The translations under genes and the position numbers were made by a program. A stretch of DNA of 60,609 bases, counting the filler, from Jimgerdemannia flammicorona (taxonomy: Eukaryota), in the NCBI GenBank assembly GCA_003990765.1. It is 3 parts of 3 records of this genome, joined end to end, with 100 filler letters (N's around TTAATTAATTAA, not from the genome) between each part and the next. Parts side by side here need not be neighbours in the genome. Positions count along the whole stretch, not along the records: positions 40,480 to 60,609 come from RBNJ01001752.1; 2 more parts are not named here. One strand, given 5' to 3'. Every line of letters starts with the position of its first letter. Within the stretch, counting starts at the first letter, position 1. Below the pieces are notes generated by a model. It had not been told where the DNA came from, did no database searches, and worked only from the letters and a program-made list of their open reading frames with translations. Below, one piece after another: positions 1-60,609 of the stretch.

Positions 1-127
1 ATCTTGACTATTATACCGCTAAACACCAAGAACATTTTGTTGCTTTTAACAAAGTAACTGGGGGCTCAAGCCAAACTACATCAACCCCCAACCTTGTAAT
101 TTGCCTCCATTGAGCCGGCACGTTACA
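1..127 (+). mobile_element. 3' end of a gypsy-type LTR (same family as the solo LTR at 14828-16208)
   Basis: Near-perfect reverse complement of 14828-14955; ends ...GGCACGTTACA. Confidence 0.8.
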
Positions 128-1725
128 ATACAATTATTTACTTCATAATATATAAATTCATTGTCAAGAAGATATTTATCAATCCTTTTGTTCTATAGTC
201 ATACTGCTTGCTTAATACTATATAGTCTCTTATATAATCTGTATATGAGCTCATTGTTTTCATATCCTTACAGTTGATGGATATATAGTTTGATATCTAT
301 GTCACTATTTAGAAATGCTGTCTTTATATTCATTTGATAGATTTTGAAGTCATATACTATATCAATTGTAAGAAGTATTCTAAGTAAAGTAAGTTTAAAT
401 ACTAGTAAAAATGTCTCATTATAGTCTATACCATAATCCTGTAAATAACTCTTGGTAATGAAATGAGTTTTATATCACTCTATATTGCCATCAGTATTGC
501 ACTTTATTTTATATATCTACTTGGATCTGATTGCTTAACAGTTTGATAGAAGAGGTACTAGGTCTCAGATATCTTTCTCAATAAGTAAATTGTATTTCTC
601 ATCCATCACACATTCCCATTTCTTACTGTCTGGGCATTATATAGTCTCATCATATATACTTGACTTATTGGAAGATATTGTGATATACATGTATTTGTAT
701 GCTTCAATAATAGCTCACATGGTCTTGATATTACTACTATTTAGGGCTCACTAGCATATCTCAATAACTTCCTAATTCTGAATAAGTTTCATAATATATA
801 TTAGAGTACTTTTATATTTGTTTACCCTTTATAGAAGATCCTTTATCATTAAAGGATTTACTGTCATCTTTATCTTTGATCTTGATGATCCTTGGCTCAG
901 ATAACTCTGGCTCAGATATATATAGTAGTTAAAAATAATTTCAATTTACTGTTAAAATTATTAGAGATATTGGTAGTACCAGTTGTTATTAACTAAAATG
1001 TAGAGATTTTTACTGAGACTTTCATATAAATCTTATTATTTCCTTTTTCTCTGAACTGTATATTACATATATAAAATCACTATACATTTTGTATACAGAT
1101 CTCAGAATCTATATAATTTCCCACTATATCCTAAGAGTATGTATTTGACTATCTTTAGCTTAAATTTATACCTATTAGTGCTCTTGTTGAGAATGTATAT
1201 ATTATATCTAAATATATATAAATGAGATATATTTGACTTAGATCTACTCTATAATTCTTCAGGAGTAAGATCATTATTCTTATACTTATTATTATCAGCT
1301 TCCTTACTTAGTAATTAAGATATATACTAATTGGGAATATATACTACTATGTTGATGACTTCAGCCCAATAGAAATATCCTAGACTGATGGTATTGATCA
1401 TTATATATACCATTTCTATAGCTGTATGGTTAAATTGCTTGATTACACTATTTTGCTAAGGTATATAAGAAGCTATCATTTGATAGCTTATGCTATATTT
1501 TATCAAGAATTATCTAAATATATTATTGATGTATTTGTATCTATTATCTGAGTATATAGTATATATTCTATATCTTGTTTTATTCTCAGTAATTACTGAA
1601 TTTCTTTAAGACTTTATACTTGGCCAATAAGAAATATACATATACCTTATATGTACATATGATTATTAATAAATATTAGAAAATATCTCTTACTGGAATA
1701 TGATGGGATATACATTAAACTATAT
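128..1725 (-). mobile_element. Degenerate Ty1/copia pol remnant (integrase to RT)
   Basis: Minus-strand translation resembles copia RT (YKTHFITKSYLQDYGIDYNETF) and integrase. It is colinear with the copia remnant at 14476-16620. Very AT-rich with many stops. Confidence 0.75.
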
Positions 1726-3851
1726 TGTGATATACACAATTGACAATAGAGTACTGGTGACTGCTAAGATCAGATGACATAATGGTGTGACAATCAAATA
1801 GACAGCCTGACCCATTAGGTAATCATCCCAAAAGAAGACAAGATGATCCAAGCCAAAATGAAGACCATGTTATTTAAGGAACCATACTCCACCTCAAGGA
1901 TCAGCACCAAAGAACCAAGTACCCACCATACAATGCCTCCCATTTGCCGATCCAACCAGACCTCCCGCCACTCTACCCCTTTGTCTGGTCCAAAGACCCT
2001 GATCTTTGAAGCTATCAAGAAGGCCATCTGGCACCCAGATACTTCCGAACACTTGAACTTCTACACCGAGGACCTTGGACACTTCATCAACTACCAGTAT
2101 ATAATGACCCAATAGCTCAAAGACACTACCAAACGAATAACTCTCTGGTATGACTACGAAATCGGACACTGCCTTCGCAATGAGACTCAAGAAGGTGACT
2201 AGGAAGACCTCATTGCCGAAATGTTAACCACCAGCCAGCTAATCAAGAGAGCTCTCCGTGTCCACCAAATCTTCTGCCATATTCCCTGGGCTATAGCACA
2301 CTTGCAAGGAGTAACAGCTGGCAGCCTCTCCTGCCTTTCAACTGAAGATGCTGACTAGATAGAATCTGAAGTAGCCAACTCTACTGGCAGCAACTGCGTT
2401 GCCATAGGAAGCCAATAAACTGAACCTACTCAACTAGGTTTCCACACCACTCCACTCCAAGACAACCATCAAGGTCACCTAATGAGTCTTATGGAGATAT
2501 TTGAAGGACTACCCATTACCATAGAAGCACCCGTTGGAGCTACCCCAACCACCCACCACCCTGTCAGCCACAATTCACATCTCATCATTTGGGAACTGAA
2601 TCAAGAAGAAGCCCAAGAGGTCCCTGTCTTTGAAGAGGAAGCCCAAGAACTCCAAGACCCTGCCCCTGAAGAAACCCCCTCTGACACTGAAACTGATGAG
2701 CCTTCAGAAGAAGAAGAGGAGCAACAGAGAGTCTACCAGTCCTCTGTCCGCATTCAAGCTGTTCAAGGGTTGGAGAATGTTGTTGAAGATGACTGGCCAC
2801 TTTTCTACCCCCTCACCTCTTGGCCGGTGCTTCCCCCCTTTGAGGAGAGATATGATGAAGAAGAAATCGCAACCCAGCAAGATTTGCCCACCACAGACAA
2901 AGGGTACTATTCCCTCTAGAGTACTGCCCATCAGCCATGAGAACTCAGCTTTTGTCAGCAAGTCCATTTCCAGCATTGCTACCCAGTACCACCGTTTTCA
3001 GCATTTTTGTCAGCAAGTCCATTTCCAGCATTGCTACTCAGTACCACTGTTTTCAGCATTTTTGTCAGCAGGTCCGAATTCAGTGTTGCCACCCTCCACA
3101 ACCATTTCTGGCAACAATCAGCACTCCTGTCTGCTCATCCGAATCTAGCATTGCTATCTCCTATAACCCAATCCATAGTAAACAATAGCCTGCACCTCGT
3201 ATTGTACAAGCCAATAGCATAGCAAAGTTTGCCACAATGTAGTATACCTTAGCCATGTCCATAGCTAGCAAACTTGTATAAATAACCCATATTCTTAGAG
3301 TGAATAAACCTCAGTCAGTTTGTGTTTAAAAAGTAAAAAGGATTACAAAGAAACTACTGCCTCCAAGAGACTGGATAAATTCTGAGAACAAGATAACAAC
3401 CTAGAGCAACAGATCGCTTAGAAGTTTGAGTTAAAGAATTTTCTCTTGCTATGGAAAGAAAACATTACCTGACCGCCGCCATTTGAGACCCAAGACCCAG
3501 CCAAGGATTCAAGACTACAACTGCCGCCATTCGACCACCATTCAGACCGCCGCCATTCAACTGCCATTTGAGATTCAAGACCTAGAAACCCAAGGATACC
3601 CAGCCAAAGGATACAAGACTGCTGCCAAAGACTCGAATGACCACCAGGAACTCTTCAAGTTAACAAGTCAAGATGGATGAGCGAGCCGTCAACCTCCGTT
3701 TTCCCACTATTATCACATGAATTGAATGACCCAATCACATGACCATTGACCCGCGAACGTCACCAATGCCTTCAGTTATACATCACGCACTTCACCAAGT
3801 GGCACATTGAGCTATGCCAGAAGCAACTAGGGATACAAACCCAATGCCACA
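1726..3851 (+). repeat. 5' LTR (2126 bp)
   Basis: Starts TGTGATATACACAATTG (matches 11730) and ends CCAATGCCACA just before the PBS. Contains TATAAATA/AATAAA near 3277-3308 and a ~55-bp tandem repeat at 2951-3070. Confidence 0.88.
1843..2919 (+). pseudogene. LTR-encoded ORF of unknown function (358 codons, acidic C-terminus), 5' LTR copy
   Basis: ORFs 1843..2115 and 2482..2919 share one frame. Internal stops correspond to CAG/TGG/CAA in the 3' LTR copy. Confidence 0.75.
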
Positions 3852-3854
3852 TTT

Positions 3855-3871
3855 TGGGGGCTTAACTGGGA
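3855..3871 (+). promoter_or_regulatory. Primer-binding site, tRNA-Pro-like (TGGGGGCTTAACTGGGA)
   Basis: Lies 3 nt after the LTR end and resembles the tRNA-Pro PBS TGGGGGCTCGTCCGGGA. Confidence 0.65.
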
Positions 3872-3922
3872 AAGTTTTTTCAAAAGACTTGACTATTTGG
3901 CTCAAGAACCCAGCAATCTACA

Positions 3923-6388
3923 GTGGAGAACTTAGCAGGACCAAGTCAGCAACCAAACCAGGGGCAGCAACAGCCCTCCTCAGCAGAAAAGAAAGCCCAC
4001 ACCCTTGTCAGAACAGTAGTCAGGACCCTACTCAATACCAGTAGCCAGAAAACTGAATCAGAAGAAAGAAGTGACCCAGATTACAGTTTGACTTCAAGAG
4101 AAAGGAGACAACTCAGAGGGCAACCAGAACCGCCCCTTCAGATCCAAGACTTAGGCCAAGAAGAAGAAGAGGATATCCCCAAGGAGTATCAGACCCTTAT
4201 CTATAGGAAGAACTCAGACAGAAGTGACTACATAACTACTGTTGTCACTCGAGTCACTCTACTAGACCGGGTATACTTTGAAACATCAGAAGGAGAAGAG
4301 AACTACCATCCATATCAACCAGAGCAAGATGACAATTGGGGACCAGACCATCAAAGGGACAAATTCAACCTATACTATTATCCAGACAGCGACACTGACC
4401 CACAACAAGGCGAACAAGACTTCACTACTTCACAACAGCAAGGGGCAGATGAACTCACTATCAGTTATATCAGTCCACTCCTACCATCAGTTGCTCGAAC
4501 TTCAGTACCCTGATCACTCACACCTCGCCACTATCACCAGTCTATCAGAAGATCTCCACCACTACCCAGGACTTCAACTCCAGCATTAATTAGAAGAGCC
4601 AGATTACCCTCACCCTCACCAAGACACCGCCCTCTGCCAGCACCACTAGATCATCAAGTACTAGCACCACCACCTTCCCCATCACCCCAAGGATCTGTCA
4701 GAATCCCTACCCCTGAACAATACTCAGATAGTGAAGACAAGCCAGACATGAGCTACCTTCAGAAGTTCCATGGTGCAGACAATGAAGATATCGAGGAATT
4801 CTTTGGAGAAATTGAAGTTCAAGCAGCCACCAAACAATGGGATGCTGCAAGAAAACTCAGAATTGTGGAGTCACTCCTGAGAGGACCAGCCCTAAAGAGG
4901 TATAATCAAGCCAAGCAAGCCGGAGGAGAAATCCATGCAGAGGAACTGAATGACAGCCTTCAACCTGATAGGAATCATGTAGCAAGGTACATGATTCACA
5001 AAGCCTGGCTCCATGCCCAGTTCAATGGATTCAAGCACCAACAAGAAGCACAGGAGGCTTTGACCTATATGAGCCAAGCTGCCAATGAAACTCCCAAGAG
5101 TTTCTACCATCGGATTCAAGCTCAAATGATCAAGGCAAACCTTCAACCAGCAGTCCAACTGGCCCTAGCCTCAACTACCTTCCTCAATGGCTTATATCCA
5201 GAACTCCAAAGGCAAGTTATCAGGATGGGATATCAAAACATTGAACAGCAAGTTGCTGGAGCACAAGGATGTTAGGAAGCAGATTATAGACCAGTACAAC
5301 AAGTATAAGGCTATCCTAAGCCAATCCGAGCTGAAACCCCAAGGACCCAAGGAACAACCATGGAGCAAGAGAATGCCTTTCTCAGAGCCCAGATAGCCAA
5401 CTATGAGAACAGACCAGCACTCACAAATCCGACTCCATTCAGGCAACTACAGCAGCAGTCACCATCAAGAGTTCAAGAAGACCCCATGACAATGCTCACT
5501 AAGCAAATGAAGGACCTGGCCATTGCGGTTGCCCAGCTGAACAATCAAGGTAGAAGACAACAAGACTACCATTGTGATAACAGACCAGACTACCAGCAAC
5601 AAGACAACAGAGGCCCTGCCCCCGCACTACCAGCTGCAACTACAGTCTTATCAGTGACTGGTTCCTATGGTCCCACCTGCTTCAACTGCGGAAATCAAGG
5701 CCACATCCAGAGGAATTGTCCAAGAAACCAATCCACCCAGCCCAATGACAGAAATGTCAACCTCTTTCAGGTAGATGAAGAGACTCAGGAGATGGAAGAA
5801 GAAGCAGCCTGGCTCCATGGTCAAGAAGATGACATCTACCCATACTTCGAGGCTTTTCCATCCAAGGTGACATGGGAAGCTGCCCCAGCAGAGACCAGAG
5901 GATGAGGAAGACCATGAAGGAACCCCCCACCTCAACTGCCAGTAACAATATCCACAGGCAAGCATCTGCGACATGGCCATTCTTCTTCAGACACTCCACA
6001 AGAATAGGAGAAGTGAGTGAGAAGAGATACCCCTGAACCAGAAGCCAGACCATCTAGGACAACCCCCAGCTCTACTCTGCCAGACCTTGAAGAAGATGAG
6101 CATATGAGCATAGAATCTTCAGCTGATGAAATGCCTATCAGGAATGAGAGACTATACCCCAAGGGACTAAGACACCGAAGAAGCAGCAAGCCCCATGCAG
6201 CAGCCTCACTTTGGAAACATATCCGCCTACAGAATGCTGGTCTTACAGTTGAGCAAGTCCTCAAGAATGCACCAGAGGTCAGGCGAAAATTCCTGAAAGA
6301 AGCCAAGGGAGATACCAAGAGACTTCCAGTCCAAGGACCACACACTCAAGAACCTAGCACTATCCACACAGTCTATGAGAGCCAGTGA
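3923..6388 (+). pseudogene. gag: Gypsy gag region (capsid-like domain plus CCHC zinc knuckle)
   Basis: ORFs 3923, 4748, 5360 and 6017 share one frame. Capsid-like LQKFHGADNEDIEEFF...; knuckle CFNCGNQGHIQRNC. Confidence 0.8.
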
Positions 6389-6429
6389 CATGAACATCAA
6401 TCTACAAGACTCGCTGATGGAAAAGTGCA

Positions 6430-6799
6430 TGGTGAAAATGCCAGAATTCTCGTCAATACTGGAGCAGCAGTATGCATTATCACCTAAAGGATGTTGGAGT
6501 GAATTGGATGGGGAATAGATGAAGGAACCAAAGCAAGAGTTATCATGGCCGATGGATCAGCTTCCACACCCCTTGGACTTGTCAGAGACATCCCCATTCA
6601 AGTTGGAAAGGCCCACCTCAATGTACCCAAAGCTGTCATGACCCCCGCAACCTCCTATGACCTGATCCTGGGAACTGACTGGTTAAGCCAAGTGGGAGCC
6701 AATGTAGATATCAAGAAACAACTCCTGGTCTTCTCCACTCATGGACAGAAGCACAAGGTGCCCATTGACTCGAAAGGATTATCTAAAAAGACAAATTAA
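6430..6799 (+). pseudogene. Retropepsin-type aspartic protease
   Basis: ILVNTGA (mutated DTGA), MADGS...LG and YDLILGTDWL motifs. Confidence 0.85.
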
Positions 6800-7879
6800 G
6801 CCTCAGAAACAGAATGGTAAGGACATGGCAACACCCCCACTACTACTGAGGATGAAAGCAAGGCCAATTTCCTAAAAGAACTAGGAAGTGATTTTGATGC
6901 CGCAAGGGACCAAGAAAGCAAACAAGAAGACTCTTTCATTGGAGTTATTGGTTTTGAAGGCCTGGAAGAAAGCATTGATAGAGCCATTAATGCAAGGGCA
7001 GCACTTGAGTTTGCAGGACCTTCTGCTCAACCACCATCACCACTGGTAGAAAATCAGATCATGCGAGCCTTTTGTCGAGGCATATGTGAATACTTCATCA
7101 GCTTCCACTCACCAAGAGATGATTGCAGCAATTGCCGAATCCTGGATCTCAAGAAGGTTCCAATGCCAGAAATTGATGATAAGGACGAATTGAAGCAAGT
7201 ACCATCCCACAGCCGAATACAACCTCCAACCCTGAAGACCTTCAAGAAGACCTATAAGGAAGGACAGAAGATCCTTGCCCACCAAACATTCGAGTCCCTT
7301 ACCATCGAAGGAGAAAGCAACAGCTCTTATACTATCACTCGGGCCCTCCAGATCACACAGCCCACCTATGACAAGTATCGGAAGAGATTTCCTACCAGTA
7401 GGGAGGTCAAACAGCGAAATGAAGACTTTGTCAAGAAGGGACATTGTGATTGTGGAAAAACCTTTACCTACTACTGGTGTGAACATTGAGATGTTCACCT
7501 CAGCGAAGATGTCTATAAGAGCCGAGTCAAGAGAAAGGACCCCACCCTGCAAGAACCTCGAATTCGCTGGGCCTGTCAGAAGTGCAAAGAAATCAACCAT
7601 GAAGGAGATTGCAAGTACAAGAGCAAGACCTCCATCTGGGACCTACCATTGGAAGTTCTTGCCATTATTCACTGGTACTGCCACCCTCATCAAGGAAAAG
7701 AAGGTATCAATCTTGCCTTCATCCTTATGGAAGCTCTGGACCCTCTAGGAAAGACTGGATTCAATTACATAAGAAACTCAAAGACAGGAGCTCACTGGCC
7801 TTTCTTCAAACCAGAGCGTATGGACTTCTTACCTACAATGGCAACAGCTGAAGCACCATTTCTCAAAGCTCAACCAATT

Positions 7880-8290
7880 ATTCAGATCAAGCTGCTTTCA
7901 CCCTGGGCACAGCCACCTCTTGCACAAACAGAAGGATCAGTTGGCTATGACCTCTGCCTCCCCTACCAAGCAAGAATCCGACCCAGAAGTACCAGGACTT
8001 TTGACCTACAGATCGCACTCACTATACCACCTGGGCATTATGGACAATTGGCCTCAAGATCCTCATTGGCAACCAAAGGAGTCACAGTAGAAGAAGGAGT
8101 CATCGACCAGGACTACCGAGGTCCCTTGAAGGTCATTATCTGCAATTCTAGTAGAACCAGCTGATTCTTCAGTCCTATGGAAGCCATCTGCCAAATCCTG
8201 TTTATCAAGACATCACAGCCAACCATCCAAGAGGTAGACCAACTAGAAGATACCAACAGAGGACAAGGAGGCTTTGGAAGCACCAATAGA
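7880..8290 (+). pseudogene. dUTPase domain within gypsy pol
   Basis: Trimeric dUTPase motifs GSVGYDL, ASRSSLA, GVIDQDYRGPL, ICQIL, RGQGGFGST; one in-frame stop at 8162-8164. Confidence 0.9.
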
Positions 8291-8778
8291 AATCTACGGA
8301 CACCACCTATTGAGGTTCATTTGGCAACAGTTGCTCAATTCCGACAAATGAGACCCCATATCTGCCACCCAATCTGAGCAAGAGAAGACATCCTCCTGTA
8401 ACCCTACCAGCAAAAAGGCCTAGATGTGCACCTACCAGTAGAAGCAAACAACTTGATATTTGTACCATCACTGGAGCTTCAAAAGGAATACCACATCCTC
8501 CTGGCTGAAGAACGAATTCATGACCAGATGTCACCAATCCACATCCCTATCAGAAACTCGGGCTTCGAAGTGATAACTATCCCCAAGGGAACAATACTGG
8601 GATATTTCGAACCACTGATAGACACCTATGAGGAAGAAGTCTTTGAATTCTTGGGAAATGGCAAGCCCTCTCTGGTGAGACTGATGGTACCAGGGAGGAA
8701 GACTCAGCAAATTCAGCAATCAAAGCCGTCGACATCGAGACAACTCTAACCAAGGACCAGCAACAACAAATACAGGAG

Positions 8779-11390
8779 TTGATAGAGGAGTACAAAGATA
8801 TATTTACCACCACATATGATAACTTCCCACCATATCAATATGGAGAACACCCTATACATACTGGAGATGCAAGACCAATCCAACAACAACCCTATCGAAC
8901 ACCACATCATCTGATTGAATTTGAACAACAACACATAGACGAAATGCTACGAAATGGAGTCATCAGACCATCATCAAGCCCCTGGGCCTCACCAGCAATC
9001 ATAGTATCAAAGAAAGGATGATGGAGATTAGTTGTGGATTTCAGAAAACTCAACAAAGTCACCACAGAAGATGCCTACCCACTGCCAAGAATTGATGACC
9101 CAATGCCCTCGGAAAAGCCAAATACATGACCACTACTGACCAGTTCCAAGGATTCCAAGTAATACCCATTGCCAAAGAAGATATCTGCAAGATGGCCTTC
9201 ATTACTAGACAAGGACAGTATGAATACCTATGAATGCTCTTTGGACTCTGCAATGCACCCGCCTCATTCCAATGAATGATAAACTATGTCTACCAGGACC
9301 TCATTGGAAGAAATGTACTAGTGTACATAGATGATGTCATTATCTACTCTGAGATATTCAAGTAGCATTTGCAAGATCTCCGTGAAGTATTTGATACCAT
9401 TTGCAATTCAGGACTCAGACTCAATGCCAAGAAGTACTTCTTCAGAAAACATCAAGTCGAATATCTGGGATATGTTGTCTCAGCTCAAGGAACACATGCT
9501 GACCCCCGCAAGGTGGAGAAAGTCAAGAACTACCCAACCCCGACCTCAGCAAAGGAGACCCTATCCTTCCTTATGCTGGCATCCTACTATCGATGATTCA
9601 TCCCAAGGTTTTCAGATAAGGCAGCACCTCTCCGAGATACATATCTCCAAAAAGGACCAACTATTCTACTGGAAAAAGGAACAACAAAAGTCATTCGACC
9701 TACTCAAGAAGGCCCTTACTGAAGCCCCTGTCCTGGTGCGACCAGACTTTGGCAAAACATTCATCCTGGCAACTGATGCCTCAGCCTTAGGACTTGGATC
9801 AATTCTGTCTCAGCAAGATGACCAGAAGAGGGAGCATGTTATCAAATATGCTAGCAAGGCCATGAATGAAACACAAGCGAACTATGGAGCCACTAAGTTG
9901 GAATGTCTAGCAGTAGTTTGGGCTGTGGACCACTTCTGACACTATCTCTTGGGAAAGAGATTCACCCTCATCACTGACCATCAAGCTCTACAATGGTTGT
10001 TCAATAAGCCGGAGCCCTCAGGAATCTTCACTAGATGAATCATGTCCCTGCAAGAATATCAGTTCACTATTGTCTACAAGAAAGGTGCTAAGAATTCCAA
10101 TATCAATACCCTGTCAAGAATTCCGTGAAACCAACAAGAAGGGAAGGAGCCCCCACAAGAGAAGGCTGCTTCCCACTCACCCAAATGAACCAAGAATTGC
10201 ACCTCGCCCTCACCTGGAGCCTGTACCATAGAAGCTTCAAGAAAGGAATTCAACCAGCCCACAAGTTGTTTATCCAAAGGAATTTCAAGAAATTCCAAGA
10301 AGGCGATGGCGAACTTTGGAGAGTAGAGAGAGAGCAGTATACCCAAGTTCCAAGAGAAGAAGAAATATTGAAGATCCTGATAACAAATCATGACCAAAAT
10401 GCACACCGAGAAATTGGTGCCACAATTGCAAGAATCAAGAAGTGATACTGGTGGCCCAAGATGAGAAAACTAATTTCAACACACATTCAACAATGTAATA
10501 CCTGCCAAAGATACCGACAAAAGCCTACTGACAGAGCACCATTAATACCGATCGTAGCACCAGCTGGAACCTTTCAAAGACTAGGAATAGATATTATTGG
10601 ACCCCTACCAGTAACCAGCTGAGGAAGACGCTATATCCTCACTATCAAAGACCACCTGACAAAATGGCCTGAAGCCTTTGCCATCAAGACTGCTGATGCC
10701 CAGACAATTATTGGGATCCTGTATGATGAAATTTTTAGCTGCCATAGTGTGCCCAAGGAAATCATTACAGACTAAGGCTGAGAATTTGTCAACCAAGCCA
10801 TGAAGACCTTTGTGAGCAACTTCAAGATCAAGCTACGACCAACAACAGCTTACCACCCACAAGCAAATGGACTCACTGAACAAATGAACCAGACCATCAA
10901 GCGAGGTCTTAGTAGAACCAGAGATCAACTAAACTGAGATATCTATCTACCAGCAATTCTGTCCAGCTCCGTACCTCTAAGGCAACCGCTACCCAACAGA
11001 CCCCCTTCTATTTGGTGTATGGCCGAGAAGCACAAGATCCTACTGAACCAGTCCAGCTAGATCTGTCAAAATGAGTCACAGAAGAGATCACCCGGTTACA
11101 CGACATATGCCAGCAAGCACGAGGATTTATTGCCAAGGCACAAGAATGACAAAAGAGGTACTACGACTGCAAAGCCAACCTCGAACCTCTGCTCATTGGA
11201 CAAAAGGTTCTGGTGTACCATACTATCATAGAAGGAAATTGGAGTGCTAAGCTTGAACCAAAATGGGAAGGCCCCTATCTCATACACTAAGTATTCTCAA
11301 ACCACACTTATCAACTCAAGATCTTGGATGGAGTTATACTCAAGACCAAGATACACTGCAAATGTATAAGACTCTACTACTCAAGAGAAG
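8779..11390 (+). pseudogene. pol: Gypsy RT, RNase H and integrase (frameshifts and stops)
   Basis: PSSSPWASP, VYIDDV, LATDAS, KLECLAVVWAV, integrase core GIDIIGPLP, AYHPQANG, KLEPKWEGPY. Confidence 0.9.
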
Positions 11391-11719
11391 CAAAATGCAT
11401 TTGAACAATCCTGTTCACTCTGTCTGTGTCATCTCTGCTGGAGATACAACAGACGTTTCACTCGGAACTCAAGAAAGCCAACAACGTTGGAACCAGACTT
11501 AAGCCCATCCACATAACAGACATTGTTACTAAGAAATTGCCTCGGATTACAAGTAATACTATTTCCGATAGGTTCGAACCCCCAGCCGTGACTATGGGAG
11601 CCCTCGCCCTAGACAAGGATGGCCAGTCCTCACAAATGCGCCAGCATTCTGCTCGTCCCTGGAGTTAAGACCACCCAACTCTGTGTAACCCTCACCACCG
11701 AGGACAGCTCTAATTTTGC

Positions 11720-11729
11720 AAGGGGCAGA
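11720..11729 (+). promoter_or_regulatory. Polypurine tract
   Basis: AAGGGGCAGA directly abuts TGTGAC of the 3' LTR. Confidence 0.7.
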
Positions 11730-11846
11730 TGTGACGTACACAATTGACAATGGAGTACCAGTGACTGCTAAGATCAGATGACATAATGGCGTGACAATCA
11801 AATAGACAGCCTGACCCATTAGGTGATCATCCCAAAAGAAGACAAG

Positions 11847-12923
11847 ATGATCCGAGCCAAAATGAAGACCACGTTATTTAAGGAACCATACTCCACCTCA
11901 AGGATCAGCACCAAAGAACCAAGTACCCACCACACAATACCTCCCATTCGCTGATCCAACCAGACCTCCCGCCACTCTACCCCTTTGCCTGGCCCAAAGA
12001 CCCTGATCTTTGAAGCTATCAAGAAGGCCATCTGGCACCCAGATACTTCTGAACACTTGAACTTCTACACTGAGGACCTTGGATACTTCATCAACTACCG
12101 GTATATAATGACCCAACAGCTCAAAGACACTACCAAACGAATGACCCTCTGGCATGACTATGAAATTGGACACCACCTTCGCAATGAGACTCAAGAAGGC
12201 AACCAGAAAGACCTCATTGCCAAAATGTTAACCACCAGCCAGCTAATCAAGAGAGCTCTCCATGTCCACCAAATCTTCTGCCATATTCCCTGGGCTATAG
12301 CACACTTGTAAGGAGTAACAGCTGGTAGCCTCTCCCACCTTTCAACTGAAGATGCTGACTGGATAGAATCTGAAGTAGCCAATACTATTGGTAGCAACTA
12401 TATCGCCATAGGAAGCCAACAAACCGAACCTACTCAGCCAGGTTTCCACACCACCCCACTCCAAGACAACCATCAAGATCACCTAATGAGTCTTATGGAG
12501 ATATTTGAAGGACTGCCCATCACTATAGAGGCACCCATAGGAGCTACCCCAACCACCCACCACCCTGTCAGCCACAATTCACACCTCATCATTTGAGAAC
12601 CGAATCAAGAAGAAGCCCAAGAAGTTCCTGTCTTTGAAGAGGAGGCCCAAGAACTCCAAGACCCTGCCCCTGAGGAAACCCCCTCTGACACTGAAACTGA
12701 CGAGCCTTCAGAAGAAGAAGAGGAGCAACAGAGAGTCTACCAGTCCTCTGTCCGCATTCAAGCTGTTCAAGGGTTGGAGAATGTTGTTGAAGATGACTGG
12801 CCCCTTTTCTACCCCCTCACCTCTTGGCCGGCACTTCCCCCCTTTGAGGAGAGATATGATGAAGAAGAAAACACAACCCAGCAAGATTTGCCTGCCACGG
12901 ACGAAGGGTACTATTTCCTCTAA
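11847..12923 (+). pseudogene. LTR-encoded ORF, 3' LTR copy
   Basis: Same 1077-nt length as 1843-2919, with stops at different codons. Confidence 0.75.
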
Positions 12924-13404
12924 AAGCATCACCCCTCAGCTATGAGAATTTTGTCAGCATTTTTGTCAGCAAGTCCGTTTCCAGCGTTGCCACCCTCCAC
13001 AACTGTTTCTGGCAATAATCATCATATTATATCAGCTCATCCGAATCCAGTGTTGCTACTCAGTACCACCATTTTCAGCATTTTTGTCAGCAAGTCCGTT
13101 TCCAGCATTGCCACCCTCCACAATCATTTCTGGCAACAATCATCATATCATGTCAGCTCATCCGAATCCAGCGTTGCTATCCAGTACCACCGTTTTCAGC
13201 ATTCATGTCAGCTTATCTGAATCTAGCATTGCTATTCCCTATAACCCAATCCATGGTAAACAATAGCCTGCACCTCACATCATGCAAACCAATAGCATAA
13301 GTTCACTACAATGCAGTATACCTTAGCCTTAGTTGTGCCCCCCCCTCCCCCCATAGCTAGCAAACTTGTATAAATAACCCATATTCTTAGAGTGAATAAA
13401 CCTT

Positions 13405-13920
13405 AGTCAACTGGTTTTGAGAAATAACCACTGCCTCCAAGAGACCGGATAAATTCTGAGAACAAGATAACTAGAGCAATGATTGCTCGAGGTTTGAGTT
13501 AAAGAATTTTCTCTTGCCACAGAAAGAAAGAAAACATTACAAGACTGCCACCACGAAAAGGATTCAAGACCATGGACTGCCTGCAAAGTCAGTCAACTGG
13601 TTTTGAGAAATAACCACTGCCTCCAAGAGACCGGATAAATTCTGAGAACAAGATAACTAGAGCAATGATCGCTCAAGGTTTGAGTTAAAGAATTTTCTCT
13701 TGCCACAGAAAGAAAGAAAACATTACAAGACTGCCGCCACAAAAAGGATTCAAGACCATGGACCGCCCACAAAGTCAGTCAACTGGTTTTGAGAAATAAC
13801 CACTGCCTCCAAGAGACCAGATAAATTCTGAGAACAAGATAACAACCTAGAGCAACGGATCGCTTGGAAGTTTGAGTTAAAGAATTTTCTCTTACCATAG
13901 AAAGAAAATGTTACCTGATT
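13405..13920 (+). repeat. 186-bp tandem repeat (~2.8 copies) inside the 3' LTR
   Basis: AGTCAACTGGTTTTGAGAAATAACC recurs at 13405, 13591 and 13777; the 5' LTR has a single related unit. Confidence 0.9.
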
Positions 13921-14827
13921 GCCGCCATTCAACTGCCGCCATTCAAGACCCAAGACCCAGCCAAGGATTCAAGAACCGCCACCATTCAAGACCGCCATTC
14001 GCTGCCATTCAAGATTCAAGACTCCGAAAAGCCAAGGAACTCAAAGATACCAGTACAAGACCTGCCAGCTAGCAAGAATAACCACCAAGGACCCCAGTAA
14101 ACCTGCCCTCAAGTTAACAAGTCAAGACGGACAAGTGAGCCATCAACCTCCACTTCTCCAATTCCTGACCTATTGTGCCATGAACTGCTTAAAGCCAAGC
14201 CTGTCATCACCGCATAAATTCAAGTTCACCACCAGGAATGCCCTTTTCCACTGGATATTGAGCCATTGAACAATCAAATGACCTCATCCACTAAACAATT
14301 GAGCCACCATCATCGAATGATCTCCTGCTATTATTACCGCATGAATCGAACGACCTGTCACGTGACCATCGACCCGCGAATGTCACCAATGCCTTCAGTT
14401 ATATATTGCGTGCTTCACCAAGTGGCACACATTGAGCCATGCAGTCAAAGTTCATTATACATAACCAACACCACAATATATATAGAGATTTCAACTAGTA
14501 CTTCTATATAGATCTCTGAATTCTTTTCCATTTCTCAGAACTATATATTATATAATATAATTATATGCTACTTATATAGATCCCATAGTCAATATGCTTT
14601 ACCAGAATATCCAAGAAGCATATGCTTGCTCATCTTGGATTCAAATTTATTCCTGATAGTATTGCTTTTGTCAAGAATATATACCTTACAATTAAATATA
14701 CATAGATGTAATATATCTGGCTTAGATCTGCTCTATAATTCTTCAGAGGTAAGATCATCATTTCTGAAATACTTATTATTGCCAGAATCCTTGCTTAGTA
14801 ATCAAGAAATGCATCAATTATATATAT

Positions 14828-16208
14828 TGTAATGTGCCTGGCTCAATAGAGGCAAATTACAAGATTGGGGGTTGATGTAGTTTGGCTTGAGCCCCCAGTT
14901 ACTTTGTTAAAAGCAACAAAATATTCTTGGTGTTTAGCAGTATAATAGTCAAGATCTGGATACTGTGCAAGCAGTTTCCTTTTTGGGACAAGTTCTTGGA
15001 TGTAGTGGTGATTTGTATGTATGAATGGGTTTCTTTCTTGGGTCAACTAGGAATGCCACAATTTAGTATAGTGAGGCAATTTCCAAAAGTATGCAATTTC
15101 TGAGTGATGGTCTTGGTGCAACAATCCTGTATAGTGTAATGATCTTGGTAATGATCTCTGTATAGTGTAATGATCTTGGTGCAACGATCTCTGTATAGCA
15201 TGACAATCTCCAAAAGTATGCAATTTCTGATAGTAGCTTGATTTGGCTTACTGGAAATTGTATGGTATAGATTCTTCTTACTGGGAATAATACTGGTGGT
15301 AGTTTTTTCTATATGAGCTCACTGGGAATAAATGAATAACTTGGATATCACAGATTCTTCCTGAATCAGCAGCTTTAACTGAGAATGTGGTGGATAACTT
15401 AGAAATAGCAGATGATATGAATTTAGCTTCAACTGGGAACACTACTCAGATGACACAGATTCTTTCTGAATCAGTGGGCTCTTCTGGAAATATGATGGCA
15501 TGGATTCTTCTCAATCAGCAGACTTCTTGAAAATGGCAGCTTCAACTGGGAAATAACTTAGATTCTTGACAAGACTGGCTTCATTTGTATGAACAGATCA
15601 CTGCGAAGTTATATCAAGAAACTGACTTGTGACAAGAAAGGCAAGCTCTCTGGGAATACAGCAAATAACTTGAAAATGGTAGTGAAGTTCTTCCTTGAAC
15701 TCAGTGGCAAACTTCAGGCTTATCTGGCAAGTGAACCAAAAACAAACTTGTTCTTTGTATTGGAAAGTGGACCAGAGTGGGGAAATAAACTCACAATCTT
15801 CTAGCAGTGGCTGTAGAGTTCCTCTCAAAGTGTGGTAGGCAGACTTGTCTTTTGCTTCAATTTTGGACTCTTCTTTGTATTAGAAAGTGAACCAGAGTTG
15901 AAATATGTTCTGAATTTCAGACTGAGGTTTATTCACTCTTGTCTCTGGGGTAATTTATACATTATGGTTACTATCTGGTTGCTATCTGGCTAACTATAGG
16001 TTTGCTATTTGTGGTGTATTTGGGTAGATGGTCACTGTCTGGCAGACAGTTACTATCCAGAGAACAGCCACTGTTTACATTATTCCCTTCTTTGGCTATC
16101 TGGTTATTTATACATTTTCTGTAGTAATGGTTGCTGGTTACTATGCTATGCTAATGTTTATATCACCTGATTGGGTTTTGAGATTGCTATATTTTGCAGT
16201 TTGTCACA
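14828..16208 (-). mobile_element. Solo gypsy-type LTR (1381 bp) with ATAT target-site duplication
   Basis: Minus strand reads TGTGAC...CATTACA, with ATAT on both sides. Shares the GTATAAAT...AGAGTGAATAAACCTCA core with the other gypsy LTRs. The copia integrase is continuous across it. Confidence 0.85.
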
Positions 16209-18574
16209 ATATACACTATAGTATTTATAGCTTTAGTCTAATAAGAATATAACAATCTAGTAGTATTGATCATCATATATACCATTTCTATGACTATATA
16301 GTTAAATTGCTTGACCATGCCATTTGCTGAGGCATATAGAGAGCCATTGTTTGATGGTCTATACTGTGCTTTATCAGGAACTGCTTGAATATGTGATTGA
16401 TATATTCATATCTATTATCTGATTATATAGTATGTATTTTATATCTGATTTTATTTTTGGTAATTACTTTGAATTCTTTGAATTTGTCTAAAGCTTTACT
16501 CTTTACTGATAGAAGATATATATATACTTTATATATATTATTATCAATAAATGTTAGAAAATATCTCTTACTAGAGTATAATAGAGTATATATTAGCCTA
16601 TATATATTCATATATATAAGGTCTAGAATCCCAGATATATACTTTAATTATTCTTTGAATAGTTACTAGGAAGTCTTATTTTCTATGTATACCTTGCAAA
16701 AATTATCCTTAGAATGTATATGTATTGATAATCTATTTATGGAGCCATTTCAGATCATTCTTCTAAGGCTCATCTTATTAATATATCCTAAGTATTGATA
16801 CTATATATTGAATATATCAGATGTAGTTGTCACATATGCAGAGACTTTTGTACTATTTGATACATATGCCATTTAATATATAAAGATTACTGTATTTTGA
16901 GGCTGTTATTAACCTCTTATTATCATGTAAATTATATACTATTATATCTTTTGAATATATATATATCTTTGTTGCCACAGGATATCATTTTCCCTATGAA
17001 GAAGAGATTTTTTCCTATCTCTAGAGTATACAGTATATCTACAAGAGTAGCAGCAGGCTTAATGATATTACTATGGAGATATATACTGATATTTCCCTTT
17101 CCTTGAGTATAGATGATGTTATTATCTCCCAGTTTAATAGGTCTAGAGTATTTGAACAGTTGATATATAGAGAACTATTCTCTGTATAGCATCATATATT
17201 ACATGGCTCTAGAGTCCATTAACCAGATATTGTTATTATTAGCTGCATTAGAATATTCACTAGATATATATATAGCTAGGCATATAGTTGGTAGTCTTTC
17301 TATCTATGCTACTGGTGGTACTGATATCATCACTACTTTTTATTAGGTGAAAAGTGTTTTACTTTTACTATTGACTGGAATTTATAAATGATAGATTGGT
17401 AGATTTGGTAGTAGATCTTGTGCTGGCAGAACTGATACTGTTAGAATTAGCAGTAGATTTGGTAGGACTTTTTGGTCCAAAATTGTCATTCTTGCTAGGC
17501 TTTGTAGATAGTAGCTTATATAAAAAATAGATTACCACTTTCATCAGTTTCAGTAGTATTTGCATTGCTTATATTTCTCTCAATAGTTTCTATCACTTTT
17601 ATGTTACCAATACTAGCTTTTTTCATACTTGTTTTCACTACTTTCCTTGTCATTCTTCTAGCAATAATATTGGTGCTTCCTATGTCCATACTTGCTATAA
17701 TATTTATAGTTATCATACTTAGCTAATTGGCTGAACTAGTGGTTATGTTATTGAGCTTGGGTTTGGGTTCATTGGTCTTATTGGCTATGTCTTTGACCTT
17801 ATTTGGTACTGCATCTGCAGAACTTATAGAAAACCCTTTCATCATCATTACTGCCATTTTCTTGATACATTTCCTCATTTATGAGACTTATTATTACATA
17901 GATATAGTCCAAAGAACTGCCACTCTTACATATGGCTGTGATAACAATATTATATATATCTGGAAGTCCTCTTGTAAGTACTATAATCTTATCTTCATTG
18001 TCAATATAATCTACAGATATACTGAGAGAATTCATTTAATTCACTAGATTGTTGATACAACTAGTATATTTGCAGATACTCTCCTTAGACTTTATTTGGA
18101 GATTAAATAGATGAGATTTCAGACGAAATCTATTTGATGCAGATGCTTATATATAATGATTTCATAGAGCTTCCCATATCTTATTAGCCATTATAGTATA
18201 TATTATGAGCTTTATTTATAAGTTTAATAATATGAATATAATCTTGTATAATGCTTAGTAATTATTTGCAGAGTCATAATCTTAAATCTGTGTTTGTGGC
18301 TTTATATACTCTACTAAGCTATATTCATCAAGGAGATTTATCATATAAAATATCCAGATAGTGTAATCTTTCCTATTGAAGATCAGGAGAGATCTCTTGG
18401 CTATATTTACACTTATGATGAGACTACTCTTATCACCAGAATACTCATAATTAGCATATCTATATTGCTAGGTTATTTCTTATTTAATATTTCTAGTATA
18501 TATAATTGTATAATATATATTTATGAGATATATATATATTATAACTGCTTAATGCTGATGGAGCTCATAACCTT

Positions 18575-18700
18575 TATTGAGAAAGAGAGGTATTTTTATT
18601 GAACTTATGTAGGATGTATATTTCATGTATTACTGATGAATGATATAAAACTGATGAAATTACTAATTATATGTTGATATATCAAGTTGCTATCTCAATA
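18575..18700 (-). repeat. Copia 5' LTR (126 bp)
   Basis: Inverted termini TATTGAGA...TCTCAATA (mutated TGTTGAGA...TCTCAACA), adjacent to the PBS. Confidence 0.7.
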
Positions 18701-19060
18701 GTATTGATCCAGTATGAATACCCAGTTATATCTAACCCAGAAGCTGAATAAGTATAAAAAGAACTATATAATATAAGATAAAGAACTCCTTGCTGTTATC
18801 TGATCTCTATAATCATAGAGATATTTTCTTCTTAGTAAGAAATTTATCTTATAGATAGACTATTAAGCTCTATAATATATTCAGATATAATTAATACTTA
18901 TAGAAAGACAAGTATTGCAAATTCTTATATTCTTCAATATTGAAATTAAACACATTACTAGTATTAAAAATAAAGTAGCTAATATACTTTTCCAAAGTAC
19001 TCAGAAAAATAATCTTAAAGCAATTAGTAACATCACTATTAGCCTATTTGAAGAAGTCAA
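18701..19060 (+). mobile_element. Gypsy RNase H remnant
   Basis: DKELLAVI and IKHITSIKNKVANILS motifs with many stops. Confidence 0.65.
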
Positions 19061-19099
19061 AAAGAAGTATATCAAGAATATTAATATATAAGAAATTAC

Positions 19100-19960
19100 T
19101 AAAAAAAAATCCTTAAAGAAAAAAGCAATAAGTATTGGCAATGTGGGAGCAATGAAAGAAACTATTAAGAAAAGTATGGTAATACAAATACTACTGAAAC
19201 TGATAAAAGCAGTAACCTATTTTTTGTATAAGCCACCAGTTCTATTAGTTCTACAGCCTCTATATCTATAAAACCTGGTTGGAAGGATGATACTTTTAGG
19301 CTATCAAAAAGTTCCACCAAATCTACAACCAGCACCAGCTCTATCAGTATAAGATCAATATCTATAAGTAGTTTAACTGTCAAATCTACCAACTCATCAT
19401 CTATAAATGCCAGTCAGCAAAATACTTTTGGGTCAATAAAAAGTAGTGATAATATCAACCATACATTCAACAAGTATGCTAATATAGCCAATAATAATAA
19501 TATCTGGCTCATGGATTCTGGAGCCATGTAATATATGACATTATACAAAGAATAATTCTCTATATACTAACTATACAAACACCCTGTACTTATTAAATTA
19601 GGGGATAATAATGTTATCTATACTCAAGAAAAGGGAAATGTTGACATACATCTCTATAGAAAAAGAATCACTTATCTATAAAGAAAATGATATCTCATGA
19701 CAATAAAGAGATATATATATATTCAAAAGATATAACAGTATATGATTTTTATAATAACAAGAGGTTAATGATAGCCTCAAAATATGGCAATCTTTACATG
19801 ATCAATGGCATACTAAATAGCATAAAAGCCTCTATATATATAACAATTATATCTGATATATTCAATATATGGCATCAATACTTAGGATATATTGGCAAGA
19901 TGAGCCTCAAATAGATGATAAGAAGTAAATCCATCAGAGGATTACCAGTAGATAGGATTG
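19100..19960 (+). mobile_element. Second copia remnant (Ser/Thr-rich gag end, protease, pre-integrase)
   Basis: WLMDSGA at ~19505 and IWHQYLGYIG at ~19870; homologous to the minus-strand copy at 16790-17560. Confidence 0.7.
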
Positions 19961-20140
19961 CAGGAGAAGTTGGTGAGGTGGAAGGAGTTGTTGGGAGATC
20001 TACTGACTGAGTGGTGGGTGGGTTGGAGTCCCCAGAGTGGGCAACATCACTGCCTAGTGGAAGAGATCTGTGGCTAGAGTGGTGGGTGGGTGGAGATGGT
20101 GTTTGACAAAGTGGTCTTTTACTGAGAGAGGGTGGGGGGG

Positions 20141-20240
20141 NNNNNNNNNNNNNNNNNNNNNNNNNNNNNNNNNNNNNNNNNNNNTTAATTAATTAANNNN
20201 NNNNNNNNNNNNNNNNNNNNNNNNNNNNNNNNNNNNNNNN
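20141..20240. other. Assembly linker (N44-TTAATTAATTAA-N44)
   Basis: 100-nt pad with stops in all frames; artificial. Confidence 0.95.
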
Positions 20241-20746
20241 GTATTGGGGGACTTTTGGGTGGAAATAGGCAATAGGCTGGGTGTGGAGTGGAGGCCGGCA
20301 GGTGTAGGAGGCCGCTGGGAGGACTTGAGGTCTCGGCTGATGGGGGGGGTGGGCGATAGTTGGATTACTGTAGGGTGGGTATTGGCAATGTGGGTGGGGA
20401 TGGCGGGCCATTGGCTTTTTGTATTTGAGGAGGGGCAGTGGGTGGGGTGCCAGGAGAAGGTATTATGGTGGGAGGAGCTGTTGGAAGATCTTTTGACTGG
20501 ATGGTGGGTGGGCTGGGGTCCTCAGGGTGGATGCCAGCGCAGTTTGGTGGCGAGGATCTGTGAGCAGAGTGGAGGAAGGGTGGAAATGGTATTAGACAAG
20601 GTGGTCTTTCATAGGGAGGGAGTAGGGGGAGGAGGGGCCCCCAGGGGGATCGGATAGGGGGTGGGATTACCGTAATTATATGGGATAGATGGGTGTAATA
20701 AAGGGAAGGAGTCCAAGTAACTATAAAAAAAAAAAAAAAAAAAAAA
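20241..20746 (+). mobile_element. 3' end of a poly(A)-tailed non-LTR retrotransposon (possibly L1/Tx1-like)
   Basis: Trp-rich ORF end, AATAAA at 20697, A22 tail at 20725-20746 abutting ORF1 of telomeric LINE copy 0. The tail-proximal sequence matches the insert at 57971-58092. Confidence 0.65.
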
Positions 20747-20978
20747 TGAAGGAGGTGGCCAACATTGCCGAATTGGGCAGAGGTGTGTTTGTTTGTGTTT
20801 GTGAAATTGTGAAATGTGGGTCACATGACCTTTGTTTATACAACAAAAAAATAATTGAGAAGGGGGGTATTTATACCCAATGAGAAGCTTGGCTAATCAA
20901 GGTGACTGCTTTATTAATTTGGAATAGCTTCAGACTGTAAAGCCGAGTCTTGCCAAATGGAGAAATTATGTGAGTGGC
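20747..20978 (-). mobile_element. Telomeric LINE copy 0 (5' UTR and ORF1 start only)
   Basis: Matches the 5' ends of the other copies (...ATGTGAGTGGC on +). Confidence 0.85.
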
Positions 20979-20994
20979 TTAGGTTAGAGTTAGG
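20979..20994 (+). repeat. Degenerate telomeric linker TTAGGTTAGAGTTAGG
   Basis: Lies between the copy 0 5' end and the copy 1 3' end. Confidence 0.8.
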
Positions 20995-23900
20995 CTTCAA
21001 GTAAGAATTTATTTATTGTAGAGAAGATAAGGTACATCAGAGCAACAAAAGACAAAGACTCCTAAGATGAGAAAAGCAAAACAAGGCCAGCGAAGTAAAC
21101 AACTAGCTAAGAAGAACAAAACAAAGGCCAGAGAGGCAACCACCCTATGGATGGGCTGTATAAAACCATTTTGTCATGGCCTTAAGGATAATAAATGCAG
21201 AAAGTAAAGAAAAGGAAGGCTAAAATATAATACATATTTGCCTAGTGCCAACTATATAAACTGTATTGACAACCAAACACCAAATGACTGACAGGAGTTG
21301 AATAACTCAATGCACTCTCAACAACGAGGGAATCAACCAAGGCAAATGAGGGGAAAGAAAGAGATAAAGAAAATGTGTGATCGCTCGATCACCAAAGCAT
21401 CTCCATAATCTTGGTCAGGCAGAACTCGACTGTAAGGTGGCCACCAGAATTACACATAGTATCAATAGCGTGAGAGGCCGTCTCATGAAGAGCTTGAAGA
21501 GGGTAAGCACAAAGTTCTTCCTGCCATTTGTTATTGATAAATCAATCAAGCTGTTCATCCTAATTGGAAGTACCTCGGAAAGCAGAATATGAACCATCGA
21601 GAAGACCGCACCTGAGGAGATGGCCATGATGAAACTTATCTCCACAGGGGCAGGGGCAGGGTTGGCCAAAGTAGCTATAATGCCAGGCGAGGGCAGAATG
21701 CACAAGCCGGGGGGGGAAGGAAAGGACATGGTTGGTGCCCCATGACTGCAAGTGGCCTTTGTGGGTGATGTATCAAATGAGAGCCTGGGAGGAGGAAGCC
21801 CATTCCTGTAGCAGCTGGTCCCAAAGGAAGGACTGAAGGAAGGAGCAGAGTGAGCAAGTCTTGTGGACCTGGGGACGGAGGTCCCAGTACCAGTCGAGAA
21901 AGTCAAGCCAGGAGGTCTAATGCCAGAACTTGTCAATGATAGAACCCGGGGGATGCGTGATAAAGTGCTCACTAAGATGGCTGATGGAGTTGTTGCCGGA
22001 CTTGCTACACCAATCTAGGTGGGCTTGGAACATGCAGCAGAGGTCAGACGTATGATGAAACAAGGAGGGGAGGCCAAGAATCGAACTTCCAAGCAAGGGA
22101 CAGCTAGAAAATCCAACTGCCCAAACAACAGCATCATCAAAGACCTGCTTGGGGCACTTCAACACCTGAAGTCCCATGGTAGCAACCAGACAGGAAGCTT
22201 GTAGAAGGGGGAGGCCATACTCCAGCTGAGGCCAGATGAATATTCGTATGATAGCTAGCTTTACCATTGGTGACCAGAGAGGACTACAGGCATGGCAGAA
22301 CCCAAGAGTTCATTCTGCTTTGACTACATTCTACAATGCGAGGCTGACAAAGTCGAACCCTTTGTTGGTGTACAGCATGCCCAGGTATATGTAGGAGTGG
22401 GGTCATGGGCAGAGTTCGCCCCCAATCAGTATGGCACAGTCAGTAGGGCCAACATAACTGCACTTTTTGGGGTTGAGCTCTATACCATTTGCCCAAAGCC
22501 AATCTTTACAAAAGTCAACCATTCTCTGCCCTTCTGCGGCAGTACAGGTGGTGAGGGTGATATCATCAGTAAAGAAGAGCCCGAGGGGGAAGTTGTACTC
22601 CTTAAACTGTTCATCAAAGGAGGTGGCAAGGGGATCGATAAAGACATCAAACAGCCAAGTGGAGAGGAGGGAGCCCTGGAAGAGGCCACACTCAGTGGGG
22701 ACTGAAGGGTTGATGAGGCCATTATCAATCACCTGATAGGAACAGTGGTTGAACAGGCTTCGGATAATACTAAGGAGGGTCACATCAGCATCTCCTGCCT
22801 CAAATCAGGAAAGGATGAGCTTGAGGGGGACTCAGTCATACACCTGCCGGAGGTCAAGAAAGACATGGTGGCCCCATCCCTTGGTCCACGTCTCATGTGA
22901 AAGCAAGATATGAGAGAGGGACGAGAAGCAGGTTTGGAAGCCATCTTAGCAGTGTGACATTTCTGTCAGGCCACTTTGGCTCTTGATGTATCCTTCCAAA
23001 CACCGCTCAAAGAGTCTACGAAACATTTTAGTCAGAGCAATAGGGTGAAATCCATCGATCGAATGTGATTCCTCCTTCTTAGGGACTGGGATGATGATGG
23101 CAGAATTCCAGTGGCAAAGAGTAAGCCCCCAAACCATATACATCTGGAAAAAGAATGATAGGGCTTTCGATAGGCTATAGGAGGTATCCTTCTCACCTGC
23201 AATCACCCAAAGGATCCAGACATGCAAGGAATCAGCTCCACATGCCTTCAAGAGGGGGTAGCTGCAGATAGCCCTCCAAACCACAGGCTGGTCAAACCAA
23301 GACTGCAGTCCAAGAGCACCCATACCAAGAGGGAAGACATCCTCAGAGTCATTGAGATGGAGGGAGGTGTCCAGTTGGCCAAAAATGGTGGTGAAGTGAG
23401 CAACCACATCATTGAACACTGGGATATTGTGGGAGCCGGATTGTAGAGGTGTGAGGGGGTGGAGCAGTATGCTCACTTGAAACCACAAATGGCATCGGAG
23501 ACTGAAGATGCACTATGAAGAAGGTCCCGCCAGGGGAGCAGTGCCACTCTGATCTCTCTCGTGTCATATGAGCTAAGAATGTCCTCACAGACTGACTGTA
23601 GACCAGAGATCAAAAGGGCATCAAGAGAATCCACAAACTGCTGGCAGTCTTCCATGGAGTGAAAGCCAGCGATATGGTCTCTGATTGAGTGAATGGACCT
23701 GACAAAGGTATAACAAATGATATCCACTGATTCCTGGAGGTGAGCTTGAATGACTGAATTGGTCAGGTATCTCGGAGAGTAATGGTGGATGCCAGCCAAG
23801 GTAGCAACTGGCGAGGGGGAGAAGGGAAAGGAGACAGTGAGGAGGGAGGGGTGGTCAGTAGTGACAGGAGGGGTGGAGTATATAAGGGATGCATGGAGGG

Positions 23901-26075
23901 ACACGGTGGAGAATGCTTGGTCAATGCATGTGGATCCAGCAACTGGGTTCAGGTGGTTCAATGACCACATCATCAGGGATGTGTCGATGACATCCATCCA
24001 GTCACGGAGACCAGAGTTGACATCACCAAGGCGTATACTGAAGTGGGTATTGATGTTACCAATCAAAAGGGCCTTACCTGGGATGGGTCCAGAGATCAGA
24101 TCTTGGAAGCCACCAATAGGAAGAGAGGGGGGGGCATAAACCCCAACCAAAGCCAGGCCCTAGAACATGAGCTGGATATAGAAGGGGTCAGAGGAGGACC
24201 TGGAAATAAGGGGGTGAAATGGTTTGACATAAGTACCACATGGCCACCATTCTGATGACCCACAGTCCTGTGCAATGCTGGGGGAGAGGAGATGTAAATG
24301 AGTGGAGAGGGACACAGCAGGATGTGCCACATTTCACATATGAAAAGAATGTTGAGGGCAGGACCAATCAACCAACTGAGTACATCAAACTTGTCCTGGG
24401 GTAGTCTGTGTGCATTAAGGAACCTGACTCTCATTGTGTGCTAGGTGCAGTAGCGCCAACAGTATGGGAAGCACCTGAGGAGGAAGCTTCGGCTTCCAAA
24501 TTCATTGCCATATCACCTATCATGGCCACAGTACCACCTGCCTTTGAAGCAGGGCCGACCAATAGGGGGGCGGAAGAGTGGAGAGTAAGCCAAGTTCCAT
24601 GGCCCAAATTCTATAGAAGGTCAGCACCTTAGGTCTTTTTGCAGTGGCATCGCCAGCCAACTACTAGACCTGAGCATGGAATAACTGGAGTACCGTGTCT
24701 TCACAGCCTCTGTGGTATTCTTGTTGTGGGGGAGCACAGGGTCCCAGGCCGACAGTACCAAGAACCCAAGCACCTTCATTTTCTTTTGGAATGCCATAAT
24801 ATAATCAGGATGGAGCAGGAATTTGATGGTCGATGCCGAGACATATAACATATTGAGAACCTTTGACAACATCACATAGACATCATATAAGTTCTTCCGG
24901 ATCTGTCCGATCTTAAGATGGGTAAACCTGTCAACATAAATGTACTACAGCCTAGTGCCCTTTTCAGTTGGCGACAAATGAGAGGTCGGCTTGCGAGTCA
25001 TGCACGAAAGGGTGGTAGCAGTGGCTGCCCTTTCCATCTTGGGGTAGGCCTGGGTCCTATCTTTGATAGAAACCTTCTTGGCAGCAGTGATATATGATTT
25101 GGTGGAGATGGGGGTCGAAGCAGGGAATGAAGATAGAAGGGCAGTGCTGGGTCCCACAATTGTAACCTGGGGCACTGATCAGGGAGCCTTGGCCTTGCCC
25201 TTTTTAGGGGGCATGGCTTTAGCGGCTAGAGGGACAGCCATGGGAGAAACCTCCTTTGGTGGTACAACAGACTGTGATGCGGTGGCTTTAGCGGCCTTGC
25301 TTCTGAGCCTTCGGCCGCGTGTTCACGACAAGGCCAGTAGGAGGTGGGGCCAAGGACTTGGGGTGGGTGGATGTGGAAGGAGCAGCATGGGTACTTTCCA
25401 AAGGAGCACCAGATGACGAGAGGGCGGTGGACGCAGATTGCGCAGCAAGCTGTACAATCAGCTGGGCATTGATTTTGGCTAGTTCGGCCACCTGAGTCAG
25501 CAGATCTGAGATCTGCTTCCTCATCGCAGCCATCTCTATGACCAGATTGCAGTCGGCTGAGGGACCGGCATGACTAGCAGTCGGGGTCATATCCAAACTA
25601 GTATTCGGATGACCGTGCTTGTTGAATTGGAAGAGATCGCAATCTCTTCGCCATCTTCTGCATCACACAGGGAAGATAAATATGTCGATATTGGTTGTAT
25701 ATCCCCACTCGACCAGCACATTGCTGTAAGGCTACTCTCACTGAAGCCAAGGGAGAGAAGATTGATGCTGTGACACTAAGCATAGTGGAGAGAGGCGCCA
25801 AAGTGTGTGAAGAGATGGGTGGTGTTACTGTCATCACTGATGACAGAGGAGGAGGTCAACATTGCTGAATTAGGTGGAGGTGTATTTGTTTGTATTTGTG
25901 AAATTGTGAAATGCAGGTCACATGACCTTTGTTTGTGCAATGAAAAAATAATTGGTAAGAGGGATATTTATACCTGATGAGAGGCTTAGCCATTCAAAGT
26001 GACTGCTTTCTTGATTTGGAATAGCTTCGGGCTGTAAAGCCGAGTCTAGCCAAATGGGGAAATTATGTGAGTGGC
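20995..26075 (-). mobile_element. Telomeric APE-RT LINE copy 1 (near full length, small ORF1 deletion, disrupted)
   Basis: APE motifs FLNAH, ICEMW, VYAPPS, TDH; RT motifs GLFQGSLLS, FTDD, ELNPKKC; C-terminal CPCGDKFHHGHLLRC. Confidence 0.92.
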
Positions 26076-26093
26076 TTAGGGGTTAGGGTTAGG
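26076..26093 (+). repeat. Telomeric linker TTAGGGGTTAGGGTTAGG
   Basis: Junction of copies 1 and 2. Confidence 0.9.
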
Positions 26094-29000
26094 CTTCAAG
26101 TAAGGTTTTATTCATTGTAGAAGAAATAAGATACATCGGAGTAACAAACAGCAAAGACTCCTAAGATGAGAAAAGCAAAACAAGGCCAGTGAGGTAAACA
26201 ACTAGCTAAGAAGTACAAACAAAGGCCAGAGAGGTGACCACACTATGGATGGATTGGATAAAACCATTTTGTCGTGGCCATAAAGATAATAAATGCAAAA
26301 GCAAGGAAAAGGAAGGCTAAGATATAATACACATTTGCCCAGTACCAACTACTTGATCCATATCAACAACCAAATACCAAATGACTGACATGAGATAAAT
26401 AACTCAAAGTGCTCTCAACAACAAGGGAACTAATCAAGGCAAATGAGGGGAAAGAAGGGAATAAAGAAAATGTATGATAGCTCGATTACTGAAGCATCTT
26501 GGTAATCTCAGTCAGGCAGAACCCAATCGCGAAGTGGCCACCAGAATTACACATGGTATCGATAGCATGATAGGCCATCTCGTGAAGAGTGTGAAGAGGG
26601 TAGATGCGAAGTTCCTCCTACCATTTGTCATTGGTAAACCAATCGAGCTATTTATCATGATCGGAAGAACCTCGGAAAGCAGAATATGAACTATCGAGAA
26701 GACCACACCTGAGGAGATGGCCACAATGAAACTTATCTCTACAGGGGCAGGGGCGGGGTTGGCCAAAGTAGCCATAGTACCAGGCAAGGGCAGAATGCAC
26801 CAGCCGGGGGGAGAAGGAAAGGATGTGGTCGGCGCCCTGTAACTGCAAGCGGCCTTTGGGGGTGATGTACCGAATGAGAGCCTGGGAGGAGGAGGCTCAT
26901 TCCTGCAGGAGCTGATCCCAAAGGAAAGACTGGAGGAAGGAGCAGAGCAAGCGAGTCTTGTGGACCTGGGGACGTAGGTCCCAGTACCAGTCGAGGAAGT
27001 CAAGCCAAGAGGTCCAACACCGGAACTTGTCAATGATAGAACCCGGGGGATGCGTGACAAAGCGCTCGATAAAGGGGCTGATGGGGTTGTTGCTGGACTT
27101 GCTACACCAATCTAGGTGGGCTTGGAACATGCAGCAGAGGTCAGACATATGATGGAGGAAGGAGGGGAGGCTGAGAATCAAACTGTCAAGCAAGAGATGG
27201 CTGGAAAACCCAACTGCCCAAGTGATAGCATCATCAAAGACCTGCTCGGGATACTTCAACACCTGAAGCCCCATGGTAGTAGCCAGACAGGAGGCATGTA
27301 GAAGGGGAAGGCCATACCCCAGCTGAGGCCTGAGGAATGTTCGTACAATGGCCAGCTTGACCATTGGCAACCCGAGAGGACCACGAGTATGGCAGAACCC
27401 AAGAGTTCATTCCATCTTTGCCACATTCTGTAATGTAAGACTGATAAAGACAAACTCTTTGTTGGTGTACGGCATGCCCAGGTATATGTAGGAGGGGAGT
27501 CATAGGCAGGGTTTGCCCCCAATCAGCACAGCACAGTCGGAAGGGCCAACATAACTGCACTTCTTGGGGTTGAGCTTCATACTATTTGCCTGAAGCCAAT
27601 CTTCACAGAAGTCAACCATCCTCTGCCCTTCCATGGCAGTATATGGGGTGAGGGTGATATCACCAGCAAAGAAGAGCCCAAGGGGAAAGTCTTACTCCTT
27701 GAACTCCTCATCAAAGGAGGTGGTGAGGGGGTCGATAAAGACATCAAATAGCCAAGGGGAGAGGAGGGAGCCCTGAAAGAGACCTGCTCAGTTGGGACCA
27801 AAGGTGTGACGAGGCCATTAACAACCACCTGATAAGAACAGTGGTTGAACAGGCTTCGGACAATGCTATGGAGGGCCACTTCAGCACCTCATGCCTCAAG
27901 TTGAGAGAGAATGAGCTTGAGGGGGACTCGGTCATATGCCTGCCAGAGGCCAAGGAAGATATGGTGGCCCCATCCCTTGACCCACATCTCATGCGATAGC
28001 AAGACATGGGAGAGAGACGAGAAGCGGGTTCAGAAGCCACCTTGGCAGTGTGACATTTCTGTTAGACCACTTCAGCTCTTGACGTAACCTTCCAAGCACC
28101 GCTCGAAGAGTCGACGAAACATTTCAGTCAGGGCAATAGGGCGAAACCCATCAATCGTACATAATTCCTCCTTCTTAGAGACTGGGGTGATGATGGCAGA
28201 GTTCCAGCGACAGGGAGTGAGCCCCCAAACCATGTACATCTGGAAGAAGAATGAGAGAGCCTTCGACAGGCTACAGGGGGCATCCTTCTCACCTACCATC
28301 ACCCGAAGGATCTGGACATACAAGGAGTCAGCACCACAAGCCTTCGAGAGGGGGTATCTGTGGATAGCCCTCTAAACAACAGGTTGGTCAAACCAAGACT
28401 GTAGTCCAAGAGTACCCATGCCAAGGGGAAAGACATCCTCAGAGTCATCAAGACAGAGGGAGACATCTGGCTGGCCGAAGATAGTGGTGAAGTGAGCAAC
28501 CACATCATCAAACACCAGGACATTGGGGGAGCGAGATTGGAGGGGTATGAGGGGGGTGGAGTGGTACACTCACTTGAAACCACAGATGGCATCAGAGACT
28601 GAAGATATACTGCAAAGAAGGTCCCACCGAGGAAGTGGCGCCACCCTGATTTCCCTTGCATTATATGAGCCAAGAATGTCCTCACAGACTGACTGTAGAC
28701 CAGAGGTCGAGAGAATCCACAAACTGCTGGTGGTCTTCCATGGAGCGAAAGCCAGCGACATGATCTCTGATAGAGTAAATGGACCTGATAATAGTATCAC
28801 AAATGATATCCAATGATTCCCAAAGGTGGGCTTGAATGACTGGATCAGTCAGGTATCTCACAGAGTAATAACGGATGCCAGCCCAGGCAGCAACCAGCGA
28901 GGAGGAGAAGGGGAAGGAGCCAGTGAGGAGGGAGGGGTGGTTGATAGTGATAGGAGGGGTAGAACATGTAAGGGATGTATGGAGGGACACAGTGGTAAAT

Positions 29001-31227
29001 GCATGGTCAATGCATGTGGATCCAGCCACTGGGGTCAGGTGGTTCAATGACCATGTCATCAAGGAGGTATTGATGACATCCATCCAATCGCAGGGATCAG
29101 AGTTGATGTCACCAAGGCAGGCACCGAAGTGGGTATTGATATCAACATTCAAAAGGGCCTTACCCAGGAAGGGTTCAGACACTAGATCTCAAAATCCACC
29201 AATAGGAAGAGTGGGGGGGGTGTAAACCCCAACCAAAGCCAAGCCCTGGAATATGAGCCAGATATGGAAGGGGTCGGCAGAGGACCCAGAAATGAGAGGG
29301 GCGAAGCAGTTTGACACAAGGACTATGAGGCCACTATTCTGATGACCTATGGTCCTGTGCGATGCCAGGGGGGAGGACATATGAATGAGCAGAGAGGGAT
29401 GCAGTGGAATGTACTATGCTTCACATATGAAAAGAACATCAAGGGCAGGACCAATCAATTGACTGAGCACATTGAACTTGTCCTGGGGTAGTCTGTGTGT
29501 ATTGAGGAACCCAACTCTCATTGGGGGCCAGGCTAGTTAGCACCAACAGCATGGGAAGCACCTGAGGAGGAAGCTTCAGCTTCCAAATCCATCAGCATAA
29601 CACCTGTCATGCCCACAGTACCACCTGCCTTTGAAGTAGGGCCGGCTGATGGAGGGGCAACAGAGGGGAGAGTAAGGCCGAGGTCCGCAGCCCAAGCTCT
29701 GTAGAAGGTCTGCACCTTAGGCCTCTTCACAGTAGCTTCGCCAGCCAACTGCCGGACCTAGGCGTGGAATAATTGGAGTACCCATGTCTTTATGGCCTCC
29801 AGGGCAGTCTTGTTGCAGGGAAGCACAGAGTCCCAGGCCAATAGCACCGAGACCCCGAGCCTTTCATCTTCTTCTGGAATGCCATGACATAATCAGGGCA
29901 GAGCAGGAATTCACTTGTCGATGCCGAGATGTATAACATATTGAGAACTTTTGACAACATTATATAGACGTTGTGCAAGTTCTTCTGGATCTGCCTGATC
30001 TTCAGATGGGCAAAACCATCAACGTAAACGCACTGCAGCTTAGTGCCCTTCTCAGTCAGCGACAAATAAGAGGTCGGCTTGTGGGTCATGCGTGAAAGGC
30101 TGGCAGTGGTGGCTGCCCTTTCCGTCTTGGGGTAGGCCTGGGTCCTATCCTTAATAGAAACCTTCTTGGCAGCAGCAGCATACGATTTAGGAGAGGTGGG
30201 GGTCGAAGCAGGGGATGGAGACGGACCAGCGGCACTGGGTCCCACAGGTGTAACCTGGGGCACTGGTCCAGGGGCCTTGCCCTTGCCCTTTTTAGGGGGC
30301 ATGGCTTTAGTGGCTGGAGGCACAGCCATGGGAGTTGCCTCCTTTGGTGGTACACCAGACTGTGACATGGTAGCTTTAGTGGCCTGCTTATCTGCTCTCT
30401 TCTAGGCCTTCGACTGTGTGTTTGTGGTAGGTCCAGTGAGAGGGGGGGCCGAGGACTTGGGGAGGGCAGATGTGGAAGGGGTGGTGGGGGTACTTCCTGA
30501 AGGAGTACCAGATGATGAGGGGGTGGTCGGTACCAAATATGCAGTAAGCTGCGCCATCAGCTGGGTGTTGATCTTGGCCAGTTCGGCTACTTGAGTCAGC
30601 AGATCCGAGATCTGCTTCCTCATTATGGTCATCTCCATTACCATATTGTGGTCAGCTGAGGGGCCCGCATGACTGGCAGTCAGGGTCATACCCAAACTAG
30701 TGTTCGGGCAACCATGCTTATTCCGATTGAGAGGCAGGGGTATGGGAGAGTAGGGGGGACACTGGGCATCATGGTCCAAATTGGAAGAGATCGCAATCTC
30801 TTTATCATCTTCTGCATCGCGCAGGGAAGATAAATACGACAAAATCGGTCATACATCCCCGCACGACCTGCACATCGCCGTAAGGCTACCCTCACCAAAG
30901 CCAAGAGAGAGAAGACCAATGCTGTAATATTCAGCATAGTGGAGAGAGGTGCTGAAGTACGCGAAAAGATGGGTAGTATTGCCATCATCACCGATGACAG
31001 TGGAGGTGGCCAATATTGCCGAACTAGGCAGAGGTATATTTGTTTGTATTTGTGAAATTGTGAAATGTGAGTCACGTGACCTTTGTTTGTATAATGAAAA
31101 AATAATGGAGAAGGGGGTATTTATACCCAATAAGAGGCTTAGCTAATCAAAGTAACTGCTTTCTTAATTTTGAATAGCTTCGGTCCATAAAACTGAGTCT
31201 AGCCAAATGGGGAAATCATGTGAGTGG
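26094..31227 (-). mobile_element. Telomeric APE-RT LINE copy 2 (full length, disrupted)
   Basis: Colinear with the other copies from CTTCAAG to GAGTGG. Confidence 0.92.
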
Positions 31228-31238
31228 TTAGGGTTAGG
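31228..31238 (+). repeat. Telomeric linker TTAGGGTTAGG
   Basis: Junction of copies 2 and 3. Confidence 0.9.
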
Positions 31239-34200
31239 CTTCAAGTAAGAATTTATTCATTGTAGAGAAGATAAGATATATTAGAGTAACAAAAGACAAA
31301 GACTCCTTAAGAGGAGAAAAGCAAAGCAAGGCCAGCAAAGTAAACAACTAGCTAAGAAGAACAAAACAAAGGCCAGAGAGGTGACCACCCTGTGGACAGG
31401 CTGGATAAAACCCTTTTGTCATGGCTGTAAGGATAATAGATGCAAAAAGCACAAAAAGGAAGGCTAAAATAAAATACACATTTGCCTGGCACCAACTATA
31501 GGAACTTTATTGACAACTAAACACCAAATGACTGACATGAGATGAATAACTCAATGCATTCTCAACAATGGGGGAACCAACCAAGACAAATGAGGAGAGA
31601 GAAGGAAATAAAGAAAATGTACGATTGCTCGATCACTCAAGCAACTTCGTAATCTTGGTCAGGCAGAACCTGACCATGAGGTGGCCACCAGAATTACACA
31701 TGGCATCGATAGCATGGTAGGCTGTCTCATGAAGAGCATGAAGAGGGTAGGTGCAAAGTTCCTCCTGCCATTCGTCATTGGTAAACCAATCAAGCTGTTC
31801 ATCTTGATCAGAAGAACCTCGGAAAGCAGAATACGAACTATCAAGAAGACCACACCTGAGGAGATGGCCATGATGAAACTTATCTCCACAGGGGCAGGGG
31901 TGGGGTTGGCCAAAATAGCCATAGTGCCAGGCAAGGGCAGAACGCACCAGCCAGGGGGGGAAGGAGAGGATGTGGTTGGCACCCTGCGACCACAAGCAGC
32001 CTCTGGGGGTAATATACCGAATAAGAGCCTGGGAGGAGAAAGCCCATTCCTGAAGCAGCTGATCCCGAAGGAAGAACTGGAGGAAGGAGTGGAGCGAGCG
32101 AGTCTTGCGGACCTAGGGACATAGGTCCTAGTACCAGTCAAGGAAGTCAAGCAAAGAGGTCTAGCACCGGAACTTGTCAATAATAGAACCCAGGGGATGC
32201 GTGACAAAGCGCTCGCTAAGTGGGCTGATGGGGTTGTTGCCAGACTTGCTACACCAATCCAGGTGGGCTTGGAACATGCAGCAGAGGTCACATGTATGAC
32301 GGAGAAAGGAGGGAAGGCCGAGAATTGAACTGCCAAGCAAGGGACAGCCAGAAAATCCAACTGCCCAAGCAACAGTATCATCAAAGACCTGCTCGGGATG
32401 CTTCAACACCTGAAGCCCCATGGTAGTAGCCAGACAGAAGGCACGTAGAAGGGGGAGGCCATACTCCAGCTGAGGCCTGATGAACATTCGTATGATGGCC
32501 AATTTGACCATTGGTGACCAGAGAGAACCATGGTCATAGCAGAACCCAAGAGTTTGTTCTGCCTTTGCCGCATTCTGCAATATAAGGCTGACAAAGTTAA
32601 ACCCTTTGTTGGTGTACGGAATGCCCAGGTATATATTGGAGGTGGCTCGCAGGCAGGGTTTGCCCCCAATCAGCACAGAACAGTCAGCAGGGCCAACATA
32701 ACAACACTTCTTGGGGTTGAGCTCCATACCATTCGCCTGAAGCCAATCTTCACAGAAGTCAACCATCCTTTGCCCTTCCATGGCAGTGCGGGGGGTAAGA
32801 GCGATATTATCAGCAAAGAAGAGTCCAAGGGGGACGTTGTACTCCTTGAATAGCTCATCAAAGGAGGCAGTGAGGGGGTCGATAAAGACATCAAACAGCC
32901 AAGGGGAGAGGAGGGAGCCCTGGAAGAGGCCACACTCAGTGGAGACTGAAGGGGTGATGAGGCCATTAACAACCACCTGATAAGAACAGTGGTTGAACAG
33001 GCTATGGATAATGCTAAGGAGAGCTGCATCAGTTCCTTGCTCCTCAAGTTGAGAAAGAATGAGCTTGAGAGGGACTCAGTCGTATGCCTGCTGGAGATCA
33101 AGGAAGACAAGACGGCCCCATCTCTTGGCCCATGTCTCATGCGAGAGCAAGACATGAGAGAGGGATGAGAAGCGGGTTCGGAAGCCACCTTGGCATTGCA
33201 ACATTTCTGTTAGGCCACTTCGGCTTTTGACATATCCTTCCAAACACTGCTCGAAGAGTCGGTGAAACATTTCAGTGAGAGCAATAGGACAAAACCCATC
33301 AATCATATGCGATTCCTCCTTCTTAGGGACCAGGGTGATGATGGCAGAGTTCCACCAGCATGGAGTGAGCCCCCAGACCACACACATCTGGAAGAAGAAC
33401 GAGAGGGCCTTCAACAGGCTACAGGGGGCATCCTTCTTGCCTGCCATCACCCAGAGGATCCGGACATGCAAGGAGTCAGCACCACATGCCTTCGAGAGGT
33501 GGTAGCTGCGGATAGCCCTTCAAACCGCAGGTTGGTCAAACCAAGACTATAGTCCAAGAGCACCCATGCCGAGGGGGAAGACATCCTCAGAGTCATCAAG
33601 ATGGAGAGAGGCATCTGGCTGGCTGAAGATAGTAGTGAAGTGAGCAACCACATCATTGAACCCTGGGACATTGGGGGAGCGAGACTGTAGGAGAGCAAGA
33701 GGGATAGAGCGATACACTTGCTTGAAACCACAGATGGCATCAGAGACCGAAGATATACTATAAAGAAGGTCCTGCTGAGGGAGTGGTACTGCCCTGATCT
33801 CTCTTGCATCAAACAAGCTAAGAATGTTCTCACAAACTGACTGCAGACCAGAGGTCAAAAGGGCATCAAGGGAATCCACGAACGTCTGGCAATCTTCTAC
33901 AGAGAGAAAGCCAGCAATGTGGTCCCTGATTGAGTAGATAGACCTGACAATGGTATCATAAACAATATCCACTGATTCCCGGAGGTAAGCTTGAATGACC
34001 GGATTGGTCAGATATCTTGCAGAGTAATGGCGGACGCCAGCCAAGGCAGCAACTGGCAAGGGAGAGAAGGGGAAGGAGACAGTGAGGAGAGAGGGGTGGT
34101 CGGTAGCGACAGAAGGGGTGGAGCAAGTGAGGGACATGTAGAGGGACGTGGTGGTGAATGCGTGATCAATGTGCATGGATCCAGCCACTGGGGTCAGGTG

Positions 34201-36270
34201 GTTCAGTGACCACGTCATCAGAGAGGTGTCGACAACATCCATCCAGTTACGAGGGCCAGAGTTGACATCACCAAGACAGGCACCGAAGCAGGTATTGATG
34301 TCACCAATCAGGAGGGCCTTACCCAGGAAGGGTCTGAACACCAGATCATAGAAGCCACCAATAGGAAGAGAGGGGGCGGTGTAAACCCCAACCAAAGCCA
34401 GGCCCTGGAACATGAGCCGGATATGGAAGGGGTCAGCAGAGGACCCAGAAATGAGGGGGGCGAAACAGTTTGACACAAGGACCACAAGATGACCATTCTG
34501 ATGGCCCATGATCCTGTACGATGCTGGGGCGGAGGACATGTGAATGAGCAGAGAGGGATGCAGCAGGATGTGCCACATTTCAAACATCGAGGGCAGGACC
34601 AATCAACCGACTGAGCACATCGAACTTGTCCTGGGGTAGTCCATATGCATTGAGGAACCTGACTCTCATTGCAGGCCGGGTGCATTAGTGCCAACAGTGT
34701 GGGAAGCACCTGAGGAGGAAGCTTCAGCTTCCAAATCCATTGCTATCTCACCCATCATGGCCACAGTACCTCCTGTCTTCAAAGCAAGGCTGGCCAGCAA
34801 AGGTGCGAGGGAGGGAAGAGTAAGGCCGAGTTCCGTGGCCCAAGATCTGTAGAAGGTCTGCACCTCAGGCCTCTTCGCAGTGGCTTCGCCAGCCAACTAC
34901 TGGACCCAAGTATGGAAAGATTGGAGTACCCATGTCTTCATGGCCTCCATGGCATTCTTGTTGAGGGGAGTGCAGGATCCCAGGCTGATAGCACCGAGAA
35001 CCTGAGCACCTTCATCTTCTTTTGGAATGCCATAACATAATCAGGGCGGAGCAGGAATTTGATGGTCGATGCCGAGACATACGACATATTGAGAACCTTT
35101 GACAACATCACATGGATATCATACAAGTTCTTCTAGATCTGCCCGATCTTGAGATGAGCAAATCTGTCAATGTAAATGTGCTGCAGCCTAGTGCCCTTCT
35201 CAGTTGGCAACAAATGTGAGGTCGGCTTGTGGGTCATGTGCGAGAGGGCAGTGGCAGCGGCAGCCCTCTCAATCCCGGGGTAGGCCTGGGTCCTTTCTTT
35301 AATAGAAACCTTCTTGGCAGTGGCAGCATATGATTTGGGGGTAGTGGGGGTCGAAGCGGGGGATAAAGATGGACCGGCGGTACTTAGTCCCACAGGCATG
35401 ACCTGGAGTACTGGCCCTGGAGCCTTGGCCTTGCCCTTTTTAGGGGGTGTGGCTTTAGCGACCAGAGGCACAGCTATGGGAGTTGCCTCCTTTGGCGGTG
35501 CACCAGACTGCAATGCAGCAGCTTTAGCGGCCCACTTGTCCACTCGCTTCTGGGCCTTTGACCATATGTTTGCAGCAGAATTAGTAAGAGGGGGGGCCGA
35601 GGACTTGGGGGGGGCAGATGTGGAAGGGGCGGCGGGGGTACTACCCGAAGGAGCACCAGATGATGAGGGGGCAGTGGGTGCAGATCACGCAGCAAGCTGC
35701 GCCATCAGCTGAGCATTGATCTTGGCCAGTTTAGCCACCTGAGTCAGCAGATCCGAGATCTGCTTTCTCATCATCGCCATCTCTGTGACCAGATCAAGGT
35801 CGGCTGAGGGGCCCACACGACCGGCCATCGGGGTCATTCCCAAACTAGTGTTTGGGCAACCACACTTGTTCTGATTGAGGGGCATGGGCATAGAAGAGTA
35901 GGGGGGGTACTGGGCATTGTAGTCCAAATCAGAAGAGATCGCAATCTCTTTGTCATCTTCCACATCACACAGGGAAGATAAAAATGATGATATCAGTCGT
36001 GCATCCCTGCACGACCTGCACATCACTGTAAGGCTACCCTTACCAAAGCCAAGGGAAAGGAGACTGACACCATGACATTCAGCACAGCGGAGCAAGGTGC
36101 CGAAGCACCCAAAGAGATGGGTGGCATTACTGTCATTACTAACGATGGAGGAGGTGGCCGACATTGCCGAATTAGGCAGAGGTGTGTTTGTTTGTATTTG
36201 TGAAATTGTGAAATATGGGTCACATGAACTTTATTTGTGCAACGAAAAAATAATTGTGAAGGGGGGTATT
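31239..36270 (-). mobile_element. Telomeric APE-RT LINE copy 3 (5' UTR interrupted by the hAT element)
   Basis: ORF pieces 32161-32976 (LFFADN), 33547-34602 (APE), 35685-36164 (ORF1 start MSATSS). Homology stops ~100 nt short of the usual 5' end. Confidence 0.92.
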
Positions 36271-36294
36271 TAGTGCTCTGAATGAATGGAGTTG

Positions 36295-36490
36295 ATCCGG
36301 ATGAGATTCGATTCAGATTTGTCATGTGATGGATTCAAATCAACTTGGATTGGTCTCGTGATCTGATCTGGATTGATCCAGATTGATCTGGATTGATCCA
36401 TCCAGATTGATCCATCCGGATTGATCCATCTGGATGATCCATCGGGATGATCCATCTGGATTGACCCATCTGGATTAATCCATTCAGATT
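36295..36490. repeat. Short GGAT/GATCCATC subterminal repeats
   Basis: Many imperfect (GGAT)TGATCC(ATC) units next to the putative TIR. Confidence 0.75.
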
Positions 36491-37209
36491 GAAATCTTTG
36501 GTGACATCACCCTTTCTTTTGTTCATTTCGCTCTTGTTTTTTTTTTCTGCTGCACTTTGGTGACATCACCCTTTCCTTTGTTCCCTCTCTTTTCTTTGTT
36601 CTTTTTCTTTGTTCTTTCCTGCCGCATCACGAGCAAACAAAACAGCAGCCCTTAATTCATACATTGGTCCAGTCTACTCATTTTTCACCCTGTAATGATC
36701 ATCAAAAGAGGGAGTATTCAAGGTGGAAAATGCACTCTCTGCTGACAATGTTAGATTCTTTCTCATATAGACAGCACACAAGCTACTCATCAAGAGCCAA
36801 AGGGGTGATAGCAGTGGCAGTGGTGATGGCGATGGTGGGGATGAGGGAGAATTCTGGCAACAACTCACGGTGGCCCTTTGGACCTCGGAATTCACAGACC
36901 TCACAGCTATGTACACAGCAGCCTTTTTGGAGCAGCCGATAGTAGATGTAGATTGCTCACTCGGCTGCCACTTGTTTACTTATGTTTATTTATTTAAACT
37001 TCCCCAGTACAACCCAATTCACCTTGTGCTTTTCTTAGGGTCCACAGCTCTATGGCGAGATCTGCTGACTTTATTCGCAACATCTGGTCAAGATGAAGAA
37101 AGGCTGGTGGACGTTGCCGGGCATACCTTTGGTGGCTGAGCTGTTGAGTCAATGTATCGCATGGCGGAGGTCTCAAATGTAACAGAAGCAAGCCTTTGTG
37201 AGCAATTCT

Positions 37210-37482
37210 TGTGCAACTCATGCAACTCGTCGGCATGCAACTTATCTGCATGCAACTTGTCAGCATGCAGCTCACTCACTCATGCTCTTTTTCTGAAATA
37301 CCCACATCCATGTTTTATTTAATTTCATTTTTACATTGTCTCTCTCTAAAAAACACCCACACCCACATGCAACCCGCATGCAACCCATCCACACACAACC
37401 CGCCCACCTGCACGCAACCTGCCTGCACACAACCCACCTGCAACCCACCCACACGCAATCTGCCCACATGCAACCCATCTGC
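37210..37482. repeat. CATGCAAC(C)-based minisatellite clusters
   Basis: ~15-nt units at 37210-37270 and ~11-15-nt units at 37366-37482. Confidence 0.7.
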
Positions 37483-37596
37483 ATACTTATCTCGGTCCCT
37501 CAGATCAGGGCTCAGTTCCATTGGAAAGGAGAGTTCAAAGTTACCCAAGTTCAACCATGTCCGGCATCTGATCAAATAGAGAAATTCAAGGGCAAG

Positions 37597-38735
37597 ATGT
37601 TCAGCATGAGCAGTACCAGCATCATTATCAAGGCTTGGGGGACTACATTCGAATCAGAGCCAATCGTACTTGACCAAGGGGTCCATTGGCTAGCAGGAGT
37701 AATCAATGACGAAGAGAACCATATCTTTATTAACGAATGCAGAGAGGTGGTTGCAATGGTGGTAAGGAACCTCTATGGTGATGAGCTTCACTGCCACATC
37801 AACGAGATTTGCGAGGATTGCATCAAATACTGGGTGACAGAGAAGAGGGGGCGAAAAAAGCAAGGAGGGGAGGTTTGGATGGGAATTGGGTATACTACAA
37901 TACTGGCAAAGGGTGGGTTCTGAAATCCCCCACACTCATCTCCCTTTTTTTTTAACCCCTCCCCAGATAAATCACACTCTTTACCAATATACTCTTTTTG
38001 ATACAATTCTAGGGATACACAAGATTCTGTACCCCTACTGGAACTTTAGAAGTGCCATTGAAGAGCAAACTGCGCGCGAGCATGACACGTCCTATGTGGT
38101 GATGGCGGCTATGATCTGGGGTTCTTTGAGCAGATTGGTAGAGCATAAGGCAGGCCAGCTTGGTGGTGATCTCAGCATGGCTGTACGTACGTTCTTGGCA
38201 CAATTTAGCATACCATATGAGGTGAGGAGCTCAGCTTTTTTGAGGTGCTGCAGTCCAGGGGGTTTCTGCAGCCCGGGGGGTTTCTGCCCCCCAAATGCAA
38301 AAAGGACTGACTGGTTGCTGTCCGTTTTGGCAGGTTTCCAAGCCAGGGCTCCCAGGGCTGGACCAAGGGCAGGCATCCACCAGCACAGTCTGGCAGTATG
38401 AGGTCCTGGGCCAAGGGTTCACCCAACCATATGCTCGCATCACATCAGGGGTGCAACCTTTCTCTGCCCATACACACAGATAACAATGTCACCCTGGTAA
38501 TGTTTTACATCCCAGAAAGGAAGGGCCCAACTTGGGAGGATAGCGGCAGAGTCTGATATGACCTTACCTACAGTTTTGGGGTTCCGTTTGTGGCCAACAT
38601 GGCCATCCTATTCCCACCACACGACCACCATGGTACCATCGCCTTCAAGAAGAACTCGGACACAATAGTCATCACACTCACAACGGATGACTGGCTCATC
38701 AAGGCCTGGGACCAGCAGGTGGAGCAGTTTTTGTA
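37597..38735 (+). pseudogene. Spliced cargo gene of unknown function inside the hAT element
   Basis: In-frame GT-AG introns at 37913-38012 and 38222-38333 (CTGAC branch site) join ORF pieces. A frameshift near 38470 and a stop are present. The start is uncertain. Confidence 0.55.
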
Positions 38736-39293
38736 AGGGTTAGGCAATCTTTCATGAGGGTTAGGCAGCCATTTTGTGTGGGTTGGACAGTCTTATGTGG
38801 GGGGGTTGGGCTGGGCACCTCTTATGTAGCACTAGCTTAGCCATTATGCAGGGCCCTACTGGCCCCTCAGCCCTGCTCTGTAGTGCTGCTGGTGTGGCGC
38901 TGTGGCGCAGGGCCGGGGTGCCCATGGGACCCGAACCGGTGACTTCGACCACTGGAAATGCCCTCCAACCGCCAGAAGCACCCTCCGACTGCCAGAAGCA
39001 CCCTCCACCCCAGACACCTTGGTGGCTTGGGGCTGCCCCTATGCTACTGGCAGAGGGCCACAAATTTTGCATGCTCCCTCCACCTGCCCTGCCTGCCAAC
39101 CGACCCCGCCCACTGACCCAGGTGCTGACAGCTTGGGGCTGCCCCTTGTGTGCCCCCTCCGCCACCGCCAACCCTGCCCCACTTTGGCTGCAAACTCTAG
39201 GCCGAGTCCTCAGGTTTTTTTTCCTTTTTGTTAATTTGAAAGGTATTAAATATTCCACAAGGCCAACCAACTTATCTGTAGACCTGCCGAATT

Positions 39294-40350
39294 TTAGCGG
39301 CCTGAGCCCCACCAAGACTTCAGGCACATATATACCCGGATTGTCTCAGCATTCAGTGCACACCTCTTTGGGGCAATGAGGTCCACCCCACCTGAAAACA
39401 CCCACTCGACGGAAGCACTGAAGGCAGGAATTGCCAGGTAGTCCCAAGCAATACCACACAGACTGGGGAAGTCCATTTGATGCAGCTGCACACCTCGGTA
39501 GGTAGAGCGGTAGTTAGATTGGTGGGTTAAATTGGCCCAACACCCGCCTGACAACCCACCTTCCACCAGTTGAGCACCTCTGTGCCCTCTAGCAGGACCA
39601 CGTGGTCACTGGCGAGGTAAATGATAAGTTCGTCTATTGATGGCAGCTCTTCCACTGACAGCTCCCTCTTTCTCTTTCTGCTGAAGTAAATATGGGACAG
39701 GAGGGATCCCTCGGCATATTCATCTGGACTTCAGCCAGAACCTTACAGCAGTGTATAGTTTTTCCGGTACACTTCAATTATAGCCTGCTTGGTTCTCTCA
39801 ATGAAGTGCTGCTCCCAGCCCTGATCTTTATGGTATTGTAGCTTTAAGCATGGGTCCAGCACTGTTCGAAGAAAAGGAGAGTGAGTTTTTGCGGAGTTTC
39901 CTCTGTTTTGGAAGGGGCAACGGCCACATGCTGACATCGACATACCTGTACTAATTGAGTATATGGCGGTATCTGTTTGGATGTAGTATTTTCTAAGCTT
40001 GCTTAGAGCAACCACTACGGCGTCTCTCTGATCTGGGATTAATCATAAATCACCACAACCCTCCAGCCTGTCCTCGAGCTTGTCCTCTAGCCGGTCAATC
40101 AGAAGGTTGTATACCGGTATCGCAGAGCTTATTGTCAGGGTCGTTTGTTTGACTATATCCTTCGTACAATCGTCGAAATACTGTCAGTTATATGTGGTGA
40201 GGTATTGCACTGTGCAGAGGTAGACAAAACGAGTGTGGAGCCAGGGCAACCACCACTTACTTCCAAAACTCTGACAACATTCTTAAGTATGTCCCACTCG
40301 CTTTCACCTAGAGCCTTGGCCCATATTTCCTTATCAGCAGCCATCGTTGA
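39294..40350 (-). pseudogene. hAT transposase C-terminal half with introns
   Basis: hAT dimerisation domain FPSLCGIAWDYLAIPAFSASVEWVFS...LNAETIRVYMCLKSWW; VLDPCLKLQY; LGESEWDILKNVVRVLE. Confidence 0.88.
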
Positions 40351-40379
40351 ATCTATTGGCTTTTTTTTTTTTTTTAAAA

Positions 40380-40479
40380 NNNNNNNNNNNNNNNNNNNNN
40401 NNNNNNNNNNNNNNNNNNNNNNNTTAATTAATTAANNNNNNNNNNNNNNNNNNNNNNNNNNNNNNNNNNNNNNNNNNNN
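40380..40479. other. Assembly linker (N44-TTAATTAATTAA-N44)
   Basis: Identical artificial pad. Confidence 0.95.
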
Positions 40480-40965
40480 AACTTGCGTGTAAATGGGCGC
40501 TCGTGGACAAGGTATTTGTCACCTGATGACACATATGCATATTCCCAGGGGATGTCGTCAAGGTCTTTGTTTTCGTTGAGCTCGAGCTGGACTGCGCACG
40601 GCGGTGGTATCCGAATTAGCCGCTCGGCGGGAGAATCCTTTTGGAAGAGGGCGTTGAACAATCTGAGTCGTTATTTTGATAGGAATTCAAAGGTATAAGT
40701 TAGGCTTACATTTGCGATATTTTTCGATGTGGTTGTATTTTTCAACTTACTTTATGCCATATCTCAAGAGTAGGTTGCGCTTAGGTTCCGTGTCAAAGAC
40801 CTCTATGGCAACATCTTTGCCCTCAACATCTTCTAAGAAGAAGGAATGGCTGTATTCAAGTTTTGAATTGTTCTGAACAGAAACTAGGACCCAGACTTCA
40901 CCAGTGTTATCGGTATCTTTCAACAATGATACTCGCATGTTTCGTTGAATGTATAGTGTAGTCAA
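40480..40965 (-). CDS. Partial host gene, CHAT-domain-like N-terminal region
   Basis: Intron 40663-40750 (GTAAGT...CTAAC...CAG) joins LLRYGIK|LFNALF in frame, followed by LDDIPWEYAY...YLVHERPFTR. CpG is not depleted here. The 3' part is lost at the gap and the start is uncertain. Confidence 0.55.
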
Positions 40966-42048
40966 TCTTTGTTGATTGTGGTCAATCCAAAGACATCACG
41001 TGCGAATACATGAATTTGAACCTCCAATCACCGGCTGTCCCATGTTCGCATGTCAAGATCGTCTTGCCTCAACCCTACTCCAGGCTAGCTGCCAGATACA
41101 ACTGCTCCCACAACTGTCTTCCTTTCGAGTCGGCTTTCATATAATTATATAATTTGCACGTTGTGCCCCAATAACCACAAACAGCACAACTTTTCCAGCC
41201 CGCATAAAGACTCGTTCTCACACACACACCTCCCTGCATCCAGCGACACCATTCCTTCAGCAGCCGGCTGCTTGGCGTCATCCAGCACAGATATGGACAT
41301 TCGACCTCAGACGCGCCAGCGACTTTGCATCGTCGCCAAGTTTCTTTTCGATGATGACACACTGGAATCGGGAGGGGAGAGAGACAATGGTTTGCGCAGG
41401 CGACATGTGAGTCCAGTTTTTTGAAGCCTGAAAGAACATTTTGTGGGAACCCGAACTTCATGTGTGAACCAGCGAAGGAGAGAGAGGGGGTGGAGGTGGT
41501 TGAGGTGGTGGGGGGAGGAAGGCAGAGAGGAAGGACAAGAAATAATGGTATATAGTATTTTGCTATGTGTTGCAGAACGCGACCTCATATCTATTATATT
41601 CTCATCAATACTCCTGACGGCATATACATACGGCGACGACACAATCGTCAGAGGGCAAGGTGTGTTTCACCGAATTTGGAAGTTGAGACTTCGTGGCTTT
41701 TTTCATTAGAGTAGATTGTGCGATTTTAGTTCGGTATTATTCTCCCCCCCCCCTCCTTCTTGATGATCATACAACTAAGGAGTCTTTTTAATAAGAATAA
41801 AGCTATATATAGTTTTTTTTTATTGTACCAACAAATATTAGTTCTAAAGCTCTTCATTAATATGATAATAAATTCTATTATTCCAAATAAATAATAATAT
41901 ATAATATATAAATTAGAACTAAAAAAAATTACAAAAAAATATAAATATATATAAAATATAATATATAAAGATTTTTTTATTAAATATTTTTTATTTAAAT
42001 TATTTAGTTATAGATATATTTTTTTACAAAAAGTAATATATTTAATAG

Positions 42049-42065
42049 TTAGGATTAGAGTTAGA
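42049..42065 (+). repeat. Fossil telomeric linker TTAGGATTAGAGTTAGA
   Basis: G>A-decayed TTAGGGTTAGGGTTAGG, followed by CTTTAAGTAA (= CTTCAAGTAA). Confidence 0.75.
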
Positions 42066-43120
42066 CTTTAAGTAATAATTTATTTATTATAAAATAAATA
42101 ATGAAATAAATAATATAACTACCAAAGATGAGAAATACAAAATGAGATCTGTAAAGTAAACAACTAGCTAAGAAAAACTAAATAGAGATCAGCAAGGTGA
42201 ATATTTTAAAAAGAGAGCTAGATAAATTATTCATTATAACTATAGAAAAAATAAAGATACAGAAATCAAAAATAAAAGAAACTAAGTTAAAATATATAAA
42301 TATTTAATTGTAATAGTAAGAAATATATTAACAACTAATCACCAATCAACTGATAATTCATTATAATTTCAATAATAAGAAAAATTATTTAGAATATATA
42401 TATAAGAGAAGAAAAAACAATAAATAATATTACAATCACTCAATTATCAAAATATTTTTATAATTTAAGTTAGATAAAAACTATTTACAAGATAGCTATC
42501 AGAATTATATATATATATTATTAATAGTATAATAGTTTGTCTTGTGAAAAATATAAAAAGAGTAAGCTTTAAATTCTAATAATTATTATTTATCAGTAAA
42601 CTAGTCTAATTATTTATGACTAGATTTATCTTTTCAGATAGAATATAAATTATTAAAAAAACTACACTTTTAAAGATAGCTATAATAGAATTAATCTTCA
42701 TAAAGACAGATATAGAGTTGGTCAAAATAGTTATAATACTAGATAAGTATAGATTATATAAACTAGAGAGAGAAGATAAGAATATAATAAGCTTTTTACA
42801 ACTATAAGTAGCTATGAGACATAATATATCAAACAAGTCTCTAGAAAGAGAAGACTTATTTTTATAATAACTGATCTTACAAAAATGTCAAGAAAAAGAA
42901 ATAGAACCATTATAACCTATAAAAATATTTATATCAATTAAGAAAGTTAAACTAAGAAGTCTAAGAGTCTTACTAAAGATTAACTTAAGAACTTTAATAC
43001 TAAAAACTCTAATTTAGTAGCAGAATAGAAGCTTAAAAAAAAAAATTATACTTTAACTTAGATCTAATGAAAGTACAAATAATGATCAGCTTTTAATAAT
43101 AACTAGAGAGAACTATAGAT
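42066..43120 (-). mobile_element. Hypermutated AT-rich 3' part of a related telomeric LINE
   Basis: Retains AAGTAAACAACTAGCTAAGAA and colinear blocks of the 3' UTR and ORF2 C-terminus; cut by the LTR at 43121. Confidence 0.78.
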
Positions 43121-43585
43121 TGTAATGTAGTAGATACTTACTCTTGAAAATATGTCAGATTTTTGTATCTTGAATACTTGATCTTCTCTGACTCCTCAGA
43201 GTCCTTAGGATGTAGAGGTAGATGAGTTCAAAGTATATCTGCCTGCAGACCTACTCATTCTTTTGCTATCTCTTTGCTTTTGAACTATTTGATCTGAGGT
43301 TTATTCACTCTAAGATACTGGGTTATTTATACATGTTTTGCTAACTATAAGATAGCTAAGTAATGGCTCATTTCACAAGTGCTGAATCTTTTAACATCTG
43401 CTAAGATTTCACTGATTGTGAAGATTCTAATATCTCCTAAATCTTTACAAACATTAAAGTTTCTGCACTTTGTGGAATATAGCTGCTATTTATGAGGCTA
43501 AGCTATATTGGGAATTGGATTCAGGTACTGTAATCAAATGTCTAATTTCCCTGTTTTATGTTACTAATTCGGATCAGCTGTCACA
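43121..43585 (-). repeat. 3' LTR of the second gypsy (465 bp)
   Basis: Minus strand TGTGAC...CATTACA after PPT AGGAGGAAGA; carries the shared TATAAATAACCC...AGAGTGAATAAACCTCAG core. Confidence 0.82.
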
Positions 43586-43626
43586 TCTTCCTCCTAAATA
43601 GGTGATTCATCTCAGGAGTATTCTAT

Positions 43627-44088
43627 TCACTCGAATTCCCAGGCTTTTACAATTTGTATTTCCTTATACTGTGCAATTTGTATCATTACATCCTTCCAAT
43701 ATTGTCTCTTGACATATCCAAAGTCTCCTGGAGTTACTCCTCGGAAATAGGCTAAGGCTAACTCATCATCTTTGAATAACTTGTGCACTCTTTTTGCAAT
43801 TGTGATCTGAGTATAAGAGAGCTGACATTCTCTGATCCAGTCTTCTTTTCCCATCTTTGGTCTTGAATTTAGTAGCTGTCCCAACTTGAAGTATTCCTGA
43901 AACTCAGTTCGGTTCTGATAGGCCTTGAAATGTAAGATTCATGATAAGTGTGTTTGTACTATACTCTGGATGCCATCAAAGGATTCTTCTATTGTTGGTG
44001 ACTCAGTAGAACACCACTGTCTTTCAATGGCTTGCTGGGCCATACTAGTAATTCTGAGAGCAGTTGTATTACTTTGTTGACTAGTCAT
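43627..44088 (-). pseudogene. Extra ORF between integrase and PPT, similar to the LTR-encoded ORF
   Basis: 154 codons with one internal stop. QEYFKLGQLL...AKRVHKLF...LALAYFRGVTPG versus DYEIGHHL...ALRVHQIF...WAIAHLQGVTAG. Confidence 0.62.
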
Positions 44089-46753
44089 AATACTTCTTGA
44101 GTTAGTTTCAATAGATGATAGTAGAGATGATTGTGCCTGAGAGTTTTCATAGCCAAAAGATAGTTCCTTTTATATCTTACACAAGGTAAGATCCTTCTCA
44201 CCTAGACTCCAGTTTTTGTGACCACAAGGCTTCTACCATATTCTGATACACTAGGACTTTATCTCCTATCTTGATAATCTCCAGGGGTTTGTGGGTTTTT
44301 TCTGCATTCTTCCTTTGTAGTGCCTATATCTTTGTTATGTAATCCTCAGTCTTCTTCCTGATTTAGTGTAGTCTCCATATTTCTCTATCCTATGTTTCTA
44401 TACAACATCTCTATTGGATGATAGGGTTTCTTGAGAACTTTCTTCTCCAAACAACATTTCTCGAGGAGTAAAGTGGGTACTTTGTGATCTGATATCTTAG
44501 AGAGCAGATAATGCTATTAGTAGATAGTGATCCCAGTTTTCATAGTTATTACAGATCTTAGCAATAACATTCTTGAGGACCTTGTTGGTCATTTCTACTT
44601 GTTCATTTCCTTGAGGGTGATAGGTTGTAGTCTGAATGTACTGGATCTTGTACTTCTTGTAGAGAACTTCAAAGAACTGATTCACAAATTCTGTTCCTCT
44701 ATCTGTAGTTACTTGCATTGGGGTCTTGAACTGGCAGATGATTTCTTTGTGAAAGAAATTGGCGATTGACTATGTATTGGCTTCCTTGAAGGGTCCTGCT
44801 TCTATCTACTTCATAAAAAAGTCTATGATGATAATGATATATTGGTTACCAGTCAGGGTCAAGGGAAGAGGGCCAATTACATCTATTGCTATGTGGGCAA
44901 ATGGTACTGGTTCTATATATACTAATCCTGGGGCTTGGTTTTATTGGTCTTGTTTCTATTTCTGGCATTTGTCACAGGTTTTGACAAATTGTCTGCTATC
45001 TTTCTCTATTTCTGGCCACCATATCATTCTTCTTGCCTTATCATATATATTCATTCCTCCTAGATAGTTAAGTTCATATACTGATTTCATTGTTTACTCC
45101 TTCTTATATTCTAATATGACTAGTTGTTTTCCTTTCTTCAGTATTTATCCATCAGTTTCAAATTGTTTCTATGTTCTGTTGATAATCATTTGCATCCATT
45201 CTTCCAGATGTTGGGGCATCTTTCGCTGTCCTAGATATGTGATGATTCTATAGTAGAGCTCCTTATTCATAATTGATTTGTTAGTTGGAGGTGTTTTGAG
45301 GTATCCATGAGAGAGTATTTGCATTGAAATTTGTTCTTCCAGAGTGGTGTACAATGGTTACATCATAGGCTTGTAACTTTATTATCTATCTAGCAAAGAT
45401 TTCTTTGAGTTGTCTAGTTGTTAGTAGCTAGGTGAGAGCTGAGTAGTCCATCTGAATAGTGAAGTGTCTTTCAGCCAGATAGTAGTGGAACTTTTCTACA
45501 GCCCAGATGATTGCAAGGCATTCCAACTTATAGGATTCATATTCTTTTTCAGCTCCTTAGATTCCTCGGCTTAGATATGTAATGATATACTCTTTTTTGT
45601 CTTCCTTTTAAGCTAGAACTACTCCTAATCCTTATTTAGTTGCGTCTGTCTGAAGGATAAACTCTTGGGTCTAATTGGGTCATCTAAGGATGGGTGCCTG
45701 AGTCAGTCTGACCTTGAGTTCATCAAATGCTTTTTGTTGTCTACTAGTCCAGTTGAATTTAGTATCCTTCTTGTTGAGTTCATAGATTGGATGTGCAATA
45801 TTGGAGAATCCTCTAATAAATCTATGATAGTAGGAGGTAAGTTCCATGAAGGCTTGGGCTTCTATAATAGTAGTGGGCCTTGGGTATGCTGCTACTGCTT
45901 GTATCTTGAGTGGGTCTATATGCATTCCATCTTGATTGATAATATGACCAAGATAGGAGATCTAGATTTCTGCAAATTTACATTTCTTAGGCTTGATATA
46001 TAGGCCATGCTTTCTCAGTCTTTCAATTATCTGCCATATATACTACAGGTATTCCTCAGGTATCTTGCTGTAGATGATTATGTCATCGAGAATTATCCAT
46101 CTTCCTATGTTATAGCAGAAGATTTTGTTCATCATTCGATGAAAGCTTACTGGTACATTGCACATTCTGAATGGCATTCATAGGTAGATGTAGATTCTTT
46201 CTGGGATGATGAAGGCTGACTTTTCACTAGCCATCTCTGTAAGTCTGATTTGGTGAAATCCTGAGTATAAGTCCAAGGTGCAATAGTACTGTTCTTCATC
46301 TCCCAGTGTTATAAAGATGTCACTAATGAGGGGCAGTGGTTGGCAATCCTTCTTGGTAACTGCATTGAGCTTTCTGTAATCAACACAGAGTCTTGGGGTG
46401 AATTTTCCAGATTTGCTTCCTTTTTTCATAGCTAGTACAACTGGTGAAGACCAGGGACTGCTGGCTTCTTTGATAATACCAACTTCTTCCATTTGCTTGA
46501 TTTCTTCTCTAAGTTATTCTTGGTAGGCAGATGGGACAGATCTTGCCTTCTGGTAAATTGGTTTGGTGTCTCCAGTATCTACCTCATGATAGTAGTATGG
46601 GGTCTTTCCCTTTATATCCTTAAAATCCATGACAAGAATATTCTCAAATTTGTAGAGAATTTTCTGAGGTCCTCCTTGAGTGGGAATTCATTTCCAATAG
46701 TGTAACTGTACTTATTTGTGATTTCCTCCTTCATATGCTCCAGTTTAGTGATC

Positions 46754-46787
46754 TAGGGTTAGGGTTAGGGTTAGGGTTAGGGTTAGG
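46754..46787 (+). repeat. Interstitial telomere tract (~5.7 TTAGGG)
   Basis: Perfect repeats fused to broken gypsy pol. Confidence 0.95.
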
Positions 46788-47182
46788 CTTCAAGTAAGAA
46801 TTTATTCATTGTAGAGAAGAAAAGGTACATCGGAGCAACAAAAGACAAAGACTCCTAAGATGAGAAAAGCAAAACAAGGCCAGCGAAGTAAACAATTAGC
46901 TAAGAAGTACAAAACAAAGGCCAGAGAGGTGACCACCATAAGGACAGGCTGGATAAAACCATTTTGTTACAGCCATAAAGATAATAAATGCAAAAAGCAA
47001 GCAAAGGGAGGGCTAAGATATAATATACATTCGCTTGGTGCCAACTACAGGAACCGTATCAACAACTACAATACCAAATGACTGATATGAGATGAATAAC
47101 TCAATGTACTCTCAATAATGGGGGAACCAACTGAGGCAAATGAGGGGAAAGAAAGGAGTAAAGAAAATATGCAATCACTTGA

Positions 47183-50100
47183 TCACCCAAGCATCTTCAT
47201 AATCTCGGTCAGGCAGAACCTGACCATGAGATTGCCACCAGAATTACATATAGTATCGATAGCATGGTAGGCTGTCTTGTCAAGAGCATAAAGAGGGTAG
47301 GCGCAAAGTTCTTCCTGCCATTCGTCATTGGTAAATCAGTCAAGCTGTTCATCTCGATCTGAAGAACCTCGAAAAGCCGAATATGAACCATCGAGAAGAC
47401 TGTACCTGAGGAGATGGCCACGATGAAACTTGTCTCTACAGGAGCAGGAGTGGGGTTGGCCAAAGTAGCTATAGTGCCAGGCGAGGGCAGAACACACAAG
47501 CTGGGGGGGGAAGGAAAGGACGCGGTCAGTGCCCTGCAACCATAAGCAGCCTTTGGGGGTGATATACAGAATGAGAGCCTGGGAGGAGGAGGCCCATTCC
47601 TGCAGTAGTTGATCCTGGAGGAAGGACTAGAGGAAGGAGCGGAGCAAGCGAGTCTTGTGGACCTGGGGACAGAGGTCCCAGTACAAGTCGAGGAAGTCAA
47701 GCCAAGAGGTCCAATGCTGGAACTTGTCAATAATAGAACTCAGAGGATGCATAATGAAGCGCTCGCTAAGGGGGATGATGGAGTTGTTGCCAGACTTGCC
47801 ATATCAATCCAGATGGGCTTGGAACATACAGCAGAGGTCGGACATACGATGAAGGAAGGAAGAGAGGCCAAGAATCAAACTGCCAAGCAAGGGACGGCTG
47901 GAAAATCCAACCGCCCAAGTGACAGCATCATCAAAGACCTGCTTGGGACGCTTCATCATCTGAAGCCCCATGGTAGTAGCTGGACAGGAAGCTTGTAGAA
48001 GGGGAAGGCCGTATTCCAGCTGAGGCCTGATGAATATTCGTACGATGGCCAGCTTGACCATTGGCGACCAGAGGGGACCACGGGTGCAGCAGAAACCAAG
48101 AGTACGTTCCACCTTCGCCGCATTCTGCAACGCCAGGTTGACAAAGTCGAACCCTTTGCTGGTGTATGGCACGCCCAGGTATATGTAGGAGGTGGGTCGC
48201 AGGCAGGGTTCACCCCCAATCAGCACAGTACAGTCAGCCGGACCAACATAACTACACTTCTTGGGATTGAGCTCCATACCATTCACCCGGAGCCAATCCT
48301 CACAGAAATCAACCATCCTTTGCCCTTCCGTGGCAGTGCAGGGGGTAAGGGTGATGTCATCAGCAAAGAAAAGCCCGAGGGGGAAGTTGTACTCCTTGAA
48401 CTGCTCATCAAAGGAGGCGGTGAGGGGATTAATAAAGACATCAATCAGCCAAGGGGAGAGGAGGGAGCCCTGGAAGAGGCCGTGCTCAGTGGGGACCGAA
48501 GGGGTGATAAGGCCATTAACAACCACCTGATAGGAACAGTAATTGAACAGGTTTCAGATAATGCTAAGGAGGGCTGCATCGGCACCTCATGCCTCAAGGC
48601 GAGAAAGAATGCACTTGAGGGGGACTCGATCATATGCCTGCTGGAGGTCCAAAAAGACACGGCGGCCCCATCCCTTGGCCCATGTCTCATGTGATAACAA
48701 GACATGGGATAGGGACAAGAAGCGGGTTCGGAAGCTACCTTGGCAGTGCGACATTTCTGTCAGGCCACTTCGGCTCTTGACGTATCCTTCCAAACACCAC
48801 TCGAAGAGTCTATGAAATATTTCAGTCAGAGCAATAGGGCAAAATCCATCGATCGTTCGCGATTTCTCCTTCTTGGGGACTGGGGTGATTATGGCTGAGC
48901 TCCAGCAGTGTGGAGTGAGCCCCCAGACCACACACATCTGGAAGAAGAATGAAAGAGCCTTCGAAAGGCTACAGGGGGCGTCCTTCTCACCTGCCATCAC
49001 CTGAAGGATCCGGACATGCAAGGAGTCGGCACCACATGCCTTTGAGAGGGGGTAGCTGTGGACAGCCCTCCAAACTGTAGGTTGCTCAAACCAAGACTGC
49101 AGCTCAAGAGCACCCATGCTGAGGGGGAAGACATCCTCAGAGTCGTCGAGGTGGAGGGAGGCATCCGGTTGGCCGAAGATGGTGGTAAAGTGAGCAACCA
49201 CGTCATCGAACACTGGGACATTGGGTGAGCGAGATTGGAGGGGTGCGGAGGGGGCGGAGCGATACGCTCGCTTGAAACCACAGATAGCATCAGAGACCGA
49301 AGATGCACTGTGAAGAAGGTCCTGCCTGGGGAGCGGTGCTGCCCTGATTTCTCTTGTGTCATATGAGCCAAGAATGTCCTCACAGACTGACTATAGACCA
49401 GAGGTCAAAAGGGCATCAAGAGAATCCACAAACTGCTGGCGATCTTCCACAGAGCGAAAGCTGGCAATGTAGTCTCTGACAGAGTAGATGGATCTGACAA
49501 CGGTATCACAAATGATATCCGCTGTTTCCCGAAGATGAGCTTGAATGACTGGGTCGATCAGGTATCTCGCAAAGTAACAACGGATGCCAGCCAAGGCAGC
49601 AACTGGCAAGGGAGAGAAGGGGAAGGAGACGGTGAGGAGAGAGGGGTGATCGGTAGCGACAGGAGGGGTGGAGCAGGTGAGGGATGCATGGAGGGATATG
49701 GTGGCGAACGCGTGGTCAACGTGTGTGGATCCAGCCACCAGGGTCAGGTGGTTCAACGACCACATCATCAAGGAGGTGTCGATGACATCCATCCGGTTAC
49801 GAGGACCAGAGTTGACATCACCAAGGTGAGCACCGAAGCAGGTATTGATGTCACCGATCAGAAGGGCCTTACCTGGGAAGGGTCCAGACACCAAGTCACA
49901 GAAGCCACCAATGGGAAGAGAGAGGGGGGTGTAAACCCTAACCAAAGCCAAGCCCTGGAATATAAGCCAGATATGGAAGGGGTTGGCGAAGGACCCAGAA
50001 ATGAGGGGGGTGAAGCGGTTTGACACAAGAACCACGAGACCACCATTCTGGTGACCCATGATCCTGTGTGACACCGGAGGAGAGGACATGTGAATGAGTG

Positions 50101-50230
50101 GAGAGGGATGCAGTGGAATGTGCCACATTTCACATACAAAAAGAATGTTGAGGGCAGGACCAATCAACCGACTGAGCACATCGAACTTGTCCTGAGGTAG
50201 TCCGTGTGCATTGAGGAACCTGACTCTCAT
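47183..50230 (-). pseudogene. ORF2 (~1015 aa): APE endonuclease, RT, CCHC-like knuckle
   Basis: FLNAHGL, VCEMW, IGDINT, HVDHAF, TDH; KACGADSL, FLDLQQAYDRVP, GLFQGSLLSP, LFFADD, YIYLGVP; CSCRDKFHRGHLLR. The ATG overlaps the ORF1 stop (ATGA). Confidence 0.9.
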
Positions 50231-51726
50231 TGTGGGCCAGGCATGTTAGTGCCAACAGCGTGGGAAGCACCTGAGGCGGAAGCTTCGGCTTCCAAATCCA
50301 TCGCCATATCACCCGTCACAGCCACAGTACTACCTGCCTTCGAAGTAGGGCCAGCCAACGGGGAGGCGGGGGAGGGGAGAGCGAGGCCGAGTTCCGCGGC
50401 CCATGCCCTGAAGAAGGTCTGCACCTCGGACCTCTTTGCAGTGGCTTCGCCTGCCAACTGCCGGACCTGGGCATGGAAAGATTGGAGTACCCATGTCTTT
50501 ACGGCCTTCATAGCGTTCTTGTTGCGTGGGAGCGCGGGGTCCCAGGCCGACAGCACCGAGAACCCGAGCACCTTCATCTTCTTTTGGAATGCCGTAACAT
50601 AATCAGGGCGGAGCAGGAAGTCGATGGTCGATACCGAAACATACGACATATTGAGAACCTTTGAAAACATCACATGGACATTGTACAAGTTCTTCTGGAT
50701 CTGCCCGATCTTGAGATGGGCAAATCCGTCGATGTAGACATGCTGCAGCCTAGCGCCCTTTTTAGTCAGTGATAAATGGGAGGTCGGCTTGTGGGTCATG
50801 CATGAAAGGGTAGCAGCGGCAGCTGCTCTTTCCGTCTCGGAGTAGGCCTGAGTCCTATCCTTGATAGAGACCTTCTTGGTGGTGGTGGCGTAAGATTTAG
50901 GGGGAGTGGGGGCCGAAGCAGGGGACGAAGACGGACTGGCGGCGCTGGGTCCTACAGGCGTAACCTGGGGTACTGGCCTGGGAGCCTTGGCCTTGCCCTT
51001 TTTAGTGGGCATGGCTTTAGCGGCCCAAGGCACAGCCGTGGGAGTTATCTCCTTGGGTGGCGCACCAGACTGCAATGCAGCGGCTTTAGTGGCCCGCTTG
51101 TCCGCTTGCTTCTGGGCCTTCAACTGCGTGTTCATGGCAGGACCAGTAGGAGGGGGGGCTGAGGACTTGGAGGGGGCGGATGTGGAAGGGGTGGCGGGGA
51201 TACTTCCCAAAGGAGCACCAGATGACAAGGGGGCAGTGGGCGCATGTTACGCAGCAAGCTGCACCATGAGCTGGGTGTTGATCTTGGCCAGTTTGGCCAC
51301 TTGAGTCAGCAGATCCGAGATCTGCTTCCTCATCATGGCCATCTCTGTGACCAGAACGGGGTCAGCTGAGGGGCCTGTACGACCAGCCATCGGGGTCATT
51401 CCCAAACTAGTGTTCGGGTAACCATGCTTGTTCCGATTGAGGGGCGGGGGCGTGGGAGAGTAGGGGGGGTGCTGGATATCGTAGTCCGAATCGGAAGAGA
51501 TTGTGATCTCTTCGTCATCTTCTGCATCGCGCAGAGAAGATAAATACGATGAAATTGGTCGTGCATCCCCGCACGACCTGCACATCACCGTGAGGCTACC
51601 CTCGCCAAAGCCGAGAGAGAGAAGAACGACGCTGCGACACTCAGCACAGCGAAGAGAGGTGCCAAAGCGCGCGAAGAGATGGGTGGCGTTGCCATCATCA
51701 CCAACGACAGAGGAGGTGGCTGATAT
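50227..51726 (-). pseudogene. ORF1 (~499 aa): C4 motif, coiled coil, Pro/Ser/Lys linker, conserved C-terminal domain
   Basis: ORFs 51247-51804 and 50227-51228 share a frame. The start codon is ATG in copies 0, 1 and 3 (ATA here). CAECR...MCRSC; RKQISDLLTQVAKLAKINTQL. Confidence 0.8.
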
Positions 51727-51938
51727 TGCCGAAATAGGCGGAGGTGTGTTTGTTTGTATTTGTGAAATTGTGAAATGCAGGTCATGTGACCTTGGTTTGT
51801 GCAACGAAAAAATAATGGAGAAGGGGAGTATTTATACCCGATGAGAGGCTTAGCTAATCAAAGTGACAGCTTTTTTTATTTAGAATAGCTTCGGGCCATA
51901 AAGCCGAGTCTAGCCAAATGGGGAAACATGTGAGTGGC

Positions 51939-51949
51939 TTAGGGTTAGG
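51939..51949 (+). repeat. Telomeric linker TTAGGGTTAGG
   Basis: Junction of copies 4 and 5. Confidence 0.92.
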
Positions 51950-54900
51950 CTTCAAGTAAGAATTTATTTATTGTAGAGAAGACAGGGTACATCAGAGCAA
52001 CAAAAGACAAAGACTCCTAAGATGAGAAAAGCAAAACAAGGCCAGCGAAGTAAACAACCAGCTAAGAAGTACAAAACAAAGGCCAGAGAGGTGACCACCC
52101 TATGGATGGGCTGGATAAAACCATTTTGTCATGGCCATAGAGATAATAAATACAAAAAGCAAAGAATGGGAAGGCTAAGATATATTACACATTTGCCCGG
52201 TGCCAACTACATGAACCATATCGACACCCAAACACCAAACAGCTGACATGAGATGAATAACTTAATGCACTCTCAACAACGGGGGGAACCAACCAGGCAA
52301 ATGAGGGGAAGGATAGAAGTAAAGAAAATGTGTGATCGCTCGATCACCCAAACATCTTCATAATCTCGGTCAGGCAAAATCCAACCGCGAGGTGGACACC
52401 AGAATTACACATGGCATCTATAGCGCGATAGGCTGTCTCGTGAAGAGCATGAAGAGGGTAGGCACGAAGTTCCTCCTGCCAATCGTTATTAGTAAACTAG
52501 TCGAGCTGTTCATCTCAATCTGAAGAACCTCGAAAAGCCGAATAAGAACCGTCGAGAAGACCGCACCTGAGGAGATGGCCACAATGAAACTTATCTCCAC
52601 AGGGGCAGGGGTGGGGTTGGCCAAAGTAGCCATAGCACCAGGCGAGGGCAGAACGCACAAGCCGGGGGGAGAAGGAAAGGACGTGATCGGTACCCCTCGA
52701 CTGCAAGCAGCCTTTGGGGGTGATATACCAAATGAGAGCCTGGGAGGAGGAGGCCCATTCCTGCAGCAGCTGATCCCGAAGGAAGGACTGGAGAAAGGAG
52801 CGGAGCGAGCGAGTCTTGCGGACCTGGGGACGGAGATCCCAGTACCAGTCAAGGAAGTCAAGCCAAGAGGTCCAATGCTCGAACTTGTCAATAATAGAAC
52901 CCGGGGGATGCGTGACAAAACGCTCGCTAAGAGGACTGATAGGGTTGTTGTCTGACTTGCTACACCAATCCAGGTGGGCTTGGAACATGCAGCAGAGGTC
53001 AGACATGCGACGAAGGAAGGAAGGGAGGCCAAGAATCGAGCTGCCAAGCAAGGGACAGCCAGAAAATCCAACCGCCCAAGCGACAGCATCATCAAAGACC
53101 TGCTTGAGACACTTCAATACCTGAAGCCCCGTGGTAGTAGCCAGACAGGAAGCACATAGGAGGGGGAGGCCATATTCCAGCTGAGGCCTGAAGAATGTTT
53201 GTACAATGGCCAACTTGACCATTGGCGACCAGAGGGGACCACGAGCATAGCAGAACCCAAGAGTTCATTCCGCCTTTGCTGCATTCTGCAATGCAAGGTT
53301 GACAAAGTCAAACCCTTTATTGGTGTACGGCATGCCCAGGTATACATAGGAGGTAGGTCGAGGGCAGGGTTCGCCCCCAATCAGTATAGTACAGTCAGCT
53401 AGGCCAACATAATCACACTTCTTGGGATTGAGCTCCATACCATTCACCCAAAGCCAATTCTCACAGAAATCAACCATCCTCTGCCCTTCCACGGCAGTGT
53501 GGGGGGTGAGGGCAATGTCATCAGTAAAGAAAAGCCCGAGGGGGAAGTCGTACTCCTTGAACTGCTCATCAAAGGAGGCAGCGAGGGGGTTGATAAAGAC
53601 ATCAAATAGCCAGGGGGAGAGGAGGGAGCCCTGGAAGAGGCCGCGCTCAGTGGGGACCGAAGGGGTGATGAGACCATTGACAACCACCTAATAAGAACAG
53701 TGATTAAATAGGCTTCGGATAATGCTAAGGAGGGCTGCATCGGCACCTTGTGCCTCAAGGCAGGAAAGAATGCACTTGAGGGAGACTTGGTCGTATGCCT
53801 GCTGGAGGTCCAGGAAGACACGGCGGCCCCATCCCTTGGCCCACGTCTCGTGCGATAGCAAGACATGAGAAATGGACGAGAAGTGGGTTCGGAAGCCACC
53901 TTGGCAGCGCGACATTTCTGTCAGGCTGCTTCAGCTCTTGATATATCCTTCCAAACACCGCTCGAGATTCTACGAAACATTTCAGTCAGAGCAATAGGGC
54001 GAAATCCATCAATCATACGTGATTCCTCCTTCTTGGGGACTGGGGTGATGATGGCTGAGTTCCAGTGGCGGGGAGTGAGCCCCCAGATCATGCACATCTG
54101 GAAGAAGAACGAGAGAGCCTTCGAAAGGCTATAGGGGGCATCCTTCTCACCTGCCATCACCTGAAGGATCCGGACATGCAAGGAGTCGGCACTGCATGCC
54201 TTTGAGAGGGGGTAGCTGTGGACAGCCCTCCAAACTGCAGGTTGGTCAAACCAAGACTGCAGCCCAAGAGCGCCCACGCTGAGGGGGAAGACATCTTCTG
54301 AGTCATCGAGACGGAGGGAGGCATCCGGTTGGCCGAAGATAGTGGTAAAGTAGGCAACTACATCATTGAACACTGGGACATTGGGGGAGCAGGACTGAAG
54401 GGGTGTGGAGGGGGTGGAGCAGTACACTAGCTTAAAGCCACGAATGGCATCTGAGACCGAGGATGCACTGCGAAGGAGGTCTCACCTAGAGAGTGGCATG
54501 GCTCTGATTTCTCTTGCGTCATATGAGCCAAGAATGTCCTCACAGACAGACTGTAGACCAGAGGTCAAAAGAGCATCAAGGGAATCCACAAACTGCTGGC
54601 GATCATCCACAGAGCAAAAGCCGGTGATGTGGTCCCTAACAGAGTAGATAGATCTGATAACAGTATTACAAATGATATCTGCTGATTCCCGAAGGTGAGC
54701 TTGAACGACCAGATCAGTCAGATATCTCGCAGAGTAATAACAGACGCCAGCCAAGGTAGCAACTGGCGAGGGGGAGAAGAGAAAGGAGACAGTGAGGAGG
54801 GAAGGGTGGTCGGTAGTGACAGGAGGGGTGGAGAAGGTGAGGGATGTGTGGAGGGACGCAGTGGCGAATGCATGATCAACGCATATAGAATCAGCCACCA

Positions 54901-56702
54901 GGGTCAGGTGGTTCAATGACCACATCATCAGGGAGGTGTCAACGACATCCATCCAATCGCGAGGACCAGAGTTGACGTCACCAAGGCAGGCACCAAAGTG
55001 GGTTTTGATTTCACCAATCAAAAGGGCCTTACCCGGGAAGGGTCCAGACACCAGATCACGGAAGCCACCAATGGGAAGAGAGGGGGGGGCGTAAACCACA
55101 ACCAAAGCCAAGTCCTGGAACATGAGCCGGATATAGAAGGGGTCGGTGGAGGACCTGAAAATGAGGGGGGCAAAACAGTTTGACACAAGGACTATGAGAC
55201 CACCATTCTGGTTGCCCACGATCCTGTGCGACGCCGGAGGGGAGGCCATGTAGATGAGCGGAGAGGGACATAGCGGAATGTGCCATGTTTCACATATGAA
55301 AAGAACATTGAGAGCAGGACCAATCAACCGACTGAGCACATTGAACTTGTCCTGGGGTAGTCTGTGTGTATTGAGGAACCTGACTCTCATTGTGGGCTGG
55401 GTGTGTTAGCGCCAACAGCGTGGGATGCACCTGAGGTAGAAGCTTCAGCTTCCAAATCCATCACCATTTCACCCATCATGGCCACAGTACCACCTGCCTT
55501 CGAAGCAGGGCCGGCCAGCGGGGAGGCGGAGGAGGGGAGAGTGAGGCCAAGTTCCGCGGCCCAAGCTCGGTAGAAGGTCTGCACCTCGGGCCTCTTTGCA
55601 GTGGCCTCACCTGCCAACTGCCGGACTCGAGCATGGAATGATTGGAGTATCCGTGTCTTCATGGCCTCTATGGCATTCTTGTTGTGTGAGAGCGCAGGGT
55701 CCCAGGCCAACAGCACCGAGAACCTGAGCACCTTCATCTTCTTTTGGAATGCCATGACATAATCAGGATGGAGCAGGAATTCGATGGTCGATGCTGAGAC
55801 ATACGACATGTTGAGAACTTTTGACAACATCACATGGACGTCATACAAGTTCTTCCGGATCTGCCCGTTCTTTAAATGGGCAAATCTGTCAACATAAACA
55901 TACTGCAGCCTAGTGCCCTTCTCAGTCGGCAACAAATGAGAGGTTGGCTTAAGAGTCATGCGCGAAAGGGTGGTAGCTGCAGCTGCCCTTTCCGTCTTAG
56001 GGTAGGCCTGGGTCCTATCCTTGATAGAGACCTTTTTAGTGGCGGCGGCATACAATTTGGGAGAGGCGGGGGTCGAAGCAGTGGACAAAGATGGACTGGT
56101 GGTGCTGGGTCCCACAGGCGAAACCTGGGGCACTGGCCCGGGAGCCTTGGCCTTACCCTTTTTAGAGGGCACAGCTTTAGCGGCCAGAGGCACAGCCGTG
56201 GGAGTTACCTCCTTTGATGGTGCACCAGACTGCGACGAGGCGGCTTTAGCGCCCCACTTGTCCACTCACTTCTGGGCCTTCGACTGTGTGTTCACGGCAA
56301 GACCAGTAGGAGGGGGGGCCAAGGACTTGGGGGGGGCGGATGTAGAAGAGGCGGCAGGGGTACTTCCTGAACGAGTACCAGATGACAAGTGGGCGGTGGG
56401 CATATGATGTGCAGCAAGCTGCGCCATCAGCTGGGCATTGATCTTGGCCAGTTCGGTCACCTGGTTAGCAGATCTGAGATCTGCTTCCTCATCGCGGCCA
56501 TCTCTGTGACCAGATCAGGGCCGGCTGAGGGGCCTGCACGACCGGCCATCGGGGTCATTTCCAAACTAGTGTTCGGGCGACCACGCTTGTTCCGATTGAG
56601 GGGCGGTGGCATCGGAGAGTAGGGGGGCGCTGGGCATCATGGTCTGAATCGGAAGAGATCGCAATCTCTTCGTCATCTTCCGCATCGCGCAGGGAAGATA
56701 AA
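51950..56702 (-). mobile_element. Telomeric LINE copy 5 (5'-truncated within ORF1)
   Basis: Homology ends at GGGAAGATAAA, then telomeric repeats follow. Confidence 0.93.
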
Positions 56703-56729
56703 GGGTTAGGGGTTAGGGTTAGGGTTAGG
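56703..56729 (+). repeat. Interstitial telomere tract GGGTTAGGGGTTAGGGTTAGGGTTAGG
   Basis: Caps truncated copy 5 and precedes the copy 6 3' end. Confidence 0.93.
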
Positions 56730-57969
56730 TTTCAAGTAAAAATTTATTCATTGTAGAGAAGATAAGGTACATTGGAGCAACAAAAGACAAAGACTCCTAA
56801 GATGAAAAAAGCAAAACAAGGCCAGCAAAGTAAACAACTAGCTAAGAAGTACAAAACAAAGACCAAAGAGATGTCCACCCTATAGACAGGCTGGATAAAA
56901 CCATTTTGTTACGGCCGTAAAGATAAAAATGCAAAAGCAAGGAAAGGAAGGCTAAGATAAAATACACATTCACCCGGCGCCAACTACATGAACCGTATCA
57001 TTAACTAAACTCCAAATGACTGATATGAGATGAATAACTCAATGCACTCTCAACAACGGGGGGAACCAACCAAGGCGAATGAGGGGAAAGAAGGAAATAA
57101 AGAAAATGTGCGATCACTCGATCACCCAAGCATCTTCGTAATCTTGGTCAGGCAGGACCCGACTGCGAGATGGCTACCAGAATTACACATGGCGTCTATG
57201 GCATGGTAGGCTGTCTCGTGAAGAGTGTGAAGAGGGTAGGCACGAAGTTCCTCCTGCCATTCGTCATTGGTAAACCAGTCGAGCTGTTCATCTCGATCTG
57301 AAGAACCTTGGAAAGCAGAATATGAACCGTTGAGAAGACCGCACCTGAGAAGATGGCCACGATGAAACTTATCTCTACAGGGGCAGAGGCGGGGTTGGCC
57401 AAAGTAGCCATAGCGCCAGGCAAGGGCAGAATGCACAAGCTGGGGGGGGAAGGAGAGGACACGATCGCGCCCCGCAACCGCAAGCGGCCTTTGGGGGTGA
57501 TGTATCGAACGAGAGTCTGGAAGAGGAGGCCCATTCCTGTAGCAGCTGATCCCGAAGAAAGGACTGGAGGAAGGAGCGGAGTGAGCGAGTCTTGCAGACC
57601 AGGGGACAGAGGTCTCAGTACCAGTCGAGGAAGTCAAGCCAAGAGGTCCAATACCGGAAATTGTCAATGATAGAACCCGGGGGACACATGACAAAGTGCT
57701 CGCTAAGAGGGCCGATAGGGTTGTTGCCCAACTTGCTACACCAATCCAGATGGGCTTGGAACATGTAGCAGAGATCAGATGTATGACGAAGGAAGGAAGG
57801 GAGGCCAAGAATCGAGCTGCCAAGCAGGGGATGGCCAGAGAACCCCGCCTAAGCGACAGCATCATCAAAGATCTGCTTGGGACACTTCAACACCTGAAGC
57901 CCTGTGGTAGTAGCCAGACAGGAAGCACATAGGAGGGGAAGGCCATATTCCAGCTGAGGCCTGATGAAT

Positions 57970-58005
<36 letters not shown>

Positions 58006-60483
58006 TTTTTGTTTTCTTTTTTTTTTTTTTTTTTTTTTTTTATAGTCACTTGGACTGCCCTTTATTACCGATCTATTCTATATACTTACAACAGGCCTGA
58101 TGAATGTTCGTATGATGGCCAACTTGACCATTGGTGACCAGAGAGGACCATGGGCATGGCAGAACCCAAGGGTCCGGTCCACCTTTGCCGCATTCTGCAA
58201 CGCAAGGTTGACAAAGTCAAACCCTTTGTTGGTGTATAGCATGCCCAAGTACACATAGGAGGTGGGTCGCGGGCAGGGTTCGCCCCCAATCAGCATAGTA
58301 CAGTCAGCCGGGCCGACATAACCACACTTCTTGGGGTTGAGCTCCATATCGTTCACCCAAAGTCAATCTTCACAGAAATCAACCATTCTTTGCCCTTCCG
58401 CGGCAGTGCAGGGGGTAAGGGCGATATCATCAGCAAAGAAAAGCCTGAGGGGGAAGTTGTACTCCTTGAACTGCTCATCAAAGGAGGCGGCGAGGGGGTC
58501 AATGAAAACATCAAACAGCCAGGGAGAGAAGAGGGAGCCTTGGAAAAGGCCGCGCTCAGTGGGGACCGAAGGGGTGACGAGGCCATTAACAACTACCTGA
58601 TAAGAACAGTGATTGAACAGGCTCCGGATAATGCTAAGGAGGGCCACATCGGCACCTCGCGCCTCAAGGCGAGAAAGAATACACTTGAGGGGAACTCGAT
58701 CATATGCCTGCCAGAGGTCCAAAAAGATATGGCGGCCCCATCCCTTGGCCCACGTCTCGTGTGAAAGCAAGACATAAGATAGGGATGAGAAGTGGGTTCG
58801 GAAGCCATCTTGGCAGCGCAACATTTCTGTCAGGCTGCCACTGCTCTTGACGTATCCTTCCAAACACCGCTCGAAGAGTCTACGAAACATTTCAGTCAGA
58901 GCAATAGGGCAAAATCCATCGATCGTTTGCAATTCCTCCTTCTTGGGGACCGGGGTGATGATGGCTGAGTTCCAGCAGTGGGGAGTGAGCCCCCAGACTA
59001 CGCACATCTGGAAGAAGAATGAGAGGGCCTTTGAAAGGCTACAGGGGGCGTCCTTCTTACCTGCCATCACCCAAAGGATCTGGACATGCAAGGAGTCAGC
59101 GCCACACGCCTTTGAGAGGGGGTAGCTGTGGATAGCCCTCCAAACTGCAGGTTGGTCAAATGAAGACTGCAGCCCAAGAGCATCCACACTGAGGGGGAAG
59201 ACGTCTTCAGAGTCATCGAGGCGGAGGGAAGCATCTGGCTGACTGAAGATAGTAGTAAAGTGAGCCACCACATCATCAAACACTGGGACATTGGGGGAGC
59301 GGGACTGGAGGGGGGCAGAGGGGGTGGAGCAATACGCTCGCTTAAAACCACGAATGGTATCAGAGACTGAGGATGTACTGCGGAGGAGGTCTCACCTAGG
59401 GAGCGGCGCTGCTCTAATCTCTCTTACGTCATATGAGCCCAGAATATCCTCACAGACAGACTGTAGACCAGAGGTCAAAAGAGCATCAAGGGAATCCACA
59501 AACTGCTGGCGATTATCCACGGAGCGAAAGCCAGCAATGTGGTCCTTAACAGAGTAAATAGACCTGATAACAGTATCGCAAACGATATCCGCTGATTCCT
59601 GAAGGTGGGCTTGGATGACCGGGTCAGTCAGGTATTTCGCAGAGTAACGACAGACGCCAGCCAGGGCAGCAACTGGCGAGGGGGAGAAGGGAAAGGAGAC
59701 GGTGAGGAGGGAGGGGTGATCGGTAGTGACAGGAGGGGTGGAGCAGGTGAGGGACGCATGGAGGGACGTGGTGGCAAACGCATGATCAATGCATGTGGAT
59801 CCAGCCACCGGGGTCAGGTGGTTCAATGACCACGTCATTAAGGAGGTGTCGACGACATCCATCCGATCGCGGGGACCAGAGTTGACGTCACCAAGGTGGG
59901 CACCGAAGCGGGTATTGATGTCACCGATCAAAAGGGCCTTACCCAGGAAGGGTCCAGACACAAGATCATGGAAGCCACCAATGGGAAGAGAAGGGGGAGC
60001 ATAAACCCCGACCAAAGCCAGGTCCTGGAACTTGAGCCGGATATGGAAGGGGTCGGCGGAGGATCCAGAAATAAGGCAGGCAAAACAGTTTGACACGAGG
60101 ACCACGAGACCACTATTCTGGTGACCCACGATCCTGTGCGACGCCGGAGGAGAGGACATGTGAATGAGCGGAGAGGGACACAGCGGAATGTGCCACGTTT
60201 CACATACAAAAAGAACGTCGAGGGTAGGACCAATCAACTGACTGAGTATATCGAACTTGTCCTGGGGCAGTCCATGTGCATTGAGGAACCTAACTCTCAT
60301 TGGGGGCCAGGCGCGTTAGCACCAACAATATAGGAAGCACCCAAGGTAGAAGCTTCAGCTTCCAAATCTATCGCCATTTCATCTGACATGGCTACAGTAC
60401 CACCTGCCTTCAAAGCAGGGCCGGCCGTCAGGGAGGCAGAGGAGGGGAGAGCGAGGCCAAGTTCCGCAGCCCAAGCTCTATAG
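56730..60483 (-). mobile_element. Telomeric LINE copy 6 (terminal, truncated in ORF1, carries a poly(A) insert)
   Basis: ORF2 60300 to 57122; ORF1 tail ends at CCAAGCTCTATAG, where the telomere starts. Confidence 0.93.
57971..58092 (-). mobile_element. 5'-truncated poly(A) retroposon insert with a 14-bp TSD
   Basis: ~70-nt T-rich tail plus ~50 nt carrying AATAAA on the minus strand; AGGCCTGATGAATG duplicated at 57957-57970 and 58093-58106. Confidence 0.9.
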
Positions 60484-60609
60484 GGTTAGGGTTAGGGTTA
60501 GGGTTAGGGGTAGGGTTAGGGTTAGGGGTAGGGTTAGGGTTAGGGTTAGGGTTAGGGTTAGGGTTAGGGTTAGGGTTAGGGTTAGGGTTAGGGTTAGGGT
60601 TAGGGTTAG
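60481..60609 (+). repeat. Terminal telomere (TTAGGG)n
   Basis: ~21 repeats running to the sequence end, G-strand 5'->3' outward; GTAGGG variants at 60510 and 60528. Confidence 0.95.

Follow-up and report, generated by a model that had tools for sequence, protein, structure and literature searches.

An array of L1-like LINEs at a chromosome end, probably carrying an element-encoded telomere-complementary tail in place of poly(A)

The window (the whole stretch of DNA analysed here, 60,609 nucleotides in length) is a chromosome end in which eight or more copies of an L1-like LINE of approximately 5.15 kb are arrayed head to tail. We consider it probable that the tail of these elements is encoded by the elements themselves and copied from their own RNA, and that pairing of this tail with a G-strand end sets the register in which the copies are joined to telomeric bases. 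The array lies on the C strand, with 3' ends toward the centromere and 5' ends toward the tip; at this one chromosome end, all eight copies (c0 to c7) are on the minus strand and reach up to the terminal tract. Copies, telomeric tracts and the coding regions of c5 are given below, the truncation of c6 being measured on a 5162-nt query made of the c5 unit and an 11-nt tract.

20750..20978, minus strand: c0, recognisable only in its 5'-terminal ~230 nt
20979..20994, minus strand: 16-nt mutated tract (TTAGGTTAGAGTTAGG on the plus strand) between the c0 5' end and the c1 3' UTR
20995..26075, minus strand: c1, full length except for an internal gap of ~55 nt
26076..26093, minus strand: 18-nt tract (TTAGGGGTTAGGGTTAGG on the plus strand) between the c1 5' end and the c2 3' UTR
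26094..31227, minus strand: c2, full length
31228..31238, minus strand: 11-nt c3 tail, directly against the full-length 5' end of c2
31239..36272, minus strand: c3, without the last ~115 nt at its 5' end
42049..42065, minus strand: decayed c4 tail or linker, 17 nt (TTAGGATTAGAGTTAGA on the plus strand)
42066..42898, minus strand: c4, recognisable only in its 3' ~800 nt (57.6% identity, AT-rich decay)
46754..46787, minus strand: 34-nt telomeric tract including the c5 tail, with non-family sequence on its left
46788..51938, minus strand: c5, full length (about 5.15 kb), with 5' UTR, ORF1, ORF2 and 3' UTR
47183..50230, minus strand: ORF2 of c5, about 1015 codons, interrupted by six in-frame stops (APE at about 49616-50230, RT at about 48170-48870, then a C-terminal CCHC-type motif)
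50227..51228, minus strand: ORF1 of c5, stop-to-stop length 333 codons
51939..51949, minus strand: 11-nt c6 tail, a minimal linker directly against the full-length 5' end of c5
51950..56702, minus strand: c6, 5'-truncated at position 4757 of the query
56703..56729, minus strand: 27-nt telomeric tract between the truncated c6 5' end and the c7 3' UTR
56730..60479, minus strand: c7, 5'-truncated within the ORF1 end, with the terminal telomere tract as a cap
57970-58092: poly(A)-type insertion of ~124 nt in c7
60481..60609, plus (G) strand: terminal (TTAGGG)n tract up to the window end, period 6, 21.5 copies

AT-rich decayed DNA lies to the left of c0, and the 5' side of c3 adjoins sequence that is neither telomeric nor part of the family; a repeat search of positions 36273-42065 and 42899-46753 returned no informative matches. 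Adjacent copies are 13-17% divergent, and the window copies have undergone C>T decay after insertion. Because linkers and truncation points vary from one junction to another, and because the number of private changes per kb drops from proximal to distal copies (c1 38, c2 36, c3 33, c5 27, c6 23, and c7 27), the structure argues for sequential growth of the array.

The original prediction described seven junctions of the form TTAGG|CTTCAAG in the same register, one of them decayed and one carrying a C>T change, and pattern scans of the window agree with it. TTAGGYTTCAAGTAA has six exact matches on the plus strand (at 20990, 26089, 31234, 46783, 51945, and 56725), with no occurrence of this pattern in 100 shuffles, and the transition-tolerant pattern TTARRYTTYAARTAA has exactly seven sites for a chance expectation of 0.15, the seventh being at 42061 (TTAGACTTTAAG). 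The boundaries fall where they had been placed, at 20994/5, 26093/4, 31238/9, 42065/6, 46787/8, 51949/50, and 56729/30. The copies also have the predicted AATAAA without an A tail: on the element (minus) strand, each ends in ...AATAAA-TTCTTACTTGAAG-CCTAACCCTAA, c2 and c7 showing slight variation, and no A run stands between CTTGAAG and the telomeric bases at any of the seven window junctions. Counting at 31228-31238 and 51939-51949 gives the expected minimal linker of 11 nt; in coordinate order, the junctions are preceded on the left by telomeric tracts of 16, 18, 11, 17, 34, 11, and 27 nt. Exact CCTAACCCTAA 11-mers, 24 in the window and all on the minus strand, are restricted to the junctions and to the terminal tract at 60481-60609, the c7 tail being the last 11 nt of the 27-nt tract at 56703..56729. 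Where a full-length copy meets another (four junctions), two have 11 nt only and the others have 16 and 18 nt. Every tail at the seven window junctions is followed by another copy or by further telomere repeats. An exact 30-nt junction string has no match among bacterial and archaeal contigs, a result with no bearing on the family.

The view that the elements are APE-type LINEs holds on three counts: catalytic residues are kept, the profile matches L1 ORF2p, and the predicted fold matches known endonucleases. In a 13-sequence alignment including three window copies, the APE catalytic residues N7, E34, Y100, D127, N129, D194, and H195 vary little or not at all. For endonuclease and RT together, the best solved-structure match of the family profile is human L1 ORF2p (residues 5-773, E 5e-40); the profile matches the L1 endonuclease at about 1e-6 and has no match to TRAS1 and R1Bm EN at E<=0.01. 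A predicted model of the N-terminal 279 aa (pLDDT 77) has fold matches to L1 ORF2p and to the R1Bm, L1, and TRAS1 endonucleases (probability 1.00), as well as to APE1, TRAS1 EN (1wdu) being at rank 23 of this search. The Pfam APE domain is seen in relatives P0003 and P0011 and not in the decayed window pieces, and RVT_1 is detected in two of the 12 window ORF pieces (E 1e-12 and 6e-11). ORF2 and relative P0001 form a single alignment of 826 columns, with no frameshift in c5 ORF2 over P0001 residues 4-817. Five of the seven copies have the motif C-x-C-x7-H-x3-C, at a distance of about 656-664 nt from the 3' end (intact in c3, at about 658 nt), and it is kept in relatives; about 70 residues separate it from the end of ORF2, and RHD and PD-(D/E)XK motifs are absent.

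The window elements thus have the LINE-type RT, the N-terminal APE, the ORF1 upstream of ORF2 (in c5, the stop of ORF1 and the start of ORF2 overlap as ATGA) and the C-terminal CCHC motif of APE-type LINEs, with CCTAACCCTAA where a poly(A) or A-rich 3' tail would stand. Non-A tails are also present in other LINE groups, so the missing A tail is a point of difference and no ground for exclusion. A consensus fold of the 3' UTR (-11.9 kcal/mol) shows compensatory change in none of its 30 pairs and thus lends no support to a conserved structure.

Evidence for a templated tail comes from relatives of the window family, namely 78 metagenome loci retrieved by two RT peptide patterns only, with RT identities of 28-43%. 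Downstream of ORF2, CCTAACCCTAA is found on the element strand in 43 of the 78 loci and its complement in one, for 0.12 expected per strand. Similarly, 84 perfect runs in telomere phase, 9 nt or longer, were counted on the element strand, in 50 loci; the opposite strand shows 10, in five loci. According to per-locus positions, the first tail mostly lies 30-930 nt past the ORF2-like end, the first run being located 1.2-2.5 kb downstream in L036, L046, L052, and L072. The tail is a family trait: in the RT tree, the window copies fall within a 103-row clade (support 98), and tails occur in nearly all subclades. AATAAA lies 1-16 nt upstream of the tail in 13 of 54 runs in relatives, and no poly(A) was seen at these 54 runs. 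Eleven of the 78 loci scored as having sufficient downstream sequence and no 11-mer; on re-reading, five of them have a tail or a telomere tract elsewhere in the locus, and no tail was found in L003, L018/L020 (one locus), L021, L067, and L077 despite sufficient downstream sequence. The named relatives are fungal (Calcarisporiella and Smittium); these two and the pattern of C>T decay suggest a fungal origin. A Gypsy RNase H search returned no closer hits than distant ones, from wasps and Pythium.

A 3' UTR motif alone located 27 3' ends in one related family: 25 run directly into CCTAA and two have an altered first base. Tails in this family range from 6 to 21 nt with a mode at 11 nt (11 nt at 11 ends, 15 nt at three, 14, 13, and 10 nt at two each, and 6, 9, 12, 16, and 21 nt at one each, the two altered ends being scored 0). 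Of the 38 tail flanks tested over the whole set of relatives, 15 lack a second match there and are unique non-telomeric DNA; the rest do have matches, to 5'-truncated clade copies (several), tandem repeats, and some unclassified sequences. Genes near the relatives' tails include a NACHT-ankyrin gene, Tet_JBP, and hAT. Two loci have the same end structure as the window: L025 starts with 98 nt of C-strand telomere repeats, after which comes a 5'-truncated copy, and L039 ends in (TTAGGG)n, after sequence read as an element on the opposite strand that has a CCTAA tail of its own. Three others (L050, L053, and L057) contain strings of very short 5'-truncated copies, each directly on the previous tail. 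An automatic search for target-site duplications in related loci returned artefacts only, plus a 15-mer inside ORF2 in L072; within telomere repeats, such duplications are not definable.

As the 3' UTRs of diverged relatives run directly into CCTAACCCTAA, often beside unique non-telomeric DNA, the 11 nt are most likely templated by the element RNA, and TTAGG|CTTCAAG can no longer be taken, as it was originally, for the junction between element and target. Judging from these sequences, the invariant boundary most likely separates the 3' UTR from a telomere-complementary tail that the element itself encodes. Being then internal to the element, it does not indicate the position of the primer 3' end, and a nick site at TTAGG^G, as originally read from it, no longer follows. 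Of the two models put forward in the original prediction, one had the APE nick the G strand at this very site: the evidence for that position falls with the boundary, and nicking as a source of the 3' OH stays compatible with the conserved APE. The other had an RNA ending in CCUAACCCUAA anneal to the natural G overhang, and its premise about the RNA end gains indirect support from the comparison of relatives. The two models are not alternatives, since annealing of the tail would fix the register however the end is made, and an RNA ending in an 11-base copy of the telomere template would give the same register in every copy. The window by itself cannot tell nicking from end-priming, as had been recognised, and within the window taken alone a target origin of the 11 nt may also fit. 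Short linkers could in addition be survivors, by analogy with MoTeR arrays, whose interstitial tracts are described as stable only up to (TTAGGG)2 (PMC7367193).

From these comparisons, we infer how the RNA ends, how it pairs, and in which order the steps take place. In place of the poly(A) of other LINEs, the element would carry the tail CCTAACCCTAA, copied from its own RNA. The transcript would be cut ~20-24 nt past AAUAAA, within or just beyond the tail, and the tail (1.8 telomere repeats, like a telomerase template) would pair with the 3' end of G-strand DNA. ORF2p would then extend the paired end, reverse transcription entering the 3' UTR in constant register; pairing followed by such extension would explain both the constant register and why no A run is copied. 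The 3' OH could be provided by a natural or eroded chromosome end, or else by an APE nick, either within telomere repeats or within a resident copy's tail. After addition, the 5' end of the element would become the new tip, to be either extended by telomerase or joined by the next element with its own tail alone. Tracts following 5' ends measure 27 nt (c6), 34 nt (the unclassified sequence beyond c4) and at least 129 nt (c7).

The telomeric bases at the junctions might instead all belong to the target, with an RNA ending in ...CUUGAAG and an APE nicking the G strand at TTAGG^G. Such a pure target-site model would account for the telomeric bases around every window junction and for an APE domain whose catalytic residues are kept in the family, and it has a precedent in TRAS1 and SART1, described as telomere-specific APE LINEs with a specificity set by the endonuclease (PMC7265360). 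We nevertheless regard it as unlikely: in relatives, the 11-mer adjoins unique flanks that are not telomeric, and tail length peaks sharply at 11 nt, so that each lineage would have to strike a pre-existing CCTAACCCTAA; the two full-length-to-full-length junctions of exactly 11 nt would need a nick within an 11-nt tract; and the position of AATAAA predicts cleavage within or after the tail, not upstream of it. Instead of separate additions at the chromosome end, these 11-nt junctions could also each stem from one event of template jumping, in which the RT, having reached one RNA's 5' end, would continue at the 3' end of another and so yield concatemers. End-to-end template jumping by LINE reverse transcriptases is known from the R2 literature, and it would fit both the two of four junctions where the tail stands directly against the next 5' end, with zero extra telomeric bases, and the strings of very short truncated copies in L050, L053, and L057. 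However, the 13-17% divergence of neighbours and the distal drop in private changes fit copies of different ages better, an argument that is blurred by post-insertion C>T decay, and template jumping appears improbable to us.

Far less credible still is an origin by recombination alone, whether through unequal crossing-over, break-induced replication, or D-loop extension, in which one junction would have been copied with no repeated retrotransposition. MoTeR arrays with identical linkers are reported to be amplified by D-loop extension (PMC7367193), and the junctions at 31228-31238 and 51939-51949 are structurally alike, but at least five different settings are found to the left of the seven junctions (11, 16, or 18 nt after full-length 5' ends, 27 nt after the c6 truncation, 34 nt after the unclassified sequence beyond c4, and one decayed setting). 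In addition, a block-duplication pattern is absent, as the pairs c1-c5, c2-c6, and c3-c7 (83.2-84.5% identity) are no closer than other pairs, and the same junction type recurs at unrelated loci of diverged relatives. An element-encoded tail pairing with the G strand is the reading we retain in what follows.

Several known systems share part of these features. TRAS1 and SART1 (R1 clade, Bombyx mori) have APE and RT and two ORFs, insert into telomere repeats with register and orientation fixed, and form chromosome-end arrays (PMC7265360). Their tails are described as poly(A), a long poly(A) being required for accurate start of SART1 (PMC7265360), whereas the window element has a telomere-complementary tail without an A tail, and the repeat is TTAGGG instead of TTAGG. 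The profile matches the L1 endonuclease and not TRAS1/R1Bm EN at E<=0.01, while the fold search matches all of them alike. Tx1-1_ACar of the green anole, attributed to Kojima and Jurka (Repbase Reports 2013) in the catalogue PMC10088271, is an L1-like APE-type LINE reported there as (TTAGGG)n-specific; compared by its catalogue entry, it is a vertebrate element, whereas the named relatives here are fungal.

MoTeR1, FoTeR, and Cnl1 (CRE clade) are fungal elements at (TTAGGG)n ends, described as having the 3' end toward the centromere and followed by short telomere repeats with no poly(A), and as forming arrays with truncated copies and RIP-type decay (PMC12857005, PMC7367193). These elements lack an APE, and their single ORF has a restriction-enzyme-like endonuclease at its C terminus (CCHC...RHD/N...E...R/KPD, motifs after PMC12857005). 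We rejected a MoTeR/FoTeR-type identity, as the window element has an N-terminal APE and no RHD/N after the CCHC motif, its ORF ending about 70 residues on. Coprina/Athena and a Zymoseptoria subtelomeric element similarly carry 1-3 telomere repeats at a 3' end pointing off the telomere (PMC4522978), and these repeats are proposed to anneal to the single-stranded telomere, with its 3' OH as primer (PMC4522978, citing Gladyshev and Arkhipova 2007). These elements have a Penelope-type RT and no endonuclease, in contrast to the L1-like RT and conserved APE of the window element; a Penelope-like identity was likewise discarded, the APE domain being present and the nearest solved RT being that of L1 ORF2p.

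With human LINE-1, the window element would share the principle of priming, in which the 3' end of nicked DNA pairs with the RNA tail (PMC4700185). LINE-1 has poly(A), T-rich nicks and dispersed copies, whereas the tail here would be CCUAACCCUAA and the copies are stacked at the telomere. Like the telomerase RNA template, the tail would be a short stretch (about 1.5-2 repeats) that serves an RT as template after annealing to the 3' end of the G strand. The human telomerase template is 11 nt long. Telomerase copies its template alone, in cycles, whereas the RT of the window element, of non-telomerase type, would continue into the 5-kb element. We found no published description of an L1-like clade with CCCTAA tails in a literature search outside Repbase Reports and the majority of subscription journals.

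Retrotransposons that target telomeres serve as the principal natural models of how reverse transcriptases were recruited to chromosome-end maintenance, and three types are known: poly(A) LINEs directed by their endonuclease (TRAS/SART), elements with a restriction-like endonuclease (MoTeR/FoTeR), and endonuclease-less Penelope-like elements, whose telomeric 3' end pairs with the overhang. The window element joins a conserved APE endonuclease with a putative telomere-complementary RNA terminus, and the sequences of relatives suggest that this combination is the rule across a large clade instead of a single oddity. If this is true, template-end base pairing and nicking specificity could be tested against each other as register setters inside one family, pairing of template ends with telomeres would have a second, independent origin, and the short interstitial telomere motifs beside LINE 3' ends in these genomes would be accounted for. 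More speculatively, and with clear reservations on our part, a widespread APE-bearing L1-like clade, probably fungal, may have replaced poly(A) by an encoded 11-nt CCUAACCCUAA and combine endonuclease-free G-strand priming, tip extension, and telomerase back-up with APE-nick insertion elsewhere; it would represent a LINE-to-telomerase-like intermediate, independent of Penelope-like and Drosophila elements. For annotation purposes, CCTAACCCTAA past a LINE 3' UTR should not count as a telomere relic or an assembly end.

Finally, ORF1 of c5 has an N-terminal part rich in proline, serine, and alanine. No Pfam family was found for ORF1, which has one homologue, unnamed (E 5e-13). A lead from the Atlas, to be taken as a lead only, points toward unnamed Mucoromycota clusters for this ORF.

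The + strand of the window terminates in a (TTAGGG)n tract (60481-60609), so that the window represents a chromosome end whose G strand is the + strand. Inward of this tract lie head-to-tail repeats of a ~5.16-kb LINE unit on the minus strand, all oriented with the 5' end toward the tip and the 3' end toward the centromere. A common 5' end (...GCCAAATGGGGAAATTATGTGAGTGG(C), + strand) is reached by copies c0, c1, c2, and c5, and the 5' truncation points of c6 and c7 differ.

LINE copies in the window, numbered from proximal (c0) to tip (c7), and filler
c0: 20750-20978, minus strand, 5' remnant
c1: 20995-26075, minus strand
c2: 26094-31227, minus strand
c3: 31239-36272, minus strand
c4: from 42066, minus strand, heavily decayed 3' part
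c5: 46788-51938, minus strand
c6: 51950-56702, minus strand, 5'-truncated
c7: 56730-60479, minus strand, 5'-truncated, terminal tract as cap
20141-20240 and 40380-40479: filler between records (two runs of 44 N, 12 bases apart)

The window also contains a Gypsy-type LTR retrotransposon (1-14000, + strand) with broken frames, unrelated to the LINE array, which carries zinc knuckle, dUTPase, and RT_RNaseH domains as well as internal tandem repeats of 55, 121, and 186 nt. About 5.8 kb of non-family, non-repeated DNA (36273-42048) separate c3, at its truncated 5' end, from the decayed c4 tail; 14-15-nt tandem repeats are present there, and a Pfam search found no domain.

The sequence TTAGGYTTCAAGTAA occurs at six sites in the window, versus none in 100 shuffles, and a pattern allowing C>T and G>A changes retrieves exactly seven (0.15 expected). 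The seven junctions that the original prediction placed in a single register (TTAGG|CTTCAAG on the + strand, where the 3' UTRs of c1 to c7 meet telomeric bases) are thus all recovered. On the element strand, the 3' end reads AATAAA, 13 nt (TTCTTACTTGAAG), then CCTAACCCTAA, an 11-nt telomere-complementary tail, and no A run was found at the window junctions, so that the polyadenylation signal is indeed present without an A tail. To the left of the seven junctions lie telomeric tracts of, in order, 16, 18, 11, 17, 34, 11, and 27 nt, which agrees with the proposed minimal linker of 11 nt. Two of the four full-length-to-full-length junctions consist of exactly the 11-nt tail (the others being 16 and 18 nt); longer tracts follow the truncated 5' ends of c6 (27 nt) and c7 (at least 129 nt) and the unclassified sequence beyond c4 (34 nt).

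Coding sequences point to an L1-like, APE-type LINE. ORF1 (333 codons; no Pfam family found) overlaps the start of ORF2 as ATGA. In c5, ORF2 starts at 50230 and aligns to P0001, a related protein, in a single 826-column block broken only by in-frame stops. A search with the RT piece returned 45 longer proteins, several of them with Exo_endo_phos domains; two named relatives come from early-diverging fungi, Calcarisporiella thermophila and Smittium culicis (annotated "LINE-1 ORF2"), and a fungal host for the window element is likely. An alignment of three window copies and ten relatives displays the APE catalytic residues (N7, E34, Y100, D127-x-N129, H173, D194-H195), and the profile of these 13 sequences matches human L1 ORF2p over residues 5-773 (E 5e-40) and also hits the L1 endonuclease in isolation (E about 1e-6). 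Foldseek matched the predicted structure of the first 279 ORF2 residues (pLDDT 77.4, pTM 0.72) to L1 ORF2p, to the R1Bm, L1, and TRAS1 endonucleases, and to APE1, all with probability 1.00. Aligned catalytic residues, profile match, and predicted fold together bear out the expectation that the element encodes an APE. Our initial guess of a MoTeR/FoTeR-like identity was rejected: those elements have a C-terminal restriction-like endonuclease with the motif CCHC...RHD/N...E...R/KPD (available text of PMC12857005), but in the window no RHD/N follows the C-x-C-x7-H-x3-C motif (present in five of seven copies, ~656-664 nt from the 3' end) and the frame ends ~70 residues on.

Relatives were collected by scanning metagenome contigs with two RT peptide patterns from the RT alignment, which yielded 78 loci, oriented by their RT and selected with no account taken of telomeric sequence. 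CCTAACCCTAA is found on the element strand in 43 of the 78 loci and its complement in only one, for ~0.12 expected per strand (519,734 bases), and it is the commonest of the six repeat registers (43 loci versus 24-29). The element strand carries 84 perfect telomere-phase runs of 9 nt or more, distributed over 50 loci, versus 10 such runs in five loci on the other strand. Manual reading of positions places the first run mostly 30-930 nt past the ORF2-like end, where the 3' end is expected, and 1.2-2.5 kb downstream in four loci (L036, L046, L052, L072). An AATAAA lies 1-16 nt upstream of 13 of 54 runs; no poly(A) was seen at these 54 tails, and A runs of at least 12 occur in three related loci, away from tails. 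For example, the 3' end of locus L008 reads AATAAATTCCGTAAAG|CCTAACCCTAA, versus AATAAATTCTTACTTGAAG|CCTAACCCTAA in the window.

A FastTree RT tree (121 rows) places the window copies within a 103-row clade (local support 98) set apart from 18 more ordinary APE-LINE proteins, and nearly all subclades of this clade contain tails. By locus, 36 of the 78 were scored as tailed, 30 as having insufficient downstream sequence, 11 as having none, and one as having a tail on the opposite strand. On re-reading the 11, L042, L055, and L057 proved to be tailed at other copies in the locus, L025 starts with a 98-nt C-strand telomere tract, and L024 carries CCCTAACCCTA 1 kb past ORF2; no tail or telomere tract was found in L003, L018/L020 (one locus), L021, L067, and L077. 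In the opposite-strand locus (L039), manual reading revealed that the other strand holds a further element, which has a CCTAA tail of its own, is 5'-truncated, and bears a terminal (TTAGGG)n cap, like c7.

Whether the tail belongs to the element or to its target can be examined in one related family, drawn from a set of related contigs and with ~31-33% RT identity to the window, whose 3' ends were located by a 3' UTR motif alone, telomeric bases not being required. Of its 27 3' ends, 25 run directly into CCTAA, and in two the first base differs. The tails measure 11 nt (11 cases), 15 (three), 14, 13, and 10 (two each), and 6, 9, 12, 16, and 21 nt (single cases), the two changed ends being scored 0. 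Tail flanks measuring 150 nt or more were compared across all related loci. Of these 38, 15 are without a further match among the loci; the remaining flanks have matches elsewhere in the set, several being 5'-truncated clade copies head to tail, others tandem repeats, and some unclassified. Some related copies are interior to 90- and 134-kb contigs, in the neighbourhood of ordinary genes (a NACHT-ankyrin gene, Tet_JBP, and hAT). Random insertion along telomere tracts would not produce a sharp 11-nt mode, a fixed start, and unrelated flanks; these argue for an RNA-templated terminus, with which the window junctions, two of them exactly 11 nt, agree. TTAGG|CTTCAAG is thus, judging from the relatives, most likely a boundary internal to the element, between tail and 3' UTR, and the templating of the tail would account for its invariance. 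Neither the position of the DNA primer end nor the TTAGG^G nick site that the original prediction proposed in one of its two models would then be readable from it. Recombination alone, in which the arrays would arise by unequal crossing-over of one junction, does not explain the array, as the seven junctions have at least five different left-hand contexts and identity among copies shows no block pattern. Short linkers may also be survivors, interstitial tracts of at least three repeats being reported to break in MoTeR arrays (PMC7367193, in part).

The AATAAA precedes the tail by 13 nt, which puts the end of the tail 24 nt past the signal. A ~124-nt insertion inside c7 (57970-58092) provides a comparison: on the minus strand it shows a short 3' end of an RNA, in which AATAAA stands 19 nt ahead of a ~70-A run, and a 12-13-nt direct repeat, GGCCTGATGAAT(G), lies on either side. 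With this target-site duplication it is a textbook case of poly(A)-primed insertion of the LINE type, and poly(A)-using retrotransposition machinery has thus also been at work in this genome. As its RNA was cut 19 nt after its own AATAAA, the element transcript may plausibly be cleaved within the tail or immediately past it. The transcript would then end in ...CUUGAAGCCUAACCCUAA, whether or not A's follow; in the case of added A's, reverse transcription would have to start on the tail rather than on them, which pairing of the tail with a ...TTAGGG DNA 3' end could explain. The primer may come from the chromosome end itself, as suggested by copies at the very tip, by tail-only joints, and by the precedent of Penelope-like elements (PMC4522978, in part). 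It may also come from an APE nick, given that the APE is conserved across the clade, that relatives adjoin non-telomeric DNA, and that new copies lie inside the tails of resident copies (L053, L055, L057).

Known telomeric retrotransposons include TRAS/SART, GilM/GilT, Zepp1, MoTeR1, Tx1-1_ACar, and Athena (catalogued in the available part of PMC10088271), to which FoTeRs were added in 2025 (PMC12857005, in part). TRAS/SART are APE LINEs like the window element but use poly(A) (PMC7265360, as excerpted), whereas MoTeR/FoTeR lack an APE and Athena/Coprina lack any endonuclease. Tx1-1_ACar, compared by citation only, is L1-like, as is the window element, and TTAGGG-specific (PMC10088271, same part). 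A literature search that did not extend to Repbase Reports or many journals turned up no L1-like clade described as having CCCTAA tails. We file the window element as an APE-type LINE whose 3' end, judging from the relatives, would work like that of Penelope-like telomeric elements.

All window copies are dead, and all ORFs are broken. Pairwise identity among the copies is 83.2-87.6%, and transitions, mainly C>T and G>A, are ~5 times as frequent as transversions. In the better-kept copies, change rates peak at CpG (0.10-0.125 per site and copy, leaving aside ACG, which has three sites only), take middle values at CpA (0.04-0.07), and reach their minimum at CpT, a pattern that reads as RIP-like or methylation-driven decay. 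Copies c0 and c4 have decayed to 26-30% G+C, and AT-rich blocks of the same composition lie beside the array (14000-20750 and 41900-44000, c0 and c4 included). Private changes per kb fall from 38, 36, and 33 in proximal copies to 27, 23, and 27 in distal ones, which fits proximal copies being older, with c4 out of order. The last ~130 nt of the 3' UTR (20984-21114 and five equivalents) are by eye clearly better conserved than the 83-88% element average; T-richness, leaving few C/G decay targets, may be the sole cause.

The base after tails ending in ...TAA is G in 18 of 25 related-locus cases (51 tail runs) and at three of the four full-length-to-full-length window junctions (20978/9, 26075/6, 51938/9); this G could derive from the cap at 5' ends, reflect preferential nicking, or be templated as one extra base. 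In L046 (6516-11136), the tail adjoins a 1535-aa DEAD/Helicase_C ORF on the other strand that resembles a fungal telomere-linked helicase, and helicases of this kind are reported to co-localise with FoTeRs (PMC12857005, in part). In L072 (7545-7574 and 11003-11062), a 10-mer and a 15-mer, adjacent in ORF2, recur flanking the element's last 33 nt (3' UTR end plus tail), which could reflect a very short nested insertion into a copy of the ORF2 piece, or a template switch. Finally, ~60-nt tandem units directly follow the tail in L005 (4486-4720) and L007 (8645-8850), each with a telomere-like piece, CCCTAACCCT, and recall the variant telomere-like repeats at MoTeR and FoTeR 5' ends.

Follow-up and report, generated by a model that had tools for sequence, protein, structure and literature searches.

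We analysed a 60,609-nucleotide stretch of Jimgerdemannia flammicorona DNA (assembly GCA_003990765.1; three parts joined end to end, filler included), called the window below, in which a two-ORF non-LTR retrotransposon of ~5.15 kb is found next to telomere repeats. Copies c4–c6 lie on the minus strand at 46788–60479 and reach a terminal (TTAGGG)~21 tract, the G-strand of which runs 5' to 3' up to the final base of the window. A second array of the same LINE, c0–c3, occupies 20750–36272, also on the minus strand and with the same polarity. A BLAST search of the whole window with copy 4 detected c1–c6 and the fragment c0. Together with the hypermutated relic listed below, this makes seven LINE copies and one fragment, on the minus strand throughout and with their 5' ends facing the chromosome end. 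This search and the reading of the borders confirmed the two arrays proposed in the initial annotation. The features are listed here.

20750..20977, minus: copy c0, first ~230–240 nt only
20979–20994: degenerate telomere tract, 16 nt, between c0 and c1
20995..26074, minus: copy c1, full length
26076–26093: telomere tract, 18 nt, between c1 and c2
26094..31227, minus: copy c2, full length
31228–31238: telomere tract, 11 nt, between c2 and c3
31239..36272, minus: copy c3, 5'-truncated at ~117
42049..42567, minus: hypermutated relic of a further copy (BLAST pieces 42061–42200 and 42421–42567)
46753..46787, plus: seed telomere tract, 35 nt, ~5.8 units, joining a degraded LTR-retrotransposon remnant to the c4 3' end
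46788..51937, minus: copy c4, full length, ~5.15 kb
51939..51949, plus: interstitial telomere tract, 11 nt, TTAGGGTTAGG, between the c4 5' end and the c5 3' end
51950..56702, minus: copy c5, 5'-truncated at ~407
52563..52607, minus: C-terminal CCHC motif (CPCGDKFHCGHLLRC) in ORF2 of c5, from translation
56703..56729, plus: interstitial telomere tract, 27 nt, between the truncated c5 5' end and the c6 3' end
56730..60479, minus: copy c6, truncated at ~1542 inside ORF1/ORF2, with a 123-bp foreign insert, capped directly by the terminal telomere
57971..58093, minus: the 123-bp insert in c6, tail of a 5'-truncated poly(A) retroelement
58375..58941, minus: RT domain in c6, N-terminal part of Pfam RVT_1 (E 7.9e-11; residues 151–339 of ORF 58363–59391)
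59611..60300, minus: predicted APE/EEP endonuclease domain, ORF2 N-terminus in c6, 230 residues modelled
60480..60609, plus: terminal telomere tract, ~130 nt, ~21 TTAGGG units including two GGGGTAGGG variants

By comparison with copy 4, c1, c2 and c4 are full length, while c3, c5 and c6 begin at element positions 117, 407 and 1542. In c4, pieces of ORF1 (50227–51831) and ORF2 (47209–50245) can be followed, AATAAA lies 13 nt ahead of the 3' end and TATAAATA ~108 nt from the 5' end; an additional non-telomeric C (51938) stands beside the c4/c5 tract. The 5' end of c3, at 36272, adjoins non-telomeric DNA and is read for this reason as the border of an internalised relic. Between the two arrays, the 10.5-kb block 36273–46752 consists of other transposon remnants and the hypermutated relic, in which degenerate telomere units (TTAGGATTAGAGTTAGA, 42049–42065) precede a LINE 3' end starting at 42066. 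Another, poly(A) retroelement, which ends at 20748, cuts c0 at 20750, and the same element forms the insert in c6, where it is flanked by a 13-bp target-site duplication (GGCCTGATGAATG, 57958–57970 and 58094–58106). An RNase H piece of the neighbouring LTR element matches wasp, spider and oomycete retroelements, a mixture that carries no information on the host. G-quadruplex motifs give no signal (0–1 per LINE copy), and an Rfam scan of the whole window returned no family at gathering score.

Telomere junctions and decay of the copies

The (TTAGGG)3 motif occurs 14 times in the window and never in 100 shuffles. At all six complete 3' ends the plus strand reads ...TTAGG/CTTCAAG (the slash marks the junction), and the relic at 42066–42567 brings to 7/7 the visible 3' ends that join telomere repeats in this one phase; none of these seven lies in other sequence. 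The claim of the initial annotation that every visible 3' end abuts TTAGGG repeats is therefore borne out, and so is the uniform polarity that it reported: the 5' end is distal, all window copies are oriented alike with respect to the repeat strand, and the LINE sense strand runs on from the C-strand, a polarity shared with TRAS, MoTeR and HeT-A. The anatomy of the copies, their polarity and the phase of their junctions are direct observations. The telomere tracts at the 3' ends measure 11, 11, 16, 18, 27 and 35 nt, and such differing lengths fit separate insertions rather than one duplicated unit. No poly(A), a trait of the R1 clade, is present at the 3' junctions, where the 3' UTRs pass straight into CCTAACCC... 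with no A-run. At three of four full-length 5' ends an extra G separates the element from CCCTAA. We did not adopt a cap-derived origin for this G, as the same G precedes 5'-truncated copies in relatives, where it may be templated.

None of the copies has intact ORFs. Each carries 4–13 stops in the ORF2 frame, arising mostly from CpG-biased C>T/G>A changes. All copies of the window are dead and show no present activity. Over 3,584 shared columns, differences per kb amount to 145 (c1), 135 (c2), 131 (c3), 111 (c4), 108.5 (c5) and 106 (c6). The mutation load thus declines toward the tip, but the gradient within each array remains inside the confidence intervals and only the difference between arrays is clear; the 10.5-kb block interrupts this age gradient. 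Pairwise identity among copies ranges from 82 to 88% and each pair shares 7 to 26 derived sites, so that no pair is markedly closer than the others and no recent block duplication is visible.

Coding capacity, endonuclease domain and relatives

Building a consensus of the copies had been proposed as a check, and a transition-aware consensus indeed restored an ORF1 of 455 codons and an ORF2 of 1020 codons that overlap by 16 nt. The element has the features of a LINE: variable 5' truncation, absence of LTRs, two ORFs, a C-terminal CCHC and an RT of the non-LTR type. Pfam RVT_1 matches pieces from the window at E 9.5e-13 and 7.9e-11. The best solved-structure match of the RT is L1 ORF2p: the family profile aligns residues 6–771 of human L1 ORF2p at E 4.5e-36, and R2 proteins at ~1e-30. 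The CCHC pattern, C-x-C-x7-H-x3-C, is also found in relatives. ORF1 has a conserved C-terminal block of ~120 residues and an N-terminal CxxC...C motif but lacks CCHC knuckles; its Pfam search gave no family at E<=0.01 and chance-level matches only at E<=1, and PDB sequences gave no match (best E 0.92).

The N-terminal domain of ORF2 is predicted to adopt the APE/EEP fold, with conserved residues of the catalytic type. A model of this domain (pLDDT 68, pTM 0.73) retrieved APE1, L1-EN and R1-EN with Foldseek at E 1e-9 to 1e-8 and probability 1.0, and VIA-align gave Z scores of 19.2 with ExoIII, 18.9 with TRAS1-EN, 18.8 with L1-EN and 18.2 with R1Bm-EN. The family alignment keeps the catalytic-type N, E, Y, D/N, D/H and D/H columns: Y111, D137, N139, D182 and H204 are invariant across 32 family members, and conservation is 90% or higher at N15, E42, H183 and D203. 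Matches at the level of primary sequence are weak. No Pfam endonuclease family was found in the window's own pieces, Exo_endo_phos was reached by 4 of 13 family members (best E 1.1e-4) and Exo_endo_phos_2 by 2 of 13, a seven-sequence profile of the N-terminal domain alone had 0 hits among PDB sequences at E<=10, and the single-sequence fold of a 307-aa N-terminal piece was unusable (pLDDT 38). The APE assignment consequently rests on a medium-confidence model together with motif conservation. Restriction-enzyme-like endonuclease (REL) motifs (CCHC...RHD...E...K/RPD...D/E) are absent from the 32-sequence consensus, in which only ~50 alignment columns follow the CCHC motif. The RVT_1 matches, the APE fold match, the consensus ORFs and the CCHC motif agree with the earlier description of a two-ORF LINE encoding APE, RT and a C-terminal knuckle.

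The ORF2 family comprises 143 representatives at E<=1e-30, with a partial Calcarisporiella thermophila protein as the one named relative, which is the basis for calling the element apparently fungal. A FastTree phylogeny of 58 unnamed ORF2s unites the 28 family members in a single clade (support 99) whose sister is P0183/P0184, and so shows the monophyly of the family only. We searched 78 metagenome loci (446,820 nt) for the 10-mer CCTAACCCTA, which chance alone would place ~0.4 times on each strand. Of the 78 loci, 19 carry it on the ORF2 sense strand, mostly right behind the 3' UTR, and 2 carry it on the antisense strand; in 15 of the 19 sense-strand loci it lies 65–1,121 nt past the projected ORF2 end. 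In locus L010, (CCCTAA)15 stands at the very start and caps a 5'-truncated copy without intervening sequence, a copy–tag–copy arrangement occurs in L001, L003, L026 and L035, and 2.5–3.5 telomere units are found in L018, L053 and L035. L020 and L021 lie within contigs of 134 and 90 kb and have a 3' tag of only ~11 nt, with no telomere repeat within ~1 kb of their 5' side, and the sequence available downstream of L007 and L011 contains no tag. The same 3' telomere tag is present in distant relatives, which indicates that the association with telomeres is old and widespread, perhaps not universal; targeting may not be strict or universal across the family.

Formation of the arrays

We conclude, with a probability of about 0.8, that the element is a telomere-repeat-targeting, APE-type non-LTR LINE belonging to a large separate ORF2 family, and that it inserts as follows. 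The need for the endonuclease, the precise place of the nick, the way the RNA ends, the sequence in which the steps took place and a possible gain for the host are all inferred. The element RNA, with AAUAAA 12–20 nt ahead of its end, would probably terminate in about two C-strand units (CCUAACCCUAA). The element's own APE domain would most likely nick within double-stranded telomere repeats, and reverse transcription would start from a G-rich strand 3'-OH ending in ...TTAGG. Priming on this 3'-OH would make the cDNA continuous with the G-strand, placing the 3' end of the element centromere-ward and its 5' end tip-ward. Incomplete reverse transcription would account for the 5' truncations. Telomere repeats distal to the insert may persist or be re-added by telomerase, and would be the target of the next copy; serial targeting of this kind would stack the copies head to tail, the younger ones lying distally. 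The surviving internalised tracts are short (11–35 nt). Hypermutation (C>T/G>A) would later have inactivated the arrays, and breakage and repair of the ends would have reshuffled them, leaving the c0–c3 array interstitial and the relic at 42 kb.

The endonuclease might be dispensable, if the RNA pairs with the G-overhang of a (short) telomere and RT simply extends the end. The polarity of the copies is exactly that expected from a G-strand 3' end as primer, the tracts between copies are short (11–27 nt), nearly all relatives have a 10–12 nt CCTAACCCTAA tag behind their 3' end, a hint of a templated tag used in pairing, and the terminal copies of the window and of L010 are 5'-truncated and capped directly by telomere repeats. 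Such priming has likewise been proposed for HeT-A/TART and for the endonuclease-deficient Penelope-like Athena/Coprina, and HeT-A, TART and TAHRE are described as transposing onto ends without nicking, even though an APE domain is conserved in TART and TAHRE (PMC5537684). We nevertheless consider this pathway unlikely here. The APE catalytic-type residues vary little or not at all in 32 diverged, mostly intact family members, which implies that nuclease activity is under selection. The seed tract at 46753 (35 nt) corresponds to an insertion ~6 units into a tract, and short tracts have another explanation, as tracts longer than about two units are reported to be unstable in MoTeR arrays (PMC7367193).

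Two further readings, both improbable in our view, concern the origin of the arrays and the specificity of insertion. Recombination (break-induced replication, D-loop extension, unequal exchange or subtelomeric capture) rather than repeated retrotransposition could have been the main source of the arrays; processes of this kind are documented at MoTeR telomeric arrays (PMC7367193, PMC8381367), and the 10.5-kb block that parts the two arrays and breaks the age gradient, as well as the non-telomeric 5' border of c3, would fit them. However, 5' truncation point and tract length vary between adjacent copies, and no pair stands out by identity (82–88%) or shared derived sites (7–26). Recombination accounts for the rearranged layout, not for the origin of each copy. 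The second reading holds that the element merely ends in ~11 nt of telomere-like sequence of its own and inserts anywhere, the window being a subtelomeric pile-up. Many relatives have tags that are exactly CCTAACCCTAA, and L020 and L021, in their large contigs, combine an 11-nt tag with non-telomeric flanks. Against this, tracts of the window range from 11 to 35 nt and the terminal one reaches ~130 nt, none of the seven 3' ends lies in other sequence, orientation to the repeat strand is constant, and L010 (15 units) as well as L018, L053 and L035 (2.5–3.5 units) exceed the tag; internal MoTeR relics, as described in PMC8381367, look alike, with a 3' tag and a truncated 5' border. Finally, a chimeric assembly of the arrays or of the telomere join is very improbable: the same architecture recurs in independent metagenome contigs, copies 12–18% diverged with distinct junctions are uniquely assemblable, and their identity of 82–88% argues against collapse or duplication artefacts. 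We retain insertion targeted to telomere repeats as the preferred reading.

Comparison with known telomeric elements

The telomeric LINEs that the literature consulted reports from fungi, MoTeR, FoTeR and Cnl1, are all of the restriction-like-endonuclease type; they are described as one-ORF elements in which a restriction-enzyme-like endonuclease lies C-terminal to the RT, and as grouping with CRE/SLACS (PMC12857005). The element of the window resembles MoTeR1/MoTeR2 of Pyricularia oryzae, FoTeR of Fusarium oxysporum and Cnl1 of Cryptococcus in its setting, that of TTAGGG telomeres in telomerase-positive fungi, in its head-to-tail arrays with distal 5' ends and short interstitial TTAGGG tracts, and in its 5'-truncated copies, internal relics with 3' telomere repeats, and decay, which in their case occurs by RIP (PMC7367193, PMC8381367, PMC12857005). 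MoTeR arrays in particular have distal 5' ends and stable interstitial tracts of at most about two units according to PMC7367193, and internal MoTeR relics retain 3' telomere repeats and have truncated 5' borders according to PMC8381367. Unlike these elements, that of the window has two ORFs, a predicted N-terminal APE-fold endonuclease and no C-terminal REL motifs, and its 5' end is devoid of a variant repeat run (TTCGGG(TTTGGG)n).

TRAS and SART elements have two ORFs, with APE, RT and CCHC in ORF2, and TRAS1 ends in a poly(A) tail; elements of the Tx1 clade, Tx1-1_ACar among them, encode an APE. TRAS1-EN is among the best fold matches of the modelled domain, tied (Z 18.9) with L1-EN and ExoIII. 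Unlike TRAS1 and SART1, which are insect elements in a TTAGG repeat, the element of the window uses TTAGGG and lacks poly(A), and its ORF1 is without CCHC knuckles and without Pfam or PDB match. As in TRAS1/SART1 (Bombyx mori, R1 clade), insertion is specific for telomere repeats, and the polarity is that of TRAS, with the sense strand on the C-strand (PMC7265360). The same source describes a poly(A) tail at the 3' end of SART1Bm, and a TRAS1 EN that nicks the G-strand, two to three repeats being enough for recognition; the TRAS1 nick, TT^AGG, differs from the primer end proposed here, ...TTAGG (PMC7265360). Tx1-1_ACar, from Anolis carolinensis, is a LINE reported within (TTAGGG)n in a telomerase-positive host (PMC10088271, PMC5537684); compared by description only, it has the same enzyme type and TTAGGG target in a vertebrate.

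Athena, Coprina and the Zymoseptoria tritici 'family 4' also have telomere units (1–3) at a 3' end that points away from the telomere; in the account given in PMC4522978 they are exclusively subtelomeric, 3.4–3.5 kb long, described without an endonuclease and thought to prime on the overhang. Unlike the Athena/Coprina PLEs, the present element measures 5.15 kb and has a predicted APE-fold domain and a LINE-type RT nearest to L1 ORF2p. HeT-A, TART and TAHRE of Drosophila likewise form head-to-tail terminal arrays with 3' ends centromere-ward, and TART and TAHRE keep an APE (PMC5537684). In Drosophila, however, telomerase repeats are missing and the elements are the telomere, whereas the end of the window is TTAGGG-capped and its copies are separated by TTAGGG. 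The 'hybrid end-building system' suggested in the initial annotation finds no support: TTAGGG repeats of the ordinary kind (~130 nt) form the tip, every copy here is dead and nothing shows host dependence on the element. The window gives neither a replacement for telomerase nor a partner of it. The interpretation given in the initial annotation holds in part. Our search, confined to the literature, found no APE-type telomere-specific LINE described in fungi, but APE-type LINEs specific for telomere repeats are already known as a class, with TRAS/SART and Tx1-1_ACar. In conclusion, the telomere layout matches that of MoTeR/FoTeR and the enzyme type that of TRAS/SART and Tx1-1_ACar.

A broader proposal, which we advance tentatively and hold at somewhat less than even odds, is that a deep, widespread clade of APE-type LINEs specialised on TTAGGG independently of the insect R1, vertebrate Tx1 and fungal REL elements. 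Its members would end in a telomerase-template-like CCUAACCCUAA tag that registers the RNA on the G-strand, with no poly(A), and their serial insertion and decay would be a leading force in building the subtelomeres of fungi and perhaps of other microbial eukaryotes, the window being one decayed outpost. Telomere-specific retrotransposons are the main model for the 'safe haven' of selfish elements and for the relation between retroelements and telomerase. An APE-type family with a MoTeR-like lifestyle, with hundreds of diverged relatives and the 3' tag in many of them, would be a clear convergence, and would give a second, independent system for asking how TTAGGG is recognised by an endonuclease or by an RNA 3' tag. 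In the window itself, the shaping of chromosome ends by these elements can be followed in stacked arrays, in internalised telomere tracts, in a break that healed within another transposon and in the inward displacement of an older array.

Telomere-joined LINE arrays and their decay

A BLAST search of the window with a 5.17-kb unit (46783-51950) as query detected LINE copies on the minus strand only; the borders of these copies (c0 to c6) were taken directly from the sequence, and a more sensitive BLAST search added a relic.

LINE copies and terminal telomere in the window
20750-20977, minus: c0, 240-nt 5' fragment
20995-26074, minus: c1, full length
26094-31227, minus: c2, full length
31239-36272, minus: c3, 5'-truncated at element position 117
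42061-42567: hypermutated relic copy, within a 26% G+C block
46788-51937, minus: c4, full length
51950-56702, minus: c5, 5'-truncated at element position 407
56730-60479, minus: c6, 5'-truncated at element position 1542
60480-60609, G-rich strand plus: terminal telomere, about 21 TTAGGG units running 5' to 3' to the last base of the window

The terminal tract is oriented as at a true chromosome end. The initial annotation had proposed LINE arrays reaching a TTAGGG end with their 3' ends joined to telomere repeats, and both observations stand: c4-c6 extend up to the terminal tract, and the seven visible 3' ends are all telomere-joined in a constant phase. Complete 3' ends read ...TTAGG/CTTCAAG on the plus strand, with the variants TTTCAAG in c6 and CTTTAAG in the relic, where the junction is preceded by TTAGGATTAGAGTTAGA; the short C-strand telomere sequence at the 3' end of the element, CCUAACCCUAA, is referred to below as the tag. 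Full-length copies start with CCACTCACAT... right behind CCCTAA, one extra G lying between the two in 3/4 cases. No poly(A) is found at the LINE 3' end at the window junctions, and an AATAAA lies 13 nt upstream of this end.

Telomere tracts preceding the 3' ends
c0/c1: 16 nt, degenerate
c1/c2: 18 nt
c2/c3: 11 nt
c4/c5: 11 nt
c5/c6: 27 nt
Other DNA/c4, 46753-46787: 35 nt

The copies were inserted separately, as indicated by their unequal truncation points and by tracts of unequal length. The mutation load per kb is lower toward the tip (145, 135 and 131 in c1, c2 and c3; 111, 108.5 and 106 in c4, c5 and c6), and this fall fits the addition of copies on the distal side; it exceeds the confidence intervals between the arrays but not within them. 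The short surviving tracts fit the stability of MoTeR interstitial tracts, for which PMC7367193 reports that those of three units or more break and that only those of about two units or fewer are stable.

None of the copies is intact. In the frame of the script-computed consensus (C/T columns read as C, G/A columns as G), ORF2 of c1-c6 carries 13, 13, 6, 6, 6 and 4 stops, besides 0-3 frameshifting indels. Transitions, mainly C>T and G>A, make up 87% of the differences between copies, and in c1-c6 changed sites amount to 36% at CpG, 15% at CpA and 10-12% at CpC/CpT. Classic RIP in Neurospora is CpA-biased, unlike this strongly CpG-biased decay, for which methylation-driven deamination and an RIP-like process with a CpG preference are both possible causes; the bias may also give a hint of the host lineage. 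The consensus recovers ORF1 (455 codons) and ORF2 (1020 codons) with a 16-nt overlap. ORF1 matches nothing in Pfam or PDB; two features recur in its relatives, a CxxC...C motif at the N-terminus and a block of about 120 conserved residues at the C-terminus. The C-terminal motif of ORF2, CPCGDKFHCGHLLRC (c5, 52563-52607), is a CCHC knuckle common to the relatives. Full-length copies contain a TATAAATA box about 108 nt from their 5' end (c4, 51829-51836, with equivalents in c0-c2), downstream of the apparent transcript start; the promoter may be internal or, as in HeT-A, may be supplied by the 3' UTR of the neighbouring upstream copy.

Endonuclease type and proposed insertion mechanism

The assignment of the LINE to the APE type in the initial annotation found no backing from Pfam in the window, but was upheld by fold matches and conserved columns. 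Pfam searches with the ORF pieces of the window returned RVT_1 (E 9.5e-13 and 7.9e-11) and no other family, hence no endonuclease family in its own copies, while among 13 aligned family members (relatives of ORF2) four match Exo_endo_phos (best E 1.1e-4) and two Exo_endo_phos_2. A seven-sequence profile of the N-terminal 230 residues found no match among PDB sequences. The alignment of the full-length family profile with human L1 ORF2p (E 4.5e-36) starts at residue 6 and extends through the RT, which accounts for most of the score. The N-terminal domain was modelled with pLDDT 68 and pTM 0.73 from the seven-sequence alignment (pLDDT 38 from the single sequence), and with this model Foldseek retrieved APE1 and the L1 and R1Bm endonucleases (E 1e-9 to 1e-8, probability 1.0). 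VIA-align Z scores were all tied, at 19.2 for ExoIII, 18.9 for the TRAS1 endonuclease, 18.8 for the L1 endonuclease and 18.2 for the R1Bm endonuclease. Across 32 ORF2s of the family, the columns that we take to be the catalytic positions of L1/APE1 (N, E, Y, D-x-N, D-H and D-H) either do not vary or are conserved to at least 90%; in the same set, the CCHC motif is followed by about 50 columns, in which nothing similar to a restriction-like endonuclease appears. We accept the predicted ORF2 endonuclease as APE type, the evidence from sequence comparison being thin and the fold test clearer.

Since cDNA and G-strand form one continuous strand, the primer would be a G-strand 3'-OH ending in ...TTAGG. 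Because the phase is constant at 7/7 junctions and most relatives have the same CCTAA start, this end would be defined by a sequence-specific nick, or by registration on the G-strand of an RNA ended by C-strand repeats, perhaps by both together. TRAS1 offers the precedent of a specific G-strand nick by an APE domain: according to PMC7265360 the cut is made at TT^AGG, and two to three repeats are enough for recognition. Priming from a chromosome overhang may instead need no nick, a route put forward in PMC5537684 and PMC4522978 for HeT-A/TART and for Penelope-like elements at telomeres. However, the conservation of the putative catalytic residues points away from such priming and favours endonuclease-dependent target-primed reverse transcription.

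Surrounding DNA and array history

The 10.5-kb block between the arrays (36273-46752) consists of other transposon remnants, hAT and LTR, and the relic at 42 kb.

Other transposon features in the window
5309-5905, plus: CCHC zinc knuckle of the LTR element at ~2400-13000
7490-8164, plus: dUTPase of the same element
9331-9939, plus: RT-RNase H of the same element
39294-39605, minus: hAT dimerisation domain, in the block 36273-46752
44497-44769, minus: integrase of a degraded LTR element
45680-45961, minus: RNase H of the degraded LTR element
46178-46513, minus: RT of the degraded LTR element

The degraded LTR element is severed at the 35-nt telomere tract, at 46753. Because the DNA to the left of this position is an LTR retrotransposon, 46753 looks like the site of a break inside the transposon, with telomere addition healing the broken end and the LINE colonising it afterwards. 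Non-telomeric DNA adjoins the 5' border of c3, and this border, the hAT/LTR block and the more decayed 42-kb relic fit end breakage and repair internalising older arrays, a process that PMC8381367 documents for MoTeR relics.

Other features accompany the arrays. Immediately distal to the truncated c3 border, at 36340-36490, units of ~12 nt (GATTGATCCATCCAGATTGATCC...) are repeated in the manner of a minisatellite. Two blocks, 14000-20000 and 42000-44000, are AT-rich (26-30% G+C); in the second lie the hypermutated LINE copy and telomere units degenerated by G>A changes, so that the AT-rich DNA consists, at least in part, of decayed element, and nothing was recognised in 14000-20000. A second retroelement, of poly(A) type, struck the telomeric arrays twice (57958-58106 and 20650-20748): c6 carries a 123-bp 5'-truncated tail between 13-bp target-site duplications GGCCTGATGAATG, and c0 is severed by a homologous tail with a ~23-nt A-run ending at 20748, the two tails aligning as …TAATAAAGGG…AGTCCAAGTRACTAT-An. 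The degenerate LTR-type retrotransposon at ~2400-13000, on the plus strand, encodes a dUTPase, an uncommon extra in such elements.

Relatives and comparison with known telomeric LINEs

The closest proteins in a set of 5.8 billion are 33-45% identical and about 900-1360 residues long, are annotated (precomputed Pfam) with RVT_1 alone, and lie on contigs of 3-7 kb, about the size of the element. An exhaustive search with the N-terminal-domain profile gave 143 representatives at E<=1e-30, 446 at E<=1e-10 and 1,475 at E<=1e-3; with the full-length-member profile, E values fall steeply after 24 members (from <=1e-173 to 1e-108). Only one member in the profile search bears an organism name, that of the fungus Calcarisporiella thermophila, and this protein is partial. 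In a FastTree phylogeny of 58 proteins, built without named-clade references, a single clade (support 99) unites the 28 family members, and its sister group is two APE-bearing proteins.

Of 78 metagenome loci (446,820 nt in all), 19 carry the 10-mer CCTAACCCTA in the sense of ORF2 and 2 carry it in antisense; chance alone would give about 0.4 occurrences per strand. In 15/19 sense loci it lies 65-1,121 nt past the projected ORF2 end, directly after the 3' UTR, often with AATAAA 12-20 nt upstream. At one locus (L010), which opens with (CCCTAA)15, this tract caps a 5'-truncated copy much as the terminal telomere caps c6, and four others (L001, L003, L026, L035) have a copy-tag-copy layout. ORF1 and ORF2 are both intact in several relatives, hence living members exist elsewhere. 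Four loci count against a universal telomere association. In L007 and L011, 29-31% identical to the family protein P0004, the tag was not found downstream of ORF2 in the sequence examined, and these loci may represent non-telomeric lineages; L020 and L021, inside contigs of 134 kb and 90 kb, have an 11-nt tag and a 5' side without telomere repeat. The place of the tag is taken in L007 by a 3' region that is long, C/T-rich and tandem-like. One group of contigs (L014-L016, L018-L021, L023, L026, L030) holds several diverged lineages side by side (65-87% nucleotide identity) and arrays of extremely 5'-truncated copies, each ending CCTAACCCTAA(G); some of these contigs are 49-134 kb long, with family copies in their interior.

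The array layout resembles that of MoTeR/FoTeR. However, MoTeR, FoTeR and Cnl1 have a C-terminal restriction-like endonuclease, absent from the window LINE, and PMC12857005 groups them with CRE/SLACS. Enzyme type and polarity are similar to those of the insect element TRAS, and the target repeat to that of the lizard element Tx1-1_ACar, as described in PMC10088271 and PMC5537684; the LINE differs by the absence of poly(A) and by an unrelated ORF1. The papers searched describe no fungal LINE that is both APE-type and telomere-specific. The LINE is real and probably undescribed. The suggestion of a hybrid or new end-building system is not sustained, as the chromosome tip consists of ordinary TTAGGG repeats and every copy in the window is dead. 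The interest of this LINE lies in convergence and in the size of its family, not in a novel way of making chromosome ends.
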